DNA of 64,000 bases from a virus (taxonomy: Duplodnaviria > Caudoviricetes). Position numbers and translations under genes: made by a program. Below the pieces are notes generated by a model, which saw only the letters and a program-made list of their open reading frames with translations, was not told the origin of the DNA and did no database searches. Positions 1 to 64,000 of this stretch are shown piece by piece (positions within the stretch are counted from its first letter, which is position 1; every line of letters starts with the position of its first letter). Location: the IMG/VR virus record IMGVR_UViG_3300044695_006401; one strand, written 5' to 3'.

Positions 1-3000
1 TTCCATTTGTTCCGTTTGTACCACTAGTACCGTTCGTACCATTCGTTCCGTTAGTACCTGAAGTTCCGTTTGTACCGGATGTTCCATTAGTACCGCTAGT
101 ACCATTAGTTCCATTTGTTCCGTTCGTACCCGATGTTCCGTTCGTACCATTCGTTCCTGATGTTCCTCTTGTACCACTAGTGCCATTTGTTCCTGAAGTA
201 CCGTTAGTTCCGTTTGTACCTGATGTGCCGTTTGTTCCTGAAGTTCCATTGGTCCCGTTAGTTCCTGAAGTACCATTTGTACCGGATGTTCCATTAGTAC
301 CGTTTGTTCCATTGGTTCCTGAAGTTCCATTTGTTCCACTAGTTCCATTGGTACCGTTAGTTCCTGAAGTACCATTTGTTCCATTAGTCCCTGATGTTCC
401 GTTAGTTCCAGATGTTCCATTTGTCCCGCTAGTTCCGTTTGTACCGCTAGTTCCGTTTGTTCCATTAGTCCCTGATGTACCATTTGTACCCGAAGTTCCA
501 TTAGTTCCTGATGTACCATTTGTGCCAGATGTTCCGTTTGTTCCATTAGTTCCTGATGTACCGTTTGTTCCTGAAGTACCATTCGTTCCGTTTGTACCGC
601 TAGTACCATTCGTTCCTGAAGTACCATTCGTTCCACTTGTACCATTTGTACCATTCGTTCCGCTAGTCCCGTTTGTTCCACTAGTACCATTCGTACCGTT
701 AGTTCCAGATGTTCCGTTAGTTCCAGATGTTCCGTTGGTTCCGTTCGTTCCTGAAGTTCCATTCGTACCATTTGTCCCTGATGTTCCTCTTGTTCCTGAA
801 GTTCCATTCGTACCTGAAGTTCCGTTAGTTCCGCTAGTTCCATTCGTACCATTTGTCCCGTTGGTTCCTGATGTTCCATTAGTACCATTCGTACCGCTAG
901 TTCCATTTGTTCCTGATGTTCCATTAGTACCATTCGTACCGCTAGTCCCATTTGTTCCTGATGTACCATTGGTTCCATTTGTTCCTGACGATCCATTAGT
1001 TCCGTTTGTTCCTGACGATCCATTCGTACCATTTGTGCCAGATGTTCCGTTAGTTCCACTAGTTCCATTCGTACCGTTTGTTCCGCTTGTTCCATTGGTC
1101 CCGTTTGTTCCCGAAGTACCATTTGTGCCTGAAGTACCATTTGTACCATTCGTTCCGCTAGTTCCATTCGTACCGCTAGTTCCATTCGTACCGCTAGTTC
1201 CGTTTGTTCCATTAGTCCCTGATGTACCGTTGGTTCCGCTAGTTCCATTTGTACCATTTGTCCCACTAGTGCCATTAGTTCCATTGGTACCGTTTGTTCC
1301 TGATGTTCCTCTTGTTCCTGAAGTTCCGTTTGTTCCACTAGTACCATTCGTACCATTTGTACCGCTAGTTCCATTTGTACCGCTAGTTCCATTTGTTCCT
1401 GATGTCCCGTTTGTACCGTTAGTTCCTGAAGTACCATTCGTTCCGCTAGTTCCATTTGTACCTGATGTACCATTTGTTCCTGATGTTCCGTTCGTACCGT
1501 TAGTGCCTGAAGTACCATTCGTTCCGCTAGTACCATTCGTACCATTCGTGCCTGATGTACCATTCGTGCCGTTCGTTCCAGAAGTTCCGTTTGTTCCATT
1601 CGTTCCGCTAGTTCCGTTTGTACCATTAGTTCCCGATGTTCCGTTTGTTCCGCTAGACCCGTTTGTTCCATTTGTACCTGAAGTCCCATTCGTTCCGCTA
1701 GTACCATTCGTACCATTTGTACCTGAAGTACCATTGGTTCCGTTTGTACCACTTGAACCATTTGTTCCGCTAGTACCGTTAGTTCCTGATGTTCCATTGG
1801 TCCCGTTTGTACCTGAAGTACCATTGGTTCCTGATGTTCCATTGGTCCCGTTTGTTCCGCTAGTGCCATTCGTACCGTTAGTTCCCGATGTTCCGTTAGT
1901 TCCTGATGTACCATTAGTTCCATTTGTACCATTAGTCCCACTTGTTCCGTTAGTACCGTTCGTTCCTGATGTTCCATTTGTACCATTAGTTCCTGAAGTT
2001 CCGTTGGTTCCGTTTGTACCATTCGTACCTGAAGTTCCATTCGTACCATTAGTCCCTGATGTTCCTCTTGTTCCTGAAGTACCGTTGGTACCGCTTGAAC
2101 CATTTGTTCCGTTTGTTCCCGATGTCCCATTAGTACCATTTGTACCTGAAGTACCATTAGTTCCGCTAGTTCCGTTTGTACCTGATGTTCCATTCGTACC
2201 ATTGGTTCCTGACGTTCCGTTAGTACCATTTGTACCTGAAGTTCCATTAGTTCCTGATGTTCCGTTAGTACCATTTGTACCTGAAGTTCCATTTGTACCT
2301 GAAGTTCCATTAGTTCCAGATGTTCCGTTTGTTCCATTGGTCCCACTTGTACCATTAGTTCCGTTTGTTCCGCTAGTGCCATTAGTACCCGAAGTTCCGT
2401 TGGTTCCTGAAGTACCGTTCGTACCATTTGTTCCTGAAGTCCCATTCGTACCGTTTGTACCCGATGTTCCGTTTGTACCGTTAGTACCACTTGAACCATT
2501 CGTTCCGCTAGTTCCATTAGTTCCGTTGGTACCTGAAGTACCATTTGTTCCGCTAGTACCATTCGTACCATTTGTTCCTGAAGTTCCTCTTGTCCCTGAT
2601 GTTCCGTTAGTTCCGGAAGTACCATTTGTTCCGTTTGTACCCGAAGTACCGTTTGTACCCGATGTTCCGTTAGTTCCATTAGTGCCTGACGTACCGTTAG
2701 TTCCGTTGGTTCCGTTCGTTCCTGAAGTTCCATTTGTACCGTTAGTACCTGATGTACCGTTGGTACCATTCGTACCGCTAGTCCCATTAGTACCATTGGT
2801 CCCGCTCGTACCATTAGTTCCTGATGTTCCATTAGTTCCGTTGGTACCTGAAGTTCCATTCGTTCCTGATGATCCATTAGTACCATTAGTACCGCTTGAT
2901 CCATTTGTTCCATTCGTACCTGAAGTACCGTTAGTTCCCGATGTACCGTTAGTTCCTGATGTACCATTCGTACCATTTGTTCCACTTGTACCGTTCGTTC

Positions 3001-4837
3001 CATTTGTTCCCGAAGTTCCATTAGTTCCACTAGTTCCATTAGTTCCGTTTGTACCATTTGTTCCTGAGGTTCCATTAGTACCGCTAGTACCATTCGTTCC
3101 GTTAGTTCCTGATGTACCATTGGTCCCGCTCGTACCGTTGGTTCCCGAAGTTCCATTTGTACCATTCGTACCTGAAGTTCCGTTTGTACCATTAGTACCT
3201 GATGTGCCGTTTGTTCCTGAAGTTCCGTTTGTTCCTGAGGTACCATTTGTGCCTGAAGTCCCATTGGTTCCGTTTGTACCCGATGTTCCGTTAGTTCCAT
3301 TAGTGCCACTTGTCCCATTAGTTCCATTCGTACCGTTTGTTCCCGAAGTTCCGTTAGTTCCTGACGATCCATTTGTGCCGTTAGTACCTGAAGTACCGTT
3401 TGTTCCGCTCGTACCATTAGTACCATTCGTTCCTGATGTGCCATTAGTACCATTCGTTCCTGATGTACCGTTTGTTCCACTGGTTCCATTAGTTCCTGAA
3501 GTTCCGTTGGTGCCCGATGTTCCATTAGTCCCATTCGTTCCTGAGGTACCGTTTGTTCCGTTTGTACCTGAAGTTCCACGAGTACCTGAAGTCCCATTAG
3601 TCCCCGAAGTACCATTAGTCCCACTTGTTCCATTAGTACCGTTCGTACCTGAAGTTCCATTAGTACCGTTCGTACCTGAAGTTCCGTTTGTGCCGCTAGT
3701 ACCATTCGTTCCTGATGTACCATTCGTACCATTTGTACCTGATGTTCCATTCGTCCCATTAGTTCCGGATGTTCCGTTAGTACCATTTGTTCCATTGGTA
3801 CCTGAAGTACCATTAGTACCATTAGTTCCATTTGTTCCCGATGTACCATTTGTACCGTTAGTACCATTTGTTCCTGAAGTTCCATTAGTACCGTTCGTGC
3901 CTGATGTACCATTCGTTCCGTTTGTTCCATTAGTCCCGCTAGTCCCGTTTGTACCATTAGTTCCATTTGTTCCACTAGTTCCATTTGTTCCTGATGTCCC
4001 GTTGGTACCATTCGTTCCGCTAGTTCCATTTGTTCCTGATGTACCATTGGTTCCATTTGTTCCTGATGTACCATTTGTACCGCTAGATCCATTGGTTCCT
4101 GATGTACCATCAGTACCTGAAGTACCTCTAGTTCCTGAAGTCCCGTTTGTACCATTAGTGCCTGATGTTCCGTTCGTACCAGATGTCCCATTTGTGCCTG
4201 AAGTTCCATTAGTCCCGTTGGTTCCTGAAGTACCGTTTGTTCCATTAGTTCCTGAGGTTCCATTTGTACCATTCGTCCCTGAAGTCCCATTCGTTCCGCT
4301 AGTACCATTTGTACCGTTGGTGCCTGATGTTCCATTAGTTCCTGAAGTACCATTCGTACCATTGGTCCCTGATGTTCCATTTGTACCGTTGGTACCATTA
4401 GTGCCTGAAGTACCTCTTGTTCCTGATGTCCCATTAGTTCCGCTAGTACCATTTGTGCCTGAGGTTCCGTTTGTACCACTGGTACCATTGGTACCATTTG
4501 TACCCGAAGTCCCATCGGCACCCGCAATGTCCCAATTTGATCCATCACTTTGTACGGTTATTGAGCCATATTGTGTTAAAGTTTTTGTTGAGCTACCATC
4601 TATAGTTTGACCTCCTGTTGTTGCAAGAGTAATTGTTCCTGATCCACTATTTTTGATGACAAAAATTTGTCCCGCAATACCAACAGATGTCGGTAAGGTG
4701 ACCGTAAATGTACCTGTGGTACAATCTACAAGATAATTACTTCGATTAATTGTGTATGTCGTGGTAACCGCACTATACGGAAATAATACCCCACCTAAAG
4801 ATTTGACCCCATTACGGGCTACGAATTCATTTGACAT
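1..4837 (-). CDS. Giant Gly-Thr-X (GTN/GTS) collagen-like tail-fibre/adhesin protein; partial, runs off the window at position 1
   Basis: ATG at 4837 reads MSNEFVARNGVKSLGGVLFPYSAVTTTYTINRSNYLVDCTTGTFTVTLPTSVGIAGQIFVIKNSGSGTITLATTGGQTIDG...ADGTSGTNGT. The frame matches the GTN repeat codons down to base 2, and I saw no stop. It is absent from the ORF track, which shows only its antisense VP shadow. Confidence 0.9.
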   Translation of the reverse strand, partial: MSNEFVARNGVKSLGGVLFPYSAVTTTYTINRSNYLVDCTTGTFTVTLPTSVGIAGQIFVIKNSGSGTITLATTGGQTIDGSSTKTLTQYGSITVQSDGSNWDIAGADGTSGTNGTNGTSGTNGTSGTNGTSGTNGTSGTRGTSGTNGTNGTNGTSGTNGTNGTSGTNGTSGTNGTNGTSGTNGTSGTNGTNGTSGTNGTNGTSGTNGTNGTSGTNGTSGTNGTSGTNGTNGTSGTRGTSGTDGTSGTNGSSGTNGTSGTNGTNGTSGTNGTSGTNGTNGTSGTNGTSGTNGTNGTNGTSGTNGTNGTNGTSGTNGTNGTSGTNGTNGTNGTSGTNGTNGTNGTSGTNGTNGTNGTSGTNGTNGTSGTNGTNGTSGTNGTSGTNGTSGTNGTNGTSGTNGTNGTSGTNGTSGTNGTSGTRGTSGTNGTNGTSGTNGTNGTSGTNGTSGTNGTSGTNGTSGTNGTNGTSGTNGTNGTSGTNGTSGTNGTNGSSGTNGTSGTNGTNGTNGTSGTNGTNGTSGTNGTNGTSGTNGTSGTNGTSGTNGTSGTNGTNGTSGTNGTNGTSGTNGTSGTNGTSGTNGTNGTSGTNGTSGTNGTNGTNGTSGTNGTSGTNGTNGTSGTNGTNGTSGTNGTSGTNGTSGTNGTNGSSGTNGTNGSSGTNGTSGTNGTNGTSGTNGTSGTNGTNGTSGTNGTNGTSGTNGTNGTSGTNGTNGTNGTSGTNGTNGTSGTNGTSGTNGTNGTSGTNGTSGTRGTSGTNGTNGTSGTNGTSGTNGTNGTSGTNGSSGTNGTNGTSGTNGTNGTSGTNGTNGTSGTNGTSGTNGTSGTNGTNGTSGTNGTNGTSGTNGTSGTNGTSGTNGTNGTSGTNGTSGTNGTNGTSGTNGTNGTSGTNGTSGTNGTSGTNGTNGTSGTNGTNGSSGTNGTSGTRGTSGTNGTNGTSGTNGTNGTNGTSGTNGTNGTSGTNGTNGTSGTNGTNGTNGTSGTNGTSGTNGTNGTSGTNGTNGTSGTNGTSGTNGTNGTSGTNGTSGTNGSSGTNGTNGTSGTNGTNGTSGTNGTSGTNGTNGSSGTNGTSGTNGTNGTSGTNGTNGTSGTNGTNGTSGTNGTNGTSGTNGTSGTNGTNGTSGTNGTSGTNGTSGTNGTSGTNGTNGTSGTNGTSGTNGTSGTNGTNGTSGTNGTSGTRGTSGTNGTNGTNGTSGTNGTNGTSGTNGTSGTNGTNGTSGTNGTSGTNGTSGTNGTNGTSGTNGTSGTNGTNGTSGTNGTNGTSGTNGTSGTNGTNGSSGTNGTNGSSGTNGTNGTSGTNGTSGTNGTNGTSGTNGTSGTNGTNGTSGTNGTNGTNGTSGTNGTSGTNGTSGTRGTSGTNGTNGTSGTNGTNGTSGTNGTSGTNGTNGTSGTNGTSGTNGTNGTSGTNGTSGTNGTSGTNGTNGTSGTNGTSGTNGTNGTSGTNGTSGTNGTSGTNGTSGTNGTNGTSGTNGTSGTNGTSGTNGTSGTNGTNGTSGTNGTNGTSGTNGTSGTNGTNGTNGTSGTNGTSGTNGTNGTSGTNGTSGTNGTNGTSGTNGTSGTRGTSGTNGTNGTSGTNGTNGTNGTSGTNGTSGTNGTSGTNGTNGTNGTSGTNGTNG

Positions 4838-4946
4838 CTATTTTTTCTTTTTTCCCTCTCCAAAAGAAAACCCTTTGATTTATGTTTTATAGATAAATAT
4901 TACCTGAGTAAAGTTTATCCACCAAAAAGAAAAATTAAATAATTAT

Positions 4947-7900
4947 TTAGAATATAATTCTTGTTGAAACAAGTATAGTCCATGTTCCTCCACCTATAGC
5001 GCAAGCTAATTCGACACTACCACCAGAAACCTGAACTTTCCAAACAAAATTTGCCGTGGAACCACCCAAATCAGGACTTGATACATCGGTACCATCCCCA
5101 TTCGTGTTATTCCATACTGCGTACACTTGACCTATCCTTTTTGCTCCACCATTTTCAGTAACACAATATTCAAATATAGCACCACACCCAATATCAGTAC
5201 CGTAAGATTCAACAACTTGTCCAGAAGAGATATTCGTCAAACTTGTTGTATTAACTAAACTGTGTGTAGAATTAAGAGTTAAAGTACCATCAGATCCGTT
5301 ATATGTAAATCCAGATTCAGCAACAATATTACCAGACCCATCCGAAGTTAGTACCTCGTTGTCAGCCCCAGGAACTATAGGTGTAGTACCACTTGTTCCA
5401 TTCGTTCCGTTAGTTCCTGATGTACCGTTAGTCCCGCTAGTTCCATTTGTTCCAGAAGTACCATTAGTTCCTGATGTTCCATTAGTCCCTGAAGTTCCGT
5501 TTGTACCTGAAGTACCATTCGTACCGTTAGTACCTGATGTACCATTAGTTCCCGATGTCCCGTTAGTCCCGTTTGTTCCCGAAGTACCATTCGTACCGCT
5601 AGTTCCGTTAGTTCCACTCGTACCATTCGTACCGCTAGTTCCATTTGTTCCGTTAGTTCCACTCGTACCATTCGTACCGCTAGTTCCATTTGTTCCGTTA
5701 GTTCCACTCGTACCATTCGTACCATTGGTACCGCTAGTCCCATTTGTCCCACTAGTTCCGTTCGTCCCATTAGTCCCGTTAGTACCTGAAGTACCATTTG
5801 TACCATTTGTTCCAGAAGTACCGTTTGTACCTGATGTTCCGTTGGTTCCATTTGTTCCGTTTGTTCCTGAAGTACCGTTTGTACCGTTGGTTCCACTTGT
5901 CCCATTAGTCCCTGAGGTTCCATTTGTACCATTTGTTCCAGAAGTACCGTTTGTACCTGATGTACCATTTGTTCCCGAAGTACCATTAGTACCGTTTGTT
6001 CCTGATGTTCCGTTAGTACCGTTGGTACCACTAGTTCCATTAGTCCCTGAGGTTCCGTTAGTTCCATTCGTTCCGCTAGTTCCATTCGTTCCGCTAGTTC
6101 CGTTTGTACCTGATGTTCCGTTTGTTCCATTAGTTCCTGAAGTTCCATTCGTTCCGCTAGTTCCGTTTGTACCATTCGTCCCTGAAGTTCCATTGGTACC
6201 TGAGGTACCGTTTGTCCCATTCGTTCCGCTAGTACCATTAGTTCCTGATGTTCCGTTAGTTCCATTCGTTCCTGATGTACCATTTGTTCCATTAGTCCCT
6301 GACGTTCCGTTTGTACCATTTGTACCTGACGATCCATTAGTCCCTGAAGTTCCGTTTGTACCTGATGTACCGTTTGTACCATTCGTCCCTGAAGTTCCAT
6401 TGGTTCCACTTGAACCATTTGTTCCGTTAGTTCCTGAAGTACCGTTAGTACCGTTCGTTCCCGATGTTCCGTTTGTTCCACTAGTACCATTAGTTCCTGA
6501 AGTCCCATTCGTTCCGTTTGTACCTGATGTTCCGTTTGTTCCATTAGTTCCTGAAGTACCGTTAGTACCCGATGTTCCGTTTGTTCCTGATGTTCCATTT
6601 GTACCTGAAGTACCATTAGTTCCATTTGTACCTGAAGTTCCATTAGTACCTGATGTTCCATTAGTACCATTTGTTCCTGAAGTTCCATTAGTACCATTTG
6701 TTCCTGAAGTTCCGTTAGTACCTGAAGTACCATTAGTTCCGTTAGTTCCTGACGTTCCGTTCGTTCCTGATGTACCATTAGTTCCTGAAGTTCCATTCGT
6801 ACCGTTAGTTCCGCTAGTACCATTCGTACCGCTTGTTCCGTTAGTCCCCGAAGTTCCATTGGTTCCATTAGTACCTGATGTTCCATTAGTACCTGATGTT
6901 CCGTTTGTACCTGATGTTCCATTTGTACCATTAGTCCCACTTGTACCGTTTGTACCATTTGTCCCGCTAGTTCCATTAGTACCTGAAGTTCCGTTTGTTC
7001 CTGAAGTTCCATTAGTACCGTTAGTTCCTGACGTTCCGTTAGTTCCGTTTGTTCCCGATGTTCCATTAGTACCATTTGTTCCACTTGTGCCGTTAGTACC
7101 GTTAGTTCCTGAAGTACCATTTGTTCCGCTAGTTCCGTTAGTACCATTCGTTCCACTAGTACCATTAGTTCCGTTTGTTCCCGATGTTCCATTCGTTCCA
7201 CTAGTACCATTAGTTCCCGAAGTACCATTAGTACCATTAGTTCCTGATGTTCCATTTGTACCTGAGGTTCCATTTGTTCCATTTGTTCCGCTAGTGCCGT
7301 TTGTACCTGAAGTTCCGTTAGTTCCTGAAGTTCCATTTGTACCATTTGTACCGCTAGTTCCATTTGTCCCATTCGTACCTGAGGTACCATTTGTTCCACT
7401 TGTACCATTTGTTCCATTTGTACCTGAAGTGCCGTTTGTTCCGTTGGTTCCTGAAGTTCCGTTTGTCCCATTGGTACCATTTGTTCCTGAAGTTCCGTTT
7501 GTACCTGAAGTACCATTAGTTCCACTCGTACCATTAGTTCCCGATGTTCCATTGGTGCCGTTAGTCCCATTCGTTCCACTAGTTCCGTTAGTTCCATTTG
7601 TACCTGATGTGCCGTTAGTACCATTTGTTCCAGAAGTCCCGTTAGTACCTGAAGTACCATTAGTCCCGTTAGTACCAGAAGTTCCGTTTGTACCACTAGT
7701 TCCATTAGTTCCACTAGTTCCATTAGTTCCATTAGTTCCACTAGTTCCTGAAGATCCATTTGTACCATTAGTACCTGAAGTTGATGTGTAAGCAACCGCA
7801 GCAACTCCGATGTTCTTGATAGTTACTATAATTGATGGTGCCGCAGGTGCTATGTAAGGTGATGTTTGAGCCGCCTCCGCTGTCAATTGGACATCTTCTG

Positions 7901-10900
7901 AAGTACTAGCAAAAACTAATTCCAAGTAATCATTTTGTTGTAAATCAGCCACGATCGAAACAAATGGTAATTGTTTGACGCTATTAGACACTAATCCTAA
8001 AATACTATCAGTTCTTATTATATTAGTACCATTTTTTCTAACAAAGAAATCCACATCTACAGCAGCACCCCCTTGATTTTTTTCAACTTGGGGGGAAAAA
8101 CTGAATTCATATATACCTGAGTATTGTACAGTTACCCTACTTCCGCTCACAACCGAAATACCATTCTCAATTTCAACCGTATTGTATGTTACAACCGTAG
8201 GGGTATTTGCCCCTGAAACTTGTTGTGTTAAACTACTACTATATTGGGCATAATAGTTAGCAACCCCCGCACCACTACTTCCTGAAGTCCCATTTGTCCC
8301 GCTAGTTCCGTTCGTACCATTAGTCCCTGAAGTTCCGTTTGTACCATTAGTCCCTGAAGTTCCATTAGTCCCTGAAGTACCATTTGTACCGTTAGTTCCG
8401 CTAGTTCCATTTGTACCATTGGTCCCGTTCGTACCTGATGTTCCATTTGTTCCGCTAGTTCCATTTGTTCCGCTAGTACCGCTAGTTCCATTTGTTCCGC
8501 TAGTACCGTTAGTTCCATTCGTTCCTGAAGTCCCATTTGTACCGCTTGATCCATTAGTACCCGATGTTCCATTGGTTCCGTTCGTTCCGCTCGTACCATT
8601 TGTTCCACTTGAACCATTGGTTCCATTTGTTCCGCTAGTACCATTAGTTCCTGAGGTTCCGTTCGTTCCGTTAGTACCACTTGTACCATTTGTTCCGTTA
8701 GTACCTGAAGTTCCGTTCGTTCCACTAGTTCCATTTGTACCATTCGTTCCACTCGTACCGTTAGTACCCGAAGTACCATTTGTTCCATTGGTTCCGCTCG
8801 TACCGTTAGTACCTGAAGTTCCATCTGTTCCGTTGGTTCCTGAAGTTCCATTAGTACCACTTGACCCATCTGTTCCATTAGTTCCTGATGTTCCGTCTGT
8901 ACCATTAGTCCCTGAAGTACCATTTGTTCCACTTGACCCATCCGTACCATTAGTTCCGCTGGTTCCGTCGCTACCACTAGTACCATCTGTTCCGTTTGTT
9001 CCTGAAGTTCCGTCAGTTCCCGACGTTCCATTAGTTCCGTCAGTACCGCTAGTACCATCTGTTCCGTTAGTTCCTGAAGTTCCATTAGTCCCATTTGTAC
9101 CTGAAGTTCCGTTGGTACCATTCGTACCGCTAGTTCCATTCGTACCATTTGTACCACTACTTCCATCCGTACCGCTAGTTCCATCGGTACCATTAGTTCC
9201 GTTTGTACCATTCGTTCCTGACGTTCCATCCGTTCCTGACGTTCCATCCGTACCTGAAGTTCCATCTGTCCCTGAAGTTCCATCCGTTCCGTTTGTTCCA
9301 CTTGTACCATCCGTTCCGTTAGTACCTGAAGTACCATCTGTTCCGCTTGAACCATCCGTTCCATTAGTACCTGATGTTCCGTCTGTACCGTTGGTTCCTG
9401 AAGTTCCATCTGTACCATTTGTACCTGAAGTACCATCCGTACCATCCGTACCATTTGTTCCGCTAGTTCCATCTGTTCCGCTAGTACCATCCGTACCATT
9501 AGTTCCTGAAGTTCCATTCGCACCATTAGTCCCATTTGTACCATTAGTCCCGCTTGTACCATTTGTACCATTAGTCCCGCTTGTACCATTTGTACCTGAT
9601 GTTCCGTTTGTACCTGAAGTACCGTTAGTTCCATTTGTTCCGTTAGTACCCGAAGTTCCGTTGGTGCCACTTGTACCATTGGTTCCATTTGTACCAGAAG
9701 TCCCATTTGTTCCACTAGTACCATTAGTCCCTGAAGTACCGTTTGTACCGTTAGTTCCACTTGTGCCGTTCGTACCTGAAGTTCCATTAGTACCGTTTGT
9801 ACCTGATGTTCCATTCGTACCGTTAGTACCTGAAGTACCATTTGTTCCTGATGTTCCATTGGTTCCTGATGTACCGTTAGTACCATTTGTTCCTGAGGTT
9901 CCATTGGTTCCGGATGTTCCGTTTGTTCCGCTAGTACCATTCGTTCCGTTAGTACCTGATGTCCCGTTTGTCCCATTTGTACCTGATGTTCCATTTGTAC
10001 CACTAGTACCGTTTGTACCTGAAGTTCCGTTAGTTCCATTAGTTCCGCTAGTACCATTAGTCCCTGATGTCCCATTTGTACCATTACTTCCCGATGTTCC
10101 ATCGGTCCCGCTAGTACCATTAGTTCCAGAAGTTCCGTCGGTACCGCTCGACCCTGAAGTTCCTGATGTGCCGTCTGTTCCTGAGGATCCACTTGTTCCG
10201 CTAGTACCATCCGTACCACTAGAACCTGATGTTCCACTTGTGCCATCGGTACCGCTTGATCCTGAAGAACCTGATGTTCCACTTGTTCCGTCAGTACCTG
10301 AAGAACCGCTTGTGCCGCTTGAACCAGATGTCCCTGATGTACCGTCTGTTCCGCTAGAACCTGAAGTTCCACTTGTACCGTCAGTACCGCTCGACCCTGA
10401 AGTTCCTGATGTGCCGTCTGTTCCTGAGGACCCACTTGTTCCGCTAGAACCTGATGTCCCGCTAGAACCTGATGTCCCGCTAGTTCCGTCAGTTCCTGAA
10501 GATCCACTTGTTCCACTAGTACCATCTGTACCTGAAGATCCGCTCGTCCCATTAGTACCATCTGTTCCTGAAGTTCCATCCGTACCTGAAGTACCATCTG
10601 TTCCTGAAGTACCATCTGTTCCACTTGTCCCGTCTGTTCCGTTAGTACCTGAAGAACCACTAGTGCCATCCGTACCATTTGTTCCTGATGAACCACTAGT
10701 TCCATCAGTTCCGCTTGAACCCGAAGTTCCGTTAGTACCATCCGTACCGCTTGTTCCACTAGTCCCATCTGTTCCGCTAGAACCAGATGTTCCATCTGTG
10801 CCTGAAGACCCATTTGTCCCATCAGTACCTGAGGTTCCACTTGACCCACTAGTGCCATTCGTACCACTTGAACCTGATGTACCGTTAGTTCCATTAGTTC

Positions 10901-13043
10901 CTGAAGATCCGCTAGTCCCGTCTGTACCGCTCGTTCCATCGGTACCGCTAGAACCTGATGTTCCGTCTGTCCCTGAAGAACCTGAAGTTCCGCTAGTTCC
11001 ATCCGTACCTGAAGTTCCGCTAGTTCCATCCGTACCTGAAGATCCGCTAGACCCATCTGTTCCGCTAGTCCCTGAAGTTCCATCTGTACCATTAGTGCCT
11101 GATGTTCCGCTAGTCCCTGAAGTTCCATCTGTTCCGTTAGTTCCACTTGAACCATTTGTTCCATTCGTTCCGCTAGTACCATTCGTTCCGTTTGTACCTG
11201 ATGTTCCGTTTGTACCATTAGTTCCCGAAGTTCCGTTTGTACCACTTGAACCATTTGTTCCTGATGTACCGTTAGTTCCATTTGTGCCTGAGCTTCCGCT
11301 AGTACCATTTGTTCCACTAGAACCATCTGTACCATTTGTTCCCGAAGTTCCGTCTGTACCATCTACACCCGATAAACCACTAGTTCCGTTTGTACCTGAC
11401 GATCCATCGGTACCGTTTGTTCCGCTAGTTCCGCTAGTTCCATTCGTACCTGAAGACCCATTTGTACCGTTAGTTCCTGATGAACCATTAGTTCCATTTG
11501 TGCCCGATGATCCGTTAGTTCCATCAGTGCCGCTTGTACCATTGGTTCCGTTTGTTCCTGAAGTCCCATTAGTTCCATCATTACCACTCGTACCATCTGT
11601 ACCACTAGACCCATCTGTTCCACTAGTACCATCAGTACCGTTTGTTCCGCTACTTCCGCTTGTTCCGTTTGTACCTGAAGTACCATCAGTACCGTTTGTT
11701 CCTGAAGATCCGTTAGATCCGTTAGTTCCGTTTGTACCTGAGGTACCGTCAGTACCACTAGTCCCATTAGTACCAGATGTACCGTTTGTACCGGAAGTAC
11801 CATCAGATCCTGAAGTACCATTTGTTCCAGATGTTCCGTTAGTTCCATTAGTACCGCTAGTACCATTCGTTCCATTTGTTCCTGAAGACCCATTTGTGCC
11901 GTTAGTTCCTGATGATCCGTCTGTACCACTAGACCCATCAACACCACTTGTTCCATTTGTACCTGAAGACCCGTTAGTACCATTGGTACCACTACTTCCT
12001 GAAGTCCCATTTGTACCTGATGTACCATCGGACCCCGAAGACCCATTAGTCCCCGAAGTTCCACTCGTACCATTAACTCCCGAAATACCACTAGTACCAT
12101 CAGTACCATTTGTTCCTGATGTCCCACTTGACCCGTTAGCAGTTATTCCTGTAATAGAAACAACTCCATTGTCAGTTCTAAATAATTCAATTGTACTTGA
12201 CGCTGAATAGTATGTTCCTCCGGTCACATATATGTCTGTAAAACCAGTTAAAAACCCTGTTACATTGAATGTTCCTCCCGTATTATTTGTAAAAGTCGCA
12301 GTACCATTATTTGGGTCATAGGTACCACCTGTGACAACTATTTCAGGAGGTAAACCTAAATAAGTTGTTGCAGAAAAACTACCATTAACAGTCAAACCTG
12401 TAAAATCATTTACAGTTGTAGAGTAAGTCCCGCCTGTCACATCAAATATCGTAAATGTATTATTACCATATGTAAAAGCAGAAATACCACTTCCTTGACC
12501 ACCTGTTGTAAATTTTCTCCATGTCGAATTACTACCTCCACCATTATAACCTTCAACAGTATTTCCTGTCCAAGCATTTATAAAAGCAATACCCGCGGCA
12601 CTATTAGATTTTACAGTTGTACCAAATTCTGAAACAACTACAGTGGATCCACCAGGACCTGTTGCCCCTGTGGCATTATTCCATAATGTTTGGTAGTTTG
12701 GAATTTGAAATTGATATACTTCTTGTGTTTCTTGAACATAAGCCAACATACCTAATCTTCTTCTTCCTGAAGAGATGTTATCTGATCCAAGTGTTAATAC
12801 ATCAGGTGAAAATATAGACCCTGTTCCTTTTTGTAATTGAATAGGGATAGTATTACCTGATATTTCTATATATCCTGTTGAACCTGATGGTACGGTGAAA
12901 AATAAGTCACTTATATTGTATACCTCCATGTACCCACCAACTCCTAAAATACTGAAGTTTGTTCCATAGGTACTTGTTCTAGATACTGAACTTGCACCTA
13001 GTACATTTATTGGGGTTATTGGGTTTTTATATAATCCAGACAT
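4947..13043 (-). CDS. 2698-aa collagen-like fibre protein: N-terminal globular region, ~1290-aa G-X-Y repeat, internal C1q/BclA-like domain, ~800-aa repeat, C-terminal globular domain
   Basis: ORF track. Uninterrupted Gly-every-third repeats (GTS/GTN/GTD/GSS) at ~8275-12140 and ~5385-7790, with a beta-rich insert at ~7800-8260. Confidence 0.85.
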   Translation of the reverse strand: MSGLYKNPITPINVLGASSVSRTSTYGTNFSILGVGGYMEVYNISDLFFTVPSGSTGYIEISGNTIPIQLQKGTGSIFSPDVLTLGSDNISSGRRRLGMLAYVQETQEVYQFQIPNYQTLWNNATGATGPGGSTVVVSEFGTTVKSNSAAGIAFINAWTGNTVEGYNGGGSNSTWRKFTTGGQGSGISAFTYGNNTFTIFDVTGGTYSTTVNDFTGLTVNGSFSATTYLGLPPEIVVTGGTYDPNNGTATFTNNTGGTFNVTGFLTGFTDIYVTGGTYYSASSTIELFRTDNGVVSITGITANGSSGTSGTNGTDGTSGISGVNGTSGTSGTNGSSGSDGTSGTNGTSGSSGTNGTNGSSGTNGTSGVDGSSGTDGSSGTNGTNGSSGTNGTNGTSGTNGTNGTSGTNGTSGSDGTSGTNGTSGTNGTSGTDGTSGTNGTNGSNGSSGTNGTDGTSGTNGTSGSSGTNGTDGTSGTDGSSGTDGTSGNDGTNGTSGTNGTNGTSGTDGTNGSSGTNGTNGSSGTNGTNGSSGTNGTSGTSGTNGTDGSSGTNGTSGLSGVDGTDGTSGTNGTDGSSGTNGTSGSSGTNGTNGTSGTNGSSGTNGTSGTNGTNGTSGTNGTNGTSGTNGTNGSSGTNGTDGTSGTSGTSGTNGTDGTSGTSGTDGSSGSSGTDGTSGTSGTDGTSGTSGSSGTDGTSGSSGTDGTSGTDGTSGSSGTNGTNGTSGSSGTNGTSGSSGTSGTDGTNGSSGTDGTSGSSGTDGTSGTSGTDGTNGTSGSSGTDGTSGSSGTNGTDGTSGSSGTNGTDGTSGTDGTSGTDGTSGTDGTSGTDGTNGTSGSSGTDGTSGTSGSSGTDGTSGTSGSSGTSGSSGTSGSSGTDGTSGTSGSSGTDGTSGTSGSSGTDGTSGTSGSSGTSGSSGTDGTSGTSGSSGSSGTDGTSGTSGSSGTDGTSGTSGSSGTDGTSGTSGSSGTDGTSGTNGTSGTDGTSGSNGTNGTSGTNGTSGTNGTNGTSGTNGTSGTNGTSGTNGTNGTSGTNGTNGTSGTNGTSGTNGTSGTNGTNGTSGTNGTSGTNGTSGTNGTNGTSGTNGTNGTSGTNGTSGTNGTNGTSGTNGTSGTNGTSGTNGTNGTSGTNGTSGTNGTNGTNGTSGTNGTSGTNGTSGTNGTNGTSGTNGTNGTNGANGTSGTNGTDGTSGTDGTSGTNGTDGTDGTSGTNGTDGTSGTNGTDGTSGTNGTDGSSGTDGTSGTNGTDGTSGTNGTDGTSGTDGTSGTDGTSGTDGTSGTNGTNGTNGTDGTSGTDGSSGTNGTNGTSGTNGTNGTSGTNGTNGTSGTNGTDGTSGTDGTNGTSGTDGTSGTNGTDGTSGSDGTSGTNGTDGSSGTNGTSGTNGTDGTSGTNGTDGSSGTNGTSGTNGTDGTSGTNGTSGTNGTNGTSGTNGTSGTNGTNGTSGTNGTSGTNGTNGTSGTNGTNGTSGTNGTSGTNGTNGSSGTNGTSGTNGTNGTSGTNGSSGTNGTSGTNGTNGTSGTNGTSGTSGTNGTSGTNGTSGTNGTNGTNGTSGTNGTNGTSGTNGTSGTNGTNGTSGTNGTNGTSGTNGTSGSSGAGVANYYAQYSSSLTQQVSGANTPTVVTYNTVEIENGISVVSGSRVTVQYSGIYEFSFSPQVEKNQGGAAVDVDFFVRKNGTNIIRTDSILGLVSNSVKQLPFVSIVADLQQNDYLELVFASTSEDVQLTAEAAQTSPYIAPAAPSIIVTIKNIGVAAVAYTSTSGTNGTNGSSGTSGTNGTNGTSGTNGTSGTNGTSGTNGTNGTSGTNGTSGTNGTNGTSGTNGTNGTSGTNGTNGTNGTSGTNGTSGTNGTSGTNGTSGTNGTNGTNGTSGTNGTNGTSGTNGTNGTSGTNGTSGTNGTNGTSGTNGTNGTSGTNGTSGTNGTSGTNGTNGTSGTNGTSGTNGTNGTSGTNGTSGTNGTSGTNGTNGTSGTNGTNGTSGTNGTSGTNGTNGTSGTNGTNGTSGTNGTNGTSGTNGTNGTSGTNGTSGTNGTSGTNGTNGTSGTNGTNGTSGTNGTSGTNGTSGTNGTNGTSGTNGTSGTNGTSGTNGTNGTSGTNGTSGTNGTSGTNGTNGTSGTNGTSGTNGTNGTSGTNGTNGTSGTNGTSGTNGTNGTSGTNGTSGTNGTSGTNGTSGTNGTNGTSGTNGTNGTSGTNGTSGTNGTSGTNGTNGTSGTNGTNGSSGTNGTSGTNGTNGTSGTNGTSGTNGSSGTNGTNGTSGTNGTNGTSGTNGTNGTSGTNGTSGTNGTNGTSGTNGTSGTNGTNGTSGTNGTSGTNGTNGTSGTNGTSGTNGTSGTNGTNGTSGTNGTSGTNGTNGTSGTNGTNGTSGTNGTSGTNGTSGTNGTNGTSGTNGTSGTNGTNGTSGTNGTNGTNGTSGTNGTSGTNGTNGTSGTNGTNGTNGTSGTNGTSGTNGTNGTSGTNGTNGTSGTNGTSGTNGTNGTSGTNGTSGTNGTSGTNGTSGTNGTNGTSGTNGTSGTNGTNGTSGTNGTSGTNGTSGTNGTSGTNGTSGTNGTSGTNGTNGTSGTTPIVPGADNEVLTSDGSGNIVAESGFTYNGSDGTLTLNSTHSLVNTTSLTNISSGQVVESYGTDIGCGAIFEYCVTENGGAKRIGQVYAVWNNTNGDGTDVSSPDLGGSTANFVWKVQVSGGSVELACAIGGGTWTILVSTRIIF

Positions 13044-13061
13044 TAATTGTAAACATTAAAA

Positions 13062-14225
13062 TTATGGTTGGGTGTCGTTCCCTCTAAAATAAATATTTGT
13101 TGAATCAAGTATTTTGAATATTTGGTAAGGGAATGTGGTATATACTTTATACGTATCTGCAGGAATTGTCGAACCAGTATACACCAAGTCATATTGGTAA
13201 ATCGTTGGTTCAGTATTAACTCCTGTAAATAAATTAGCATCACCCGTAGTGTTTATGTCAATTTTAACTTGGTATTCGTCGTTAGTTGCACTAAATGGTA
13301 TCAACCATGTATACCAAGCCTGTCCGTTCACTGTCCCGGCAGGTACTTCTGTTGTTAAGAAGTTGTAAGCGTATATAGGGTTACCAAAACTATCCAAACC
13401 TCCACTTACTTGTGGTACAGTTTGAGTAATTATTGATGGGAATTGAGAGTTAGTCCACCCTGCGTAATCAACATATAAGTTCATATCGATATCGAATTGA
13501 GCTTGATTTTGTGTTGGTTGCGAAGAGTTAGAGAATCCAAAGAAGTTAGATCCGCTGTTATACATCCATGTACCAATGTCTTCTGATCCATCTATAGGTT
13601 CTATGAATAAGTATGCAAATGTATTCAAGAACGGAGTAGGTGTTGGAGTAGGTGTTGCAGTTGGTGTTGGTGTAGGTGTTTCTGTTGGTGTTGCAGTCGG
13701 CGTTGTTGTCGGTGTTGGGGTTACGGTTGGTGTCGGTGTTATAGTTGGTGTTGGTGTTGCAGTTGGTGTTGATGTCGGAGTTGCGGTTGGCGTTGCAGTC
13801 GGTGTTGGTGACATTGTTGGTGTCGGAGTTGGTGTAGGAGTTGGATCCAATGTAACAGGTGGAGGTGCCGGAAAACAACAAAAATCACTATCCACAATTG
13901 ATTCCAAAATAGATATAAATAAAACATCTCTTAAAGGTAGAATTACAGTTCCTTGAGTTGTTTGGATACTAAATTCTCCTTTAAACCTACCTATTTTACT
14001 TGTATTTTTTTCTGTGAATTGATAATATATAGAATTTCTTTCAGATGAGTAAGAACACAAAGCATTTGCAATACGATATACACCTGTGTCAACATCTATC
14101 ATGGAAAAATAGATGGTACTCCCCGTTAAGTTATTATAAGGGTAGTTATAATCTAATTTTCCGTCTTTGATGAGGTCTATTTCAAGGTATGGTAGAGTGC
14201 TCTTTTTGCGAATAAAAAATTCCAT
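13062..14225 (-). CDS. Putative baseplate/tail protein with BppU-like N-terminus and Pro/Thr linker
   Basis: N-terminus [13 protein letters not shown]...GSTIYFSM...[21 protein letters not shown] resembles BppU-type N-terminal domains. It carries a long PTPTPT linker and lies next to the fibre genes. Confidence 0.55.
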
Positions 14226-14240
14226 ACAGATAAATACCTC

Positions 14241-14276
14241 AAAAAAGAAAAGGTGTTCTCTACGAACACCTTTCTT
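14241..14276 (-). terminator. Intrinsic terminator
   Basis: AAGAAAAGGTGTTC-tctac-GAACACCTTTCTT hairpin with an A-run (U-run on the minus strand). Confidence 0.7.
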
Positions 14277-14376
14277 AGATTTAGAACACCCCCCTTTTCT
14301 TTAAAGGTTTATGAAAACTCAAACTACTTGTGTTTTCAGATTTTGTTGGATATACCGCCAACAACTTCGGTATGTC

Positions 14377-16077
14377 TTATAGTCTTGTCATAATTTCGTG
14401 AAATTCTTCATTAACTATAGTTTTATTATAACCAAAATCGATCAATTTACTCTTTTCTTCAATAAGTGATTTTTTGATTGTTTTTGAGTGACTATTTTCA
14501 ACAATAAAACTCAAACGATTGCGAATGATTTTTGATTCATTCGATGAATCTTGTTTTCTTTGTTTGTGCTCTAACACAACTTTAGAAATGGTTTTAGAAA
14601 GTTCCATAACTTTTTTATTATAAATATCTTCTTTATTGTAATGTTCAGGTAAAATTAATTGGAAATCTAAAAATTGTCCTACAGGATTTCTCATTAGTAG
14701 TATGTTTTTTTCGCCGATTTTCCTTCTAAAACCTTTCACATCCTTATATTTGTTCCAACAAAATTGTAATTGATTTTTAACAGATTTTAATTGTTCATTA
14801 TTTTTTAGATCTGAAAAATTTATTTCTTTTTCAGTATCTAATAAACTAAGGTTTGTTGGGAATTTACCAGTTTGGTGCATCACTTTCAAATCTTCGCCAT
14901 ATTCTGAAAGTTTTTGAAGGCAATCTTCTTCTAAAGTTTTTGGTGTGGATTTATCTTTATACCCTCCTCTATTATCGGATGGTACAAACATATTACGATA
15001 CCAATCAGTATTGAATGATTTTTTAGAAAGATCAGATTTATTAAATTCTACAGTTTCAGTTTCTGACTTTTTGAGTTGCTTATTAGGTGATAAAATCAAA
15101 TTAACTATTTCGTTATCTTCATCAATATCTAATTCATCTATTTTTAAAAAAAAGTAACGACTATCACCATGAGATAGAGTTGCCGTTAAAACATAAACAC
15201 CATAATTTATATCCTCAATTAAAAAATCACCATTTTTGTCACTTTTACCTATTTTAACATCGTCTTTATTATCTTTTCTAACTAATTTCACACTTACATT
15301 TGGTAGTGTTCCTTCAAATGTTCTCGAAAGGTTATTTGACTTCCTATCCTCGGGTTTTTCTTTATAAACAATTGTGGATTTGAAATTTGTTACTCCTTTT
15401 AAATTTGCGGACTTTCTTACATTAAAAGTCAAACTATCGTTTTTTACAGGATTTACACTTATTTCAGAATCAAAAATATTTTTAATTACGGTTCCATCAG
15501 ATAGGGTAACACCTATTACAATATCATTTTGTTTAAATGTTCCTTTTATTTCTTTACCTGTAGATAGTGATTTATATGTCCCGACGCCATCAATCATTCC
15601 GTTTTTGAACTCGCCCTTATAGGTGTCTTTACTGTCTAAAAATATGATCGTACCTTTACCACCTATTTTACCATCTATAAATTCACCAGCGTATTTCCAA
15701 TTATTAGTAAAAAAATTATAATCTTTTGAATCCGTTAAAGTTCCATACTGAAATTTATTTGCTTTTGAGTTGTCTCCTTTAAATGGTCTTGGCGTCGATA
15801 GTGGTGTAGAGTCACTGTAATATTCTCCATTGAAGGTTCCTCTGTCCCCAGTTTCCGATTCCATTGTACGAATCAATTTATAACTATCGAAACAAGCCTT
15901 TACCTTAATATTTTTACCATCAATTACACCATCAAATTCTGCATAACCAAATTCGGGAGGTGTTGATAGTGGACCTAAAGAATATAAATTTACAAAAGGA
16001 CTTGGGTCTCCACATCCTTTCCATTTGGATCTGTTCTGATCTAATGTTCTTTTAATTATGACGGTTTCAAAATCCAT
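14377..16077 (-). CDS. Hypothetical protein with MORN repeats and a carboxypeptidase-regulatory-like (transthyretin-fold) domain
   Basis: YAGEFIDGKIGGKGT / YKGEFKNGMIDGVGTY are MORN-like. LPNVSVKL...KSDKNGDFLIEDINYGVYVLTAT is CarboxypepD_reg-like. Confidence 0.6.
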   Translation of the reverse strand: MDFETVIIKRTLDQNRSKWKGCGDPSPFVNLYSLGPLSTPPEFGYAEFDGVIDGKNIKVKACFDSYKLIRTMESETGDRGTFNGEYYSDSTPLSTPRPFKGDNSKANKFQYGTLTDSKDYNFFTNNWKYAGEFIDGKIGGKGTIIFLDSKDTYKGEFKNGMIDGVGTYKSLSTGKEIKGTFKQNDIVIGVTLSDGTVIKNIFDSEISVNPVKNDSLTFNVRKSANLKGVTNFKSTIVYKEKPEDRKSNNLSRTFEGTLPNVSVKLVRKDNKDDVKIGKSDKNGDFLIEDINYGVYVLTATLSHGDSRYFFLKIDELDIDEDNEIVNLILSPNKQLKKSETETVEFNKSDLSKKSFNTDWYRNMFVPSDNRGGYKDKSTPKTLEEDCLQKLSEYGEDLKVMHQTGKFPTNLSLLDTEKEINFSDLKNNEQLKSVKNQLQFCWNKYKDVKGFRRKIGEKNILLMRNPVGQFLDFQLILPEHYNKEDIYNKKVMELSKTISKVVLEHKQRKQDSSNESKIIRNRLSFIVENSHSKTIKKSLIEEKSKLIDFGYNKTIVNEEFHEIMTRL

Positions 16078-16100
16078 ATCAACTAATAAATACTTTGAAA

Positions 16101-16970
16101 TTAAAACTTGTAACGAATTCCGAACTTACCGTCAAATTTTCTGTCACACTCAGATAGAATATGGTCTACTACTTTTTGGTGGTCCTCTTGTATACTATTG
16201 TCATTTTTAACCAAGTATAATGATCGACAAAAACCTCTATTAACTCTAATTTTTGGGGAATTAGATTTCAATTCATCAAAAAATAAAGAGGTTGGTTTCA
16301 GTTTGTAAATTTTGATTTTGTCATTGAAAGCTGAGTTTATTTCACTTTCAGTATAAAAGTCTTTAAAGAACTGAAATGGGGGTATTGTAGTCCACCCATT
16401 TTCCATTTTTTCTTTTACCTTACCTTTGATTTTAATCGGTAACCTATTAACACCATTAAGTTCATTCACTTTTAGTGTTTCTATTGCTTTTTGTTCTTTT
16501 TTTTTTAAACCGTCTTCAGGTTTTTCTCTTGGTTCATCTTCCTCTTTTGACTTTCTCTCGATTTTTTTTAAATCCATATTTGAAAGTTCTTTTTTGTTAA
16601 ATGATCCTTTTACTAAAAACCAGTTACCGTCGGCAGGTCTTGAAACAGACCAAATTTCCATTTCTCCTCTTGATTCTCTTAAAGATTGTAAAACCTTAAC
16701 TAAACCAACAAGTTCGACAGATTCGGTCAAATGTGCTAAATCCTTTGTAAACATAATTTTAACAACATCTTCATGCGTGTCAACCACTGCTCTTACAAAT
16801 GAGTCGTCCTCATCATATTTTTTTCTGTAATGGTTTATTCTATCCATCACATCTTCCATGTTAATTTTCACATCTTTGTATTCACCTTTTTCTTCATCAT
16901 ACGATTTAAATTTGAAAGTGTCCTTCCAGTGTTTAAAATTATCTTCGTCGAATCTTTTTCCTGTTTCCAT
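16101..16970 (-). CDS. Hypothetical protein
   Basis: 289-aa ORF packed between its neighbours. Confidence 0.7.
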   Translation of the reverse strand: METGKRFDEDNFKHWKDTFKFKSYDEEKGEYKDVKINMEDVMDRINHYRKKYDEDDSFVRAVVDTHEDVVKIMFTKDLAHLTESVELVGLVKVLQSLRESRGEMEIWSVSRPADGNWFLVKGSFNKKELSNMDLKKIERKSKEEDEPREKPEDGLKKKEQKAIETLKVNELNGVNRLPIKIKGKVKEKMENGWTTIPPFQFFKDFYTESEINSAFNDKIKIYKLKPTSLFFDELKSNSPKIRVNRGFCRSLYLVKNDNSIQEDHQKVVDHILSECDRKFDGKFGIRYKF

Positions 16971-16974
16971 GTTA

Positions 16975-19647
16975 TTATTTTTTGTAATATGTATCTATAA
17001 AGTCTTTTATTGTGTTGTAAGTTCTTTCCGTATTCAAGTCTAAATTATTAAATTCAGGAGTAACCCACATAATTTCTTGTCCTTTAGGGAAACTATTATA
17101 AACACTTTCTGGTAATGAGTAGATATCTCTTTTTTGTAGAACTACTAAGTATTGTACATTATCACCATTTAAGACTATAGACCCTAAATCCACCCCTCGT
17201 GGGATTGATACTGATGTTATATCAATATTTGACACACCAAATATTGTGTTCATTTTTGTCAACAATTCACCCGCATTACCAGCGGCAACCATTTCTTTTT
17301 GTTTTTGTTTTACCATATTTAAGTAATCCTTGGGTAACTTTGGAACATATTTCATATTGTTTTTTACAAATTCTCCTTGTTCTTTATCGATAATTCCCTC
17401 TTTTACTAAGTCGTCTACTCGATTTTTAAAAATCGGTAGAGCAATTTGTTGAGTCTTAATTATTTGATCATAACCAACTTCTTCAACTCTCTCCTCCAAA
17501 CGATTGTTAGTCTTTTCAATTATCTTATCATTTTTCTTAATTATTTCTTGATTAGATTTCTCTCCTACTGCCGCTTTAGTTGCATCCACAATATTGTCAT
17601 ACTCACCAGGGTTGTCTTTATAATAACTAAGCCTGTTATAAAGTTGAATTATCGTGTTGTCCGCAAATCCTGGAACTGCGATTTGTAGTACGTCGGTCCA
17701 TTCATTACCTCCAGGTATTTTACCCATATATTGCTCAAACCCAAATTCTACAATTGACTTACCTGATATAAAATCGATATATTCGGGTAACCAGTAAGCC
17801 TCAAATAAATTTTTATCCTTGGTGTCCATCCCAACTACATTTCTCGCCTTTTGGAATGCGTCAAAAATAGCAGAGAGTAATCCGGCAACAAACGGAACTA
17901 AAATATATCTTAAACCAATAGTTTTTAATGTGTTGTAATAAATCGTCCTTCCTCTATATCCCTTTGTTGCCAATAATCTCTCAACCTCTCTAGGTGTCTT
18001 CCAAGATCCTGTCGTAAACCATGACAGTACTTTACTGTTCATAATAAACTCACCCATTTTGTCCTTAATAACTGTGGTAACTTCATTATTTTTTACGGTT
18101 TTGGACATGTCTTCGAATTTTTTACTAGTTTCTTCTGACATTTTTTTAAAGTCCATACCACCCTCATCGACAGATGCTTTATTAAAAAGGTCTCTAATAG
18201 ATGCTGATCTAAAACCCGGAGGTTGTTCATCAACCACTTTACAAAAACTTTGGAATGACTCTATATCTTGTTGGGTTGTAAGTTTCTTAACCGCGTTTTC
18301 TTTGAAAGCCTTCCACAAATCTTCTACAAAAAGTTCTCGACTATATTTTGCCGGATCCAAAATAATTTCAGATCGTAGTTTTAGTAATCTATCTTTTATT
18401 TTAAAAAGATAATATGGATCTAACTTTGTTGGGTTTTCACTAACATTTCTATATGCTGCCAATCCCTCTCCGAACGCCTTTTCAAATTCTTTAGCATATG
18501 TTTCAAATTTAGGTTTCAAGGTACTATTGATTACTGCATCAACTAATACTTCAAAATTTGCAACCCACCATCTAAATAATGGTCTAAAATATTTAACATA
18601 CCATGAATCAAAATTTACATTTTTCGCACTCAAAATTTTAAATGTGTTTCCTAATTCTTCCAATCTTTCTGATCTAATTACAAATTCAAGGGAGTCATCA
18701 AGATTTACATCAATCCCCTTTTTGAAATCATCAACATCTTTTATAAATTGTTTTTGTTGGTCGTTTAATTCATCCTGATTTTTTTGTAATAATTCTTCGT
18801 ATTTGCTTAAAAACTTTGCATCAACTCCTTGTCCACCAATGCTTTTAATAACCTCATCAGCGTTTAAACCTAAAGGGGCGTCCCCATATTTTACAGTTTT
18901 TGTTCTTTTTGGATAGTTGAATACTTGTTTGTTTTCAACCATATCATCTAGTAACTGTTTTGTTTTTGAAAAATTTCTTAAGAATTCTGATGTTTGTTGA
19001 AAAAGCAAGTTTGGATCCACTATCGACGGGTCAATTTTTCCCGTTTTTACATTGTGTTTAATTATGTAATTAATGTTATCGTCGATCAAATCAAATACTT
19101 CGTCAACATTATTTAACTTTTGTCCTGATGTGGATATTCCATATATCGCCTCGTAAAAAGTTTCATCTAATAGCGTATATAAACGATTCATTGGATGGTT
19201 TCTGTTACGAAGTAATGCTTTTACGGCATCTTCTGATATTTTCTTTATTTGATCGGGATTAAGTTTAATTTTGGAAAGTCCCGCCAATGATGTATTCGGA
19301 ACGGCATCGTCAGGGAATTTATTTGCCAAATCAGATAAAAAATCATCTGTAGTAGAAAGTATTTTTCTCACTTCGATGTCATTTCTTAAAACTTTCATCA
19401 GATTTTCAATTTCATCATCAGTAAGACCACCAGCTTCAATTAGTTTGAGTTGTATTTCATCTAATTCCGAATCAGTTATTTTAACGCCCTTTTGTCTTAC
19501 AGACTTTAATATTGTCATAAAACTATCAAACGATCTAGGTGCTTTGATTGCTAAAGTTTTTAACCAAGTTCCTTGTTCAACAATTAGTTTTTGAACACCC
19601 ATGAGTTCCTGTATTCTCGATATTTCAGATATGAGTTCTTTTTTCAT
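16975..19647 (-). CDS. Large helical hypothetical protein with xE leader (MKKELISEISRIQELMGVQKLIVEQ)
   Basis: 890-aa ORF with leader motif; TATTTAT 5 nt upstream of the ATG. Confidence 0.75.
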   Translation of the reverse strand: MKKELISEISRIQELMGVQKLIVEQGTWLKTLAIKAPRSFDSFMTILKSVRQKGVKITDSELDEIQLKLIEAGGLTDDEIENLMKVLRNDIEVRKILSTTDDFLSDLANKFPDDAVPNTSLAGLSKIKLNPDQIKKISEDAVKALLRNRNHPMNRLYTLLDETFYEAIYGISTSGQKLNNVDEVFDLIDDNINYIIKHNVKTGKIDPSIVDPNLLFQQTSEFLRNFSKTKQLLDDMVENKQVFNYPKRTKTVKYGDAPLGLNADEVIKSIGGQGVDAKFLSKYEELLQKNQDELNDQQKQFIKDVDDFKKGIDVNLDDSLEFVIRSERLEELGNTFKILSAKNVNFDSWYVKYFRPLFRWWVANFEVLVDAVINSTLKPKFETYAKEFEKAFGEGLAAYRNVSENPTKLDPYYLFKIKDRLLKLRSEIILDPAKYSRELFVEDLWKAFKENAVKKLTTQQDIESFQSFCKVVDEQPPGFRSASIRDLFNKASVDEGGMDFKKMSEETSKKFEDMSKTVKNNEVTTVIKDKMGEFIMNSKVLSWFTTGSWKTPREVERLLATKGYRGRTIYYNTLKTIGLRYILVPFVAGLLSAIFDAFQKARNVVGMDTKDKNLFEAYWLPEYIDFISGKSIVEFGFEQYMGKIPGGNEWTDVLQIAVPGFADNTIIQLYNRLSYYKDNPGEYDNIVDATKAAVGEKSNQEIIKKNDKIIEKTNNRLEERVEEVGYDQIIKTQQIALPIFKNRVDDLVKEGIIDKEQGEFVKNNMKYVPKLPKDYLNMVKQKQKEMVAAGNAGELLTKMNTIFGVSNIDITSVSIPRGVDLGSIVLNGDNVQYLVVLQKRDIYSLPESVYNSFPKGQEIMWVTPEFNNLDLNTERTYNTIKDFIDTYYKK

Positions 19648-19688
19648 TTTATATAAATATACCCTAATTATTTAAATAATATAGTTTA

Positions 19689-21815
19689 TCAGTTCTTTAT
19701 CAAGGTGTCTGATTTTTTACTTACCATATTTAACATATTTTCATCAAACTCGAGGTCATTTAAATCATCGGTAATTTCTTTTATTTTTTTTCCTTTTTGT
19801 TTGTTTAATTCCTCCTGTACTTCTTCTTTAGTGACTTGACTTTCATTCTTCTTTTCCCACTCAAGTTGATTTTTTTCGATTTGAGAACTCGCTTGTTCTA
19901 TAGCTAATTTTATTGATTTTGAATCTAAAGAAATATTACCGTAATTATTTATTTTGTCAAATTTTTTGGAGTCTTCCAATAATGATTCTAATGTATCATT
20001 TCCACAAACACCGTCAGGATTCAATCCTCTATTTTTTTGATATTTTTTAATTACATTTTCAGTGTATTTATCATAATATCCCCATTTGAATGATGAATTA
20101 ACGGCACCCAAATTATATGCGGGAGACGACTTTTTCAAAGAAAATATTTTGAAGTTTCGTTTTGTATCGTCCGATAATGTAATATTAACTATATATACCC
20201 CTTCTTGTAATTTAGACATGTCAACAAGTATGTTAGTTTTTTCATCATTATTTTTTGATGCCATTTCTCTACCGTAAACACTATACACTTTGACACTACT
20301 TATTTCTTCAGCATTCTGAAAGTTCAAAATCATATTTTTACTATCGTAGCTATAGCTAGCAACTTTTTGATCACTTTTAATACCTAGTTTTTTTAGAACA
20401 TACTGAATAAAAACAACTTCATACATAAAAGTATTCTTAAAATTTTTCTCACTAAATGTAAGATTAGATTTTATTATTTGTTCCAATGACATGACAACAA
20501 TATCCTTTAAAGTACTAAGTTGTTTCTCTATGTCATCAATTAGTTTTTCTTTCTCTTCTGTATCGCATCTTTCAGCAAATCTTTGTGTTGCTCCGCCAAT
20601 TTTACCTAAGAGAGATAATATTTTATTTTCTGAACCTTCAAGGTCTTGTAGACTAAACGACCTACAAACTCCAAGACCACTTGCGATTGCGTCCCATGTC
20701 ATAAAACCACCTCCCATTACAAGACCTGCTTGTGTTAAAAAATTTGCAGGTAACAAAGATTTTTTTACTAAGTATAGTAAAAATTCTAAAAACTTTTCTA
20801 CATTTTTAGTTAGAGTCATTAGTGTTTTGGTTACTACATTTTTCATGGCAGTTTTAAGTGCCAATTTTACATAATAGTCTTGATTCTCAATAAATTCATT
20901 TAAAGCTTGTCTTTCTTGTGAACTTAACGATTCGGAACCGATCTTTCCTGCTTTCCATAAACCTAACTTTTCTAAAAACTTTTTGAACTTAGGTATGCCC
21001 ATATTCTTTAGGTATTTTGCCAAAAGAGTAAAACCAGGCACTAAAGCAAATACCATACCTAATCCTGCCATATATATATCACCATCTACCGTGGCATAAA
21101 TAGCAGCATCTAATAATTCGAGTGAAAACTCTACTAATCCATAACCTAAACTAGTTCCAATACCACCCGTCGCTATTGCAACTAATACCGCAGATACGGG
21201 TAACACAACATGTAAAAGTTCTCTTGTATATGGAGGTATCATTTGTTTGGCTATTGTTGTGGATGGGTCAAAAACTGATTCATAAGAATATTTTTCATAT
21301 GGATTAAATTTTTGAAGAATATTTTGATATTGTATTAACCATTTGTCATTTTTCTGATATTGTATTTCAGAAGCCATATTAACATCCCTATTAAGTTCTT
21401 GAAAAAATGGGTCTTGGGCAACACTAAACTCTTGTTGTTGTAAAAACTGAATTATTGTTAACCCTACCGATTCGGGAAAATTTTTGTGTATTAATTTTAA
21501 AAGTATGTCATACTGATTTTTGTTTTTTAAGGTTTTTAATGATTCTAGTAATCCGTCCTCATCTGTACCCCATTTCCAAAACTCAACCCAGTATGAATCT
21601 TTGTTTATTTCTTTTTTAATTTTTTCAAAAACTCTATATGCAACTGTCGTGTCTTTAGATGGTCTGTTAGTATCAATTAATGGTTGGAACTGCCCTTCTG
21701 AACCTAATCTATCACTTTTAACGGTTTGTTCCATTAAAGTCTTAGATCTATCAAAATTGATTAATGATAATTGTCTAAGTAGTTCAATATTTAGTGATAA
21801 ATCTTTGTCCATCAT
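19689..21815 (-). CDS. Leader-bearing protein with hydrophobic segments and a C-terminal peptidoglycan-binding domain interrupted by a T9SS-CTD-like insert
   Basis: Start re-called to 21815 (ATGA overlap with the upstream TGA). YYDKYTENVIKKYQKNRGLNPDGVCGNDTLESL is PG_binding_1-like. Confidence 0.65.
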   Translation of the reverse strand: MMDKDLSLNIELLRQLSLINFDRSKTLMEQTVKSDRLGSEGQFQPLIDTNRPSKDTTVAYRVFEKIKKEINKDSYWVEFWKWGTDEDGLLESLKTLKNKNQYDILLKLIHKNFPESVGLTIIQFLQQQEFSVAQDPFFQELNRDVNMASEIQYQKNDKWLIQYQNILQKFNPYEKYSYESVFDPSTTIAKQMIPPYTRELLHVVLPVSAVLVAIATGGIGTSLGYGLVEFSLELLDAAIYATVDGDIYMAGLGMVFALVPGFTLLAKYLKNMGIPKFKKFLEKLGLWKAGKIGSESLSSQERQALNEFIENQDYYVKLALKTAMKNVVTKTLMTLTKNVEKFLEFLLYLVKKSLLPANFLTQAGLVMGGGFMTWDAIASGLGVCRSFSLQDLEGSENKILSLLGKIGGATQRFAERCDTEEKEKLIDDIEKQLSTLKDIVVMSLEQIIKSNLTFSEKNFKNTFMYEVVFIQYVLKKLGIKSDQKVASYSYDSKNMILNFQNAEEISSVKVYSVYGREMASKNNDEKTNILVDMSKLQEGVYIVNITLSDDTKRNFKIFSLKKSSPAYNLGAVNSSFKWGYYDKYTENVIKKYQKNRGLNPDGVCGNDTLESLLEDSKKFDKINNYGNISLDSKSIKLAIEQASSQIEKNQLEWEKKNESQVTKEEVQEELNKQKGKKIKEITDDLNDLEFDENMLNMVSKKSDTLIKN

Positions 21816-22261
21816 GATGCGTATTTTCCTGTTGGTCCGTAACCTCTTCCTGAAGTCCATTTATAACCCGTACCTTGGTAAGTCGGACCTTTAGTTCTCC
21901 CACTATCCCAAACAGTGTTCCCGACAGGGTTTCCCTTAGATCTATTGACTCCACTTTCCCACTTACTTACAGTACCTCCCCCTGAAGATGCGGTATCAGT
22001 AGTGGTATCTGTGGTAGTATCTGTTGTAGTTGCAGTTTCTTCACCCTCTTCTTTGATTTCACCTTCACCCATCCCATCAGAATCATAACTATCCATTTCT
22101 TTGTCCATTTCTGGATTTACACCATATTGTGATGGTCCTGTTTGTCTTGGGTCTTGGTCGTCCGCATAGTCACCATACGGATCTTTTGTAAACTCCGTTG
22201 ATCCTTCTAAGATATTCATCAAATTTTTGATGCGTGATATGCTCTCTTGTAAATTTTTCAT
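21812..22261 (-). CDS. Leader-bearing acidic/low-complexity protein with repeated W-x-SG motifs
   Basis: MKNLQESISRIKNLMNILE leader; KWESG/VWDSG/KWTSG repeats. Confidence 0.7.
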   Translation of the reverse strand: MKNLQESISRIKNLMNILEGSTEFTKDPYGDYADDQDPRQTGPSQYGVNPEMDKEMDSYDSDGMGEGEIKEEGEETATTTDTTTDTTTDTASSGGGTVSKWESGVNRSKGNPVGNTVWDSGRTKGPTYQGTGYKWTSGRGYGPTGKYAS

Positions 22262-22298
22262 TTACTAATAAATACTTTAACAATAAGAAAAATAAGAT

Positions 22299-23636
22299 TT
22301 ATCCTTTGTATTGTAAATGGAAGTGAGGACCTGTGGAAGCATCCGAGGGGTCATTATATTCGTCAATATAACCGAATCCAGAATATTGACCTTTATAATT
22401 ATTCAATAGATTTATAAATTGGCGATGATAACCCCCATCCAAAGTAACATCTAAAGCCTTACCCATAGAGTGTAGACTAGTATAATTTAATCCATGATGG
22501 AATTTATCATTTCCAGATGTCACAACTAAATTTGCGTTAGGAACCATTTTTTTAAATTCCTGAAATAGTGATGTTACAATACCTAAAAACTTAGGATCAA
22601 CATTTCCTCCACTATCTATATCTGCACCACCACCCTTTAGTTGTACGCCAATATTAGACATTTCTTGTTTGAAATCCGAAACGGACCTGTTAATCATCTC
22701 GAATTCATCTTCAGGTTCAACATCTTTTAATATTTTACTTAAAAACTTACTCAAGTCATCCTCATCAAATCCATGAACTCTTAATTCATAAATTAATTCC
22801 TCTAAAGTGTCATTATCAGATATACCTGTTGGTTGAATTGTATTATCCATTTGGAACTTTTTTACCGCCTTTTCTGTTTCTTCATCGTAAAACCCATTTT
22901 CGGTCAAGTCCCCATACCCTAAGAATGATAATGCTATTTTAATAATCCTAACATCATCAATATCACTAAACCTGTCATCAATACTGTAACTATTTTTTGA
23001 TTTAACAATTAAATCGAAGTTATCTAAAAACTCATATATCGTGTCGTAATCTGTTTCGTCATTAATATTAAGGTTTTGGTTTTTCTGTAAAATTTCTTTT
23101 TGATCTTCATTTTCAAATTCAAATCCACCATCGTTAATAAAATTATCAACAACCCCTCTTAGGTTTCTTATAACTTTACTACCCTTTGAAAGTACCTCAT
23201 CCCCAAAAGAAAAGTAGTTACCGACAACATTTACTTTGTCTTTTTCTAACATCTGATGAAATATGATTTCATCATCACCAATTTTGTCCCATTGTTCGTC
23301 ATCAAAGTCATATTCATCGATATCAATATATCCTTTCATCAAATAAAGTTCAGCATTAGGAAATACTCTTGAAAGTTCATTAACTAATGCCGATATGCTC
23401 GTATTTGGGTCAAATAAATCGTTTGACCCAACAGAAAAAAACAAAGTATCAACAAATGGATATGGTTCTTGTCTAGTAAGTTGCATCAATAATAGATTGA
23501 CATCGATGTTTGGATCTATAAGGTCTATTGGTCTAAATAAATCTGAATTATCCAACAAGTAGGCAATTTCATCACCGATTACTGCAACATTTGGTTCGTT
23601 AACAAAATCCTCTTGTAAATTAAAAATCTTTTTCAT
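22299..23636 (-). CDS. Putative peptidoglycan hydrolase: degenerate SGNH-like + PG-binding + M15-like zinc peptidase
   Basis: VIGDE...VGSND (SGNH-like, Ser missing); GFYDEETEKAVKKFQMDNTIQPTG (PGBD); SLHSMGKALD (H-x6-D) and PHFH (HxH) of LAS-fold peptidases. Confidence 0.7.
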   Translation of the reverse strand: MKKIFNLQEDFVNEPNVAVIGDEIAYLLDNSDLFRPIDLIDPNIDVNLLLMQLTRQEPYPFVDTLFFSVGSNDLFDPNTSISALVNELSRVFPNAELYLMKGYIDIDEYDFDDEQWDKIGDDEIIFHQMLEKDKVNVVGNYFSFGDEVLSKGSKVIRNLRGVVDNFINDGGFEFENEDQKEILQKNQNLNINDETDYDTIYEFLDNFDLIVKSKNSYSIDDRFSDIDDVRIIKIALSFLGYGDLTENGFYDEETEKAVKKFQMDNTIQPTGISDNDTLEELIYELRVHGFDEDDLSKFLSKILKDVEPEDEFEMINRSVSDFKQEMSNIGVQLKGGGADIDSGGNVDPKFLGIVTSLFQEFKKMVPNANLVVTSGNDKFHHGLNYTSLHSMGKALDVTLDGGYHRQFINLLNNYKGQYSGFGYIDEYNDPSDASTGPHFHLQYKG

Positions 23637-23938
23637 TTGATTTGTGTTTTAGGTAGTTTGTCGGGATACACAACATAATATTCATTCAAAAATGTCAATA
23701 AGTCATCTTCGTTATTAATATAATCATATTCATCATTATCCCATTCGTCCTCCTCGTCGATTATTGATTCAAAAATATCAAAGTCTTTACTGTTGTCAAA
23801 ACCAAACTCTTCAAAAAAAGAATATTCGATAATATCTTCTCTTACATTATCTTCAGAGTCGCCTAATAACCTAAACTCAATGTTTATTATATTTTGAGTT
23901 TTGTCAACATAATGTGATATAACTTCAATTACTTCCAT
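23633..23938 (-). CDS. Small acidic hypothetical protein
   Basis: 101-aa ORF with coupled overlaps at both ends. Confidence 0.7.
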   Translation of the reverse strand: MEVIEVISHYVDKTQNIINIEFRLLGDSEDNVREDIIEYSFFEEFGFDNSKDFDIFESIIDEEDEWDNDEYDYINNEDDLLTFLNEYYVVYPDKLPKTQIK

Positions 23939-24432
23939 TAATTGTATTTTTGAAATCTTTTGAACATATCTAATGATTTATATACATTCTCCTCAATTTG
24001 ATCTCTTTGTTGTTGTAAATCTTCATCCTTATTAAGTAAATCATCTAAATTAGATTCTTCGTAAACTTCTTCCTCCACTTCATATTCATAAACATCCGAA
24101 GGTCCCTTTGATTCAAAATCATAAGGTCTTTTACCCATACCCATTTGTGTCATAGATTGTTGTGGACCTTTAGAGTCAAAGTCATACGCCGGTGTAATCT
24201 CATCATAGTTGAGTGGTTTTGCTGTAATCTCATTAATATTATGATTTCTGTAGTTCCCAACCTCACCTCTAGAATTAACAGTAATTCCTTCTTTATCACC
24301 AGTGGCGTCGTAAACCCTCAATGGAGTCATATTAGATGGAATATTACCTACCGCATAACCATTATATAATTCACTGTGTTTTTTTAATATTTCTTGTCTT
24401 TCATCATTAGACATTATTGAATATCCTCTCAT
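23938..24432 (-). CDS. Hypothetical protein with leader variant (MSNDERQEILKKH)
   Basis: ORF track; internal repeat YDFDSKGP/YDFESKGP. Confidence 0.7.
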   Translation of the reverse strand: MRGYSIMSNDERQEILKKHSELYNGYAVGNIPSNMTPLRVYDATGDKEGITVNSRGEVGNYRNHNINEITAKPLNYDEITPAYDFDSKGPQQSMTQMGMGKRPYDFESKGPSDVYEYEVEEEVYEESNLDDLLNKDEDLQQQRDQIEENVYKSLDMFKRFQKYN

Positions 24433-25112
24433 TCTATTTCTTTATTTAAAAATTTATTACCTCCAAACATCCAAAATTGTTTAGCCGTTGTTGCCAAACG
24501 ACCCATAGTTCTTTGAACCCTCGGAATACTTATTTCTTCGTTTTTTTTCTCAAGATATTTTAAGGATGCCCTTACAAACAAATCATAAATGTCTTGGGAT
24601 CGACCAACAAGTTTATCTATAAGTATCTGCTTATCTTCATCAGGAGTTCTGTGGTAACTTTGTAATTTGAAAAAATCTTTTATATAGTCAGGACCCATTA
24701 ATAAAAACTTACCACCTTCCGTAGCCATATTGTGTGAACCGATTCTTCTTTCAAGCTCCAAAAACTTATATATCTCATCTAAATCTCTTGTTGAAAAACA
24801 TGCTAAAAAATCACCTTTAGCCATTAGGTCATCAAGATTTTTAAAATTAATTTCTTGTATGTCTTCCTTTTTTTCTTCTTCATCCATTAACCACCCATCA
24901 ACATCGGGTAATAATGAAAGAGTACTGATTACTTTACCATCATTATCAAACCAATTCACTCGGTATTGGTAATCAACGGAACCACCGAAAGAAGGTATTT
25001 TTTCTACTTTTATAACTTCACCTTTAGTTCCGGGACCAACATCCTCCCCATCCATATGGACAAGAATGATTTTATCACCGGTGTCAAGTTTAGGGTTTAA
25101 TCCTTTTTTCAT
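24429..25112 (-). CDS. Hypothetical protein, SH3-like N-terminal half
   Basis: 227-aa ORF; LDTGDKIILVHM...GTKGEV...YRVNW pattern; TATTTAT upstream. Confidence 0.6.
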   Translation of the reverse strand: MKKGLNPKLDTGDKIILVHMDGEDVGPGTKGEVIKVEKIPSFGGSVDYQYRVNWFDNDGKVISTLSLLPDVDGWLMDEEEKKEDIQEINFKNLDDLMAKGDFLACFSTRDLDEIYKFLELERRIGSHNMATEGGKFLLMGPDYIKDFFKLQSYHRTPDEDKQILIDKLVGRSQDIYDLFVRASLKYLEKKNEEISIPRVQRTMGRLATTAKQFWMFGGNKFLNKEIE

Positions 25113-25168
25113 ATCTATAAATAGTATATAAAAACAAAACCCAATCGTATGATCAGGTTTTGTTAAAA

Positions 25169-25789
25169 TTAGTGTCCGTTAAATTTTAATCCTTCATTAG
25201 GTCCTGTTCCTGTCACAACAACTGTAGATACCATAGAACCCTTAATCATCACATCAATGGCAATATACTTGTAGTCTCTATCTTCCAAAATCTTTTTGTG
25301 TGGTGGAGAATTTAAAAAAGACTCTAAAACTTTTTTTGCCTGAACCTCATTAGATGGTCTAACCCCTCCACTATTTATTACCTCACCAATAGGTCCAAAG
25401 TCTTTATTCGTATTGTAGTATCTGATTCTATCTGCAAAGTTTGGAATTAACTGTGTTTTACCCTTGTATTCAAAAGTTGATCCGTCACTAGTGGTGCTTT
25501 TTTGTGGTTCCCCGTGACTAATAAAATACTTTTCTTGTTTGAAAGACTTATCTTGATTTTGTGGTTTATTTACCCAAACCATATCAAACAAATAATTGTT
25601 ATGATGCTCACACGCAAGACTTGCATTTTTATTTATTGTTAAATCAACAACAGAGTCACCATACAAAGTCTTTCTGTGTTCGTTCAGATATTTTAAAAAA
25701 TAAAACTCAACACTATCTGAAAAAATAGTTGTTTGTGTATAACCAAAAGTGTAAATAAAAAAAGATAAAAAAACTAATAGACTTTTCAT
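25169..25789 (-). CDS. Secreted CAP/SCP-domain protein
   Basis: Signal-peptide-like N-terminus; LNEHRK, ACEHHNNY, GEVI, SFLNSPPHKKILED match CAP motifs; TATATTTG upstream. Confidence 0.75.
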   Translation of the reverse strand: MKSLLVFLSFFIYTFGYTQTTIFSDSVEFYFLKYLNEHRKTLYGDSVVDLTINKNASLACEHHNNYLFDMVWVNKPQNQDKSFKQEKYFISHGEPQKSTTSDGSTFEYKGKTQLIPNFADRIRYYNTNKDFGPIGEVINSGGVRPSNEVQAKKVLESFLNSPPHKKILEDRDYKYIAIDVMIKGSMVSTVVVTGTGPNEGLKFNGH

Positions 25790-25808
25790 GTGGAGGTGGT
25801 TTATACCA

Positions 25809-25845
25809 CAAATATATACATTTTTTTATTTTTAAAGATATTTAT
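25809..25845. promoter_or_regulatory. Divergent promoter pair: TATATTTG (minus, for the CAP gene) and TATTTAT (plus, for the leader gene)
   Basis: caaatata at 25809-25816 and tatttat at 25839-25845. Confidence 0.55.
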
Positions 25846-25860
25846 TTTAAAATATTTTAA

Positions 25861-27441
25861 ATGGAAAATGAAAAAAAAATATTAGAAGAAATCAAAAGGT
25901 TTTCTTTTATGACAAATTACGACCCAAGTAAAGTAATTAATGAACAAGAAACAGAGAGAAGAGGTTTTAATATAGGTGCAGATCTTTTTGGTAACGAATT
26001 CAACATGAGAGGAATTCAAAGAAGTCCAACTAAAATTGGTTTAGGTTTTGAATACGATAAAGAACTAGATAAAGAACTGACGACCGCAGGTGATGTATAT
26101 TCTAAAATGTCTGCAGAAATACAAGATGGGGATTATCAAAAACTACCAGCAGAAACTAAAAATATGTTTGCAGAAGGTTTTTATAATGCAATAGAAGCGG
26201 TTATCAACGGACAGAAAGTTAATAAGGAAGATAAAGAAAGTGTAAAAAAACTAAGAAAGTTTTTTAAAAAATCACAAAGATGGTCCTTTTCTGTTATAGA
26301 ACCCGAAGATGTTGGGGTAGTTAAGTTAAGTGTGACATCGAAAGGCGATTTATCAACATTAGAGGGTCTTAATCAAGTAATGAATCAAGAAGTCTTTAAC
26401 CTTAATGAGGCGAATTCTAAAGAAGGTACTATATTATCAAAACAAGGTTCATATTTTTATTACGATAAAAAAGAGGGTGATGTCTCATCAAATGTAATTA
26501 ATAAACCTATACTATCATCATTATTTGCGAGAGCATCTAAACCATTAACTATTAAGGAACTGTCACCTGACGAAAAATACACGACCGTTGGTGGTTTTGA
26601 AATTGTTGTTCCTAAAATCCCTGGAAAGTATGTTGCTGGTTCTTCTGACCCCCAAATGTTCCTCCCAAACATGATGAAAACAATTTTGGATATAGTTTAT
26701 AAAACATCAGTATCATTTAGTGATGGTGATCCGGCAATTACAGTTAAAGAAATGATCGAATGTGGTGATGGTAACTGTGATAGCACATATACAATTAATG
26801 TGACTAGTGCATCAATATTGTCTTCAGCAAGTAACACTTGGGTTAGAGATGAAATATTAGATTATACTCATGAAAATAATGGCACCAAAGTCAAAGATAT
26901 TGGTAGTTTAGATCGTAAAGGAAATAATATTAAAAACTTTAAATTAGCGAAAGAAAGGGGTAATAAGTTAATTCAGGCGGTTCTTACTGACATCGCAAAA
27001 ACACCAGGAATTAAATTATCACAGTCTTTTGATTGGTCGAGTGATATCGAGACGGAAATTCGTATCACAAATACAGGTGGAAAAGTAGACGAAACAAAAA
27101 CATCTGAATTTCCGAATCCCGGTCAATATTCTGAAATATTAATAGATTTTTCGGTTACAAAAACAAAACAAAGGACTAGAGCATCAGTGAACCAACTTAA
27201 AGGTGAAATAACACAGAAAATTATCGTACTGAAATATACAGGACGCAAAGGTGGTGGTTTTGATATAGATTTTTCTTTAATTCCAGGAAGTAAAGAAAAA
27301 TCAATGTACTTAAGAAAAGGATTATTCGGTGGTCGTAAGTGGCTTTCACAAAACACAACAGATCGAAGACTCTCTAATATGTACAAAAAAAGAGATAAGG
27401 CGTTTGAAAGAAAAAGAAAGGCAAATAACCCAAACAGATAA
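25861..27441 (+). CDS. Leader-bearing hypothetical protein
   Basis: MENEKKILEEIKRFSFMTNYDPSKVINEQE; TATTTAT at 25839-25845 on the plus strand. Confidence 0.75.
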   Translation: MENEKKILEEIKRFSFMTNYDPSKVINEQETERRGFNIGADLFGNEFNMRGIQRSPTKIGLGFEYDKELDKELTTAGDVYSKMSAEIQDGDYQKLPAETKNMFAEGFYNAIEAVINGQKVNKEDKESVKKLRKFFKKSQRWSFSVIEPEDVGVVKLSVTSKGDLSTLEGLNQVMNQEVFNLNEANSKEGTILSKQGSYFYYDKKEGDVSSNVINKPILSSLFARASKPLTIKELSPDEKYTTVGGFEIVVPKIPGKYVAGSSDPQMFLPNMMKTILDIVYKTSVSFSDGDPAITVKEMIECGDGNCDSTYTINVTSASILSSASNTWVRDEILDYTHENNGTKVKDIGSLDRKGNNIKNFKLAKERGNKLIQAVLTDIAKTPGIKLSQSFDWSSDIETEIRITNTGGKVDETKTSEFPNPGQYSEILIDFSVTKTKQRTRASVNQLKGEITQKIIVLKYTGRKGGGFDIDFSLIPGSKEKSMYLRKGLFGGRKWLSQNTTDRRLSNMYKKRDKAFERKRKANNPNR

Positions 27442-27442
27442 T

Positions 27443-27472
27443 AAAAAACCCAACCGAAGTTGGGTTTTTTTT
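27443..27472. terminator. Bidirectional intrinsic terminator
   Basis: AAAAAACCCAAC-CGAA-GTTGGGTTTTTT perfect stem between convergent genes. Confidence 0.9.
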
Positions 27473-28307
27473 ATTTAAGTAAGTTGTAATACTCTTTGAA
27501 ATGTTTGATTCGATCGGCTAAACCTATTGTACCACCATTTACTCTTTTAGTAACTGATGTTACGGTAGCGTCATCAGCACCTTTATCACAAATCGCCCAT
27601 AACTTATTTGAATCAAAAAAGAACGCGGCGGAAGCTAATGGATATTTAGTGGCTACTAAGTCAGGGTTAGCAACACAATCCTCACCAATAAACTTTGTAA
27701 AGTTTGTGTAGTTTGCCTTTCCTGTCAATTGAATATAACCTCTTCCTCTGAATTTGAAACCTTCACCTGACGCTTCGTCACCATTACCCATTCTTGATGC
27801 GTAAACACGAGCTGCAATTTTTTCAGGTTTACGAGCGTAAGATTCGTTCAAATTTCCTGGAAAATATTTACCAAATATTTTCTTTAATCCATCCGCAGAA
27901 TAATTTAAGTTTTCACTTACCGCCTTAAAGTTACCCGATTCGTGACCACACTGAGCTAAGAAATGTGCTAACCTTAAATTATTTGTAATATTAAACTTAG
28001 CCGCCGTCTCAGGTATTTGAGTTAGAACCGCATCAGGAATATGACCTTTTAACTTTTCAATATTTAATGGACCCCCTTTTGGAAGAACCACATCTTCTTT
28101 AATGACTTCTGTTTTTGGCGATTGTTCTCCGAACAATTTTGTCCATGTTGTATCTCCAACAATACCATCGTCTTTTAACCCGTTTGCTTTTTGCCAAGCT
28201 TTCACAGCCGCTTCAGTTTTTGGACCGAAGGTTCCTATTGCTTCGACTCCAAGTTTTACCTGTAATTTTTTTACATCTTCTCCTTTAGATCCGACCTTTA
28301 ATAACAT
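27471..28307 (-). CDS. Endolysin-like PG-binding + GH19 (chitinase/lysozyme-like) hydrolase
   Basis: MLLKVGSKGEDVKKLQ...FGPKTEAAVKAWQKANGLKDDGIVG (PGBD); AHFLAQCGHES, FRGRGYIQLTGKANY, TKRVNGGTIGLADR (GH19). Confidence 0.9.
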   Translation of the reverse strand: MLLKVGSKGEDVKKLQVKLGVEAIGTFGPKTEAAVKAWQKANGLKDDGIVGDTTWTKLFGEQSPKTEVIKEDVVLPKGGPLNIEKLKGHIPDAVLTQIPETAAKFNITNNLRLAHFLAQCGHESGNFKAVSENLNYSADGLKKIFGKYFPGNLNESYARKPEKIAARVYASRMGNGDEASGEGFKFRGRGYIQLTGKANYTNFTKFIGEDCVANPDLVATKYPLASAAFFFDSNKLWAICDKGADDATVTSVTKRVNGGTIGLADRIKHFKEYYNLLK

Positions 28308-28361
28308 ATTTTTTAGTTTTATTAATTAATGTGTTTCCACATAAAATAAATATAAGTAAGT

Positions 28362-30596
28362 CTACCTTATTATTGTTAAATTTCCGTGATATTCTTTAAC
28401 CTCATCAGTGTTTGACACACCAAACTGTAAAATCCAAGTATAAGAACCGTCAGGACATATAACATTATTGTATGTACCATCCCAACCAACTTTAGAATCC
28501 ATACTTTCCCATATCACTTCTCCCCAACGATTGTAGATAGTCATGCGATACTGATATAAATCAACACCTGAAGTTATTACCGGTAAAAAATACTGATTAT
28601 GTTCATTACCATCAGGAGTAAATGTATTAGGTATATAAATCAATTCTTGCGGACATAGACTTAGAGCTACGGTAATCGTTTCAGGATTAGAAATACAACC
28701 ATTACTCCATCTCACAACATCAAATTGAAATATACCTTCTTGATCCCAAGTTAAACTAATTGTGGGTCCTTGTAGTGTATCACCAAACACATACCATTCA
28801 TTATAACCAACGAATGGTGATTGTGCTTCATATAAATCTTGTATTGTGTCCCCATCACATATTTCGTGATATTCATAATTAACACCAACCCTCCCATCGA
28901 TTACAGGAATTACGGTCGGTCTTGGGAATACATTTACTGATATTGTGGTATCAAACCAACAACCAGATTGTGTTACAAAATAACTTACACCATCAACCCC
29001 AATAAAACCATTGTTGGGACAATAATCATTCAACCATACATTATTACCACTAAATGTTCCTCCAGCCGGGACAGCAGTAAGAGGTGTACACCCATCGTAT
29101 TCACAAAAAGGTCCGATTTGTGCAACTTGGGGTAATAAATTGAAATTAACTAACGAAAAGTTTACAGGGTTACTCATACACCCAAATTGGTTAATTCCAT
29201 AAACAGATAACACATTATTATAGAATCCACTGTTTTCACCACTTACATCTAAATTAATTTGTTGTGTTCCTTGACCTGATGTTATATTACCTAAATTGGT
29301 TGACCAGTTATATGTCAAATTAGGAAACACACTACCAACATTAAAAATATTGTTTGTCGAATTATAACATAGAGTGTCTGACCCAACTATCGGTGTTAAA
29401 GTTACTTGTGGTGGGTCAACTAAGTTTACGACACCCGTAACACTACAACCAAGTGCGTCCGTAATAGTAAATGGATATGTGCCGGCACATAAACTTAAAT
29501 TTATAAAATTATTTGGTAATTGACCGTTCCACGAAATTGTTTGAACTCCGTTACCACCTTGTGCAATAATATCAATAAAACCATCGCAACTTTGAAAACA
29601 AGTTGGGTTACCGAAATTAATTATTGGTTGAGGTAGGTTTGGTGGACCAGGTAAAACAAATACTGTGTCAGGTCCTAAATTACTGCCTTGACCCGCATTA
29701 CAAGTGTTCCATCCTGCATTACAGGTTGGGTATACAAACTGACAGGTATAATTCGCACCTGCAGCAGGTGGGGTAACGGTTATTGTTGGTCCTGTACCAA
29801 TAGGATTTGGGTTACCGACTTGGTACCAAGTTAAAGTTGGCAAAACTACCGGTCCTGTTGGTGTCCATCGGTAAGCATCATTAACTGCTGTCCATACAGA
29901 TGAGTTTCTACCAGGAACGGCAATTCCAATAGTACCTAATTGATTATGAATACCTTGTGTTGCTGTTCCATTCTGCCATTGTAGACAAGCAGGTTTGTTT
30001 TGAATGTAACTATCAATATAATTTGTTGATTCGTTTATCACAATATGGAATGTTCCAAAGTTATTAGTGCAAGAGAACATAGGCATGTTAGTCCAAGACA
30101 CAATTAACTTTCTACAAGGAGCAACTCCTGTTGTTTGGTATCTGATCTGACCACCAATACCAGGATGCCAGTCTTGCCATGGTCCCATAATACAGTTTTT
30201 AGGGACATTTATATTACCTGTTGGTATAGTTTGTGTTGTGAAGGTTATTGGTTGTGCTGGTGAGAAGGAAATCCACCCATTTGACCCCACCCAAAACTGA
30301 GTATAAGTCTGACCAAAGAAACAAAAGGTAAACCCAATGTTAAAAGGACCTTGTTGTGAGTCATCAGTCATGAATAACTGATTACCTGTGTTAGTTTGAT
30401 TCACATAAGGGATTGGTGCAACACTATAGTTTGTTGTTTGATTAGGTGTAGGTCCACCAACACCACACTGACTAAGGTCTGCAGTTAAGGTTGTGGATCC
30501 AACTCCACACGGAAGAATTTGGTCAGGTCCTAATGCCGGACAGAATTGCGAATACGCAAAAAGGGGGAATAAGAATAAAAGTATTAGATGTTTCAT
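28362..30596 (-). CDS. Secreted adhesin-like protein with T9SS type-B (gliding-motility-associated/CHU_C) C-terminal domain
   Basis: Signal peptide MKHLILLFLFPLFAYSQ; NIDO-like and SprB-repeat-like segments; C-terminal YIPNTFTPDGNEHNQYF...IYNRWGEVIW...GWDGTY...DGSYTW...GNLTIIR. Confidence 0.85.
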   Translation of the reverse strand: MKHLILLFLFPLFAYSQFCPALGPDQILPCGVGSTTLTADLSQCGVGGPTPNQTTNYSVAPIPYVNQTNTGNQLFMTDDSQQGPFNIGFTFCFFGQTYTQFWVGSNGWISFSPAQPITFTTQTIPTGNINVPKNCIMGPWQDWHPGIGGQIRYQTTGVAPCRKLIVSWTNMPMFSCTNNFGTFHIVINESTNYIDSYIQNKPACLQWQNGTATQGIHNQLGTIGIAVPGRNSSVWTAVNDAYRWTPTGPVVLPTLTWYQVGNPNPIGTGPTITVTPPAAGANYTCQFVYPTCNAGWNTCNAGQGSNLGPDTVFVLPGPPNLPQPIINFGNPTCFQSCDGFIDIIAQGGNGVQTISWNGQLPNNFINLSLCAGTYPFTITDALGCSVTGVVNLVDPPQVTLTPIVGSDTLCYNSTNNIFNVGSVFPNLTYNWSTNLGNITSGQGTQQINLDVSGENSGFYNNVLSVYGINQFGCMSNPVNFSLVNFNLLPQVAQIGPFCEYDGCTPLTAVPAGGTFSGNNVWLNDYCPNNGFIGVDGVSYFVTQSGCWFDTTISVNVFPRPTVIPVIDGRVGVNYEYHEICDGDTIQDLYEAQSPFVGYNEWYVFGDTLQGPTISLTWDQEGIFQFDVVRWSNGCISNPETITVALSLCPQELIYIPNTFTPDGNEHNQYFLPVITSGVDLYQYRMTIYNRWGEVIWESMDSKVGWDGTYNNVICPDGSYTWILQFGVSNTDEVKEYHGNLTIIR

Positions 30597-30702
30597 ATAA
30601 TTAATAAATATGAAATACTAAACCTAATACTTCATTTAGTCAAATTAGATTATCAAATATGGGTATTTAGTTATTAAATGATATTTATTAAAATATATCT
30701 AA

Positions 30703-31284
30703 ATGAAATTATTAAAAATACTCAAAGAAAACATTTACGAACAAGGTGGTAAGTTCGGATCGATGATCGATCCTGAGAGCGGAATCTCTGTTGGTCAAAC
30801 TATTGGGTCTTTGGATTTTTCAGACTCGTCAAGTGTTAAGACAAGAAAACCAAAAGATGTATATACTTCAGAAGTAGGTTCAAAAATTATTGCATCGGCA
30901 GAATCTCAAATTGGTAAACCTTATGTGTGGGGATCTGAAAGTGAAAGTGATGGGTTTGATTGTAGTGGATTAGTAACATGGGCATATAATGATGCTGGGG
31001 TTTCAATACCGAGAGGTACCGCACAATCATTTTTTAATAGTGCTGAGAAAATAGATAAAGAAAATGCACAAGTAGGTGATATGATATTTTTTGATGCAAA
31101 TACAGAAAGTAGTGATATTGATCATATTGGTATTGTTCACGCAGTAAATGAAGATGGAACTATAGATATGATACACTCTTCAACAGATAAGGGTGTAAAT
31201 ATTCAAAAAAATGTCTTAAGTGGTTATTATGGAAGGGTATTCAAAGGGTTTGGTAGGATGTCCCAAGTATCTCAAGAACCATAA
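30703..31284 (+). CDS. NlpC/P60 cysteine peptidase with leader
   Basis: IGKPYVWG...FDCSGLV, GDMIFF, HIGIV, MIHSS; starts MKLLKILKENIYEQ. Confidence 0.9.
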   Translation: MKLLKILKENIYEQGGKFGSMIDPESGISVGQTIGSLDFSDSSSVKTRKPKDVYTSEVGSKIIASAESQIGKPYVWGSESESDGFDCSGLVTWAYNDAGVSIPRGTAQSFFNSAEKIDKENAQVGDMIFFDANTESSDIDHIGIVHAVNEDGTIDMIHSSTDKGVNIQKNVLSGYYGRVFKGFGRMSQVSQEP

Positions 31285-31286
31285 AT

Positions 31287-31315
31287 AAAAAAACCGTAAC
31301 TTTCGTCACGGTTTT
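31287..31315. terminator. Probable bidirectional terminator
   Basis: AAACCGTAAC-TTTC-GTCACGGTTT imperfect hairpin between convergent genes. Confidence 0.65.
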
Positions 31316-31336
31316 CCTGCTCAGATGATACGCCTT

Positions 31337-31798
31337 TTATTTTAAAAATCTTAATTTATAAAGTGTAGAATTAATTAATTCACAAACAGTATCAATTTGA
31401 TTTTGAATATAAGAATCTTCACAACAATCTCTTAATTCTATAACTTTTTCACATAAACCTTTCATGTATTTTACAGTGTCTTCAGTACTTTTCCATTCTT
31501 GTAGGTTCATACTTTTATATCCTTTAATAATACCGTATTTACCTTGAAAAGATTCAACTAAACCGTCAACTATCCCATCAATACCTTCATAATAATTTTG
31601 AAGTGCTTTATGTTCTGAATAGGATTCAGTTTGGAGATGTAATGTATGGGCTTGAGTTTGTGAGTGTAAAAGAATAGACATCATTTCTGCAAAGTCCCAA
31701 TTGTTAGTTTCTTTTTCATCTTTTTTATCTTCCTCTTCTTCATTCAAAAAAGAAAATGATTTGTAATTTCTATTTAATAAATCTTTTTTAGTAATCAT
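31337..31798 (-). CDS. Ferritin/Dps-like four-helix protein (DUF5856-like)
   Basis: AHTLHLQTESYSEHKALQNYYE...LVESFQGKYG...IQNQIDTVCELINSTLYKLRFL pattern. Confidence 0.65.
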   Translation of the reverse strand: MITKKDLLNRNYKSFSFLNEEEEDKKDEKETNNWDFAEMMSILLHSQTQAHTLHLQTESYSEHKALQNYYEGIDGIVDGLVESFQGKYGIIKGYKSMNLQEWKSTEDTVKYMKGLCEKVIELRDCCEDSYIQNQIDTVCELINSTLYKLRFLK

Positions 31799-31865
31799 AT
31801 CTAGTCTAGTGCTAGTTTATTTAAAGCTAGTAGCAAGCTTGCTGCCTAGTATTATATTTATAAAT

Positions 31866-32477
31866 ATGCTACTATATGAAGAAATTTTAAAAATTAAGAA
31901 CTTAATGAACTTAAACGAAACCAAAATGGACAAAAACAATTTGTTTTATAAGTTTGATTATTCATCATTTAAAGATGTTCCACCACCTTCAGATTCTAGT
32001 GATCAAACCAAAAAAGAAATAGAATATTTAAGATCTATCAACTTAGATAAATTATTTATTCAAGAAAAAGACGACATGTTAGGAAACTTTATGGAGTTTT
32101 TAGAAGAAAAAAAAATCAAATACAACAAAAAATACCTCAAAAAGGTATATGATGATTTATATCATATTGTTTTAGATTTAAAATCACACTACAAAAGACC
32201 AAGACCGTTTAGATTAGACCCATCCTTAACAGACACAATGTTAGATTCGATGGAAGGGTTTGCCTACCCATCAGGTCACTCCACCACCTCTAATCTTTTA
32301 TGTATGGTTTTATGTGAATTGTATCCTGACTATAAAAAGGATTTTAATAAGATATGTAAAGATATAACAAATTCACGACAAATGGCAAAGGCACATTATC
32401 CTTCTGATATTAGATTTGGTGAAAAGTTAGCAAAATCTATGTTTGATTATTTGAAAAGCAACGATTTAATCCATTAA
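31866..32477 (+). CDS. PAP2-family phosphatase with leader
   Basis: K-x6-RP (KSHYKRPRP), PSGH and SR-x5-H-x3-D (SRQMAKAHYPSD). Start re-called to 31866 (MLLYEEILKIKNLMNLNE) after TATTTAT. Confidence 0.85.
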   Translation: MLLYEEILKIKNLMNLNETKMDKNNLFYKFDYSSFKDVPPPSDSSDQTKKEIEYLRSINLDKLFIQEKDDMLGNFMEFLEEKKIKYNKKYLKKVYDDLYHIVLDLKSHYKRPRPFRLDPSLTDTMLDSMEGFAYPSGHSTTSNLLCMVLCELYPDYKKDFNKICKDITNSRQMAKAHYPSDIRFGEKLAKSMFDYLKSNDLIH

Positions 32478-33017
32478 CTCAGGAATAATCACTTCCTCAA
32501 CATAATAATCAACCTCATTTTGTAATTTACCAAGTTCGTTCTGTAAATATCTATGTTGTTTTTGTTCAAATTTAGACGATATTTGTACATTATCGTATGT
32601 TTCAAATTCACCGTCATCCTCTACGAAGTCTAACATAGCTAAAGATCCGTCTTTTTCTGCAACAATACACCCAACCCACTGAGTGTTATTCCAAGTCACT
32701 ACTCCAAAATACAATTCTACATCATTTTCTATTTCTTCATAGTCAAATTGGAAGGTAAATTCACTACCATCTTGTAGCGTTCTGGTCCATTTTTCACCCA
32801 TTTTACCCTCAAAATCAGTCTGTTTTTGGTCATTTTGGGGGGTAAATTCACCCTTTTTTCCACTATTTAACCACTCAGAATAGGCATTTAGGGTCATTTT
32901 TTCCTCATTTTCAAGGTTTTCATACCCAATTTTACCCATTTTATCTAGAATTTTGTCTATTTCTTGGGTATTTTCGACCAAAAAACGGTATTGTGACTCT
33001 GTAATTACGATTTTCAT
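32466..33017 (-). CDS. Leader-bearing hypothetical protein
   Basis: MKIVITESQYRFLVEN; TATTTAT 4 nt upstream. Confidence 0.75.
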   Translation of the reverse strand: MKIVITESQYRFLVENTQEIDKILDKMGKIGYENLENEEKMTLNAYSEWLNSGKKGEFTPQNDQKQTDFEGKMGEKWTRTLQDGSEFTFQFDYEEIENDVELYFGVVTWNNTQWVGCIVAEKDGSLAMLDFVEDDGEFETYDNVQISSKFEQKQHRYLQNELGKLQNEVDYYVEEVIIPELMD

Positions 33018-33021
33018 ACTA

Positions 33022-33080
33022 ATAAATACCTATTTTGACCGTTATTTTGTTGTATTTTGACCGAAAAAACCTTATTTTTG
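33022..33080. promoter_or_regulatory. Divergent control region: TATTTAT (minus) and TATTTTTG (plus, uvrC) with TATTTTGACCG direct repeats
   Basis: ataaata at 33022-33028; repeats at 33031 and 33053; tatttttg at 33073-33080. Confidence 0.55.
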
Positions 33081-33085
33081 TGTAA

Positions 33086-34360
33086 ATGTTAGTAGAAAAG
33101 CTCCAAAATATCCCAAAAAGTAGTGGTTGTTACCTTTTTAAAGATAAAAAAGGTCAAATTATCTATGTAGGTAAGGCAAAATACCTCCCAAATAGGGTAA
33201 AATCGTACTTTTCTAACAAAAATCACCCAAGTAAGACCCAATTATTGGTAGAAAACATTGTAGATGTGGATTTTTTGACAACTTTAGACGAAAATTCCGC
33301 ATTTATTTTAGAAAATGATCTAATTAAGACCCATAATCCTAAATTTAACATCAAATTGAAGGATGATAGGTCAAAAAAATGGTATTTAACCCTTACAAAT
33401 GACGATTTTCCTCGTTTAGAGGTTAAAAATGATACTAATTTGGACTCAGACCCTTTAATTGAGGTTCCAAGTAGTAGTATGTGTCATGAAATGTATGATT
33501 TATTACACGATATCTTTAATTTACGCTCATGTTCTTATGAATTAACACCTGAAAACATTGAAAATAACAAGTTTAAGGTGTGTTTAGAGTCCCATATGGG
33601 TAGATGTGACGCACCATGTGTATCAAATATTAATAAATTTATCTATCGTGAGGTAATATCTGAACTAAAACAGGTGGTTTTATACAATTTTGACCAATTG
33701 CGAGGTAAATTAATTCGTAAAATGAACGCATTTAGTAAAATTATGGAGTTTGAGAAGGCAAATACTATTAAATTTAGACTAAATGCCCTTGATAAGTACG
33801 AAAAATGTGTAGAATCTGCAAGAATTGGTGGTTATTTGGTGATTGCTGATGAGTTTAAGACTACTTTTGGTCTACAAAACACCCCAATTGACATAGAAAT
33901 GTACGATAACTCCCACACTAATGGGGATTGTCAGGTGTCTGCCCTTGTTAGATACACAAATGGTAAGAAAAACACATCAGAATACCGTAAATTCAACATT
34001 AAAACCGTTGTTGGTCCTGATGATTATGCTTCATTTGATGAGGTTTTACGAAGAAGGTTTACAAGATTACTTAAAGAACGGTCAAAATTACCAGATTTAG
34101 TGATCATCGACGGTGGTAAAGGTCAATTAGGTATAGCAAAGAGAGTATTTGACGAACTTTCACTATCTAATCGTATAGATTTACTATCTATATCTAAAAA
34201 CTCACAGCACAGGTCAGATATTATACATTTTACTGATGGAAATAGTGTAAAATTTGAAAATAAAAAGTTTTTTAACTTACTTGCAACAATTCAGAATGAG
34301 GTTCACCGATTTGTTATTACATTTCACAGAAAAAAAAGGAGTAAATCAGTTATTGGATAA
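33086..34360 (+). CDS. uvrC: Excinuclease ABC subunit C (short form, no C-terminal HhH)
   Basis: GIY-YIG N-terminus (SGCYLFKD...IYVGKA..L..RVKSYF), UVR segment and RNase H-like domain (YDNSH, DDYASF, PDLVIIDGGKGQL, IQNEVHRF). Confidence 0.92.
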   Translation: MLVEKLQNIPKSSGCYLFKDKKGQIIYVGKAKYLPNRVKSYFSNKNHPSKTQLLVENIVDVDFLTTLDENSAFILENDLIKTHNPKFNIKLKDDRSKKWYLTLTNDDFPRLEVKNDTNLDSDPLIEVPSSSMCHEMYDLLHDIFNLRSCSYELTPENIENNKFKVCLESHMGRCDAPCVSNINKFIYREVISELKQVVLYNFDQLRGKLIRKMNAFSKIMEFEKANTIKFRLNALDKYEKCVESARIGGYLVIADEFKTTFGLQNTPIDIEMYDNSHTNGDCQVSALVRYTNGKKNTSEYRKFNIKTVVGPDDYASFDEVLRRRFTRLLKERSKLPDLVIIDGGKGQLGIAKRVFDELSLSNRIDLLSISKNSQHRSDIIHFTDGNSVKFENKKFFNLLATIQNEVHRFVITFHRKKRSKSVIG

Positions 34361-35006
34361 ATTTTGTGTCGTAGTAACCAGCGATGTGACCCCATCTGTC
34401 AGTTAATAAGGGATAATCGTTTAAAATATAGTCAATTGGGTTATATAAATTTTCTGTTTCCCAATAAGTCTCAACATTTGGTAAAAATTCGTCGACATAT
34501 TCAAAAATCGCTTCTTGTATATTGATTTCTTCACCATTTTTTGTCGCTTTAAGTGCTTTTACATTATTTTCTATATAGAGACTTTCATCATCATACGCAT
34601 ATGTTTTGAAACCAACCGATTCTACATGTATTTCGTATCTTTCGTAACCAATAAACGGTGTTCCTGTAACAAATTTTATAATTTTAACAGAATCAAATAC
34701 ATTTTGAATTTTTTCTTTGAGTTCATTATTAAAATAAAGACCTCTTTTAATGCTTGGCAATAAATATGTATTTATTTTTTCATTGATTATTGATTCGAAT
34801 GACTCAACATCTTCAGATAATTCATTCTCCACTATTATTGTATAATAAGATACATTATTTGGATTTTCAAAATTAAAAAATATGTTATACTGACCTTTAG
34901 TTTTGAAACTAGTCTCAACTAAAACGGGAGTCACGATTAATCCATACAAATTAATCTTGTCTCCCGCATATTTTTTAAATAATTCTAATATTTTTTCAGT
35001 GTCCAT
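34350..35006 (-). CDS. Hypothetical protein
   Basis: 218-aa ORF. Confidence 0.7.
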   Translation of the reverse strand: MDTEKILELFKKYAGDKINLYGLIVTPVLVETSFKTKGQYNIFFNFENPNNVSYYTIIVENELSEDVESFESIINEKINTYLLPSIKRGLYFNNELKEKIQNVFDSVKIIKFVTGTPFIGYERYEIHVESVGFKTYAYDDESLYIENNVKALKATKNGEEINIQEAIFEYVDEFLPNVETYWETENLYNPIDYILNDYPLLTDRWGHIAGYYDTKFIQ

Positions 35007-35011
35007 AAGTA

Positions 35012-35305
35012 TTACTCATCACCAAATACACTACTTTGTACTCTAACACCCTTTGGTAATTCAAAATTATCTCTTCTTGGTCTTTCAACTCTTTTATATT
35101 TCTCGGTTGGGAAATCAAAGTTCAATTTATTAAGGGCTCTTGTATATTCTTCACCATATTCTTTAATCCTGTTGATGACATCATCAACCAACTCAGTTTG
35201 TTTGTTATATGCGACCCCAAATCTTAATTCTTTGTCTTCCATTTCTTCGTTAATAACTCTATTAACGATTCTATTGATTTCTGATTCTGTTATTCTTCTT
35301 TCCAT
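35012..35305 (-). CDS. Leader-bearing small protein
   Basis: Start re-called to 35305 (MERRITESEINRIVNRVINEE), which removes the overlap with the upstream gene. Confidence 0.75.
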   Translation of the reverse strand: MERRITESEINRIVNRVINEEMEDKELRFGVAYNKQTELVDDVINRIKEYGEEYTRALNKLNFDFPTEKYKRVERPRRDNFELPKGVRVQSSVFGDE

Positions 35306-35315
35306 TTTTTTATTT

Positions 35316-36593
35316 TTAAAATAATCCTGAAATATCGATGTTATCCAAGTTGTCATCGTCATCTTCGTTAGGTAATGCTTGTCTATATTCCTCTTTTTTA
35401 AGTTCACGAACAATATCGTCAACCATGTCTTGAATAAATTTGTTTCCTTTAGGATCACCGGCTAAAATAAGGTTTGCTACCCTGAAAAATTCTTTAGCGT
35501 CAAGTGCTGAGAAACGCATAAATAAGTAATGTTGTATATGTTTTTTATCCTCATCAAATAATTCCATAGGATATGTTGCCATAAACTTTTCCCAAAAGAT
35601 TGGACCCAAACGAGAGTCCCAAATTTCCGCAGGTAAAGTGTCTTCAGCATTTAAAATCATTTCTTGTTGTCTTGGGTCATCAGGTAAACCATGTGTTCCA
35701 AAGATTTCATAAACACCTTTAACTAACTCGTGAACTAATAATGGGAATGTTACTGCTTTAGCCTTTACTGTGGGTGGATCAGTTTCTTCATCAACTTCTG
35801 ATTGTCCCATTTGACCACCACCACCGCCAGCCATTTGTTCCATATCAGGGAAAATCCAATAAGCATGTTCCATCAAAGATTGTGAAACGCCATATAGGTT
35901 CAATAATCTTGGGTCCATGTCGTTTAGTTCATTTGAAACTAATACATACATATGTCCACCTTTAAATGCTGCCCCTTGAATAAGTGAATTAATGAATCTT
36001 CTTTTAGACCTTTCTAAATTAAATGACTCCATATCGCCCATAAACTCTTCAACTTCTTCTTCACTTGGTAGTTCAGGTTCTTGTTGCATCCCTTCAGCAG
36101 CACCCATTGGTTGCATAACAAGTTCAGCCTTGAACTGCATTGCATCTTCAGGAATTCCCATCTCATCTTTGACAAGTTTGATAGCGAGTTGTTCCAATTC
36201 TTCCTTATGTCTCATTTGGATACCAATGATTTGTTGCATCGCCTGACCAACTGTCATCATCAACTGCATGAGTGGATTACCTCCTTGAATGATTTGGGTA
36301 TTACCCATGTATCTTCTAACTTTATCAACAGAGTCTTTGAATCTTTTTGAAGAAATAAGTTCTATAAAGTCTCTATCCATTTCGGGTATCGCTGGGAAGT
36401 TGTGGTAAGGTGTTTCTTTACCTGTAATCTTTCTTTCGATTCCTGGTTCCATTCTTTCAGGTCCCTCATAATCGATTGGAGCCTCATTTATTTTAGATGA
36501 AAGTTTTGCTAAACGATTCATTTCAGCATTACTTAATCCTTCTAAAACTAATTTAACTCTAAGTTCGTCTCTTTGTTCGATTAATTTTTTCAT
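35316..36593 (-). CDS. Helical hypothetical protein
   Basis: 425-aa ORF, Met/Gln/Glu-rich. Confidence 0.8.
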   Translation of the reverse strand: MKKLIEQRDELRVKLVLEGLSNAEMNRLAKLSSKINEAPIDYEGPERMEPGIERKITGKETPYHNFPAIPEMDRDFIELISSKRFKDSVDKVRRYMGNTQIIQGGNPLMQLMMTVGQAMQQIIGIQMRHKEELEQLAIKLVKDEMGIPEDAMQFKAELVMQPMGAAEGMQQEPELPSEEEVEEFMGDMESFNLERSKRRFINSLIQGAAFKGGHMYVLVSNELNDMDPRLLNLYGVSQSLMEHAYWIFPDMEQMAGGGGGQMGQSEVDEETDPPTVKAKAVTFPLLVHELVKGVYEIFGTHGLPDDPRQQEMILNAEDTLPAEIWDSRLGPIFWEKFMATYPMELFDEDKKHIQHYLFMRFSALDAKEFFRVANLILAGDPKGNKFIQDMVDDIVRELKKEEYRQALPNEDDDDNLDNIDISGLF

Positions 36594-36595
36594 AG

Positions 36596-36925
36596 TTAGT
36601 CTTCAAAATTTAAACCTAATTCATCAAATGATAACCAATTTGGCATATCAACATCATCCATGTCTGCCTTAGGATTTTTCTTTGGTCCTGGTTTTGGTCT
36701 ATACGGTGTTCCGGGTTTCGATGGTTTTGTTGGTGTGTCAACATCGGGTCTTACCGGTGTTTCTACTTCTCTACCTGCAAATTCAGGATCAAAATCTAAA
36801 ACTTCGATATCATCTTCCACTTCGTATTCATCGATTGGCATATTTTGTTCTGAAATAACTCTACCTCTTTCATAACCAAAAAGGTACTTCATTTCTTTTA
36901 ATTCTTTATTTATCTTATTATTCAT
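36596..36925 (-). CDS. Leader-bearing Pro-rich small protein
   Basis: ELKEMKYLFGYERGRVISEQ leader; PYRPKPGPKKNPKA motif. Confidence 0.7.
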   Translation of the reverse strand: MNNKINKELKEMKYLFGYERGRVISEQNMPIDEYEVEDDIEVLDFDPEFAGREVETPVRPDVDTPTKPSKPGTPYRPKPGPKKNPKADMDDVDMPNWLSFDELGLNFED

Positions 36926-36949
36926 AACATGTTTTTTTTATAAATATTA

Positions 36950-38137
36950 TTAAATACCCAAAGTGTCAAGTGATTCCAAGTTATTACTTACACCATCCAA
37001 CCTTTTGATTATTTTTATACTGTCCCTTAATTCAGTGTTATTAGGATCATTTACAACTTCAATAATGTAGATTGATGGGTAGGACTCCATGTCTAAAAAT
37101 TCAGACGCAATATAATATTTATCCTTATCACCTCTATCAACCTGATAGTAAAGGTTTATATAATTTTTATTTATCGAGTCAACCCTTTCAGGACTTTTAT
37201 TCAATCTTTCCAAAACTTCATTAGTGTTTTGATCGGACGATAATCCAACTAACATAAATATTTTTCGTTTTGTATCATAAGACAAATTCAAAGCATCTAT
37301 AAATTTGTAATCTTCAAACTCAATCTTTTTTTCAGGTTCAATAATTTCTTTATTAGAATACTTTGAACATTCCTGAAGAAATTTAGTAATGTCTTTTATA
37401 TCCGCTTTTACTACAACATACTTGAATGATGTTGTCGCTAAAGATATAATCTGATTACAAACTATCTCATAATTAAATGGGACTTCTTTCACTTCTAAAC
37501 ATTCTAATGCGGAATCTAATAGTGATTCATCTATTTGAAACTTTTCAAAATACTGCTCAACTATACTTGTAAGAGCATCTAATATTGACTGAGACACTGA
37601 AAGTTCACCTTCAAACTTAGATGAGGTTTTAACTTCCTCATTACCTCGACCATAGAAAATAGTAGATGAAGATTCAAATTCACCACAAGGATCTTTTAAA
37701 TCTGTATCAGTAGAGATCATATTATTTGGAACTTCGGTTTTTGATGTGACCACAATGTCTCCAACATTAAGATCCTTCCCCTTGGTTATATTAATTTTTT
37801 TAATTACTTGCTTAAAGGTATTAGTCTCGGGAACTATAATTGTGTAATCCGATCTTAGTGGTGTATTTTCAAATTTAAAATTTCCTTCTTCGTCTGTTGT
37901 TGTATCTAAAACTTTTGTAAATGTTCCTGAGCCGTTTGACCCAAAGTAACCGAGAGTTATTTTCAGATTTTTTATACCTACCGTATATTTTTCATACATA
38001 GACAATAAATAATCATCAAGAAAAACCTCACTGACAACTTTACCGAAAATTAAATTTGCAGTTTCTTCGGATAATATTCCATACAAAGACATGATATGTC
38101 TTTTATCATTTTCAGATATAACAAACTTTTTACCCAT
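36950..38137 (-). CDS. Leader-bearing protein with carboxypeptidase-regulatory-like domain and possible thioredoxin-like C-terminus
   Basis: MGKKFVISENDKRHIMSLYGILSEE; TTTDEEGNFKFEN...YTIIV; no CxxC. Confidence 0.55.
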   Translation of the reverse strand: MGKKFVISENDKRHIMSLYGILSEETANLIFGKVVSEVFLDDYLLSMYEKYTVGIKNLKITLGYFGSNGSGTFTKVLDTTTDEEGNFKFENTPLRSDYTIIVPETNTFKQVIKKINITKGKDLNVGDIVVTSKTEVPNNMISTDTDLKDPCGEFESSSTIFYGRGNEEVKTSSKFEGELSVSQSILDALTSIVEQYFEKFQIDESLLDSALECLEVKEVPFNYEIVCNQIISLATTSFKYVVVKADIKDITKFLQECSKYSNKEIIEPEKKIEFEDYKFIDALNLSYDTKRKIFMLVGLSSDQNTNEVLERLNKSPERVDSINKNYINLYYQVDRGDKDKYYIASEFLDMESYPSIYIIEVVNDPNNTELRDSIKIIKRLDGVSNNLESLDTLGI

Positions 38138-38152
38138 ATTAAAATAAATACT

Positions 38153-38446
38153 TTATTTATCCGATTTATCTACCATGTAGTAGTTATACCCCAAAGAATA
38201 ATAAAGAAATTGACCTTTTTTTTTCAAAACAGAATTAATCTTATCGGTTGAGTCGGCAGGAACCCCTACAATTTCTTTTTCCTTAGGTATTTTTCTTCCA
38301 ACATGAGTGTTCAAAACATTTTGTATTGGGTCCAAATAATATTTTAGTTTTTTTACCAAAGTTTTTTTATCACCGACGGTTCCGATTTCATACTTCTTAC
38401 ATAAAGATTTTATTTCTTGTAGTTCTAACTTATCTAAATTTTCCAT
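38153..38446 (-). CDS. Small protein with SAP/HeH-like N-terminal motif
   Basis: Start re-called to 38446; LQEIKSLCKKYEIGTVGDKKTLVKKL; TATATTTG at 38451-38458. Confidence 0.55.
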   Translation of the reverse strand: MENLDKLELQEIKSLCKKYEIGTVGDKKTLVKKLKYYLDPIQNVLNTHVGRKIPKEKEIVGVPADSTDKINSVLKKKGQFLYYSLGYNYYMVDKSDK

Positions 38447-38541
38447 ACCACAAATATAGTAAAAATAATTTATTTTCAATATATAGATCGTTTTGTTTTA
38501 CTTAACAAAATTTTTTAATTAAGTTTTCTAAAAATATTATT

Positions 38542-38967
38542 ATGAGAAAAATACAAAATGGAGATACCGTCAAGGTACATTACACAGGAAGATTAGAAGA
38601 TGGTACTGTTTTCGATTCCTCAATGGTCGAAGGGAGAGACCCTTTGACAGCAACTTTAGGTCAAGGTCAATTAATTTCAGGTTTTGAATCGGGATTAATT
38701 GATATGTCTGTTGGAGACACAAAAGAAGTACAAATTGATCCGTCGGATGCATATGGCGAATACCTTCCAAACATGGAGCAAGAGGTTCCTTTGGAAAATA
38801 TGCCAGGAGAAGTTTCAGCAGGAATGCAACTTCAAGCCCAAACTGAAATGGGTCCGATTATTTTAACAGTAAAAGAAGTTAAAGAAAGTACAGTCGTGTT
38901 GGATGCGAATCACCCACTTGCTGGAAAAAAACTAATTTTCGATTTAGAAGTATTAGAAATCCAATAA
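38542..38967 (+). CDS. FKBP-type peptidyl-prolyl isomerase (SlyD/SlpA-like, no His tail)
   Basis: GDTVKVHYTGRLEDGTVFDSS, LISGFESGL, DAYGE, LDANHPLAGKKLIFDLEV. Confidence 0.93.
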   Translation: MRKIQNGDTVKVHYTGRLEDGTVFDSSMVEGRDPLTATLGQGQLISGFESGLIDMSVGDTKEVQIDPSDAYGEYLPNMEQEVPLENMPGEVSAGMQLQAQTEMGPIILTVKEVKESTVVLDANHPLAGKKLIFDLEVLEIQ

Positions 38968-39010
38968 AAAAATAAACCCCCATTGGTAGCGACACTGATG
39001 GGGGTTTTAT
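38968..39010. terminator. Probable bidirectional terminator
   Basis: AAACCCCCAT...ATGGGGGTTT stem between convergent genes. Confidence 0.7.
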
Positions 39011-39048
39011 ATAGCCGTTGCTATATCGGTCCTAAGCCGTTTCTTTTG

Positions 39049-39498
39049 TTACATCTTTATAACAATATTTTCTATTTCCTTTACTAATTCGTTAGAGACA
39101 TATACATCTCTCATAGTTGATCGACTATAATCTCCTGTGTGGTAATACCCTAAAGTGTTATCTATATCTTCATTAACTCGTCTAAGAATGTAACTATCTT
39201 TTTTCAAGAAGTATTCTAACCTTTGTTTTAACGGTTCGTCAGTTTTGTATTCGTAGAATATTTTAATAGCAATTGACATCCATTTTTTTAATGTTTCGTT
39301 TGCATCCAAAATAGTCACATCGTACATAGCATAATCATACCACTCACCAACTGAAATCATTGGTTTAATTCCAACAATCTCAAATGTGTAAGTTACTGAT
39401 GTGTTACTTTTATCATCAGGGTATATATAAACAGGAGTTTCAAATTCTTGTTTTGATACACTTTTGTTAATTTTAGTTATTTCCTCTTTTGTAAACAT
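39049..39498 (-). CDS. Hypothetical protein
   Basis: 149-aa ORF; TAATG-coupled to the upstream peptide. Confidence 0.7.
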   Translation of the reverse strand: MFTKEEITKINKSVSKQEFETPVYIYPDDKSNTSVTYTFEIVGIKPMISVGEWYDYAMYDVTILDANETLKKWMSIAIKIFYEYKTDEPLKQRLEYFLKKDSYILRRVNEDIDNTLGYYHTGDYSRSTMRDVYVSNELVKEIENIVIKM

Positions 39499-39629
39499 TA
39501 TCTACCTTGTCCTTTATATTTTTTTGGTCTTTGTTCTTTTGGTCCGAATTTTCTTTTTAATTTCCCAACCCTTTTTTTACCAAATGATTGTTTTCTTGAA
39601 TCACTTGAACCCCCTTTTATTTTTGCCAT
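39498..39629 (-). CDS. 43-aa highly basic peptide (not in ORF track)
   Basis: Hand translation: MAKIKGGSSDSRKQSFGKKRVGKLKRKFGPKEQRPKKYKGQGR*. TAATG overlap with the next ATG; TATTTAT at 39675-39681. Confidence 0.75.
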   Translation of the reverse strand: MAKIKGGSSDSRKQSFGKKRVGKLKRKFGPKEQRPKKYKGQGR

Positions 39630-39693
39630 CTTATTTGAGTTTAATTAATGTTTATCGACCAAAAGATCTTACTGATAAATATATTAAATCAAT

Positions 39694-39726
39694 AAAAAAA
39701 CACCCCCAATCTATGAGGGTGTTTTT
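39694..39726 (-). terminator. Intrinsic terminator
   Basis: AAAAAAACACCC...GGGTGTTTTT hairpin after 39761-40132. Confidence 0.65.
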
Positions 39727-39760
39727 GTTGTAAAAGATAATAAAAATTAACGGACCATGA

Positions 39761-40132
39761 TCACATGGATTCTCTCATACTCATTATAACAACATCACCA
39801 ACCTTAACTACAGATTTCAAATTACACACAGGATTCATTTTTATAAGTGCAGAATCTTGGTCTGTCATTGATTGCAGATTACTTAATGTGTCATTTTTTT
39901 TAATTTTATAAAATTTGATGTAGTCCTCCCCTTGATTTTTTATTTCATTTGACAACCCTTTTGGTGTAAAGCAGTATTTACCACCTTGGTCAGGTTTTGG
40001 GTTATTTTTCATCATTTTATTTGCAACATTCAAATAATACGAATCGGGTTGGAATTGTGATTTTTGTTCCTTTACAATTTTACCGATCAAATTAGTTAAT
40101 TCAGATTCAGTAAGTCTTACAATTTTTTTCAT
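39761..40132 (-). CDS. Leader-bearing protein with possible LysM-like C-terminus
   Basis: MKKIVRLTESELTNLIGKIVKEQ; YKIKKNDTLSNL...LIKMNP...VKVGDVVIM resembles LysM. Confidence 0.6.
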   Translation of the reverse strand: MKKIVRLTESELTNLIGKIVKEQKSQFQPDSYYLNVANKMMKNNPKPDQGGKYCFTPKGLSNEIKNQGEDYIKFYKIKKNDTLSNLQSMTDQDSALIKMNPVCNLKSVVKVGDVVIMSMRESM

Positions 40133-40170
40133 AGTTTAATAATATATTTTATAAATATGTTTGAAAAACA

Positions 40171-40193
40171 AAAACCCACCTTTTGTGGGTTTT
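40171..40193 (-). terminator. Intrinsic terminator
   Basis: AAAACCCAC-CTTTT-GTGGGTTTT. Confidence 0.75.
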
Positions 40194-40202
40194 AAAATTT
40201 AA

Positions 40203-40676
40203 TCAGATTTCTGTTACTTCAGTACACCCATCTTCAGTTGTTTCTGAATCCAAAATTTCTTTATGGTACATTTTACCACTCCATGGATCAAAAAATTCTT
40301 CACTTCTTAAGACTTGCATATCATAAGTAGATAAATCATAATATGACTCAACGGTATCTTGATAATAATATCGGTTATATTCAGTTACATCTTCACTCCA
40401 CTCAACTCTTAGTTTTTTTAGTTGTGGTCTTGGGGGTAACTCTGTAATATCTTCCTCGTCATAAACTATCTGTGAAAATAACTTAAACAAATAAGTTATA
40501 TCTGGAACTTGTAAGTTATCAATTCCAAAATAGGATGCCTTTGTTTCTATCATGTTATAACTTGATAAAAATTCTTCCAAGCTATATGAATCAACATCAT
40601 TATCCACAAATTCTTCTCTTATTTGATTAATAAGAAGAAGAAGTGCTTTATCGCTAAGTTTTTCTAATGGAGACAT
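40203..40676 (-). CDS. Acidic hypothetical protein
   Basis: 157-aa ORF. Confidence 0.7.
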   Translation of the reverse strand: MSPLEKLSDKALLLLINQIREEFVDNDVDSYSLEEFLSSYNMIETKASYFGIDNLQVPDITYLFKLFSQIVYDEEDITELPPRPQLKKLRVEWSEDVTEYNRYYYQDTVESYYDLSTYDMQVLRSEEFFDPWSGKMYHKEILDSETTEDGCTEVTEI

Positions 40677-40681
40677 TTGGT

Positions 40682-41245
40682 CTATGCAAAGTTAGTTGGA
40701 GTTTCCTCAGAATCAATTTTGGCAAAGTCAAACCCGCCACATGGTAAATTATTATTAAGGTATTCTGCCAATTTTACATTACGGTAGGTCCCTTGAACTT
40801 TTTTACCTGAAAACCAAGAATTAGAAGATTGTACCGTAAGAGTAATATTGAAAACATCATCACCACATTTAAAATCAGGTTCAGCTGTTATTCTCGTAGA
40901 AAGAGCAAGGTTATCAAGATCCTCCAATTCAAATAAAATAACATCCTGTGTAAGAATTCTTACTCCTTTAATTTTTCCTTTGATTGTTCCGGTTTTAAAT
41001 TCATCCCAATAACTAGCATCAAGATTAGATAATGATTCCTTATCCACCTCAGAAGCGTACCATACATCTGTTTTCACATCCGCACCAATTACTCTATTTA
41101 AATTTATTGGTTCGAATTTTACAGTTTTTCCAATCAATTGGTGTAATGGGTTTGTGGTAACTTCACTAATCAAAGGTCTAACATCCCCAATTGTTGACTC
41201 CAATAAAGAGTTAAACCTATTTCTGTATTGTTCAATATTTTTCAT
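40682..41245 (-). CDS. Leader-bearing hypothetical protein
   Basis: RFNSLLESTIGDVRPLISE leader, shared in part with 46066-46509. Confidence 0.75.
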   Translation of the reverse strand: MKNIEQYRNRFNSLLESTIGDVRPLISEVTTNPLHQLIGKTVKFEPINLNRVIGADVKTDVWYASEVDKESLSNLDASYWDEFKTGTIKGKIKGVRILTQDVILFELEDLDNLALSTRITAEPDFKCGDDVFNITLTVQSSNSWFSGKKVQGTYRNVKLAEYLNNNLPCGGFDFAKIDSEETPTNFA

Positions 41246-41270
41246 AATTAAATTGTTTTATATATAAATA

Positions 41271-42113
41271 TTAGTCTTCATTGTAAAATATATCAATGAT
41301 ATCAGAGAACTTTAGTCCCATTTGTGTAATACCAAGTTTTTCTGAGATTTCACCATCAACATAGTCAAATCCATTCTCATCATGAAACCATTCAAAATCA
41401 CCACTATCCCATCCAAACCTATTATCTTCATCGGATCTATATTGGTATAAGTATTTTTTCCCATCAATATCAACAAGATACATGGGTCCAAAATAATTTA
41501 ACATTCGTCTAATTAAATCGGGACCAATTATATCATCAAATTCCAAGGGAACATCGTAGGCATCTTTTATTTCTTCAATCTTATCTGTGAAGTCAATTCC
41601 CATTACATCAATTAAAAACTTTTTCTTCTTATCAATTGATTCTTTAATCTTCTTTTTCTTTTTGACATTATACTTTCTTGTATTAGAACTTCTCCATTCA
41701 TATTCTGTACCGTCAGTATCGAGTTCCACCTTATTTTCAAAATCATAATCATATTGAACACAATCACATTTAATACCCAATTGTTCATAAACATAATCAA
41801 CAAGAACTTTAGAAAATAATTTATGTCGAAAATAAGGAACATACCCCTCGAGTTTTTCAGTAACATCTCGTGATAATGTCAAGTCTTTTTTGCAACCCGC
41901 GTTTCCATATTTTCCCAAATAGATTTCAGCTATATCTTCACCATTTTGGTCGTGTATGGTATGTTGATATATTTCACCACCATCTTCATTATCTACAATA
42001 GAAAGTTTCCCAAATAAAGTTTCCAAAAGATTCGACACCAATTCTTTGTATCGTTCTTTTTTGATATCCTCCATAAGGGAGACATATTGTGATTCCAAAA
42101 TTAAAACCTTCAT
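41271..42113 (-). CDS. Leader-bearing two-module hypothetical protein
   Basis: MKVLILESQYVSLMED; internal KKIKE-S junction before a second module. Confidence 0.7.
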   Translation of the reverse strand: MKVLILESQYVSLMEDIKKERYKELVSNLLETLFGKLSIVDNEDGGEIYQHTIHDQNGEDIAEIYLGKYGNAGCKKDLTLSRDVTEKLEGYVPYFRHKLFSKVLVDYVYEQLGIKCDCVQYDYDFENKVELDTDGTEYEWRSSNTRKYNVKKKKKIKESIDKKKKFLIDVMGIDFTDKIEEIKDAYDVPLEFDDIIGPDLIRRMLNYFGPMYLVDIDGKKYLYQYRSDEDNRFGWDSGDFEWFHDENGFDYVDGEISEKLGITQMGLKFSDIIDIFYNED

Positions 42114-42205
42114 AAAGATAAATACAACAAGGAGGGGGTTTGGGGGAGGTTCAGGTCAAAAAAAATTTTCCAGAAATTGACCTTCACCATCCACTATAAA
42201 TGATT

Positions 42206-42766
42206 TTAATATCCATTACCATAAGGATCACCAAAAGATGCATAAGATTTAATTCTTTCTCTTTTATAACATTCAGTCCAACATTCAAACTCAGGGATAT
42301 TATAAAAATCCATATTATGAATTTCAATATGAGGTTGTATTAAAGGTTTAAACTTAATTAAAAGATGTTTAGTAATTTCAGGAAGATATGAATCAATCTC
42401 ATAAAATAATGACTCTGTAGAAATATACTCCTCACAATGTGGGGTTCTATAAACCGGTTCAAAATTCATGGGGTTATATACAGGACTACAAATAACATCA
42501 AAGATCACAAGTTCCATATAAGTCATTCCATACCAATCGACCTTTCTTTCTTTAGGGTTTCGGTTTCTAATAAAAATATCAAACCTCAAGTTAGGGTATA
42601 TCGTTTCAATAAATTTACCCAAGAGTTTCAAATATTTTTTATGGATGAGGTATTGTAGTTTTGCATTTTCATACATGGACTTATAATCAGAATAAGAATT
42701 ATAAGTATGATTCATATACTCATTCATGAAGTTATCGCTAAATCTCACATTATCACAAAGTCCCAT
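42206..42766 (-). CDS. Hypothetical protein
   Basis: 186-aa ORF. Confidence 0.65.
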   Translation of the reverse strand: MGLCDNVRFSDNFMNEYMNHTYNSYSDYKSMYENAKLQYLIHKKYLKLLGKFIETIYPNLRFDIFIRNRNPKERKVDWYGMTYMELVIFDVICSPVYNPMNFEPVYRTPHCEEYISTESLFYEIDSYLPEITKHLLIKFKPLIQPHIEIHNMDFYNIPEFECWTECYKRERIKSYASFGDPYGNGY

Positions 42767-42816
42767 GAAAAAATATAAATAAAAAAAATCCCCCGATCAA
42801 ATGAAAGGGGGAAATT

Positions 42817-42990
42817 TTAAAAATTAAAGGTATCTTTTAATGTCTTAAATCCGAGATAATAAATTAACATCCCAAGAATGGCTCCAAATATTTCATTCAC
42901 ATATTTTACATAATAGGGAATCCCCATAAGGGCCAAAAACATAAAGACCACAAGAAGGATCAAAAAGAGATGAGGTTTTAAACGATTCAT
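42817..42990 (-). CDS. 57-aa two-helix membrane protein (not in ORF track)
   Basis: MNRLKPHLFLILLVVFMFLALMGIPYYVKYVNEIFGAILGMLIYYLGFKTLKDTFNF*. Confidence 0.6.
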   Translation of the reverse strand: MNRLKPHLFLILLVVFMFLALMGIPYYVKYVNEIFGAILGMLIYYLGFKTLKDTFNF

Positions 42991-42992
42991 AA

Positions 42993-43073
42993 TTATTTTT
43001 TAAAAAAATGATCCACCATTACAAAAATGGAGTAAACAATAATAAATCCAACTATTACAACAGAATCGACCAT
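42993..43073 (-). CDS. 26-aa single-TM peptide (not in ORF track)
   Basis: MVDSVVIVGFIIVYSIFVMVDHFFKK*; abuts both neighbours. Confidence 0.5.
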   Translation of the reverse strand: MVDSVVIVGFIIVYSIFVMVDHFFKK

Positions 43074-43253
43074 TTATAATTTAGATACTTTATTCATAAG
43101 GAATCTTAATTTATTTTCCAAATCTCTAATTTGCAAAAGTTGTTGTTCATTCAAATTAATGGATTCCCCCTTAATGGAAGAAATTTTATTTTGTATTTTT
43201 GTGTGTTCATACATCAACTGTGTATAAAGTTCGGCTTTTTGCTGATTTGTCAT
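43074..43253 (-). CDS. 59-aa coiled-coil peptide (not in ORF track)
   Basis: MTNQQKAELYTQLMYEHTKIQNKISSIKGESINLNEQQLLQIRDLENKLRFLMNKVSKL*. Confidence 0.7.
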   Translation of the reverse strand: MTNQQKAELYTQLMYEHTKIQNKISSIKGESINLNEQQLLQIRDLENKLRFLMNKVSKL

Positions 43254-43288
43254 AATTAAATATAAGTTATTTTTTTATAAAGGAAAAT

Positions 43289-43314
43289 AAAAAACCCCAC
43301 CTTTATGATGGGGT
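43289..43314 (-). terminator. Intrinsic terminator
   Basis: AAAAAACCCCA...TGGGGT hairpin after 43339-43797. Confidence 0.6.
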
Positions 43315-43338
43315 CGATTATTTTATAATGAATAAATG

Positions 43339-43797
43339 TTAGTTTTCAGGTCCAATTTTATCACTAATGGCTCCCACAATTCCTTTTTTTAACATCGTAA
43401 TATATAAAGTTAAAGTTGCAATGGCAGCCCCGATTACTTTAGCGGTTTCAACAGTATCACTATCAATAACTTTGCCTGATTCCAATTTAGCAATGTCTGT
43501 TTCCAATCTTTCAAGATCTGCAGCAAGTTTTTTATTTTCTTGTCTCAATCTTTTTCTTTGTGCTGCTTTACGAAGTCTCATTCTTAAAGTACCACCAACG
43601 ATTGCTTTTTTAGAGACCAACTGAGATTTAGTTTTTTCCAATTCCATCTTTAACGCTTCAAGTTCCTCAACTTCTTGTTCCAAAGCAGTTTTAGTAGATT
43701 CCTCCTCACCTTGTTCATTTAAAGAATTGTTGTACCCATGCTTTCTATGCATTTCAAGAATTTCATTCTTTTCTGATTCTGTTAAAATATTTTTCAT
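43339..43797 (-). CDS. Leader-bearing coiled-coil protein with C-terminal hydrophobic helix
   Basis: MKNILTESEKNEILEMH...LNEQ. Confidence 0.75.
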   Translation of the reverse strand: MKNILTESEKNEILEMHRKHGYNNSLNEQGEEESTKTALEQEVEELEALKMELEKTKSQLVSKKAIVGGTLRMRLRKAAQRKRLRQENKKLAADLERLETDIAKLESGKVIDSDTVETAKVIGAAIATLTLYITMLKKGIVGAISDKIGPEN

Positions 43798-43874
43798 AAT
43801 ATAATTTTATTTTATTTGCTTATTTTAAATATAAATATATCTTAAAATAAAAAACCCTCTTTAGGGGAGGGGAT

Positions 43875-44252
43875 TTATAATCTTTCTTCATCATAACCGT
43901 AGATTGTTGTATACACACTAAATGGTAGAATTTCCAAATAATCAAGATAAAACGTTTCATCGAGTTCATTAATATACCACATAGAATCACCATAATCACT
44001 ATCGGCCCAAACAGGATAATAGTCATCACCATCTTTAGTTATAGAATCAATAATAATATCCATATCACCAACAGCTTCTACCCCCTTACCAACAACACTT
44101 CTAACAACAACGTGAAATTTAAATTCATAGTTAACATCTTGCGTGACATTGTTATACCCATCATAAACATGTTCAACGTCTGTGAGCGTCATTTCAAACT
44201 CCTTATTTTCAAAGAGTTTTTTAAGTAAAGATATTAGTTTTTCATTTTTCAT
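43875..44252 (-). CDS. Acidic hypothetical protein
   Basis: 125-aa ORF coupled to 44252-44623. Confidence 0.7.
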   Translation of the reverse strand: MKNEKLISLLKKLFENKEFEMTLTDVEHVYDGYNNVTQDVNYEFKFHVVVRSVVGKGVEAVGDMDIIIDSITKDGDDYYPVWADSDYGDSMWYINELDETFYLDYLEILPFSVYTTIYGYDEERL

Positions 44253-44623
44253 TAACGGGGATATTCTAAAGGTAATATTTTTTCCAAATGTATTTTACCC
44301 TTTTCAATAAAATAATCCATTAAAACTTTTCGAGGGATATATCTAAGTCCATCAGTAATTCTAAAATCTGATGAACTTAAAACACTAACAACTTTATTAT
44401 TTTTAGTTAAAAAACGAATACTTCTATGCTTATAATCGTTAGGAAATTTAAAATAAAAAACAACAGAGTCATGGTTTCTTCCAAAATTATCATGGGTCCT
44501 TCCATCATATTCACAACCGTCATACTCAATACCTTCCATTTCCAAGATTTGTTCAACAATATTAGTCTTGTCGGAGGATTCCAATAGTTTTATATATTGA
44601 GATTCTGTAAGAATGATTTTCAT
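44252..44623 (-). CDS. Leader-bearing hypothetical protein
   Basis: MKIILTESQYIKLLES. Confidence 0.75.
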   Translation of the reverse strand: MKIILTESQYIKLLESSDKTNIVEQILEMEGIEYDGCEYDGRTHDNFGRNHDSVVFYFKFPNDYKHRSIRFLTKNNKVVSVLSSSDFRITDGLRYIPRKVLMDYFIEKGKIHLEKILPLEYPR

Positions 44624-44646
44624 ATAAGATAAATATATGGGGAAAT

Positions 44647-44674
44647 AAAAAACCCCACCGATGAGGTAGGGTTT
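44647..44674 (-). terminator. Intrinsic terminator
   Basis: AAAAAACCCCACC...GGTAGGGTTT imperfect hairpin. Confidence 0.6.
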
Positions 44675-44684
44675 AGTTGTTTAA

Positions 44685-45368
44685 TTAATGTTTTTTCTGT
44701 AGTTCCTTACTATACTCTGAAACAGGAATAGGGGTTCCGACAGGGAAAGGGAAACCAATCTTTGCTGCCGTAACAGATGTTTGTCCGTTTTTAACAGGTA
44801 CAGCTTTACGCAATGGGACCGCAGCTTCATTAAGTGGTCCATAAACTTTTGCCAACACAATACCTGTAGAAGTTGTATCAAAGATGATACCTGGCATTGC
44901 AAACATATTACTTTCACTTGTAGATGGTTTATCCATATTAATCACAAATGATCTATTTTTAGGTGACATCATTTCCCACTTCTTAGTAGATGGATTAAAT
45001 TGGGGAATAGTGGTGGTTGAATCATAATACCAAAACAAAGACCATACAGTATTACTTTTTCCGTTTGGAGTTTGGAAATTATCGTTCACATTGAACTTAC
45101 CATAAGTATCACTAATACCTTCCATAGCCAAGTTGGATAAAGATGGTCCCTCCAACACAGGACAAATGGCACAACCCTCGTTATACTCAACACCTTGGAC
45201 AACAATCTTTCTTCCCGTAGGAACAGCAGATGATGCTCCACAAAATGCAAATGATCCCTTGTGTAGTTTCACAATTTTATCAGACTTAATGTCTTCAAGA
45301 GTTTCAGTTTTCGTACTACAACCAATTAACATAGTTGTGGTAACAATAAATAATAATAATTTTTTCAT
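44685..45368 (-). CDS. Putative lipoprotein
   Basis: MKKLLLFIVTTTMLIG-C lipobox followed by charged STKTETLEDIK. Confidence 0.7.
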   Translation of the reverse strand: MKKLLLFIVTTTMLIGCSTKTETLEDIKSDKIVKLHKGSFAFCGASSAVPTGRKIVVQGVEYNEGCAICPVLEGPSLSNLAMEGISDTYGKFNVNDNFQTPNGKSNTVWSLFWYYDSTTTIPQFNPSTKKWEMMSPKNRSFVINMDKPSTSESNMFAMPGIIFDTTSTGIVLAKVYGPLNEAAVPLRKAVPVKNGQTSVTAAKIGFPFPVGTPIPVSEYSKELQKKH

Positions 45369-45399
45369 AGGTTTTATTTTAAATATAAATATTATACAT

Positions 45400-45434
45400 A
45401 AAAAAGAAAACCCCTCCGTTGAAGGAAGGGTTTT
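45400..45434 (-). terminator. Intrinsic terminator
   Basis: AAAACCC...GGGTTTT imperfect hairpin with an A-run. Confidence 0.6.
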
Positions 45435-45462
45435 AATGTATAGTTCTTTATTTTTTTAATTA

Positions 45463-45696
45463 TTAAAGTCCGACATATGAACGAAAATCATTTATGAGTT
45501 CATCATAAATCATATACACTTCGTCAATATTTTCACACTCCATTTCTTCATCCATATCTAGGAACCCTCCAAGTTCTGATTGTATGTCATCGTACATATC
45601 TTCGGGACTTTGTTCTTCAGGTGAAGTTTTAACAAACGACATAAAATCATTAAAAACATATTCCATATTTGAAATAATTACTTCACAGTCATCCAT
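45463..45696 (-). CDS. Small acidic protein
   Basis: 77-aa ORF. Confidence 0.6.
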   Translation of the reverse strand: MDDCEVIISNMEYVFNDFMSFVKTSPEEQSPEDMYDDIQSELGGFLDMDEEMECENIDEVYMIYDELINDFRSYVGL

Positions 45697-45711
45697 TTAT
45701 TTAAACTTATT

Positions 45712-45987
45712 TTATTTACCTTTATATAGTATTCCACTTCCATAAGGGGAAGTACTACCGTCTTCTTTCTTTTTAACCTGACCCGAAACAATCACTATAT
45801 TAGCAATACTATTACCATTTTTTACAAAGTAATTTCCTTTTTGACTTGGTTGGTCAGTAGGTTCAATTTTTGTCATAAGATAAGTACCATCAGGAAAATT
45901 AATTAAGTCACCTGGTGAGAATACTCCCTCATTTATTACACGTTTAACGATACGTGATAAATCTCTTTCTGTTAATTTGTTTTTCAT
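45712..45987 (-). CDS. Leader-bearing small protein
   Basis: MKNKLTERDLSRIVKRVINE. Confidence 0.75.
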   Translation of the reverse strand: MKNKLTERDLSRIVKRVINEGVFSPGDLINFPDGTYLMTKIEPTDQPSQKGNYFVKNGNSIANIVIVSGQVKKKEDGSTSPYGSGILYKGK

Positions 45988-46065
45988 AATATATTTTTTA
46001 TTTGTTTATTAACGATTTAAATATAAATACCCCGATTTTCCTAAAATTTTTCTGGAATTTTTTTT

Positions 46066-46509
46066 TTAGAATTGTAGAGTACCTACAACTTGATTTTGAG
46101 TATCGGTTATTGATATACCTGGTTTTTCTTGTCCTGGTGCCATGACCCCTGAACTAACTTTATCACTATAAGTCCATTTGTAGTCACCCCCTTGGAACCC
46201 TCTGCCACCGATATTTTTAACCGTAAAGTTGTTTTTCCACTGATTATCATAATCAGTTATTTGAATTCCGTCAACTGTAGTAGGGAAACCATAATCATCA
46301 AAATTAACAGTTCCTGTCTTTTTACTCATGAAATAATTCTTATCAAAATTAGTTGTCCCTTCTTCTTCTGAAATAAGTGGTTTTGCATTACCAAGTTTGG
46401 CATTTAATAATCTTGAGAAATTTTCAGTCATAACTTTAATTCCTCCTGTGTGTTGTTCACGAATTCTATTTTTCTCCTCTGAACTTAAATTATTTAATAA
46501 GTGTTTCAT
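46066..46509 (-). CDS. Leader-bearing protein
   Basis: LSSEEKNRIREQH...FSRLLNAKLGNAKPLISEE. Confidence 0.75.
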   Translation of the reverse strand: MKHLLNNLSSEEKNRIREQHTGGIKVMTENFSRLLNAKLGNAKPLISEEEGTTNFDKNYFMSKKTGTVNFDDYGFPTTVDGIQITDYDNQWKNNFTVKNIGGRGFQGGDYKWTYSDKVSSGVMAPGQEKPGISITDTQNQVVGTLQF

Positions 46510-46814
46510 AATATATTTCTTTAGTTATAAATACTCCGATTTTCCCAAAATTTTCTGGAATTTTTTTTTAGTGTATAGGGGGTATTCCGATTTTTAAAGA
46601 TTTTTTCCCAAAATATTTTTTAAGACCATATTACCTTTTTTAAAACTTATACTCTGCAAGGGGGATTGACCCCCATTTTGGACCCTGTCAAAGTGTCAGA
46701 AAGAGGGGGGATACGGGGGAGGGGGACCCCAATTATTAAGGGGAGGGGGGTATGCCAAACAAAGAGGGGGACCTATAAGACCCCCCAATTGTTAATAAGT
46801 ATTTTATATGGTGA

Positions 46815-47078
46815 TTAGTATTGTACAGGCGATAACTTCTTATCCTTAATACAGTTCATTGCAGTTATTGCTTTCATCCCCACACCCATAGGATCTTTAG
46901 ATGCCATTTCTAAAAGAGCTTCAATACATTTGCCAGGATCTCCTGCTGTACAAGCCATAGGTACAGTGATCCCTGCAGATTTACAACATGCTGACAACTC
47001 TTTAGTGGGGGCAACTTGTTCAGACAATACTCTACTTACTATACGATCTATGTCTGATTCATTTAATCTTCTTCTCAT
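46815..47078 (-). CDS. Leader-bearing Cys-containing small protein
   Basis: MRRRLNESDIDRIVSRVLSEQ; five Cys. Confidence 0.75.
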   Translation of the reverse strand: MRRRLNESDIDRIVSRVLSEQVAPTKELSACCKSAGITVPMACTAGDPGKCIEALLEMASKDPMGVGMKAITAMNCIKDKKLSPVQY

Positions 47079-47097
47079 TGTTTTATTTTTTAATGTT

Positions 47098-47209
47098 AAT
47101 TTTATTTTTTACTTATATAAATATTAAGCCATGTCAAAAAAAATCCATACCTTAATTTTATTTTTTACTTATATAAATATTAGGCCATGTCAAAAAAAAT
47201 CCATACCTT
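47098..47209. repeat. Tandem 56-bp duplication of a promoter-containing segment
   Basis: 47098-47153 and 47154-47209 are identical except for one base (attaagcc/attaggcc). Confidence 0.9.
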
Positions 47210-47339
47210 TGTAGTGTAACCTTTTTAATCGGGGGGGACCGAGTAGACTCCAACCTGCCTTATATTTTTATATAAGGATCCCCATCTTTTTGTGAAGGAC
47301 CCTCTTGTCCTTGTCGAAATGTTTTCATATCTTTATAGT

Positions 47340-47513
47340 ATGAAAACAATTCTATTTATAAATCTTATGTTCGCTTATATTGTCATTGGAGCTTCTATCT
47401 TCATGGGGGTTTGTTTAATGTCCCTTAAGTATTTCCCCACCTCTAAAGTAAGTGGATTCATTCGTCGTCATGTTATTACTGATGTTGACTTGGATCCTCC
47501 CCATCAGGACTAA
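47340..47513 (+). CDS. Small membrane protein
   Basis: Start re-called to 47340 (MKTILFINLMFAYIVIGASIFMGVCLMSL...); TACCTTTG at 47204-47211. Confidence 0.55.
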   Translation: MKTILFINLMFAYIVIGASIFMGVCLMSLKYFPTSKVSGFIRRHVITDVDLDPPHQD

Positions 47514-47820
47514 AGAATTTCTCTACATGTTCTATACTCATATTAACTATGAGTGATCTTATTTCTTGGTAGTCATTTTCTGACAGGTTATAGTATTGAT
47601 TTAAAAACTGTAACACATCCCCCATGTCTGCATCCACAATTACAAATTGTCTTTTACTAAGGATTGGTTTCTTGGACCACTTCTTTTTTGCAAACTCAAA
47701 AAATACAACCCCATCATCTGTGAGTCCTTGCTTATGTTTGAATAAACATTTGATCCCCATCTTATCTTCTACCACACATTGGGTATACTGTTCTTTAAGA
47801 AATTTCTCTATTGCGTTCAT
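47476..47820 (-). CDS. Hypothetical protein
   Basis: 114-aa ORF; TATTTAT upstream. Confidence 0.6.
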   Translation of the reverse strand: MNAIEKFLKEQYTQCVVEDKMGIKCLFKHKQGLTDDGVVFFEFAKKKWSKKPILSKRQFVIVDADMGDVLQFLNQYYNLSENDYQEIRSLIVNMSIEHVEKFFSPDGEDPSQHQ

Positions 47821-48301
47821 ATGTACCGTTAATGTTAATAAATATTTGATACATTTTAAATAGTAAATTGGGGGTGACAGTATGTCAGGGGGGAATTGTT
47901 GATAAATATTTATTGTATTTTTCTTGATTTTGTCAAAATGTCAGTCACGATTCACACAGGGGACAATCCCTTTCCCCACTTTTTACCACACAGGTCTACC
48001 ACTATTTACCACCACAATCCCCTCTGTTGCTATGATCAGCCTAAAAAATCCCCTCTGTAGGGGTCTACAGGACTAGTTTTTTAGGTATATACATTTTCCA
48101 GCTAATTTGTGTTCTTATGATGAGGGTGGGCGGGAGACGATAGTCCTATAGTTCTTCCAACGATTAGGGGACCTAATGTACCCCCAATTATGTGTCATTT
48201 AGTCAGTCCCCAACACTTGTGGTAATATGTGGGACATATTAAACATATCACTTATATCAGGTTTAACCTGACAACAATGATATAAAACAACAGTCCCTTC
48301 G

Positions 48302-48350
48302 TATATGTTCCTGATCTTATTCACTCCCTTTAATAACGATAGTTTATATA
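48302..48350. repeat. 49-bp dispersed direct repeat, copy 1 (copy 2 at 50417-50465)
   Basis: tatatgttcctgatcttattcactcc(t/c)tttaataacgatagtttatata, one mismatch between copies. Confidence 0.85.
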
Positions 48351-48713
48351 ACTGAATACCACAGTAGAACATACCATTAAACCACACCATAAGAAATGGG
48401 GGACCTGTCTTTAGATGGGGGGAACTTACTAAGTAGTAACTTACCGAATGGTAAGTTGTGTATCATGTATACGATCTATACATAAGAACCTCATCATGTA
48501 TAAAGAATTAGATTTTCTATACATGTATATCGTAACCCCCATTACAGTAATGTACATTACGATACTATTCTACATTATGTGTTACACAAAATGTGTAATG
48601 ATCATTACGATAAAGTATATGTGGTAATTAATGGGACTTATCTCTTATAGAGATGTAATAGAATATCGGTTAAATGAACGATAATATACGATATCGGTTA
48701 TATAGACGATAAT

Positions 48714-48795
48714 AAGAGTGTAGAATTAAATTATGAGGTGAATTCCGTAGTGATAACGAAGGACTATGAACCGAATGAATTAATCCTATACTCTT
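48714..48795. repeat. Inverted-repeat element, copy 1
   Basis: AAGAGTGTAGAATTAAATT...AATTAATCCTATACTCTT; ends 1 nt from the stop of 48797-49453. Confidence 0.85.
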
Positions 48796-48796
48796 A

Positions 48797-49453
48797 TTAA
48801 AATTTTAAACCAAAGATTAGATTAACACCCATAGGTTTAGTGTCAAAACCAAAACCATATACAAACATATCATATTTTTCGAAAAGTACATTTGCCGTAA
48901 AATTTAACTTGTATGTGTTTTTTTCACTAACAACTTGATAATAAACATCTAAGTCTGAGAAAGACTCGTGGTAATCAACTAATTCTAAATTATAAAGTTG
49001 GAAATCAAAGTAAGAATTTTCTCTTACTAATTGGTGTCTTTCTTTACACACTCCTAAACCTAAATTGATTCTAATATCTGTACTACCGACAGTTATAATC
49101 TCTTTACCAACACCAATATTAAACAATGAGGGTTTAATTGCCGTACCGTATCTTGTTGTGATTGTTGATGATTCGTAAACATATGAACCCCACTCTGTAA
49201 CACCATATGAGTAGTTATCAAAATTTGTCTCTTCAGGAGTTGTCCATGTTTTAACTCTATCTTGAGCTGGTAACATTCCTCCGATTTTGTAGTCAAAGAA
49301 AATAGTGTAGTTTTTTACCGTTTTCTCTACTGAGAATCCCCAAGCCGCTTTTGGTAAATTACCATTATATAGTAATGAAACTCCTATTTGTTTTTGTGAA
49401 AAAGAAACAATTGATACTAAAGAAACAAGAGCAACTAAAAGAAGGTTTTTCAT
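48797..49453 (-). CDS. Putative outer-membrane beta-barrel protein
   Basis: Signal peptide (…VSIVSFS-Q), amphipathic strands, C-terminal beta-signal GVNLIFGLKF; TATCTTTG at 49483-49490. Confidence 0.75.
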   Translation of the reverse strand: MKNLLLVALVSLVSIVSFSQKQIGVSLLYNGNLPKAAWGFSVEKTVKNYTIFFDYKIGGMLPAQDRVKTWTTPEETNFDNYSYGVTEWGSYVYESSTITTRYGTAIKPSLFNIGVGKEIITVGSTDIRINLGLGVCKERHQLVRENSYFDFQLYNLELVDYHESFSDLDVYYQVVSEKNTYKLNFTANVLFEKYDMFVYGFGFDTKPMGVNLIFGLKF

Positions 49454-49565
49454 ATTGTGATGGGGGTTAAATGATTACAATACAAAGATAGTGATATTCC
49501 TCATATCTACAATGAAAAAGTCAAGTTTTTTTTAAATAAAAATCCCCTTATAAAGAGAGGGGGGA

Positions 49566-49652
49566 AAGAGTATAGAATTAAATTATGAAACGAAGAATGT
49601 AGTGAATGAAATGAACGGTAATGATGAGTGAGTAAATTAAATCTATACTCTT
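49566..49652. repeat. Inverted-repeat element, copy 2
   Basis: AAGAGTATAGAATTAAATT...AAATTAAATCTATACTCTT; 3 nt from the stop of 49656-50000. Confidence 0.8.
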
Positions 49653-49655
49653 GAT

Positions 49656-50000
49656 TTATATCTGACAAGTAATATTATTTCCGTTAACCTCACAAGTAAT
49701 TTGCTTTTCTAATAAAGTCTTTAACTTTAACTCTAATACACTTTTAATCTTATTGACATCGGAATAGTTTTGTATTTCATATTCTACATATGTTATATCT
49801 TCTGAGGTAATCTGCGTAAGATCTGAGATATTTCTTAACTCATTTAATATAACATAATCTATTGTGTCTCCATTACACTTATTACACTCTCTTTGTACAT
49901 CACCATTGATTGTAATATTAACTGTACTCATATCCTCTTTAATTACTCTATGGACTAAGTTAATCAATTCACTTTCAGTAAGTCTAATAATTTTTTTCAT
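49656..50000 (-). CDS. Leader-bearing small protein
   Basis: MKKIIRLTESELINLVHRVIKED. Confidence 0.75.
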   Translation of the reverse strand: MKKIIRLTESELINLVHRVIKEDMSTVNITINGDVQRECNKCNGDTIDYVILNELRNISDLTQITSEDITYVEYEIQNYSDVNKIKSVLELKLKTLLEKQITCEVNGNNITCQI

Positions 50001-50351
50001 TTAACAGAGTTGGTTTGCGTAAGTTATAAAGTCATCAGGTAATTTACTATATCCTCTTGGTGGTTTGATAACATTATCACCACACACCTTTACAATTGTA
50101 ATACCTTCAGGGTTTGTGATATTTGCTGGCGGATTCATCCATTTTAATTCTATAACCTTTGTATTAAAAGTTTTCTTCTCACCTCTAGGGTTTGTTTTGT
50201 CTACAGGTACAGACTTTGTTGAATCACTTACATTAACCACTTGATACTGATGAGTTTCTTGCCTCCCATCCATAACAAAACTAAATGTCTTTGTCGGATC
50301 AGATACTTCCATAATTTGACGAATTCTATATATACTCTCCTGTAAATTCAT
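50001..50351 (-). CDS. Leader-bearing small protein
   Basis: MNLQESIYRIRQIME. Confidence 0.75.
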   Translation of the reverse strand: MNLQESIYRIRQIMEVSDPTKTFSFVMDGRQETHQYQVVNVSDSTKSVPVDKTNPRGEKKTFNTKVIELKWMNPPANITNPEGITIVKVCGDNVIKPPRGYSKLPDDFITYANQLC

Positions 50352-50389
50352 ATTAAATAAATATACCCATATTAAATAAATATACCCAT
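50352..50389. repeat. Tandem 19-bp duplication containing the TATTTAT motif
   Basis: attaaataaatatacccat x2. Confidence 0.85.
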
Positions 50390-50416
50390 AATATATTATA
50401 TAAACTGTTATATTCT

Positions 50417-50465
50417 TATATGTTCCTGATCTTATTCACTCCCTTTAATAACGATAGTTTATATA
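50417..50465. repeat. 49-bp dispersed direct repeat, copy 2
   Basis: Matches 48302-48350; runs directly into inverted-repeat copy 3. Confidence 0.85.
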
Positions 50466-50544
50466 TAGGATAAATTTGTGAGGTGAATTCCGTAGTGAGT
50501 TTACGAACGGTAGGATGGAGTGAATGATTTGATCGTATACTCTT
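50462..50544. repeat. Inverted-repeat element, copy 3 (left end degenerate)
   Basis: ...TGAGGTGAATTCCGTAGTGA...GAATGATTTGATCGTATACTCTT, abutting the stop of 50544-51032. Confidence 0.75.
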
Positions 50545-51032
50545 TATTTATACTTAAGGATCCTTTGTACTATTGGATTAGATAAGAATTTCTCCGTATC
50601 TTTCTTTACTTTATCTACATTACAGAATCTACTATTAAAGAACATATCAGGGATTGTATCACTTTCTTCATCCCATACATTTATCTCATACTCTTCAGGT
50701 GTTATTGTAAGTTGTCTATTATACCAATCATCTATTCTTTCCTCCACCTTATCCAATGTAATGAATCCATTGGAATCTAATAACTTATCCCCGATCTTTA
50801 TATATACGTGCAACAAATACTCCTGTTCTATCTCTTCCGTGTCAATATTAACCTCGTTTGCCAGTAAAAGATAGTAAGTTACGTTTTTGTTCGGGAAACG
50901 TTCCCTAATCTTATCTATGATGTTATGTGCGAAGTAATGGCAATACCCGTGCTGATAGTCGTAATTCCCGTCGTTCCATTTGGACTCAAGGGTTTCTCTT
51001 AATATTCTCCTTACTCGTTCTTGTAGATTCAT
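50544..51032 (-). CDS. Leader-bearing protein with HGYCH motif
   Basis: MNLQERVRRILRET; GYCHYFA...LLHVYIKIGDKLLDSNG could be a transglutaminase/papain-like Cys-His-Asp fold (uncertain). Confidence 0.6.
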   Translation of the reverse strand: MNLQERVRRILRETLESKWNDGNYDYQHGYCHYFAHNIIDKIRERFPNKNVTYYLLLANEVNIDTEEIEQEYLLHVYIKIGDKLLDSNGFITLDKVEERIDDWYNRQLTITPEEYEINVWDEESDTIPDMFFNSRFCNVDKVKKDTEKFLSNPIVQRILKYK

Positions 51033-51068
51033 AATAATAAATATATTATAAATAAAAACCCCCCATCT

Positions 51069-51788
51069 TTACAATGAAGGGTCCCCTAATAATTCATTTG
51101 TTAGATCTATATACTTAGAATCAATCTCTATCCCTATAAAATCTCTATTATTATTTCGAGCCACAATTGCTGAGGTTCCTGATCCTAAGAACGGATCTAA
51201 ACATAAATCATTCTCTTCTGTCGTTAACAACATACATGTCTCTACTAACTTCTTTGGGAATGGTGCTGGATGTTTTGTATTCTTGTCAGGATTGATTATC
51301 CACACCTCAGACTGATACTCACTTGGTATCTGATCTTTGAATACCTTAGGTTTACCCTTTGTTAACCAATAGATATGTTCTGTACACGGCAACAATAGAT
51401 CCTTTCTAATGTTAGGACTTGACAGACGATTCCATATAATTAATTGATATACATTTAAGTCCGACTTGGAGATAAAGTCTGTAGGAAGATGCAACTTGTT
51501 CTTATGTCTTCTCGCTTTATGATTGAAGAATATTGATCCATCAGGTTTAATGATTCTCTTCATCTCATTTAATACATCGATCATCCAGTTATGGTAATCA
51601 ACCTCACTTAGATCATCCCCATATGAATCATAGTCAATATTAAATTTCTTCCATACTTGATTGCCAGGTTTTACCTTACCGATCAATCCTTTCTTGTTAT
51701 ACGGAGGACTTGTAACTATACACGCAATTGAGTCTGATGGGATCTTTCTCATCTCGTCAATACAATCCCCCATTCTTAAATCTATCAT
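51069..51788 (-). CDS. Beta-class DNA methyltransferase (N4-C or N6-A)
   Basis: Motif IV TSPPY near the N-terminus, HPAPFP, and motif I DPFLGSGTS near the C-terminus. Confidence 0.92.
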   Translation of the reverse strand: MIDLRMGDCIDEMRKIPSDSIACIVTSPPYNKKGLIGKVKPGNQVWKKFNIDYDSYGDDLSEVDYHNWMIDVLNEMKRIIKPDGSIFFNHKARRHKNKLHLPTDFISKSDLNVYQLIIWNRLSSPNIRKDLLLPCTEHIYWLTKGKPKVFKDQIPSEYQSEVWIINPDKNTKHPAPFPKKLVETCMLLTTEENDLCLDPFLGSGTSAIVARNNNRDFIGIEIDSKYIDLTNELLGDPSL

Positions 51789-51800
51789 ACTTAAATATAA

Positions 51801-52550
51801 TTATTTTCTCTCAGAAATCAATTCCTTGATCTTCTCATAATTGTGATGAAATTGTAGACCTCCCTGATGAAATTGTAGGTGACCAAATGGTAACTGAATG
51901 GTTGTTCCTCCATTCTTTGTTCCATATATAACATCACGCCCTTTTGATTTCTCAATGATCTCGTTGATGTCAAATTTCTCATTAACTTGGTTGTCACCGA
52001 GTTTGTTAACATACCATAAGATGTCAACCCAATCACCTTCATTTTTGCTCCATCCCTTCTTAAAAACCAACTCCGTGATGTTGTGTAAGTTGTCCTTGAA
52101 CCATAACTTAAACTCATTTGAGAGATCCTCATTATATTTGATCAAAGTCTCAGTGGTGATGGTCTTTCTTCTAACTTCAGTTGCTCTAACCTTAGGATTC
52201 TGATGTATGCAATCCTCACAAGATAAAACCTCATCAATGATATCACTACCACCAAACAATAATAAAAACACCTTTGATACATTTGACGGAATCTCACCAT
52301 ACATGATCGTATAACCATCTAAGAAACGACCAACCTTATTCATGTGAACCTGACCACTTAATGATTTTTTTAGACTATGTCTTTTTACACCATAAATGTC
52401 TGGCTTAGGAGTTGTTTTGTCACCGAAGATAGATTCTACCTTACCAGCAAGAGTGTAGTATCCATCACCCAACTCTTCGCTGACTAACGATTCATTCTTG
52501 TGCCCGCTTAATTTGGCGTATGTCCATCCTTGACTTCGGTTCCTTTTCAT
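51801..52550 (-). CDS. Putative type II restriction endonuclease
   Basis: Adjacent to the MTase; KPDI...HSLKK resembles a PD-(D/E)xK variant; own TATCTTTG at 52555-52562. Confidence 0.6.
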   Translation of the reverse strand: MKRNRSQGWTYAKLSGHKNESLVSEELGDGYYTLAGKVESIFGDKTTPKPDIYGVKRHSLKKSLSGQVHMNKVGRFLDGYTIMYGEIPSNVSKVFLLLFGGSDIIDEVLSCEDCIHQNPKVRATEVRRKTITTETLIKYNEDLSNEFKLWFKDNLHNITELVFKKGWSKNEGDWVDILWYVNKLGDNQVNEKFDINEIIEKSKGRDVIYGTKNGGTTIQLPFGHLQFHQGGLQFHHNYEKIKELISERK

Positions 52551-52583
52551 ATAACAAAGATACTATATAATTTTGACTCAGCC

Positions 52584-52663
52584 AAGAGTATAGGATAAAA
52601 TTATGAGGTGAATTCCGAACGCAGTGTAGGACTATGAACCGAATGATTTAATCGTATACTCTT
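52584..52663. repeat. Inverted-repeat element, copy 4
   Basis: AAGAGTATAGGATAAAATTATGAGGTGAATTCCG...GGACTATGAACCGAATGATTTAATCGTATACTCTT; overlaps the stop of a 29-aa ORF. Confidence 0.85.
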
Positions 52664-52751
52664 AATCTTTAATCCCGATTATATAAATTATGATCATCAT
52701 ACAGGTTGAGAATAACCCGATCGACATACTAATTATTTGTTCTAATTCCAT
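52662..52751 (-). CDS. 29-aa single-TM peptide (not in ORF track)
   Basis: MELEQIISMSIGLFSTCMMIIIYIIGIKD*. Confidence 0.5.
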   Translation of the reverse strand: MELEQIISMSIGLFSTCMMIIIYIIGIKD

Positions 52752-52752
52752 A

Positions 52753-53037
52753 TTATATTTTTTTATAAAAATCTCTTCTTTCTACTACGCATAACACACG
52801 GAAGTTATAAGGAAACAAATTTTCCATACTGTATCTTATCTCCTCACAAACAGTTTTACTATTTGGTTGTATGTCTCTTCTATGTCTTATGTAGTCTAAG
52901 TAATTTTCACTCTTAATATTAATCGTATACAAATCAAAAAACTCACAAAACTCTATTTTAACCTCATCACATGGTAATGGGTTTACAAACTTGAAGTAAT
53001 CTAATATAAGTTTTTCTATTTTATCTCGGTCTTTCAT
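52753..53037 (-). CDS. Hypothetical protein
   Basis: Likely start MKDRDK at 53037. Confidence 0.6.
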   Translation of the reverse strand: MKDRDKIEKLILDYFKFVNPLPCDEVKIEFCEFFDLYTINIKSENYLDYIRHRRDIQPNSKTVCEEIRYSMENLFPYNFRVLCVVERRDFYKKI

Positions 53038-53290
53038 GTCTTGACTTTGATAGTTTTGCAAAATTTGGTTTGACATAAACAAATACCGTATACTCCACAT
53101 CTGATGGTAGAAATGTTTTTAGTTTGTTCCTTATTCTTTCTGTCATATGCATTTGTTTAAATGCCAATGTATCTATAGATGTCACTTTGGTTGAATCTAT
53201 TTCACTATTGACATGATACACCCCTTCCACAAGTGTTACTTTTACTTGTGGTTCATCAAGTACTGAAATAATATATTGTTCTAAACCCAT
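53021..53290 (-). CDS. Hypothetical protein
   Basis: Likely start MGLEQY at 53290. Confidence 0.6.
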   Translation of the reverse strand: MGLEQYIISVLDEPQVKVTLVEGVYHVNSEIDSTKVTSIDTLAFKQMHMTERIRNKLKTFLPSDVEYTVFVYVKPNFAKLSKSRHERPR

Positions 53291-53565
53291 AATGATGTGG
53301 TTGGATAAATGGTTTGATATGTGATACGACAATCGTCTAGTGTTAAATTAAAATACTTTTTTAATTGATGGTAAAGTCCATACCTATCTATTCCTTTATT
53401 GATTGTGTTATATAATCCGTCGTGTTCATCTAAGTATACTAATATATGTATACTGTAGAAATAAGGTTTTTTACCGTTTGTTTGAACTTGGACGGTAATA
53501 TCATCCCTGTGTGAGAGGTGATCATATACAAATGAAATAAGTGCGTTTGATAAGTCCTTTACCAT
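53281..53565 (-). CDS. Hypothetical protein, paralogue of 54757-55023
   Basis: MVKDLS..I...VY.HLSHRDDI.VQV...GLY.TINKGIDR shared; TATATTTG upstream. Confidence 0.75.
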   Translation of the reverse strand: MVKDLSNALISFVYDHLSHRDDITVQVQTNGKKPYFYSIHILVYLDEHDGLYNTINKGIDRYGLYHQLKKYFNLTLDDCRITYQTIYPTTSLWV

Positions 53566-53598
53566 CTTCAGGCAAATATAAGAAAAAAATTTGATTAA

Positions 53599-54018
53599 TT
53601 ACATATAATCCAAATAATCATCGTTGATTTGTGACATTTCATCAACTAAACTGAAAATTTCCTCATCAGATAAAACTGAAAGTCTTTCGAAACTTCCAGC
53701 AACTACTCTACCTATTGAATCTACTTCATTTACTCCTATTGTAACTACACCATAAGATAAATAAAATGAATCTACTATTTTATTTGGTGATATTTGTATA
53801 GATAGATCCCAACCTATTTCATCTTTTTCTAAAAAGTCTTTTATGTATCTCTCAAAGACTTCTCTTGGTAGTTCTCCTGTCTTTGTATAGATTTGTGGAA
53901 GAGATAGTCCTGTCATCTTCATAAATTCATATAAACCATGTTGGTTTAAGAGTGTAAGTAATGATTGTTTTTGACTCTCTTCTCTGAGTACTTTTCTTAT
54001 GTTTTCTTGTAGTTTCAT
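53599..54018 (-). CDS. Leader-bearing protein; stand-alone homologue of the last polyprotein module
   Basis: Start re-called to 54018 (MKLQENIRKVLREE); QSLLTLLNQHGLYEFMKMTGL. Confidence 0.8.
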   Translation of the reverse strand: MKLQENIRKVLREESQKQSLLTLLNQHGLYEFMKMTGLSLPQIYTKTGELPREVFERYIKDFLEKDEIGWDLSIQISPNKIVDSFYLSYGVVTIGVNEVDSIGRVVAGSFERLSVLSDEEIFSLVDEMSQINDDYLDYM

Positions 54019-54449
54019 TACTTTTTCTTCTTCACACAATTGGGATAACGTTTACCAAACATAGTCTTCATACCTTTTTGAGTATATCCTTTCCAACATC
54101 TTTCTGTTAGTTCACCCTCTTTCATTTCTTGTTGACTTCTTCCTTTTTTATAATTTTGACAGTCCTGACCATCTGAAACGGAAACATATATTGCTTTTAA
54201 CGGGATATAATTATTAAGATATTCTTGAAGTTCCTCACGATAAGATGACTTAAGTTGTTCTTCAACTATCAAAATAACTAAATATTGGTCTTCAAAAGAT
54301 TCTAACGCACTAACAACTAATGTACATATATTAAAATTAACATAATCAAGGATAAGATTTTTAATTAACTTTGAATACTTGTCATCAGAAATTTTATAAT
54401 ATGTCTCTTCCTTTAGTATCTTTCTTATATGTTCTTGTAGGTTCATCAT
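54018..54449 (-). CDS. Leader-bearing protein with C-terminal CWKGY...PNCV minidomain
   Basis: MNLQEHIRKILKEE...ELTE-RCWKGYTQKGMKTMFGKRYPNCVKKKK. Confidence 0.75.
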   Translation of the reverse strand: MMNLQEHIRKILKEETYYKISDDKYSKLIKNLILDYVNFNICTLVVSALESFEDQYLVILIVEEQLKSSYREELQEYLNNYIPLKAIYVSVSDGQDCQNYKKGRSQQEMKEGELTERCWKGYTQKGMKTMFGKRYPNCVKKKK

Positions 54450-54745
54450 AACTTTTCTTTTACATAATCCACCAATGGCTTCTCAAACATAATATATGAA
54501 TCCCAATATTCTTGTTCAGACGAACTAAGAAATCTAAAATTCTTACTGGATGCAATAAATTGTCTTACGGTATCGTATATTGCGTCGGTTCTATCATAAC
54601 CCGAATCAATTAAACCTTTCACATCATCAACCAAGTCATCTAATTTTTCTATTGTCACCCTTCTTATAATGTATGTCGGTAGATGAGACTCATTAATAAC
54701 CCCCATCATTGATTTCATTCTTGATATTTGTTCTTGTAGGTTCAT
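54446..54745 (-). CDS. Leader-bearing small protein
   Basis: MNLQEQISRMKSMMGVINE. Confidence 0.75.
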   Translation of the reverse strand: MNLQEQISRMKSMMGVINESHLPTYIIRRVTIEKLDDLVDDVKGLIDSGYDRTDAIYDTVRQFIASSKNFRFLSSSEQEYWDSYIMFEKPLVDYVKEKL

Positions 54746-54756
54746 AATAATAAATA

Positions 54757-55023
54757 TTACTCAGTTTGGTATTCGCTAACTTGAGTGTAAATCATACAAC
54801 TATCCCAATCCAAATTAAAATACCCTTTAATTCCATTCATTAAATCACCTCTGTCGATACCTTTGTTGATTGTGGCATAAAGTCCGTCGGTTGGTTTTAC
54901 ATATATAACTATGTGGACTTTATATCTTGTTGGTGATTTTACTACTTGCACCAAAATATCATCTCTGTGTGATAGATGAGTATATACATATTGTTCTATT
55001 ACTTTTGATAAATCTTTTACCAT
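54757..55023 (-). CDS. Hypothetical protein, paralogue of 53281-53565
   Basis: Sequence similarity by eye; TATATTTG at 55032-55039. Confidence 0.75.
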   Translation of the reverse strand: MVKDLSKVIEQYVYTHLSHRDDILVQVVKSPTRYKVHIVIYVKPTDGLYATINKGIDRGDLMNGIKGYFNLDWDSCMIYTQVSEYQTE

Positions 55024-55053
55024 ATCAAAAGCAAATATAATAAAATTATTTGA

Positions 55054-57768
55054 CTAATCCCAATAACCACCTTCTATTACTTCCATCATCCAAGAAAGAA
55101 TTGATAGTAACTCGTCATTAGTTAGGGTAATAATTGATGTTAGATATTGGTCTTTTTGTTCTCTATGTCCATATTCATCAAGATGATACTCCCATATCTC
55201 AACAGCACTTTGACCACTGTCTTGTACTAATATATCGTTAACATACTTAGTATCACTCAATGGTAAATTTAACGCAAAAAGTGAACCATAATTGTCACCA
55301 CTCATCCCATCATGTTCTAAAACAAATTCTCTTATATATTGTTTTAATATTTCTTTGGGGTTATCTACTTTACTTAATAATGTTTTTACTTGATTAAAGT
55401 CTAACCCTGTCATCTTTATGAAATCATATAAACCGTGTTGGTCTATAAGTTTTTGTAATGATTGTTCTTTATTATCAGATTCATTTATATTTTTGTCCCA
55501 CCATCTTTTCTCACCACATTTTGGTGTTGAGTATGAACCAACATAGAAATTATCTATTGGGATGTAACCTTTGATTGTTTCTTTAATATCAAGTCTTATT
55601 TTTTTAACATAATGGTTTCTTCCTACCTCAGCAAAAAACTTCTCTTTAAGGTCAAATAAACCAATCTCAACATCAATTAAATACATATCGTCTTCTTCAT
55701 TATACAAAACTCTAATATCACAAACACAATCTTCATTTTTAAATGGTTCCACAATATCTTTGATGATGTCTAAATACTTTGGTTGTTTTTCTTCTGACTC
55801 GTTTATCTCATTTCCGTCATCGTCATATTCAATTTTTTCAACATCAATAAAAAAGTCAGCGTTCTTTCTTTTATAGTGCCATACTGGTGCCCACCATGAA
55901 CATAAAATAATATTTCCACCTGTCATTTCATCAATCTTATCTTCTATAACTTCTTCAAACCAACTGTCGTAGTTTGCTGCAGTATCATCTACATCGTGAT
56001 AGATTTTAATTAAAGGTTTTCCGTATATTTCATCAATTTCAATATATTCAACCTCATCAAATAACTGAAGAATCATTTGTTTAACCAAATCAAGTTTTTT
56101 ATCTTCTGATTCCATTAAATCATTCTTTAATGAATCTTCCCTTAATATACTTCTTATGGATTCTTGTAATCTATTAGGTGAATCTTCAGGCCACGAATTT
56201 AAAACATCTTCACTACTTCCTGTTCCTTCATATTTTAGGGTTATCGCCTCTTTTGGAATATCTTGAAATGTTACAATATGTTTTGACCTTGACTCAAAAT
56301 GTCTATCTTTAAACCATTTAACATAAGGAATCATTGTTGTGTCAATAAACCAAATATCATCGTCGTATGTTGAATCAAACCATGCTCTTTTGTTTGTTGA
56401 GTTGGTTGCAAAAATTGCTGGTTTACATTTAACCCCATAACCTACATATACTTTATAACATTCTCCCGCTCTTACTTTAAGACCGTTTTCCATTATCTTA
56501 TCTCTGTACATTGGATTGGACTTATGGACAACAATATGATTGGGTGTTATTTCTTTACCCGCAGGACTATAATCTTTGTCTTCTGATTCACTTTCTCTCA
56601 GATAGATATTTTCTTTATCTTCACACTTTGGTGTTTGTAACATATCAACATAAATTACTACTCCTGTATAGGTTGCAATTTCTTTTGTAATGGCATCTAA
56701 GACCTCATTATACATGTTTCTTACAGCTTGGGTCACTGGCCAATATTCTGTTCCGTAACCTCCAATAAATAAAACTGTAACTTGAGGTATATTGAAAAAA
56801 TCTTCATTTAATGTGATTTCATAAGAACAAATAAGATGACCATATTCAGGAAGTATCATATCTTCCATTATCATTTTTATTATTTTGAAAAGTCTTTGTG
56901 TGTCCTTTTCATTTCTGTTTGAACTCTCGTTCATGAACTTAACCTCATCGTCACAACTATCCACATACCACGGTGTGTAGATATACACTTTGATTCCCAT
57001 AGACTTTATTGAGTCCTCTAAAGAATTAAGTTCTTTTTCTATTTCAGTAATTGAGGTCGCCAAATCATCTGTTGAGAGAGTTTTTGATCGTATTTCATAT
57101 TCTTTATCATCAGGATTATATTCTGCCCATATATCACAAAGCCCGTCCCAACTAACTAAAGATAACAATACATTTATTGCCCTTAGATTTTTGTCAGTTT
57201 CACGATTATCACTTTCGTTTAAACTTTCAGACTCACCATAAAGTTTGTTGTGTATTCTTTTCACATCTTCTTTTGAAAAAGGGAATTCTTCATCATGTAT
57301 ATCGACATCTTTGCCGTTTATTTGTCTAACATCAAAATAACCAGAACTTTTAATTTCAGGTAAGTTGGTTTCTATCTTTCCTACAGTATTGTCATTTTGA
57401 ATTGTGGCAAGGATGGTTATTAGTTTCTTTTTTTCTGCTGAAGTTAATTTACTGTCATCATAAATAAGATTTAATTCAGGCCAAGAATGTGTGCCCCATA
57501 TATTTTTTTTAATACCAATTATTTCATATTCAATCGGGAATACAACAAATCTAGGATCTCCCCAAGCGTCGTGATATTCGAAATCAACAACACCTGTTAA
57601 TTGATTTAACATTTCAGAAAGTTCAAGGTCATCTTTGAAAATACTTTTAAGATTATCCAGTCCCCCAACCATTTCAGCAGCATCAAAGATATTATTATCT
57701 TCAATAAATTGTTTCATCTCTTGTTGGAGTCTATTTTCTTTTAAGATATGTCTAATCAGTTCTTTCAT
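55054..57768 (-). CDS. Modular 904-aa putative polyprotein (about 7 modules joined by xE linkers)
   Basis: Leader MKELIRHILKE; internal LNE-S, MNE-S, LRE-S, LQESIRSILRE, INE-S and INE-S junctions; first and last modules match stand-alone neighbours. Confidence 0.8.
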   Translation of the reverse strand: MKELIRHILKENRLQQEMKQFIEDNNIFDAAEMVGGLDNLKSIFKDDLELSEMLNQLTGVVDFEYHDAWGDPRFVVFPIEYEIIGIKKNIWGTHSWPELNLIYDDSKLTSAEKKKLITILATIQNDNTVGKIETNLPEIKSSGYFDVRQINGKDVDIHDEEFPFSKEDVKRIHNKLYGESESLNESDNRETDKNLRAINVLLSLVSWDGLCDIWAEYNPDDKEYEIRSKTLSTDDLATSITEIEKELNSLEDSIKSMGIKVYIYTPWYVDSCDDEVKFMNESSNRNEKDTQRLFKIIKMIMEDMILPEYGHLICSYEITLNEDFFNIPQVTVLFIGGYGTEYWPVTQAVRNMYNEVLDAITKEIATYTGVVIYVDMLQTPKCEDKENIYLRESESEDKDYSPAGKEITPNHIVVHKSNPMYRDKIMENGLKVRAGECYKVYVGYGVKCKPAIFATNSTNKRAWFDSTYDDDIWFIDTTMIPYVKWFKDRHFESRSKHIVTFQDIPKEAITLKYEGTGSSEDVLNSWPEDSPNRLQESIRSILREDSLKNDLMESEDKKLDLVKQMILQLFDEVEYIEIDEIYGKPLIKIYHDVDDTAANYDSWFEEVIEDKIDEMTGGNIILCSWWAPVWHYKRKNADFFIDVEKIEYDDDGNEINESEEKQPKYLDIIKDIVEPFKNEDCVCDIRVLYNEEDDMYLIDVEIGLFDLKEKFFAEVGRNHYVKKIRLDIKETIKGYIPIDNFYVGSYSTPKCGEKRWWDKNINESDNKEQSLQKLIDQHGLYDFIKMTGLDFNQVKTLLSKVDNPKEILKQYIREFVLEHDGMSGDNYGSLFALNLPLSDTKYVNDILVQDSGQSAVEIWEYHLDEYGHREQKDQYLTSIITLTNDELLSILSWMMEVIEGGYWD

Positions 57769-58394
57769 TCTCCTTTTAATCTTCTGTATTCAGCACCATT
57801 AAGTTGTTCTAAATAAGTTTGTTCAATCCATCCTGGTAATCTTTCTTCCCACCACAATATATCGTTCATTTTATATTTTCCTGTTTTAAGAATATGTTCT
57901 ATCATTTCTTCCTCAGTTACATCATCAGGTTTTGTTATCGGCGGAAAACAAATATCACCGTCGTAATTAGTTATATAAAGTTCGGAAATGTAGATATCAT
58001 TTCTACCCATCTTTTTTTGAATTTCACCTAAATAAGTATCATCAAACCATTCTTCAAGTAGGTATCTTAAATAACTTACTCTCACAGGAATATCTGTGGA
58101 TAAGTCATCAAATACATTTTTTGGAACACTCATTAAACCCCTATTAAAACTCATTTCTTCAGTTTTTTTATTGTCGTCATCATTACCAAAATATAAAACA
58201 ACATCCAATATTTCTCTTCCGTTTTTACAAAAATCAAAACTATGTGTTGATTCATAAGATTTTTTATGGTACATCTCAACACCATCAAAATAATCATTCA
58301 ACCATCTGTAGATAAGTTGCTCTACCTTTGGTGTAGGTTTATCATATTTTCTACTAACCTCTTCTTTTAATATGTGTCTAATTAATTCTTTCAT
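57765..58394 (-). CDS. Leader-bearing protein
   Basis: MKELIRHILKEE. Confidence 0.75.
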   Translation of the reverse strand: MKELIRHILKEEVSRKYDKPTPKVEQLIYRWLNDYFDGVEMYHKKSYESTHSFDFCKNGREILDVVLYFGNDDDNKKTEEMSFNRGLMSVPKNVFDDLSTDIPVRVSYLRYLLEEWFDDTYLGEIQKKMGRNDIYISELYITNYDGDICFPPITKPDDVTEEEMIEHILKTGKYKMNDILWWEERLPGWIEQTYLEQLNGAEYRRLKGE

Positions 58395-58717
58395 TACATT
58401 ACTTCGTATAAAAACTTTTTAATAGTTCTAACAACTTTTTGTCTATATGGGTCATTCTCGTTTGTGAAGATACTCATTGGTTCAGTAACATTGTTTTCAA
58501 TAAGCATATTCAAAATACGTCTTACTTGTCTTTTTTTATTATCCCACATAGATACACCATAATATTCATCACCTACCTTAAAATATATCTCTTTAAACTT
58601 ACTTCCTCCTTCAATGTTAATCTCATTAATTTCATATCTTCTTCTTAGGAAGTTATAAACTTTTTGGTCAATCTCTTCAGATTCTTCTTTCAATATGTTT
58701 CTAATTAAATCTTTCAT
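58394..58717 (-). CDS. Leader-bearing protein
   Basis: MKDLIRNILKEE. Confidence 0.75.
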   Translation of the reverse strand: MKDLIRNILKEESEEIDQKVYNFLRRRYEINEINIEGGSKFKEIYFKVGDEYYGVSMWDNKKRQVRRILNMLIENNVTEPMSIFTNENDPYRQKVVRTIKKFLYEVM

Positions 58718-59085
58718 CTGAACTTAAAATATTCAATATCTAATTGTTTAATATCACCCCAAGTATCTTTAATAACCATTTCTTTTGGTATCATATCATA
58801 GATGTCGTTTAATTGGTTTTTAAATACATTTTCACCTTTACCTACTATCTCAAACTTCATTGGAAACTCAAGGTATTCCTTTAACGAGTGGTAAATAAGA
58901 TTCAACTTTCCTTTGAGTGAGTCAATTAATGTTACATACTCAGGTTCGTTTTTGAGTATTTGTTTTAGGTTATCTAAACCACCAACAAACTTAGCGGCAA
59001 CAAAAATATCCTCATCTTTAATTAGATCGAGGATGTCAGTCTGCACTTTAGACTCTCTTAAGATATGTCTAATTAGTTGTCTCAT
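58714..59085 (-). CDS. Leader-bearing protein; homologue of the first polyprotein module
   Basis: Start re-called to 59085 (MRQLIRHILRES); IFVAAKFVGGLDNLKQIL vs IFDAAEMVGGLDNLKSIF. Confidence 0.75.
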   Translation of the reverse strand: MRQLIRHILRESKVQTDILDLIKDEDIFVAAKFVGGLDNLKQILKNEPEYVTLIDSLKGKLNLIYHSLKEYLEFPMKFEIVGKGENVFKNQLNDIYDMIPKEMVIKDTWGDIKQLDIEYFKFR

Positions 59086-59524
59086 CAACAAAAGTAAAAT
59101 TATCAATCATTGGTTCTTTATAATCATCTGAAAAACCACCATATCCTATCATCTTCATATCTTCAGGGATATATTTATACATTTCTCGTAACTCTTCATT
59201 CATTTTTAAAGCCTCATCTACCCCTTCATTATCATATCTTCCCTTGAATGGGGATAATGGTGTCACAAGGGCCTTATCTAAATAAAAAATTTTTTCATAT
59301 CGGGGTTCTAAACCATAAAATTCTTTTACCATTTCATAGTCAACATAGAGGTTGATGTAAATTATCATCTTGTATGTTTCTAATTCATCTGACAATTCCC
59401 ATCCTAATATAAATGGGTATTGTTGTTTTAGTGTATTAACTACAATACCGATCCCTTTTAGAATTTTTGGTTCTTCAACTTCTTCAGTAAGAATTTGCTT
59501 TATTAAATTTCTATTAATCTTCAT
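59069..59524 (-). CDS. Leader-bearing protein
   Basis: NLIKQILTEE; LKQQYPFILGWEL. Confidence 0.75.
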   Translation of the reverse strand: MKINRNLIKQILTEEVEEPKILKGIGIVVNTLKQQYPFILGWELSDELETYKMIIYINLYVDYEMVKEFYGLEPRYEKIFYLDKALVTPLSPFKGRYDNEGVDEALKMNEELREMYKYIPEDMKMIGYGGFSDDYKEPMIDNFTFVDETTN

Positions 59525-59942
59525 CGTATTCTTCTTGTCTAAATGCGTATGTCATTTTTAATATAAATTGGTTGTCGGAACTCCACTCACAACCAATAAA
59601 ATACCACATCAAGTTATTATATTTACCCGTATTTCTACCAAAAGAACCATTATCTTTAAATGAATATTTAAGTAAAACTTTATCTAATTCACCATCAATT
59701 CTACGCAATTGCTGAGTGAACTCAAAAAGGTCAGGATCTTCATTCCAAGATGTTATAATAATGTCTCCCGCAATTTCAGTATATCTTTCATCAAAAGTAA
59801 TATTTTGAACTTCAACCCCGTTGATAATGTTTGTATCCACAATACTTTCTACGATATAGGGAACAGATTCAGCTGACTTGATAAATCTTTCTCTCAAACC
59901 TTCTGTTTCCTCATTTAATATATTTTTGATTAAATTTTTCAT
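59514..59942 (-). CDS. Leader-bearing protein, paralogue of 60827-61261
   Basis: MKNLIKNILNEE; LRERF...FDERY...KYSFKDNG. Confidence 0.75.
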   Translation of the reverse strand: MKNLIKNILNEETEGLRERFIKSAESVPYIVESIVDTNIINGVEVQNITFDERYTEIAGDIIITSWNEDPDLFEFTQQLRRIDGELDKVLLKYSFKDNGSFGRNTGKYNNLMWYFIGCEWSSDNQFILKMTYAFRQEEYDED

Positions 59943-60550
59943 TTTACTTTTTTACCGTATTTGAAGAACTTTTGCTGTATATTGATCGTTCCTTTACATC
60001 CACCCGATAGTTTTACTCCATTAGAATCGAAACATTTTGGCATAGTTTTATTGAAGTAATATACCAATTTTGGTTCTCCTGAGTTAACTGAATGCATACC
60101 AGCTAATTGACCATCAACCGCAGATTCACCTCCACCAGCACTTCCTCTACTATCAAACTGTTCGTAGGTATAACCATCATTACTTTTTCCGATTGTGACT
60201 TCCCAATTTACTGTTAATGTATTGGGATCAATATTTACGGTAACTTTTTTAATATCTACCGCGTTTAAACCTTTTGTGTTTTTATATTCTTTGATGCCAT
60301 TCTGAACTTTTGTGTTGATTCTACCACCAAATCCATCCGATCTTCTGCTTTGAAATGAGTGTAATGCGTCGTATGCTCTTGGTTGACCTTCAGCTGAGTA
60401 ACTTCCACTAATTACCTCATCAAGGTTATTTACAGCATTATTAATTTTTTTTGATGCATTATTTAGTCCCTTAAGAGCATAATTTTTTAACTCGTTTTGC
60501 TCAACTAAAGTTACATATTCTTTCAGTACTTGTCTTATTAAATTTTTCAT
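59939..60550 (-). CDS. Leader-bearing protein
   Basis: MKNLIRQVLKE; YDALHSF...FDSRGSAGGG. Confidence 0.75.
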   Translation of the reverse strand: MKNLIRQVLKEYVTLVEQNELKNYALKGLNNASKKINNAVNNLDEVISGSYSAEGQPRAYDALHSFQSRRSDGFGGRINTKVQNGIKEYKNTKGLNAVDIKKVTVNIDPNTLTVNWEVTIGKSNDGYTYEQFDSRGSAGGGESAVDGQLAGMHSVNSGEPKLVYYFNKTMPKCFDSNGVKLSGGCKGTINIQQKFFKYGKKVK

Positions 60551-60647
60551 ATCTTTATAAATATATTATTAGATTATTATAGTCCACATTTAGACTTAAC
60601 CACATTAAAGTTTTGTAATATCTATGTAAATGTTAAAGTCCAATTGA

Positions 60648-60827
60648 TTAATTGGTGATTATCATTTGCACCTCCTGTTGCCGCACCAAATCCCACCCAA
60701 TGATAAAAGGATAATCTTGTTTAAGTATTTTCATAGCAATATCAAGACCTTTTTTGGATGTTTGGCTATATTCCTTTCTTTCAGGACCTTCATATTCTTT
60801 TAATATGTTTCTAATCAACTCTTTCAT
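60648..60827 (-). pseudogene. Truncated leader-bearing paralogue of 59069-59524 (59 aa)
   Basis: MKELIRNILKEYEGPERKEYSQTSKKGLDIAMKILKQDYPFIIGWDLVRQQEVQMIITN*. Similarity appears to resume in another frame (FNIYIDITKL*). Confidence 0.6.
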
Positions 60828-61261
60828 TATGCGTCGTATTCATCTTGATTTACCCAAAACTCTAATGTTAAAACAAATGATTCCTCACCACCTGCCTGCC
60901 ATTTCATACCAATTGGCAAACAACCTAACATCCAATCATTATCAGACCCTCTTCTGATTAAACCACCGTTTTCTGTAAAAGTATATTGTTGATTAATTTT
61001 ATAAACTTCATTTTCTATACTATCTGCATGTCGACCGATTGAACCAAAATCGTGGTCCTCAAAGTATGATTTAACCGTAAGTTTTGCTCGAATTTGAATA
61101 TACTTTGGGTCAAATTCAATTTCACTTATCTCTACAGAATCTATCTCAGAAGAAATATTACTTTCAAAAATATATTCGAGTTTTTGCATAGAGTTTCTAA
61201 ACCTTTGTTCTAACTCACCATCTTGTTCTTCTTTCAATATGTTTTTGATAATGTCTTTCAT
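60827..61261 (-). CDS. Leader-bearing protein, paralogue of 59514-59942
   Basis: MKDIIKNILKEE; LEQRF...FDPKY...QYTFTENG. Confidence 0.75.
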   Translation of the reverse strand: MKDIIKNILKEEQDGELEQRFRNSMQKLEYIFESNISSEIDSVEISEIEFDPKYIQIRAKLTVKSYFEDHDFGSIGRHADSIENEVYKINQQYTFTENGGLIRRGSDNDWMLGCLPIGMKWQAGGEESFVLTLEFWVNQDEYDA

Positions 61262-61282
61262 TTTTTATAAATAGTTTAATAA

Positions 61283-63022
61283 TTATAAACCATACTTAGA
61301 TTTATCCGCATTAAAGTTTTGTAGTACCTGTGAACCCGTTAATGCTGAGCTATACATTCTTACAACACCCATTCTACCATTCAACCATTGAGAAAATTGT
61401 CCTCCATTGAATGATCCAGCGTATAAAGGTGATGTTGTGTTTTTAATACTTGTAAATGAATGAGAGTTACTTCCAACTAAACTACCATTTATATAAAGGG
61501 CTAATGAATTACTTGCAACGTTAGTCCATACACCCACAACTTGATACCAAGTATTAATAGTTAAACCTGTTGCTGGTGATGTAATTGATGTTGAACCATT
61601 ACCTATTTCCATATACGTATTACCGTTGGAAATTGTTCTTATTCCATATCCCCAATCGGCAGAGTTACCGCCATCAGTTTTTGCAATAAGGACTCTACTT
61701 GACCCTGCAATTACCGAATGGTTTACCCAAAACTCAATCGTCCAATCACCACTACCTGGCTCGAGTAATGCATTGTCAGCAACACTAATCTGAGATGACG
61801 AACCGTTGTATGTGAAATAAGGGTTTGTAAATGTTATATTTGACATTGTACCATTTAACCCGTTACCCGATAAGTCATTTATTGTTGTACCCGCACCAGA
61901 ATAACTTAACGAATTGCTTGGGTCAAAATGTAATACAAGATTACTTGTTACAGGAACTATTGGTGTCGCAGTTGGTGTCGCAGTTGGTGTCGCAGTTGGT
62001 GTAGATGTCGGTGTAGATGTCGGTGTTGGAGTTGGTTCAACAAATCTTGGAGCCAAATAATTGTATTGTTGTGTGATTTCTGAAAGACTTAATTGTCTGT
62101 TATAGAAATACATGTTGGCAACATGTCCAAAAGGTTGACCTGCCAGATCATTATTCCCCCAACCCCAATGTGTTATTCCTCCAGCACCGAAAGCGATTGT
62201 ACTTCCCACTTGTGAACCATTTATGTAGAATCTTTGAGATGCGTTAGTTCCAACTACCGCATACTGAACCCAAACGCCAGCTGAAGATGCAACATCATAT
62301 CCTGAACTTTTGAAGGAAGTATCCCAATATCCTAAGGTATTAGTTCCATTAGGGATGGTAATTGGTGTGTATTTTGGTGAGTTTGTGTAAAGTAATGTTC
62401 TAAATCCGGCAGTACTTGTTATTAATCTTGCCCAAGTAATATAAGTGTATCCTGATGTTGGTAATGTTGGTCCAGTACCATTTACAACAACTCTGTTAGT
62501 TCCCGTAGTACAATCAAAACATTTTATACCGTTAAGAACTGTGTAAGTAGCGTTGGTTAATGTGTGATCATACCCACTCGTTATATCATAAACTGTAGAT
62601 CCTGTCCCTGGATAACTTAAACTTGTATATGCATCTAATTGTATGATTAAACCTAAGGTATTAATACCTGAGTATGATGTCCAATAACCATTATCGTTTA
62701 ACCACTCTTTGGCAATTGCGGGATCTGTGAATGTTTGTGAATATGATTTATTAACTAACGCTAAAAAACTATTGTCGTTTTTTAAAACACTCCTTTTGAA
62801 TCCTAAATACGCATTAACAAACTCAGGGTTAGGTTGATTTCCTTGTGTGTTCGGGTAAGCAACAACATAACCTAAATCTTCATCAGGGCCGTTCCACCAT
62901 CTTACACCACCTACACCTCCAACATAATCTATATTATCAACACCTATAGCTAAATTACCAATTTGTATTGTGCCCGATATTGTTGATCCTGTGTTATACG
63001 CAAAAGGTCTCGATGTTGCCAT
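61283..63022 (-). CDS. Tail/adhesin protein with two LamG (concanavalin A-like) domains and Pro/Thr linker
   Basis: WVQYAV..., RFYING, HVANMYFYNRQLS; WYQVVGVW, LYING, RMGVVRMYSSALT; PTPTPTSTPT linker. Confidence 0.8.
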   Translation of the reverse strand: MATSRPFAYNTGSTISGTIQIGNLAIGVDNIDYVGGVGGVRWWNGPDEDLGYVVAYPNTQGNQPNPEFVNAYLGFKRSVLKNDNSFLALVNKSYSQTFTDPAIAKEWLNDNGYWTSYSGINTLGLIIQLDAYTSLSYPGTGSTVYDITSGYDHTLTNATYTVLNGIKCFDCTTGTNRVVVNGTGPTLPTSGYTYITWARLITSTAGFRTLLYTNSPKYTPITIPNGTNTLGYWDTSFKSSGYDVASSAGVWVQYAVVGTNASQRFYINGSQVGSTIAFGAGGITHWGWGNNDLAGQPFGHVANMYFYNRQLSLSEITQQYNYLAPRFVEPTPTPTSTPTSTPTATPTATPTATPIVPVTSNLVLHFDPSNSLSYSGAGTTINDLSGNGLNGTMSNITFTNPYFTYNGSSSQISVADNALLEPGSGDWTIEFWVNHSVIAGSSRVLIAKTDGGNSADWGYGIRTISNGNTYMEIGNGSTSITSPATGLTINTWYQVVGVWTNVASNSLALYINGSLVGSNSHSFTSIKNTTSPLYAGSFNGGQFSQWLNGRMGVVRMYSSALTGSQVLQNFNADKSKYGL

Positions 63023-63804
63023 TATTTTTTAGGTTCTTCAAGTTTCATATCCTTGATGAACTTATCGTGAGACGCCTTGTATGATTTTTGAGTTTCATCA
63101 TTTTGATTTTTAGTATATTGCCAGTTCCAATAAAGTTTTGGATTTGGTTTAAATCCATAATATTCGTGACTTTCTTTTTGAGTTTCAGTCACATTTTCAC
63201 CATTCCAATTTTGACCTACACAAATAAAGCCAGTCTCAATGTCTTTAATCAAGTTTGATTCACCAAGTGTTGTGTGTCTATTTTGAATCCATGTAAGTCT
63301 TTCCATTAGATTTTGGTAGTACATATTTGCTGCTCCCCATCTCACTGAAGAGAAAAATAACACAGCGTCTGATTCAAAAAGTTCTTTTGAAACTTTCCAT
63401 AGTTGGTCTGATGGTTCATTTATATTAACCCAACATCTGTGATGACCTGATGGGTTCTTTTTCTTATCTTTAAGAGTAGCCTTTAATAGTCCGCATGAAT
63501 TACCATCAGCTCTTGATACATTACCTTCACACGGTAATATTTTAAGTTCTGTTACATCTATGTAAGTTGCTTTGTCACCAAGTTCTTCTTTGATATATAA
63601 AGCCAACAATCTTGATTTTGGTGTGTCAAATTTTTTAGGATCGAATTGGTATCTATTTGAACAAGACAATAAAAGAACTTTGTCTTTTTTTTTCAGAATA
63701 TCTATAGTTTGTTTCAGTTTTTTATATCCGTCACTCTGAACCCTTTCTTCTGACAACATAAGTTGTTTTAGTCTTTGTAATTCTTCTTCTAAAATTGATT
63801 TCAT
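63022..63804 (-). CDS. Flavodoxin-like / NAD(P)H-dependent FMN reductase-like protein with leader
   Basis: Start re-called to 63804 (MKSILEEELQRLKQLMLSEE); LLLSCSNR, ILPCEG...C...CW, SDAVLFFSSVRWG, MERL. Confidence 0.7.
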   Translation of the reverse strand: MKSILEEELQRLKQLMLSEERVQSDGYKKLKQTIDILKKKDKVLLLSCSNRYQFDPKKFDTPKSRLLALYIKEELGDKATYIDVTELKILPCEGNVSRADGNSCGLLKATLKDKKKNPSGHHRCWVNINEPSDQLWKVSKELFESDAVLFFSSVRWGAANMYYQNLMERLTWIQNRHTTLGESNLIKDIETGFICVGQNWNGENVTETQKESHEYYGFKPNPKLYWNWQYTKNQNDETQKSYKASHDKFIKDMKLEEPKK

Positions 63805-63866
63805 AATAATAAATATCACATAAGTTGTTTGTGTTGTGAATGGTTATTTTGTTTTTATGACTAAAG

Positions 63867-63895
63867 AAAAAACCCCATCCTTTTGAGATGGGGTT
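63867..63895 (-). terminator. Intrinsic terminator
   Basis: AAAAAACCCCATC-CTTTTGA-GATGGGGTT. Confidence 0.75.
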
Positions 63896-63899
63896 CATA

Positions 63900-63989
63900 T
63901 TATTTCTTAGACCACTCTTGGTATTCCCTCCTATCTTTTATGATTGTAGGAGTGATAAATGATATTACAAATAACCAAAGATATATCAT
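63900..63989 (-). CDS. 29-aa membrane peptide (not in ORF track)
   Basis: MIYLWLFVISFITPTIIKDRREYQEWSKK*, directly followed by the terminator. Confidence 0.45.
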   Translation of the reverse strand: MIYLWLFVISFITPTIIKDRREYQEWSKK

Positions 63990-64000
63990 TTTCTAATTAT

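What the first reader, a model, noticed from the sequence alone, without database searches (positions are those of the whole stretch)
16975..63804. About 35 unrelated genes share N-terminal [ILV]-x-E leaders: candidate capsid-addressing and protease-processing system
SEEN: five leader subtypes recur on sequence-unrelated bodies. (1) MK-x-hh-TES: 33017 MKIVITESQY, 44623 MKIILTESQY, 42113 MKVLILESQY, 40132/50000 MKKI[VI]RLTESEL, 35305 MERRITESEI, 45987 MKNKLTERDL, 47078 MRRRLNESDI. (2) M[NK]LQE..R[IM]: 22261, 50351, 51032, 54018, 54449, 54745. (3) MK[EDN][LI]I[RK].[IV]L[KN]E: 57768, 58394, 58717, 59085, 59942, 60550, 60827, 61261. (4) E[IL].....Y[DE]..[KR].[IL].EQ: 25861, 36925, 21815. (5) S.EE[KR]..I...H: 43797, 46509, 24432, 38137. 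Nearly all end in INE/LKE/ISE/LRE/LME. The leader is absent from the host-like genes (uvrC, FKBP, MTase, REase, barrel, CAP, GH19). KNOWN: T4 internal proteins carry a 10-aa capsid-targeting sequence (MKTYQEFIAE) removed by prohead protease gp21, which cuts after Glu in [IL]-x-E. INFERENCE: these leaders address a large, expandable set of cargo proteins into the head, where they are cleaved and possibly ejected into the host. I cannot check whether this has been described.
Basis: partly seen in the sequence, partly recalled or inferred. Interest (0 to 1): 0.92.

Follow-up and report, generated by a model that had tools for sequence, protein, structure and literature searches.

The report
Shared capsid-tag-like leaders on phage proteins
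An uncultured giant phage of Bacteroidota puts a few kinds of short N-terminal tag, each ending in the cut site of a T4-type head protease, on dozens of unrelated proteins, most likely to load them into the capsid as phage T4 does with only a handful.

Summary
Profiles of five leader classes, trained only on other phages, hit 29 of 69 real ORFs in the window. They hit 0 of 68 out-of-frame ORFs and 0 of 690 shuffled proteins. All hits are N-terminal except one internal copy in a 904-aa fusion ORF.

The protein bodies are unrelated: 1-3% of pairs are related, against 72-100% in ordinary N-terminal clusters. Homologous bodies carry different leader classes, or no leader, in other phages. One class has more than 582 stretches in IMG/VR. 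It is conserved up to an invariant Glu22 and similarity then collapses, with free synonymous codon change.

Relatives (about 290 kb, syntenic) have T4-type capsid, portal and Peptidase_S77 protease genes. Their capsid propeptide is rich in [ILV]-x-E.

Best reading (0.6): these are T4 CTS-like capsid-targeting propeptides on a far larger scale, 57 of 344 genes in one relative. Packaging, cleavage and ejection are untested. No cultured phage carries these leaders. I could not read the window genome's own protease.

This scan has reported similar leader systems on other DNA (e1-3862018, e1-1066390, e1-3018276). I found no printed description.

The parts
21812..22261 (-). 149-aa ORF, LQE-class leader (LQE6, ILE19)
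   Evidence: HMM 21.4 bits, residues 1-25
25861..27441 (+). 526-aa ORF, 'LLEEIKRF' class leader ending INE28
   Evidence: 18.4 bits, residues 6-21
31866..32477 (+). 203-aa ORF, RIK-type leader ending LNE18; body is PAP2-like
   Evidence: 9.8 bits. PAP2 hit. The same body carries an LIR-class leader in L069/L070
32466..33017 (-). 183-aa ORF, TES-QY leader (ITE7, LVE15)
   Evidence: 32.7 bits
35012..35305 (-). TES-long leader ORF; its true start is probably the Met at 35305
   Evidence: 28.5 bits at residues 20-43 of the longer ORF. The G3 ortholog starts at the leader
36950..38137 (-). 395-aa ORF, 'S-E-E-K..I...H' class leader
   Evidence: 16.0 bits
39761..40132 (-). 123-aa ORF, TES-long leader (LTE9, VKE22)
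   Evidence: 37.8 bits
41271..42113 (-). 280-aa ORF, TES-QY leader, borderline score
   Evidence: 8.3 bits
43339..43797 (-). 152-aa ORF, SEEEK-H class
   Evidence: 24.1 bits
44252..44623 (-). 123-aa ORF, TES-QY leader
   Evidence: 23.7 bits
45712..45987 (-). 91-aa ORF, TES-long leader ending INE20
   Evidence: 36.3 bits
46066..46509 (-). 147-aa ORF, SEEEK-H class
   Evidence: 27.1 bits
46815..47078 (-). 87-aa ORF, TES-long leader ending LSE20
   Evidence: 28.9 bits
49656..50000 (-). 114-aa ORF, TES-long leader (LTE9, IKE22); this protein was folded
   Evidence: 43.1 bits. AF2: helix 9-21, pLDDT below 50 at residues 18-23, body pLDDT 87-92
50001..51032 (-). Two LQE-class ORFs (50001-50351 and 50544-51032)
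   Evidence: 13.8 and 16.4 bits
53599..54745 (-). Three abutting LQE-class ORFs (53599-54018, 54018-54449, 54446-54745)
   Evidence: 21.2, 25.0 and 28.1 bits. The C-terminal body of 54018-54449 carries TES-long leaders in G3 and L069
55054..57768 (-). 904-aa ORF with an LIR leader; a fusion of modules that are three separate leader-bearing genes in relative G3
   Evidence: 10.6 bits at residues 1-21. BLAST to G3_247079, G3_244713 and G3_243190
56104..56169 (-). Internal, Met-less leader copy (aa 534-555) at a module junction of the 904-aa ORF
   Evidence: 11.9 bits. It aligns with the N-terminus of G3_243190
57765..61261 (-). Array of eight LIR-class ORFs plus one variant (59069-59524). Their leaders are 11 aa and end L-x-E11
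   Evidence: 8.5-21.7 bits each. Synonymous codon differences within the leaders, and unrelated upstream DNA
63022..63804 (-). 260-aa ORF, leader ending LSE19. Homologs elsewhere are leaderless or carry an LQE leader
   Evidence: 10.5 bits. Leaderless L069_19094 and L018_7821. LQE-led homologs
16975..24432 (-).
   Evidence: Below 8 bits. Two have PG_binding_1 domains
30703..31284 (+). Weak candidate with an NlpC/P60 body
   Evidence: 0.8 bits. NlpC_P60 E 4e-21
35316..36925 (-). Two weak candidates (35316-36593 and 36596-36925)
   Evidence: Below threshold. Their N-termini are conserved in the G3 orthologs
40682..41245 (-). Weak candidate
   Evidence: No HMM support. It was in none of the head clusters

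Best explanation
The leaders are capsid-targeting propeptides of the T4 CTS type.

Proposed mechanism (inferred):
1. A short amphipathic N-terminal helix binds the scaffolding core of the assembling prohead.
2. Whatever protein follows the helix is thereby enclosed.
3. The gp21-type (Peptidase_S77) prohead protease cuts after the conserved Glu of [ILV]-x-E and frees the mature cargo inside the head.
4. The cargo can then leave with the DNA at infection.

Shown here: the tags are real, strictly N-terminal, peptide-selected, exchangeable modules that end at an invariant Glu. The phage lineage has a T4-type head with an S77 protease.

Inferred only: binding to the core, cleavage, packaging and ejection.
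For: 1. Enrichment is far above controls.

2. The leaders are modular. Leader communities have 1-3% related bodies and 73, 40 and 24 body families. Ordinary N-terminal communities have 72-100% related bodies. Homologous bodies carry different leader classes or none. G3_149774 and G4_108576, which sit beside the head genes, are orthologs with different classes.

3. Across 97 distinct DNA versions of the TES-long leader, the major residue is at 0.47-1.00 through position 22, and 0.80 or more at 17 of 22 positions. Glu22 is at 1.00. Identity then falls to 0.38, 0.22 and 0.14. Four to six synonymous codons are used at conserved Leu, Ser and Arg positions, and the upstream DNA is not conserved. In 124 of 125 occurrences the searched 9-residue core starts two residues after a Met, so the leader begins at that Met.

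4. All 29 window leaders hold [ILVM]-x-E, and most hold two such sites.

5. The syntenic relative G3 (99% complete) has a Gp23 capsid protein, Portal_T4, Peptidase_S77 and an acidic scaffold. The protease matches T4 gp21 structure 5JBL at E 2.6e-16, and the ELNHP and SSRG motifs are kept. S77 was found in 7 related contigs, including 4 of the 5 that are at least 82% complete.

6. The capsid protein's N-terminus is homologous to the T4 gp23 propeptide. It holds 5 [ILV]-x-E sites in 60 residues against 4 in the other 540.

7. A basic 239-aa protein next to the capsid gene starts with an LIR-type leader.

8. A TATTTAT motif lies upstream of 31 of 57 leader genes against 64 of 287 others (p 3e-6). 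It also precedes the scaffold and protease genes.

9. AF2 gives a leader helix joined to a confident body by a low-confidence hinge at the putative cut site.

10. Leader-bearing bodies include wall hydrolases: lysozyme+LysM, NlpC/P60 and PG-binding proteins. The GH19 endolysin-like gene has no leader.

11. T4 precedent: a 10-residue CTS is sufficient for packaging. Residues 8 and 10 govern cleavage. The internal proteins are diverse apart from the CTS (PMC9026906, PMC3012670).
Against: There is no direct evidence of packaging or cleavage. No cultured phage carries these leaders, so no virion proteome exists.

The leaders have no detectable sequence similarity to the T4 CTS (-3.5 bits).

I did not see the protease of the window's own genome. 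It is only reported in unchecked first-stage notes.

[ILV]-x-E is common in this AT-rich proteome: 45% of control segments have one.

In the pairwise alignment the T4 gp23 cut site falls beside S-F-E-T, not the I-N-E-A site ten residues upstream, so the capsid cut site is ambiguous.

Several cargo domains (CarboxypepD_reg, Big_1-like, T9SS-CTD-like) are more typical of surface proteins than of internal ones.

Fifty to sixty cargo species per virion would be unprecedented.
Confidence: 0.6

Rival explanations
1. The leader is an uncleaved docking helix. It is a permanent adaptor that attaches many different proteins to one common phage or host hub, for example a capsid-surface, tail or baseplate site, or a host protein. 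This would resemble the way conserved N-termini anchor exchangeable tail fibres.
For: The same clustering method also recovers tail-fibre-type N-terminal anchors with exchangeable bodies (community 18). Some bodies carry Ig-like, CarboxypepD_reg or PG-binding domains typical of exposed virion proteins. An internal leader copy persists in a fusion protein.
Against: Similarity stops exactly at an invariant Glu preceded by a hydrophobic residue at P3, in every class. AF2 predicts a disordered hinge there. Different leader classes replace each other on orthologs, which is harder to fit with distinct docking sites. The lineage has the matching protease.
Confidence: 0.2
2. The leader is a recognition tag for another phage factor, for example the ClpC/ClpA-like AAA+ unfoldase encoded beside the head genes, or a modifying enzyme. 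It would mark these proteins for unfolding, turnover or modification rather than for packaging.
For: G3 encodes a 681-aa Clp-type ATPase-like ORF near the head module (I read this from its N-terminal sequence and did not scan it against a family library). The leaders are Arg-rich. An earlier finding of this scan (e1-127136) showed that a shared phage N-terminal tag can belong to a radical-SAM enzyme instead of capsid sorting.
Against: No radical-SAM gene is present in five related genomes, three of them at least 99% complete, while the control hit 14 of 14 genomes. Nothing links the Clp-like gene to the leaders specifically. The terminal [ILV]-x-E and the propeptide-like capsid N-terminus fit the protease better.
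Confidence: 0.1
3. The leader is an unconventional export signal that sends envelope-active enzymes out of the cytoplasm.
For: Many bodies are wall- or envelope-related: lysozyme+LysM, NlpC/P60, PG_binding, PAP2.
Against: The leaders are charged amphipathic helices with no hydrophobic core. The same window uses ordinary signal peptides, a lipoprotein-like N-terminus ending in Cys and a CHU_C type IX sorting domain for its exported proteins. Signal peptides formed their own separate cluster (community 30).
Confidence: 0.04
4. The similarity is a nucleic-acid feature (a translation-start element or recombination linker), or a by-product of AT-rich composition.
For: The upstream regions are A-rich and many carry TATTTAT. 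MK-rich starts are common in AT-rich genomes.
Against: Out-of-frame ORFs and shuffles score zero hits. Conserved residues use up to six synonymous codons, and the upstream DNA is not conserved.
Confidence: 0.02

Closest known systems
Phage T4 capsid targeting sequence (CTS) on internal proteins IPI, IPII, IPIII and Alt, removed by prohead protease gp21
   Same: It is a short (10-19 aa) N-terminal propeptide on otherwise diverse proteins that ends in [L/I]-x-E. The head has gp20, gp21, gp22-like and gp23 parts. Reviews already suggest the CTS is an evolutionary way to load varied proteins (PMC9026906, PMC3012670). I confirmed the T4-type CTS on a 77-aa ORF of Tequatrovirus slur07.
   Different: There is no sequence similarity to the T4 CTS. 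There are at least five leader classes, 11 to about 28 aa long, often with two Glu sites. The scale is tens of genes per genome: 29 or more in this window and 57 of 344 genes in G3, against about six in T4. The host phylum is Bacteroidota and the genomes are about 290 kb. Function is untested.
Propeptide-processed inner-body and ejection proteins of giant phages phiKZ, 201phi2-1 and SPN3US
   Same: These are giant phages with a gp21-related protease that cuts after Glu. Many head proteins are processed, and paralogs gp53 and gp54 of SPN3US share an identical 15-residue N-terminus (PMC5694885).
   Different: There the propeptides are mostly longer than 100 residues, the motif is S/A/G-x-E or A-x-E, few proteins share a leader, and bodies within a family are paralogous. 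Here the tags are short, highly conserved and interchangeable on unrelated bodies.
Modular sorting signals in general (Sec signal peptides, type IX C-terminal domains, tail-fibre N-terminal anchors)
   Same: A conserved terminal module sits on unrelated bodies. My clustering recovered signal peptides and fibre anchors with the same signature.
   Different: The leaders are charged helices that end in a protease-type site and are confined to phage genomes with T4-type heads.
Earlier findings of this scan on other DNA (e1-3862018, e1-1066390, e1-3018276, e1-5320617)
   Same: They report shared N-terminal tags ending in hydrophobic-x-Glu on many unrelated proteins of uncultured T4-like or Bacteroidota giant phages.
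   Different: The leader sequences differ, and a sequence look-up found no match. Those reports describe one tag each, whereas here several classes coexist and swap. These are AI notes, not publications.

Membership tests
T4-type CTS / gp21-processed propeptide system | Short N-terminal peptide shared by proteins whose mature parts are unrelated | tested here: met
   29 ORFs in the window; 1-3% of body pairs related.
T4-type CTS / gp21-processed propeptide system | Peptide ends in [L/I/V]-x-Glu, the gp21 cleavage motif | tested here: met
   29 of 29 leaders. Glu22 is invariant in 97 DNA-distinct TES-long leaders and similarity ends there. Two LQE leader endings are seen, L-R-E at 13 and [ILV]-x-E near 18-19, in the example sequences; conservation fades more gradually there.
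T4-type CTS / gp21-processed propeptide system | Genome encodes a gp21-type (Peptidase_S77) prohead protease with T4-type portal and capsid protein | tested here: inconclusive
   Met in syntenic relatives G3, G4, G5, G7, G8, G11 and G12. The window's own genome is not held. Only unchecked notes place a protease and a capsid gene 32-64 kb upstream.
T4-type CTS / gp21-processed propeptide system | Sequence similarity of the tag to the T4 CTS | tested here: not met
   A T4-type internal-protein ORF from slur07 scores -3.5 bits with the leader HMMs. Only the format is shared.
T4-type CTS / gp21-processed propeptide system | Tag is necessary and sufficient for encapsidation and is removed in the prohead | not testable with these tools
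   This needs virion proteomics or reconstitution. No cultured carrier was found.
Radical-SAM/SPASM-linked N-terminal tag (as in the scan's RB43 case) | Co-occurrence with a radical-SAM enzyme | tested here: not met
   PF04055 is absent from five related genomes, while the control hit 14 of 14.
Sec/lipoprotein signal peptide | Hydrophobic core after a short basic N-region | tested here: not met
   The leaders are charged amphipathic helices. True signal peptides in the window cluster separately.

The most novel reading that the evidence does not exclude
These roughly 290-kb Bacteroidota phages run a multi-address protein-loading code. Several interchangeable leader classes route about one gene in six (50-60 proteins, including wall hydrolases and many unknown effectors) into the capsid through the T4-type core and protease. 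Fused cargo would be cut apart at internal leaders. If so, the virion delivers the largest known phage-injected protein repertoire, and the leader classes may set copy number, position or timing.
Probability: 0.3. Interest if true: 0.85.

Novelty: new variant of a known kind. Interest (0 to 1): 0.7.

Why it matters
If the tags work as in T4, a large and fast-changing part of these giant phage genomes encodes proteins that travel inside the virion and act in the host before any phage gene is expressed. These are prime candidates for anti-defence and entry functions.

The leaders would then be a simple sequence key for finding such cargo in metagenomes: hundreds of tagged proteins and more than 130 body families in the loci sampled here. 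They would also offer new short packaging tags for engineering.

The finding also extends the T4 CTS principle well beyond the T-even phages, where it has so far been shown for only a few proteins.

Tried and rejected
- **Whole genome.** It is not held, so the window's own head module could not be read. Contigs break at the collagen-like repeats, which makes walking with the look-up of encoding contigs impractical.
- **Exact 50-mer in IMG/VR.** No match.
- **Cultured phages.** No DNA or protein match for leader proteins or for the leader itself.
- **The search for homologous proteins with a 114-aa leader protein.** It returned only close orthologs. Leader-only matches cannot pass a 5.8-billion-sequence E-value.
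- **Profile scan with the mixed LQE alignment.** I replaced it with a degenerate DNA pattern.
- **Literature.** A string search for the leader motifs found nothing relevant. Searches on CTS and jumbo phages found only the T4, phiKZ and SPN3US work. The 'moraphage' paper on aquatic Bacteroidota jumbo phages does not mention N-terminal tags.
- **Rivals rejected.** A radical-SAM tag, an export signal, and a DNA-level element or compositional chance.
- **Homology of the leaders to the T4 CTS.** Tested and not found.
- **Capsid cut site.** The pairwise alignment with T4-type gp23 is ambiguous between I-N-E-A and S-F-E-T.
Full report
**What the window is.** It is a 31% GC stretch of an uncultured giant phage. 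Two collagen-like giant ORFs lie at its left end (PF01391, E 1e-282). From about 17 kb onward there is a dense run of small ORFs, nearly all on the minus strand. No whole genome is held, and no cultured phage resembles it. Exported proteins in the window carry Bacteroidota-style signal peptides and a CHU_C type IX sorting domain.

Many IMG/VR contigs are related. Two were read in full:
- G3: 291,867 bp, 99% complete. It is syntenic with window 19.7-63.8 kb at 40-90% protein identity.
- G4: 182 kb, 61% complete.

- Among 57 ORFs, the first 30 residues give 70 significant pairwise matches. Residues 41-70 give 2, the last 30 give 0, and shuffled heads give 3-10. In G3 the figures are 341 against about 20.
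- Bodies are unrelated apart from four pairs.
- To avoid circularity, I clustered N-termini from non-window phages only and built five HMMs from those clusters. They score 8 bits or more on 29 of 69 real ORFs, 0 of 68 out-of-frame ORFs and 0 of 690 shuffles.
- All hits start at residues 1-6, with two exceptions. In ORF 35012-35362 the true start is evidently the Met at 35305. The 904-aa ORF has an internal copy at aa 534-555.
- Five more TES-QY leader genes, one of them a lysozyme+LysM, lie just beyond the window's right end.

**The leaders are modules, not conserved ends of paralogs.**

- In unsupervised clusters of N-termini, ordinary clusters have related bodies in 72-100% of pairs.
- The three large leader clusters have 1-3% related pairs and 73, 40 and 24 body families.
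- Signal peptides and tail-fibre anchors are the only other clusters with this signature.
- Homologous bodies carry different leaders. The body of 31866 has an LIR leader in L069. The C-terminal body of 54018 has TES-long leaders in G3 and L069. The body of 57765 has a TES-QY leader in L072.
- The body of 63022 is leaderless in L069 and L018, and LQE-led elsewhere.
- An ortholog pair beside the head genes uses different classes in G3 and G4.
- The 904-aa ORF joins modules that are three separate leader-bearing genes in G3. It keeps a Met-less leader at one junction.

**Selection acts on the peptide.**

In the 80 loci kept it gave 125 occurrences, and in 124 of them the leader starts at a Met.
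- Across 97 distinct DNA versions, the major residue stays at 0.47-1.00 through position 22, and at 0.80 or more at 17 of the 22 positions. Glu22 is at 1.00. After that it drops to 0.38, 0.22 and 0.14.
- Conserved Leu, Ser and Arg positions use four to six codons, and the upstream DNA is not conserved.
- Positions 3-11 were fixed by the search pattern. Positions 12-22 and the sharp boundary were not.
- The LQE leader occurs in at least 120 further stretches: 134 distinct proteins in 64 body families. It ends either at L-R-E13 or at [ILV]-x-E near residue 18-19.
- TES-long alone has 8-16 copies in each of four near-complete genomes. Variant leaders are present in the published 484-kb uncultured phage LR756508.1.
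- With all the leader classes modelled at that stage, 57 of 344 G3 ORFs carry a leader.

**Does the lineage have the right protease?**

- G3 has a T4-type head module: a Gp23 capsid protein (E 3e-73), Portal_T4 (E 6e-74), Peptidase_S77 (E 5e-25) and a very acidic scaffold candidate.
- The protease matches the T4 gp21 structure 5JBL at E 2.6e-16 and keeps the ELNHP and SSRG motifs.
- S77 is present in seven related contigs. These include four of the five that are at least 82% complete. The fifth lacks the capsid gene as well, so its head module probably lies in the missing part.
- The capsid protein's N-terminus aligns with the T4 gp23 propeptide. It holds five [ILV]-x-E sites in 60 residues against four in the remaining 540. 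The exact cut site is ambiguous.
- First-stage notes on this same genome report a capsid gene with L-I-N-E/A and a protease with I-K-E/S upstream of the window. This matches what I read in G3, but I could not check it.

**Other supporting points.**

- TATTTAT lies within 40 nt upstream of 31 of 57 leader genes against 64 of 287 others in G3 (p 3e-6). It also precedes the scaffold and protease genes, which suggests co-expression with head assembly. Its role as a promoter is inferred.
- AF2 of ORF 49656-50000 gives a confident alpha/beta body (pLDDT 87-92), a leader helix at residues 9-21, and pLDDT below 50 at residues 18-23, around the putative cut site.
- Cargo bodies with known domains are largely wall-active: lysozyme+LysM, NlpC/P60, PG-binding and PAP2. 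The GH19 endolysin-like gene, UvrC, FKBP and the methylase have no leader. That split fits a division between virion-borne entry enzymes and cytoplasmic enzymes.

**Rivals.**

- An uncleaved docking helix is the main alternative (0.2). It does not explain why similarity stops at an invariant Glu.
- A tag for another factor is possible (0.1). An earlier case in this scan turned out to be linked to a radical-SAM enzyme, but no radical-SAM gene exists in five related genomes.
- An export signal is unlikely, because the phage uses ordinary signal peptides for its exported proteins.
- Nucleic-acid or compositional explanations are excluded.

**Comparison with what is known.**

- The T4 CTS is 10-19 residues and is sufficient to package foreign proteins. 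Its residues 8 and 10 govern cleavage. It is the only conserved part of otherwise diverse internal proteins (PMC9026906, PMC3012670, PMC5694885).
- The present leaders share that format and the head machinery, but not the sequence.
- They also differ in coming in several interchangeable classes, and in a scale roughly ten times larger.
- phiKZ-type phages process many head proteins, but through long, family-specific propeptides (PMC5694885).
- I found no printed description of these leaders.
- This scan has reported similar systems in other uncultured phages.

**Verdict.** The CTS-like reading is the best-supported explanation (0.6) but is untested. It is a new, much expanded variant of a known kind.

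Noticed in passing
window 55054-57768 (-), internal copy at 56104-56169: This 904-aa ORF is an in-frame fusion of modules that are three separate leader-bearing genes in relative G3. A Met-less leader is retained at one junction, so it is a possible polyprotein cut by the head protease.
   Followed up: partly
window, upstream of many minus-strand genes (e.g. 22261, 33017, 44623, 51032, 54745, 60550, 61261); G3 genome-wide: A TATTTAT motif starts 11-12 nt or 18-26 nt before the ATG. In G3 it is enriched at leader genes and also lies before the scaffold and protease genes. It is a candidate late promoter that would give very short 5' leaders.
   Followed up: partly
window 1-13043 (-): Two giant collagen-repeat ORFs: one of 2698 aa and one of more than 1600 aa that runs off the window. 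The region is open in several frames because of the Gly-X-Y repeats. Public assemblies of this phage break here.
   Followed up: no
window 28362-30596 (-): A phage-encoded protein with a Bacteroidota signal peptide, a PKD-like domain and a CHU_C type IX secretion sorting domain. This suggests the phage sends a protein through the host's T9SS.
   Followed up: no
window 61283-63022 (-) and 13062-14225 (-): A LamG-domain virion protein has a conserved 'MATSRPFAYNTGS' N-terminus that recurs on many different bodies in 172 IMG/VR loci. This is a fibre-anchor-type module, distinct from the leaders.
   Followed up: partly
window 32466-33017 (-), residues 15-48: Pfam DUF6576 matches over its cut-off (36 bits). 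The match overlaps the last residue of the TES-QY leader (LVE15) and runs on to residue 48. Its meaning is unknown.
   Followed up: no
window 51069-52550 (-): An N6/N4 DNA methylase lies next to a 249-aa ORF with no family hit.
   Followed up: no
window 33086-34360 (+): A full-length UvrC homolog (GIY-YIG plus UvrC RNase H domain) sits in a phage. It is 90% identical to the G3 copy.
   Followed up: no
G3 165090-167135 (L107:5090-7135): A 681-aa ORF that looks like a Clp-type AAA+ ATPase from its N-terminal sequence is encoded beside the head module of the relative. Any role in head assembly or cargo handling is open.
   Followed up: no
LR756508.1 152404-152838 and 243424-243738 (L196, L197): A published 484-kb uncultured phage has the closest GenBank capsid protein (44% identity). 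It carries variant 'M-K/R-LTE-x-KL...L-x-E' N-termini, so the leader principle reaches beyond the 290-kb clade.
   Followed up: partly

Follow-up and report, generated by a model that had tools for sequence, protein, structure and literature searches.

Introduction

In T4-type phages, promoter-early stem-loops (PeSL/PmSL) have been proposed to be exchanged when their repeated copies recombine (Arbiol et al. 2010, PMC2839356; Comeau et al. 2014, PMC4122927). The DUF1874 motif is an uncharacterized, covariation-supported motif that occurs in consecutive intergenic regions (Weinberg et al. 2017, PMC5737381). The attC sites (59-base elements) of integrons are imperfect hairpins found at the 3' ends of cassette ORFs. 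The ssi or primosome assembly sites (ColE1 n'-pas, G4-type ssi, and RSF1010 ssiA/ssiB) are approximately 40-140 nt in length, depend on orientation, and function only as one DNA strand; multiplication as cassette borders is not known for them.

In a 64-kb stretch of Caudoviricetes DNA (the window), an earlier note had described four inverted-repeat elements of about 80 bp. Here we report that these repeats belong to a previously uncatalogued family of folded elements that are approximately 80-90 nt in length. Sixteen copies were found in 15 IMG/VR contigs, and scanning with the core alone brought in a further 15 or so viral contigs and at least 120 contigs from metagenomes. The core-anchored scans of low-GC lake metagenome and IMG/VR contigs yielded at least about 104 unique elements. 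The element was not found in cultured phages and was absent from 185,579 representative bacterial genomes, where all 13 pattern matches were due to chance; no Rfam family, including the DUF1874 motif, matched the element region. The carriers are uncultured T4-like jumbo phages of lakes that probably infect Bacteroidota. Their genomes contain 1-4 copies of the element, and most have a single copy without an array.

Four copies of the element in the window

The copies, the cassettes between them, and the adjoining locus are arranged as follows.

47476-47820, minus strand: 114-aa gene, the conserved partner of the non-coding region (NCR) and the element
47821-48713: conserved NCR, without credible ORFs and always flanked by the primary copy of the element
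48714-48795, plus strand: copy 1, type A core; covariance model R1, 49.6 bits
48797-49453, minus strand: cassette 1 (copies 1-2), a 218-aa protein with a signal-peptide-like N-terminus that had been labeled a putative OM barrel
49566-49652, plus strand: copy 2, type C core; covariance model R1, 82.8 bits
49656-50351, minus strand: cassette 2 (copies 2-3), two small genes of 116 and 114 aa
50413-50465: 53-nt repeat, 98% identical to 48298-48350
50462/3-50544, plus strand: copy 3, a hybrid with a left core of type A and a right core of type B; covariance model, 53.3 bits
50544-52550, minus strand: cassette 3 (copies 3-4), a 249-aa gene, a methyltransferase, and a 162-aa leader-bearing gene
52584-52663, plus strand: copy 4, type A core; covariance model, 44.7 bits
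52662-52751, minus strand: 29-aa hydrophobic ORF; copy 4 supplies, with its first two bases, the end of the TAA

A covariance model derived from relatives gave exactly four matches in the 64 kb with scores of 45-83 bits, the next best being 17 bits, and a 23-nt end pattern matched four times in the window against 0.03 expected. These results bear out the positions and plus-strand orientation given in the earlier note, and no further copy lies elsewhere in the window. The core strings reported as shared were found as well: TGAGGTGAATTCCG is common to copies 1, 3, and 4, and GGACTATGAACCGAATG to copies 1 and 4. The four copies comprise three subtypes and one hybrid, which fits acquisition from different donors. 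Copy 3 is the only A/B hybrid among 116 instances, and its crossover falls inside shared CCGTAGTGA. This copy is decayed and folds poorly (z -1.1). Its left outer arm is gone, with TATATATAGG where AAGAGTATAGG is expected, which corrects the earlier note. In place of this arm, or directly beside its former position, lies the 53-nt repeat, which constitutes the promoter or 5' region of the minus-strand gene that comes next.

Each copy had been placed 0-3 nt from the stop codon of the preceding gene. The spacing is correct for copy 1, which adjoins the NCR at the latter's right edge and lies 1 nt from the stop of gene 48797-49453, and for copy 2, which lies 3 nt from the stop of gene 49656-50000, whereas copies 3 and 4 overlap stops by 1 nt (gene 50544-51032) and 2 nt, respectively. 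A stop is present at copy 4, but it is that of the 29-aa ORF and not of a larger gene. The ATG of this ORF is found 1 nt past the stop of gene 52753-53100; if the ORF is not real, the distance from copy 4 to the next gene is 89 nt. Copy 4 lies 34 nt upstream, in inverted orientation, of the ATG at 52550, which is seen beside the copy together with a TATCTTTG promoter box. As had been remarked, no U-tract follows any of the copies; ordinary terminators are found nearby on the minus strand at 49544-49560, where the terminator flanks copy 2, and at 51054-51086.

Cassette 1 has its own TATCTTTG promoter box at 49483-49490, and the first gene of cassette 2 opens with an MNLQExIxR cargo leader. The gene labels proposed earlier were sound for the methyltransferase: the N6/N4 DNA methyltransferase at 51069-51788 matches PF01555 (1.3e-41) and phrog_67, and this was the only family found among the 10 ORFs around the copies. 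Neither the 218-aa "OM barrel" nor the "REase", the putative nuclease of 249 aa, had a match in Pfam, NCBIfam, or PHROG.

A covarying fold on one strand

The element forms a long imperfect hairpin. The sequence of its outer stem varies while pairing is kept, and at least six sequence classes of outer stem surround the same conserved purine-rich core. In the core, short Watson-Crick steps alternate with tandem G·A/A·G pairs and lead to the apex CGUAGUGA...GAACGG. Across 84 sequences, pairing was present in 89% of cells versus 35-50% with slid partners, and double changes were found in 20 of the 28 pairs (281 cells). The covariation score of 0.371, compared with at most 0.14 in slid controls, was reached by none of 500 shuffles. 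Core pair 28-66 is UA in 35 cases, CG in 26, and UG in 16. Judged from these alignments, the element is a selected structure and not a transposon end.

The stems contain 216 G·T and 3 A·C pairs, and the one-by-one mismatches are purine·purine. Folded as RNA, the plus strand has energies of -17 to -26 kcal/mol and the minus strand -9 to -16 kcal/mol (-25.4 versus -16.3 for copy 1); with DNA parameters, the hairpins are only marginally stable at -6 to -11 kcal/mol. The fold is thus predicted to form from the purine-rich strand only, antisense to the neighboring genes. For this reason, the structured 3'-UTR RNA suggested in the earlier note is not supported as worded, in that the selected fold is antisense to the upstream gene. 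The position at junctions, together with a fold that forms only from the strand opposite the genes, argues against both a jumping MITE and an ordinary terminator.

A fixed locus beside the NCR

The order of small gene, NCR of 0.7-1 kb, and element is maintained in constant orientation in 34 loci, down to 28% protein identity. Homologues of the 114-aa gene in these loci are 28-76% identical; their distance to the element is 0.66-1.05 kb, and the relative orientation is the same without exception. A structural model of the protein (pLDDT 82) had no match in the PDB. In two jumbo genomes with completeness ratings of 99-100%, the element occurs once, exactly at this place. The synteny of the NCR and its conserved blocks, which include many conserved motifs, are kept in 30 aligned loci. 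A bidirectional terminator lies inside the NCR at 48050-48071. The conserved 5' block has no consensus fold on either strand, and GC skew shows no inflection at the NCR, which may be an origin or a regulatory region.

The orientation of the element tracks the NCR and not the neighboring gene. Variant stem classes are in sense orientation directly upstream of a TAnnTTTG promoter; the canonical class is antisense and abuts a stop codon. An upstream stop lies within 3 nt of the element end in 56 of 119 distinct copies, and it is often completed by the element's AA. As an orientation-dependent structure at a fixed place, the element may resemble ssi sites, which lie beside a replication region; the likeness supposes that the NCR is an origin.

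The element as a module junction

Additional copies are always direct, in 11 multi-copy loci as in the window, and they bracket cassettes of accessory or injected-cargo genes beside the fixed locus. Among pairs with identical cores, 142 share neither flank, 119 share the NCR-side flank only, and 27 share the gene-side flank only; L001/L049/L101, L065/L148, and L105/L160 are examples of loci in which the same element has different neighbors. Homology between phages ends at the edges of the element. Between the window and L056, it ends at the end of gene 52753-53100, and at the same site L056 has an ordinary terminator and promoter where the window has copy 4. These flank comparisons show that the element behaves as a module junction, joined to different neighbors in different phages. 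Sharp edges of homology could also result from strong purifying selection on the element within fast-evolving flanks.

The five carrier contigs searched contained no HUH/TnpA-REP enzyme or tyrosine recombinase above cut-off: PF00589, PF00239, and PF00078 were absent, and PF01797 appeared below cut-off only. Neither of two essentially complete carrier genomes encodes an integrase, a resolvase, a reverse transcriptase, or a confident HUH transposase. In the window, 48 ORFs located outside 47.4-57.8 kb likewise gave no such recombinase or transposase family. There are weak RecA/UvsX-like ORFs.

Like PeSLs, the element is a conserved intergenic stem-loop followed by the promoter of the next gene, clusters in the hyperplastic regions that T4-like genomes have, amid small ORFan, internal-protein, or modification genes, and lies at indel and replacement breakpoints. 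PeSLs are short, G/C-clamped terminator hairpins in the transcription sense, whereas the element is 80-90 nt in length with a purine-rich core and an antisense fold. The promoter belongs to the conserved unit in PeSLs; the promoter or flank that adjoins the element does not. Unlike PeSLs, one copy of the element is fixed in a conserved non-coding locus. We favor, with a probability of roughly 45%, the reading that the element is a PeSL-like module junction exchanged by homologous recombination, the fold of which may be read as single-stranded DNA or antisense RNA.

Alternative interpretations

A serious competitor, which we consider possible, is a small structured ncRNA, or the 3'-terminal domain of a longer NCR transcript, corresponding to the purine-rich strand. 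The tandem-G·A helix and AGUGA apex of this RNA would be recognized by a protein of the phage or the host, and the copies at cassettes would be additional genes or relics. RNA modules that bind proteins typically have tandem sheared G·A motifs and a conserved apical loop, and the element resembles them. It admits G·U pairs with the freedom known from RNAs (216, against 3 A·C), and the predicted stability of the fold is much greater for RNA than for DNA. The low copy number is gene-like, the orientation relative to the NCR is constant, and the same strand has, about 600 nt upstream and immediately past the bidirectional terminator, a well-conserved promoter-like box of near-consensus sequence, TACATTTT. 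However, a host-type TAnnTTTG promoter is found within 80 nt upstream on the element strand in only 3 of 96 instances, left flanks are heterogeneous, no terminator follows the element, and in most loci it is antisense to all neighboring genes. Also difficult to reconcile with an ncRNA are the absence of an Rfam match, the 5' NCR block that is conserved without a consensus fold, and the location of copy 2 within a minus-strand 3' UTR, upstream of that gene's terminator.

An element that acts in the gene sense within 3' UTRs, as a factor-dependent terminator, insulator, or mRNA stabilizer in the slot of the terminator half of a PeSL, is unlikely. In one form of this proposal, a C-rich, G-poor loop held by the outer stem would be a Rho loading site, and the core in gene sense is indeed about 33% C and 8% G. 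The close spacing to stops in about half of the copies, the promoter of the next gene that comes after, and the terminator and promoter of L056 at the site of copy 4 are consistent with such a role. The selected pairing is nevertheless on the other strand, and the inner helices, read in the sense of the genes, turn into C·A and pyrimidine·pyrimidine mismatches. The proposal is further opposed by the missing U-tract, by the regular terminator after copy 2, by L004 and L006, in which the element comes after a terminator, and by approximately 16 variant-class copies located upstream of a co-directional promoter where no gene ends.

Still less likely is an attC-like single-strand site for an unrecognized recombinase, which would make an integron-like cassette array in a phage. 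This was the best of the three readings in the earlier note, by resemblance only: like attC, the element is an imperfect hairpin, of comparable length, that lies at the 3' ends of cassette ORFs and often overlaps the stop, with an antisense-strand fold and a stem conserved more in structure than in sequence. It forms direct arrays of n cassettes and n+1 sites beside a fixed platform, mosaic breakpoints fall at the element, and one site is a hybrid. The DUF1874 motif offers a precedent for consecutive intergenic regions without an integrase (PMC5737381); it too is structured, has a conserved internal loop, is repeated from one ORF to the next in the absence of a nearby integrase, and is a case in which sequence alone cannot decide between RNA and single-stranded DNA. 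The DUF1874 motif differs from the element in sequence, fold, and host range, and it lies in apparent 5' UTRs in sense orientation. The integron GTTRRRY core was already noted as missing, and we found no RYYYAAC/GTTRRRY boxes. Unlike attC, the element is without R''/L''/L'/R' boxes, has 1x1 purine mismatches and not extrahelical bases, and is conserved at its apex and not its base. No IntI, attI, or Pc platform is present, the cassettes are equipped with promoters of their own, the majority of genomes have one copy and no array, and complete carrier genomes are without a tyrosine or serine recombinase, with no HUH enzyme above cut-off. The absence of R''/R' boxes, the apical conservation, and the absence of a tyrosine recombinase indicate that the element falls outside the attC family.

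A non-autonomous transposon (MITE) or REP-type repeat, also proposed earlier, is very improbable: the element's inverted-repeat ends, small size, intergenic positions, and identical copies amid unrelated flanks (142 pairs) are contradicted by covarying stems of at least six outer classes on the same core, no target-site duplication (flank pairing was no better than shuffled), only 1-4 clustered copies per genome, one copy syntenic in 34 loci, absence from the representative bacterial genomes, and no transposase or RAYT in window ORFs or carrier contigs.

Discussion

Several points weigh against the reading of the element as a PeSL-like junction. The excess of G·T over A·C, at 72:1, is what one would sooner expect of RNA, the hairpins gain little stability with DNA parameters, homologous recombination alone leaves the conservation of the fold, beyond that of sequence, unexplained, and the model makes no specific prediction of the stop precision of 3 nt or less in about half of the copies. 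As a PeSL-like junction, the element would allow co-infecting phages to swap modules by homologous recombination across the shared ~85 bp, a route proposed for PeSLs and suggested here by the absence of a site-specific recombinase. The strand-specific, covarying fold suggests that, in addition, the element is read in single-stranded form, and we slightly favor DNA over RNA (about 55:45). The single-stranded element would appear on the lagging-strand template of forks that leave the adjacent NCR, or, alternatively, as an RNA that is antisense to the genes. In the former case, the exposed strand would serve as a structure for priming, loading, or the initiation of recombination.

Four copies of a folded element

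Direct inspection of the sequence placed four copies of a folded repeat of 80-90 nt, here called the element, where the earlier note had put them, all in one orientation. A covariance model built from relatives recovered these four copies only when applied to the 64-kb window (45-83 bits; next match, 17 bits), and a 23-nt left-end pattern has four matches in the window against 0.03 expected. Each copy contains a purine-rich inner core, for which subtypes A, B, and C are known, and variable paired arms that form the outer stem. Copies 1 and 4 carry core A and copy 2 carries core C. Copy 3 is an A/B hybrid in which a type-A left core is joined to a type-B right core; its left arm is lost and its fold is poor.

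Elements, cassettes, and neighboring features of the window
47476-47820, minus strand, 114-aa partner gene
47821-48713 (and 46660-47475), non-coding region (NCR) of ~0.9 kb, ORF-free and block-conserved across at least 30 phage loci
48714-48795, plus strand, element copy 1
Between copies 1 and 2, minus strand, cassette 1: secreted-looking 218-aa protein
49566-49652, plus strand, element copy 2
Between copies 2 and 3, minus strand, cassette 2: two small genes
50462-50544, plus strand, element copy 3
Between copies 3 and 4, minus strand, cassette 3: putative nuclease, N6/N4 methyltransferase, and 162-aa gene
52584-52663, plus strand, element copy 4
50001-50351, 50544-51032, 53599-54039, 54018-54449, and 54446-54745, minus strand, five small genes with an MNLQExIxR/MKLQENIRK leader

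Credible genes around the copies all lie on the minus strand. The claim that each copy directly follows the stop of such a gene held, with one correction: every copy begins within 3 nt of, or overlaps, an upstream minus-strand stop, and at copy 4 this stop is that of a 29-aa ORF. This ORF (52662-52751, minus strand) is strongly hydrophobic (MELEQIISMSIGLFSTCMMIIIYIIGIKD) and translationally coupled to the preceding gene, and its TAA is completed by the first two bases of copy 4; a small membrane peptide and a chance ORF are both possible. Downstream of copy 4 lie TATCTTTG, 4 nt, and then an ATG. As had been remarked, no U-tract follows any of the four copies. The terminator scan called none of them as an intrinsic terminator, though it called three or four real-looking ones nearby, and the sequence after the copies is not T-rich on either strand.

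Two DNA repeats were observed in the same region. One, of 53 nt and 98% identical (48298-48350 and 50413-50465), lies upstream of two different minus-strand units; the other is a perfect 2 x 19-nt tandem repeat (CATATTAAATAAATATACC; 50349-50386) immediately before the ATG at 50351. The DNA of promoters and leaders has been duplicated here, with different genes behind it.

Structure and covariation

Among copies anchored on the core, one core is surrounded by at least six unrelated outer-stem sequences in which pairing is kept (AAGAGTATAGGAT.../...ATCGTATACTCTT, ATAATGAAAGAAT.../...ATTCTTTCATTAT, ATAAATGGGGGAAT.../...ATTCTCTCATTTAT, AATAATACTATATG..., and others). The outer stem is no terminal repeat of fixed sequence. 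The core forms a continuous helix, as read from the alignment, built of two-base Watson-Crick steps with tandem G·A/A·G pairs between them (UGAA facing UGAA). Where type B has two Watson-Crick pairs, type C has a further G·A/A·G tandem.

The earlier note had proposed folding the element and testing it for covariation. An alignment of 84 sequences, scored against a 28-pair structure, revealed strong covariation. Pairing was found in 89% of cells, compared with 35-50% when partners were slid by 1-3 columns, and changes on both sides occurred in 20 of the 28 pairs (281 cells). The covariation score was 0.371, with slid controls at or below 0.14, and none of 500 shuffles reached any observed measure. 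Core pair 28-66, for example, is U-A in 35 sequences, C-G in 26, and U·G in 16.

Distribution of the element

A two-ended pattern identified 16 homologous copies in 15 IMG/VR contigs. Later searches used core strings only, so that the ends of the element were not biased; they added ~15 viral contigs of 20-304 kb and, in metagenomes, at least 120 contigs with the element. After removal of high-GC chance matches, ~104 distinct elements remained among the matches listed, nearly all in low-GC lake or freshwater contigs. The same core pattern had 13 matches in 185,579 representative bacterial genomes, all of them high-GC chance matches without a hairpin, and cultured phages (INPHARED) yielded no match to the 12-kb region, the element, or the 114-aa partner protein. 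Rfam 15 gave no match overlapping any copy, even at E up to 10, and none in the adjacent NCR; assignment to a described RNA family was dropped on this ground. The element is far more general than the four repeats of the window. With some 100 distinct copies among the matches listed, strong covariation, and no Rfam entry, it ranks with the better-supported structured motifs that are still uncharacterised.

The phage of the window is present in 20 lake-water runs. Type IX secretion sorting domains in its proteins and TAnnTTTG promoter boxes point to a host among the Bacteroidota. At one end of the window (1-13043), G+C content is 42-49%, compared with ~31% elsewhere, AT skew is strongly negative, and frames are open in several phases, with ORFs of 2698 aa and of more than 1600 aa; this composition suggests giant repetitive, low-complexity genes.

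The selected structure belongs to the purine-rich strand

In 102 unique elements, the stems contain 216 G·T or T·G pairs but only 3 A·C or C·A pairs. Their 1x1 mismatches are A·A, G·G, and A·G, and G·T pairs and mismatches alike would be non-pairs on the complementary strand. RNA folding of copies 1-4 gave -25.4, -17.0, -16.2, and -26.1 kcal/mol on the plus strand, compared with -16.3, -12.2, -8.7, and -16.2 kcal/mol on the minus strand. The pair bias and the folding energies together assign the selected structure to the strand rich in purines. In the window, all neighboring genes run antisense to this strand. The element is therefore a selected, strand-specific structure, and this excludes a site read by protein as double-stranded DNA. 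An ordinary terminator in the sense of the genes is excluded by a fold selected on the opposite strand; for the same reason the structured 3'-UTR RNA suggested by the earlier note is not supported, since the selected fold is antisense to the upstream gene.

The strand bias does not distinguish RNA from single-stranded DNA, being compatible with both, and the two are hard to tell apart from sequence (PMC5737381). That the element acts as an RNA made from the purine-rich strand is nearly as likely as the DNA-level role favored below. The 72:1 preference for G·U and the far greater stability of the fold as RNA argue for it; with DNA parameters, the strand asymmetry is smaller and the hairpins are marginal (-6 to -11 kcal/mol). 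Against it stands the lack of a promoter or terminator on the element's strand. No host-type TAnnTTTG box lies upstream on that strand, a TATAGAAA-like box at -11 occurs in just 13 of 96 instances, and no terminator follows the element.

Position and orientation follow a conserved non-coding region

In 56 of the 119 distinct instances among the matches listed, the stop of an antisense ORF of 45 codons or more falls no further than 3 nt from the end of the element; most commonly the TAA consists of one flanking T and the terminal AA of the element. For most copies of the canonical AAGAG class, the flanking genes to left and right both run antisense (37 clear cases). In variant stem classes, copies are often co-directional with the downstream gene and lie directly upstream of a TAnnTTTG promoter and a near-leaderless ATG. 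Local transcription does not set the orientation of the element.

The NCR locus has a fixed arrangement. In 34 loci, the order is a homologue of the 114-aa gene (76% down to 28% identity), an ORF-free stretch of 0.66-1.05 kb, and the element, always in the same relative orientation. The 114-aa protein has a good predicted model (pLDDT 82) that matched no PDB entry with E below 0.1. A single copy, exactly at this locus, is present in each of two jumbo contigs with a completeness rating of 99-100% (304 and 292 kb). Because orientation follows the NCR and not the local genes, we slightly favor a role for the element at the DNA level.

The NCR contains strongly conserved blocks, several repeated motifs, and a bidirectional terminator (48050-48071) with an A-run before it and a T-run after it. 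Next after this terminator comes an almost invariant block, TATATACATTTTCCAGCTAAAAA..GCGGGAGACGAAGTCCTATAG..TCCAACG. The conserved 5' block has no consensus fold on either strand, and the NCR may be an origin, a promoter cluster, or an RNA gene. Considered as a possible iteron, the apex motif of the element, ACGNAGTG, shows same-strand enrichment in the NCR of other loci, 400-700 nt upstream, but is absent from the window's own NCR.

The junction between NCR and element is a hot spot for short insertions. Short modules occupy it in the window (48658-48713) and in the left flanks of three other phage loci (L001, L013, and L138): the window has a 2 x 28-nt tandem repeat, ATCGGTTA..ACGATAAT, and other phages a 48-nt TTTACCGTATGG..GACGGTAAA hairpin module. 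A 25-bp motif with G-strand asymmetry, ATATGTCCCATTAATTACCACATAT, lies at 48620-48645, with a second copy at 48218-48239, and is found just left of the element in L005, L049, and ~25 other loci. It occurs in either orientation in otherwise collinear contexts, reading ATATGTGGTAATTAATGGGACATAT in some phages, and forms a small inversion polymorphism flanked by ATATGT/ACATAT.

Two further observations concern promoters. Just right of variant-class elements (L028, L046, L069, L079, L029, and others) lies a conserved gene family starting MVSxRLKDxIFKKLYxDLSxVEII. Where the operon on the right is co-directional, a member of this family usually comes first after the element, and it is expressed from a TATCTTTG box with a 5-nt leader. 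Separately, TATATTTAT (GTATTTA, TATTTAT) is enriched 10-17 fold in the 60 nt before minus-strand start codons (23 of 46 genes). It probably represents a middle or late promoter belonging to the phage itself and differs from the host-type TAnnTTTG boxes that precede cassette genes.

The element borders exchanged gene sets

Five contigs of 150-304 kb have 1, 1, 1, 2, and 1 copies, compared with the four clustered in the window; two copies occur at 11 other loci, always direct and 0.7-3 kb apart. The cassette region is placed between the conserved locus and cargo genes. The MNLQExIxR leader begins several cassette genes, genes beyond copy 4, and neighboring cargo proteins, and resembles a tag, for capsid targeting or as a protease site, on exchangeable cargo. 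Because cassette genes and cargo proteins have this leader in common, the region resembles the internal-protein locus of T4-type phages.

The earlier note had proposed to look for shuffled cassette order in relatives: homologues of the window's cassette genes occur in other combinations at other loci, and L153 has relatives of two genes from outside the window's array placed between two elements. Pairs of instances that are identical in the core comprise 142 with neither flank in common, 119 with only the NCR side in common, and 27 with only the gene side in common. Three loci (L001, L049, and L101) have the same gene end and element with different left flanks. The window and L056 are 76-87% identical in protein sequence over four genes, and homology ends at the stop of the gene at 52753-53100; past this point, L056 has a plain terminator and a TAGATTTG promoter and the window has the 29-aa ORF and copy 4. 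The element is thus a discrete module that borders the gene sets being exchanged. Assembled lake contigs end at the copies, over which depth rises 3-8 fold, as expected of a sequence common to co-occurring phages. Joints in lake contigs such as 48729 to 49589 were rejected as cassette deletions because of foreign letters and short sides.

Comparison with known systems

Of known elements, the PeSL is similar in several respects. PeSLs belong to a model of module exchange by homologous recombination in T4-type phages (PMC2839356, PMC4122927). Like them, the element lies in a hyperplastic region directly upstream of a promoter and the next ATG (copy 4; variant-class copies with TAnnTTTG), and homology between related phages ends at its edges, as in the L056 comparison and the loci named with it. 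However, a PeSL is a short terminator-type hairpin kept with its promoter, whereas the element is 80-90 nt long, lacks a U-tract, has a conserved core and a fold selected on the antisense strand, and is not conserved together with its flanks and promoter. Its length, core, and antisense-strand fold go beyond a PeSL, and something must therefore read the element as a single strand.

In geometry, the element would fit an ssi or primosome assembly site, occupying a fixed place and orientation beside a conserved NCR of 0.7-1 kb that is a candidate origin. Such ssi and pas sites act beside plasmid origins in priming, helicase loading, or strand invasion.

The earlier note's suggestion of a cassette junction analogous to the integron attC site stood as a resemblance: the folded strand is antisense to the cassette ORF, and the copies form direct arrays in the window and at 11 loci. 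Its caution that this is no canonical attC was also correct, since the RYYYAAC ... GTTRRRY boxes are absent and the ends are (T)AAGAG...CTCTT(A) or of other classes. The element lacks inverse core/core sites at the hairpin base, and its conserved part is apical. A search for an integron integrase (tyrosine recombinase, PF00589) found nothing in five carrier contigs, of which two have a completeness rating of 99-100%, although all control genomes matched; the family is also absent from the 48 window ORFs scanned and from 10 ORFs around the copies. Serine recombinases and reverse transcriptases were likewise absent from the five contigs. On the missing boxes, apical conservation, and lack of a recombinase in these contigs, membership in the attC family is rejected. 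A UvrC-like nuclease encoded at 33086-34357 (plus, the minority strand) combines a GIY-YIG domain with a UvrC RNase H endonuclease domain (1e-45); a nuclease specific for DNA structure might have a bearing on hairpins or branched DNA.

The proposal of a REP- or MITE-like element did not survive. Its stems covary, at least six outer-stem classes surround one core so that terminal inverted repeats are not kept in sequence, each genome has 1-4 clustered copies of which one is syntenic, and no transposase family was detected among the 48 window ORFs scanned or the 10 around the copies. The search for HUH/TnpA-REP proteins returned PF01797 at 18 bits, below the cut-off, in one of five carrier contigs. 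The ends of the four copies lack the direct repeats of a target-site duplication. In 83 instances, flank complementarity averaged 1.81 compared with 1.95 for randomly re-paired flanks, and co-variation or palindrome growth past the element's ends was not above control. N4-type hairpin promoters, DGR hairpins, CRISPR-repeat mimics, type III antitoxin repeats, and self-cleaving ribozymes were dropped for lack of a matching feature, as were retron ncRNAs, there being no reverse transcriptase in the five carrier contigs.

Proposed role

Recombination is central to T4-type replication. Given that role and the presence in carrier contigs of RecA/UvsX-like ORFs, themselves weak matches, we propose that in mixed infections exchange occurs by homologous recombination across the ~85 bp that copies have in common. 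Forks moving from the NCR towards the cassettes would make the purine-rich strand the lagging-strand template. By analogy with ssi and pas sites, a hairpin on this template could serve in priming, helicase loading, or strand invasion. We tentatively suggest, with a probability of roughly one in four, that the element represents a new class of structured single-stranded nucleic-acid site that lets jumbo phages capture and swap injected-cargo and anti-defence genes beside a fixed platform without an integrase, an integron-like system run by the phage replication and recombination machinery, or else a new class of protein-binding phage RNA with a tandem-G·A helix.

The element marks the exact joints at which injected and accessory genes are exchanged in uncultured lake jumbo phages, apparently of Bacteroidota, and its covariance model provides a sequence handle for variable "arsenal" regions in metagenomes. 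Its fold, opposite to transcription, offers a test case for separating functional single-stranded DNA from RNA. Should replication or recombination proteins be recruited by the fold, an origin-proximal DNA structure would be tied to modular evolution in T4-like phages.
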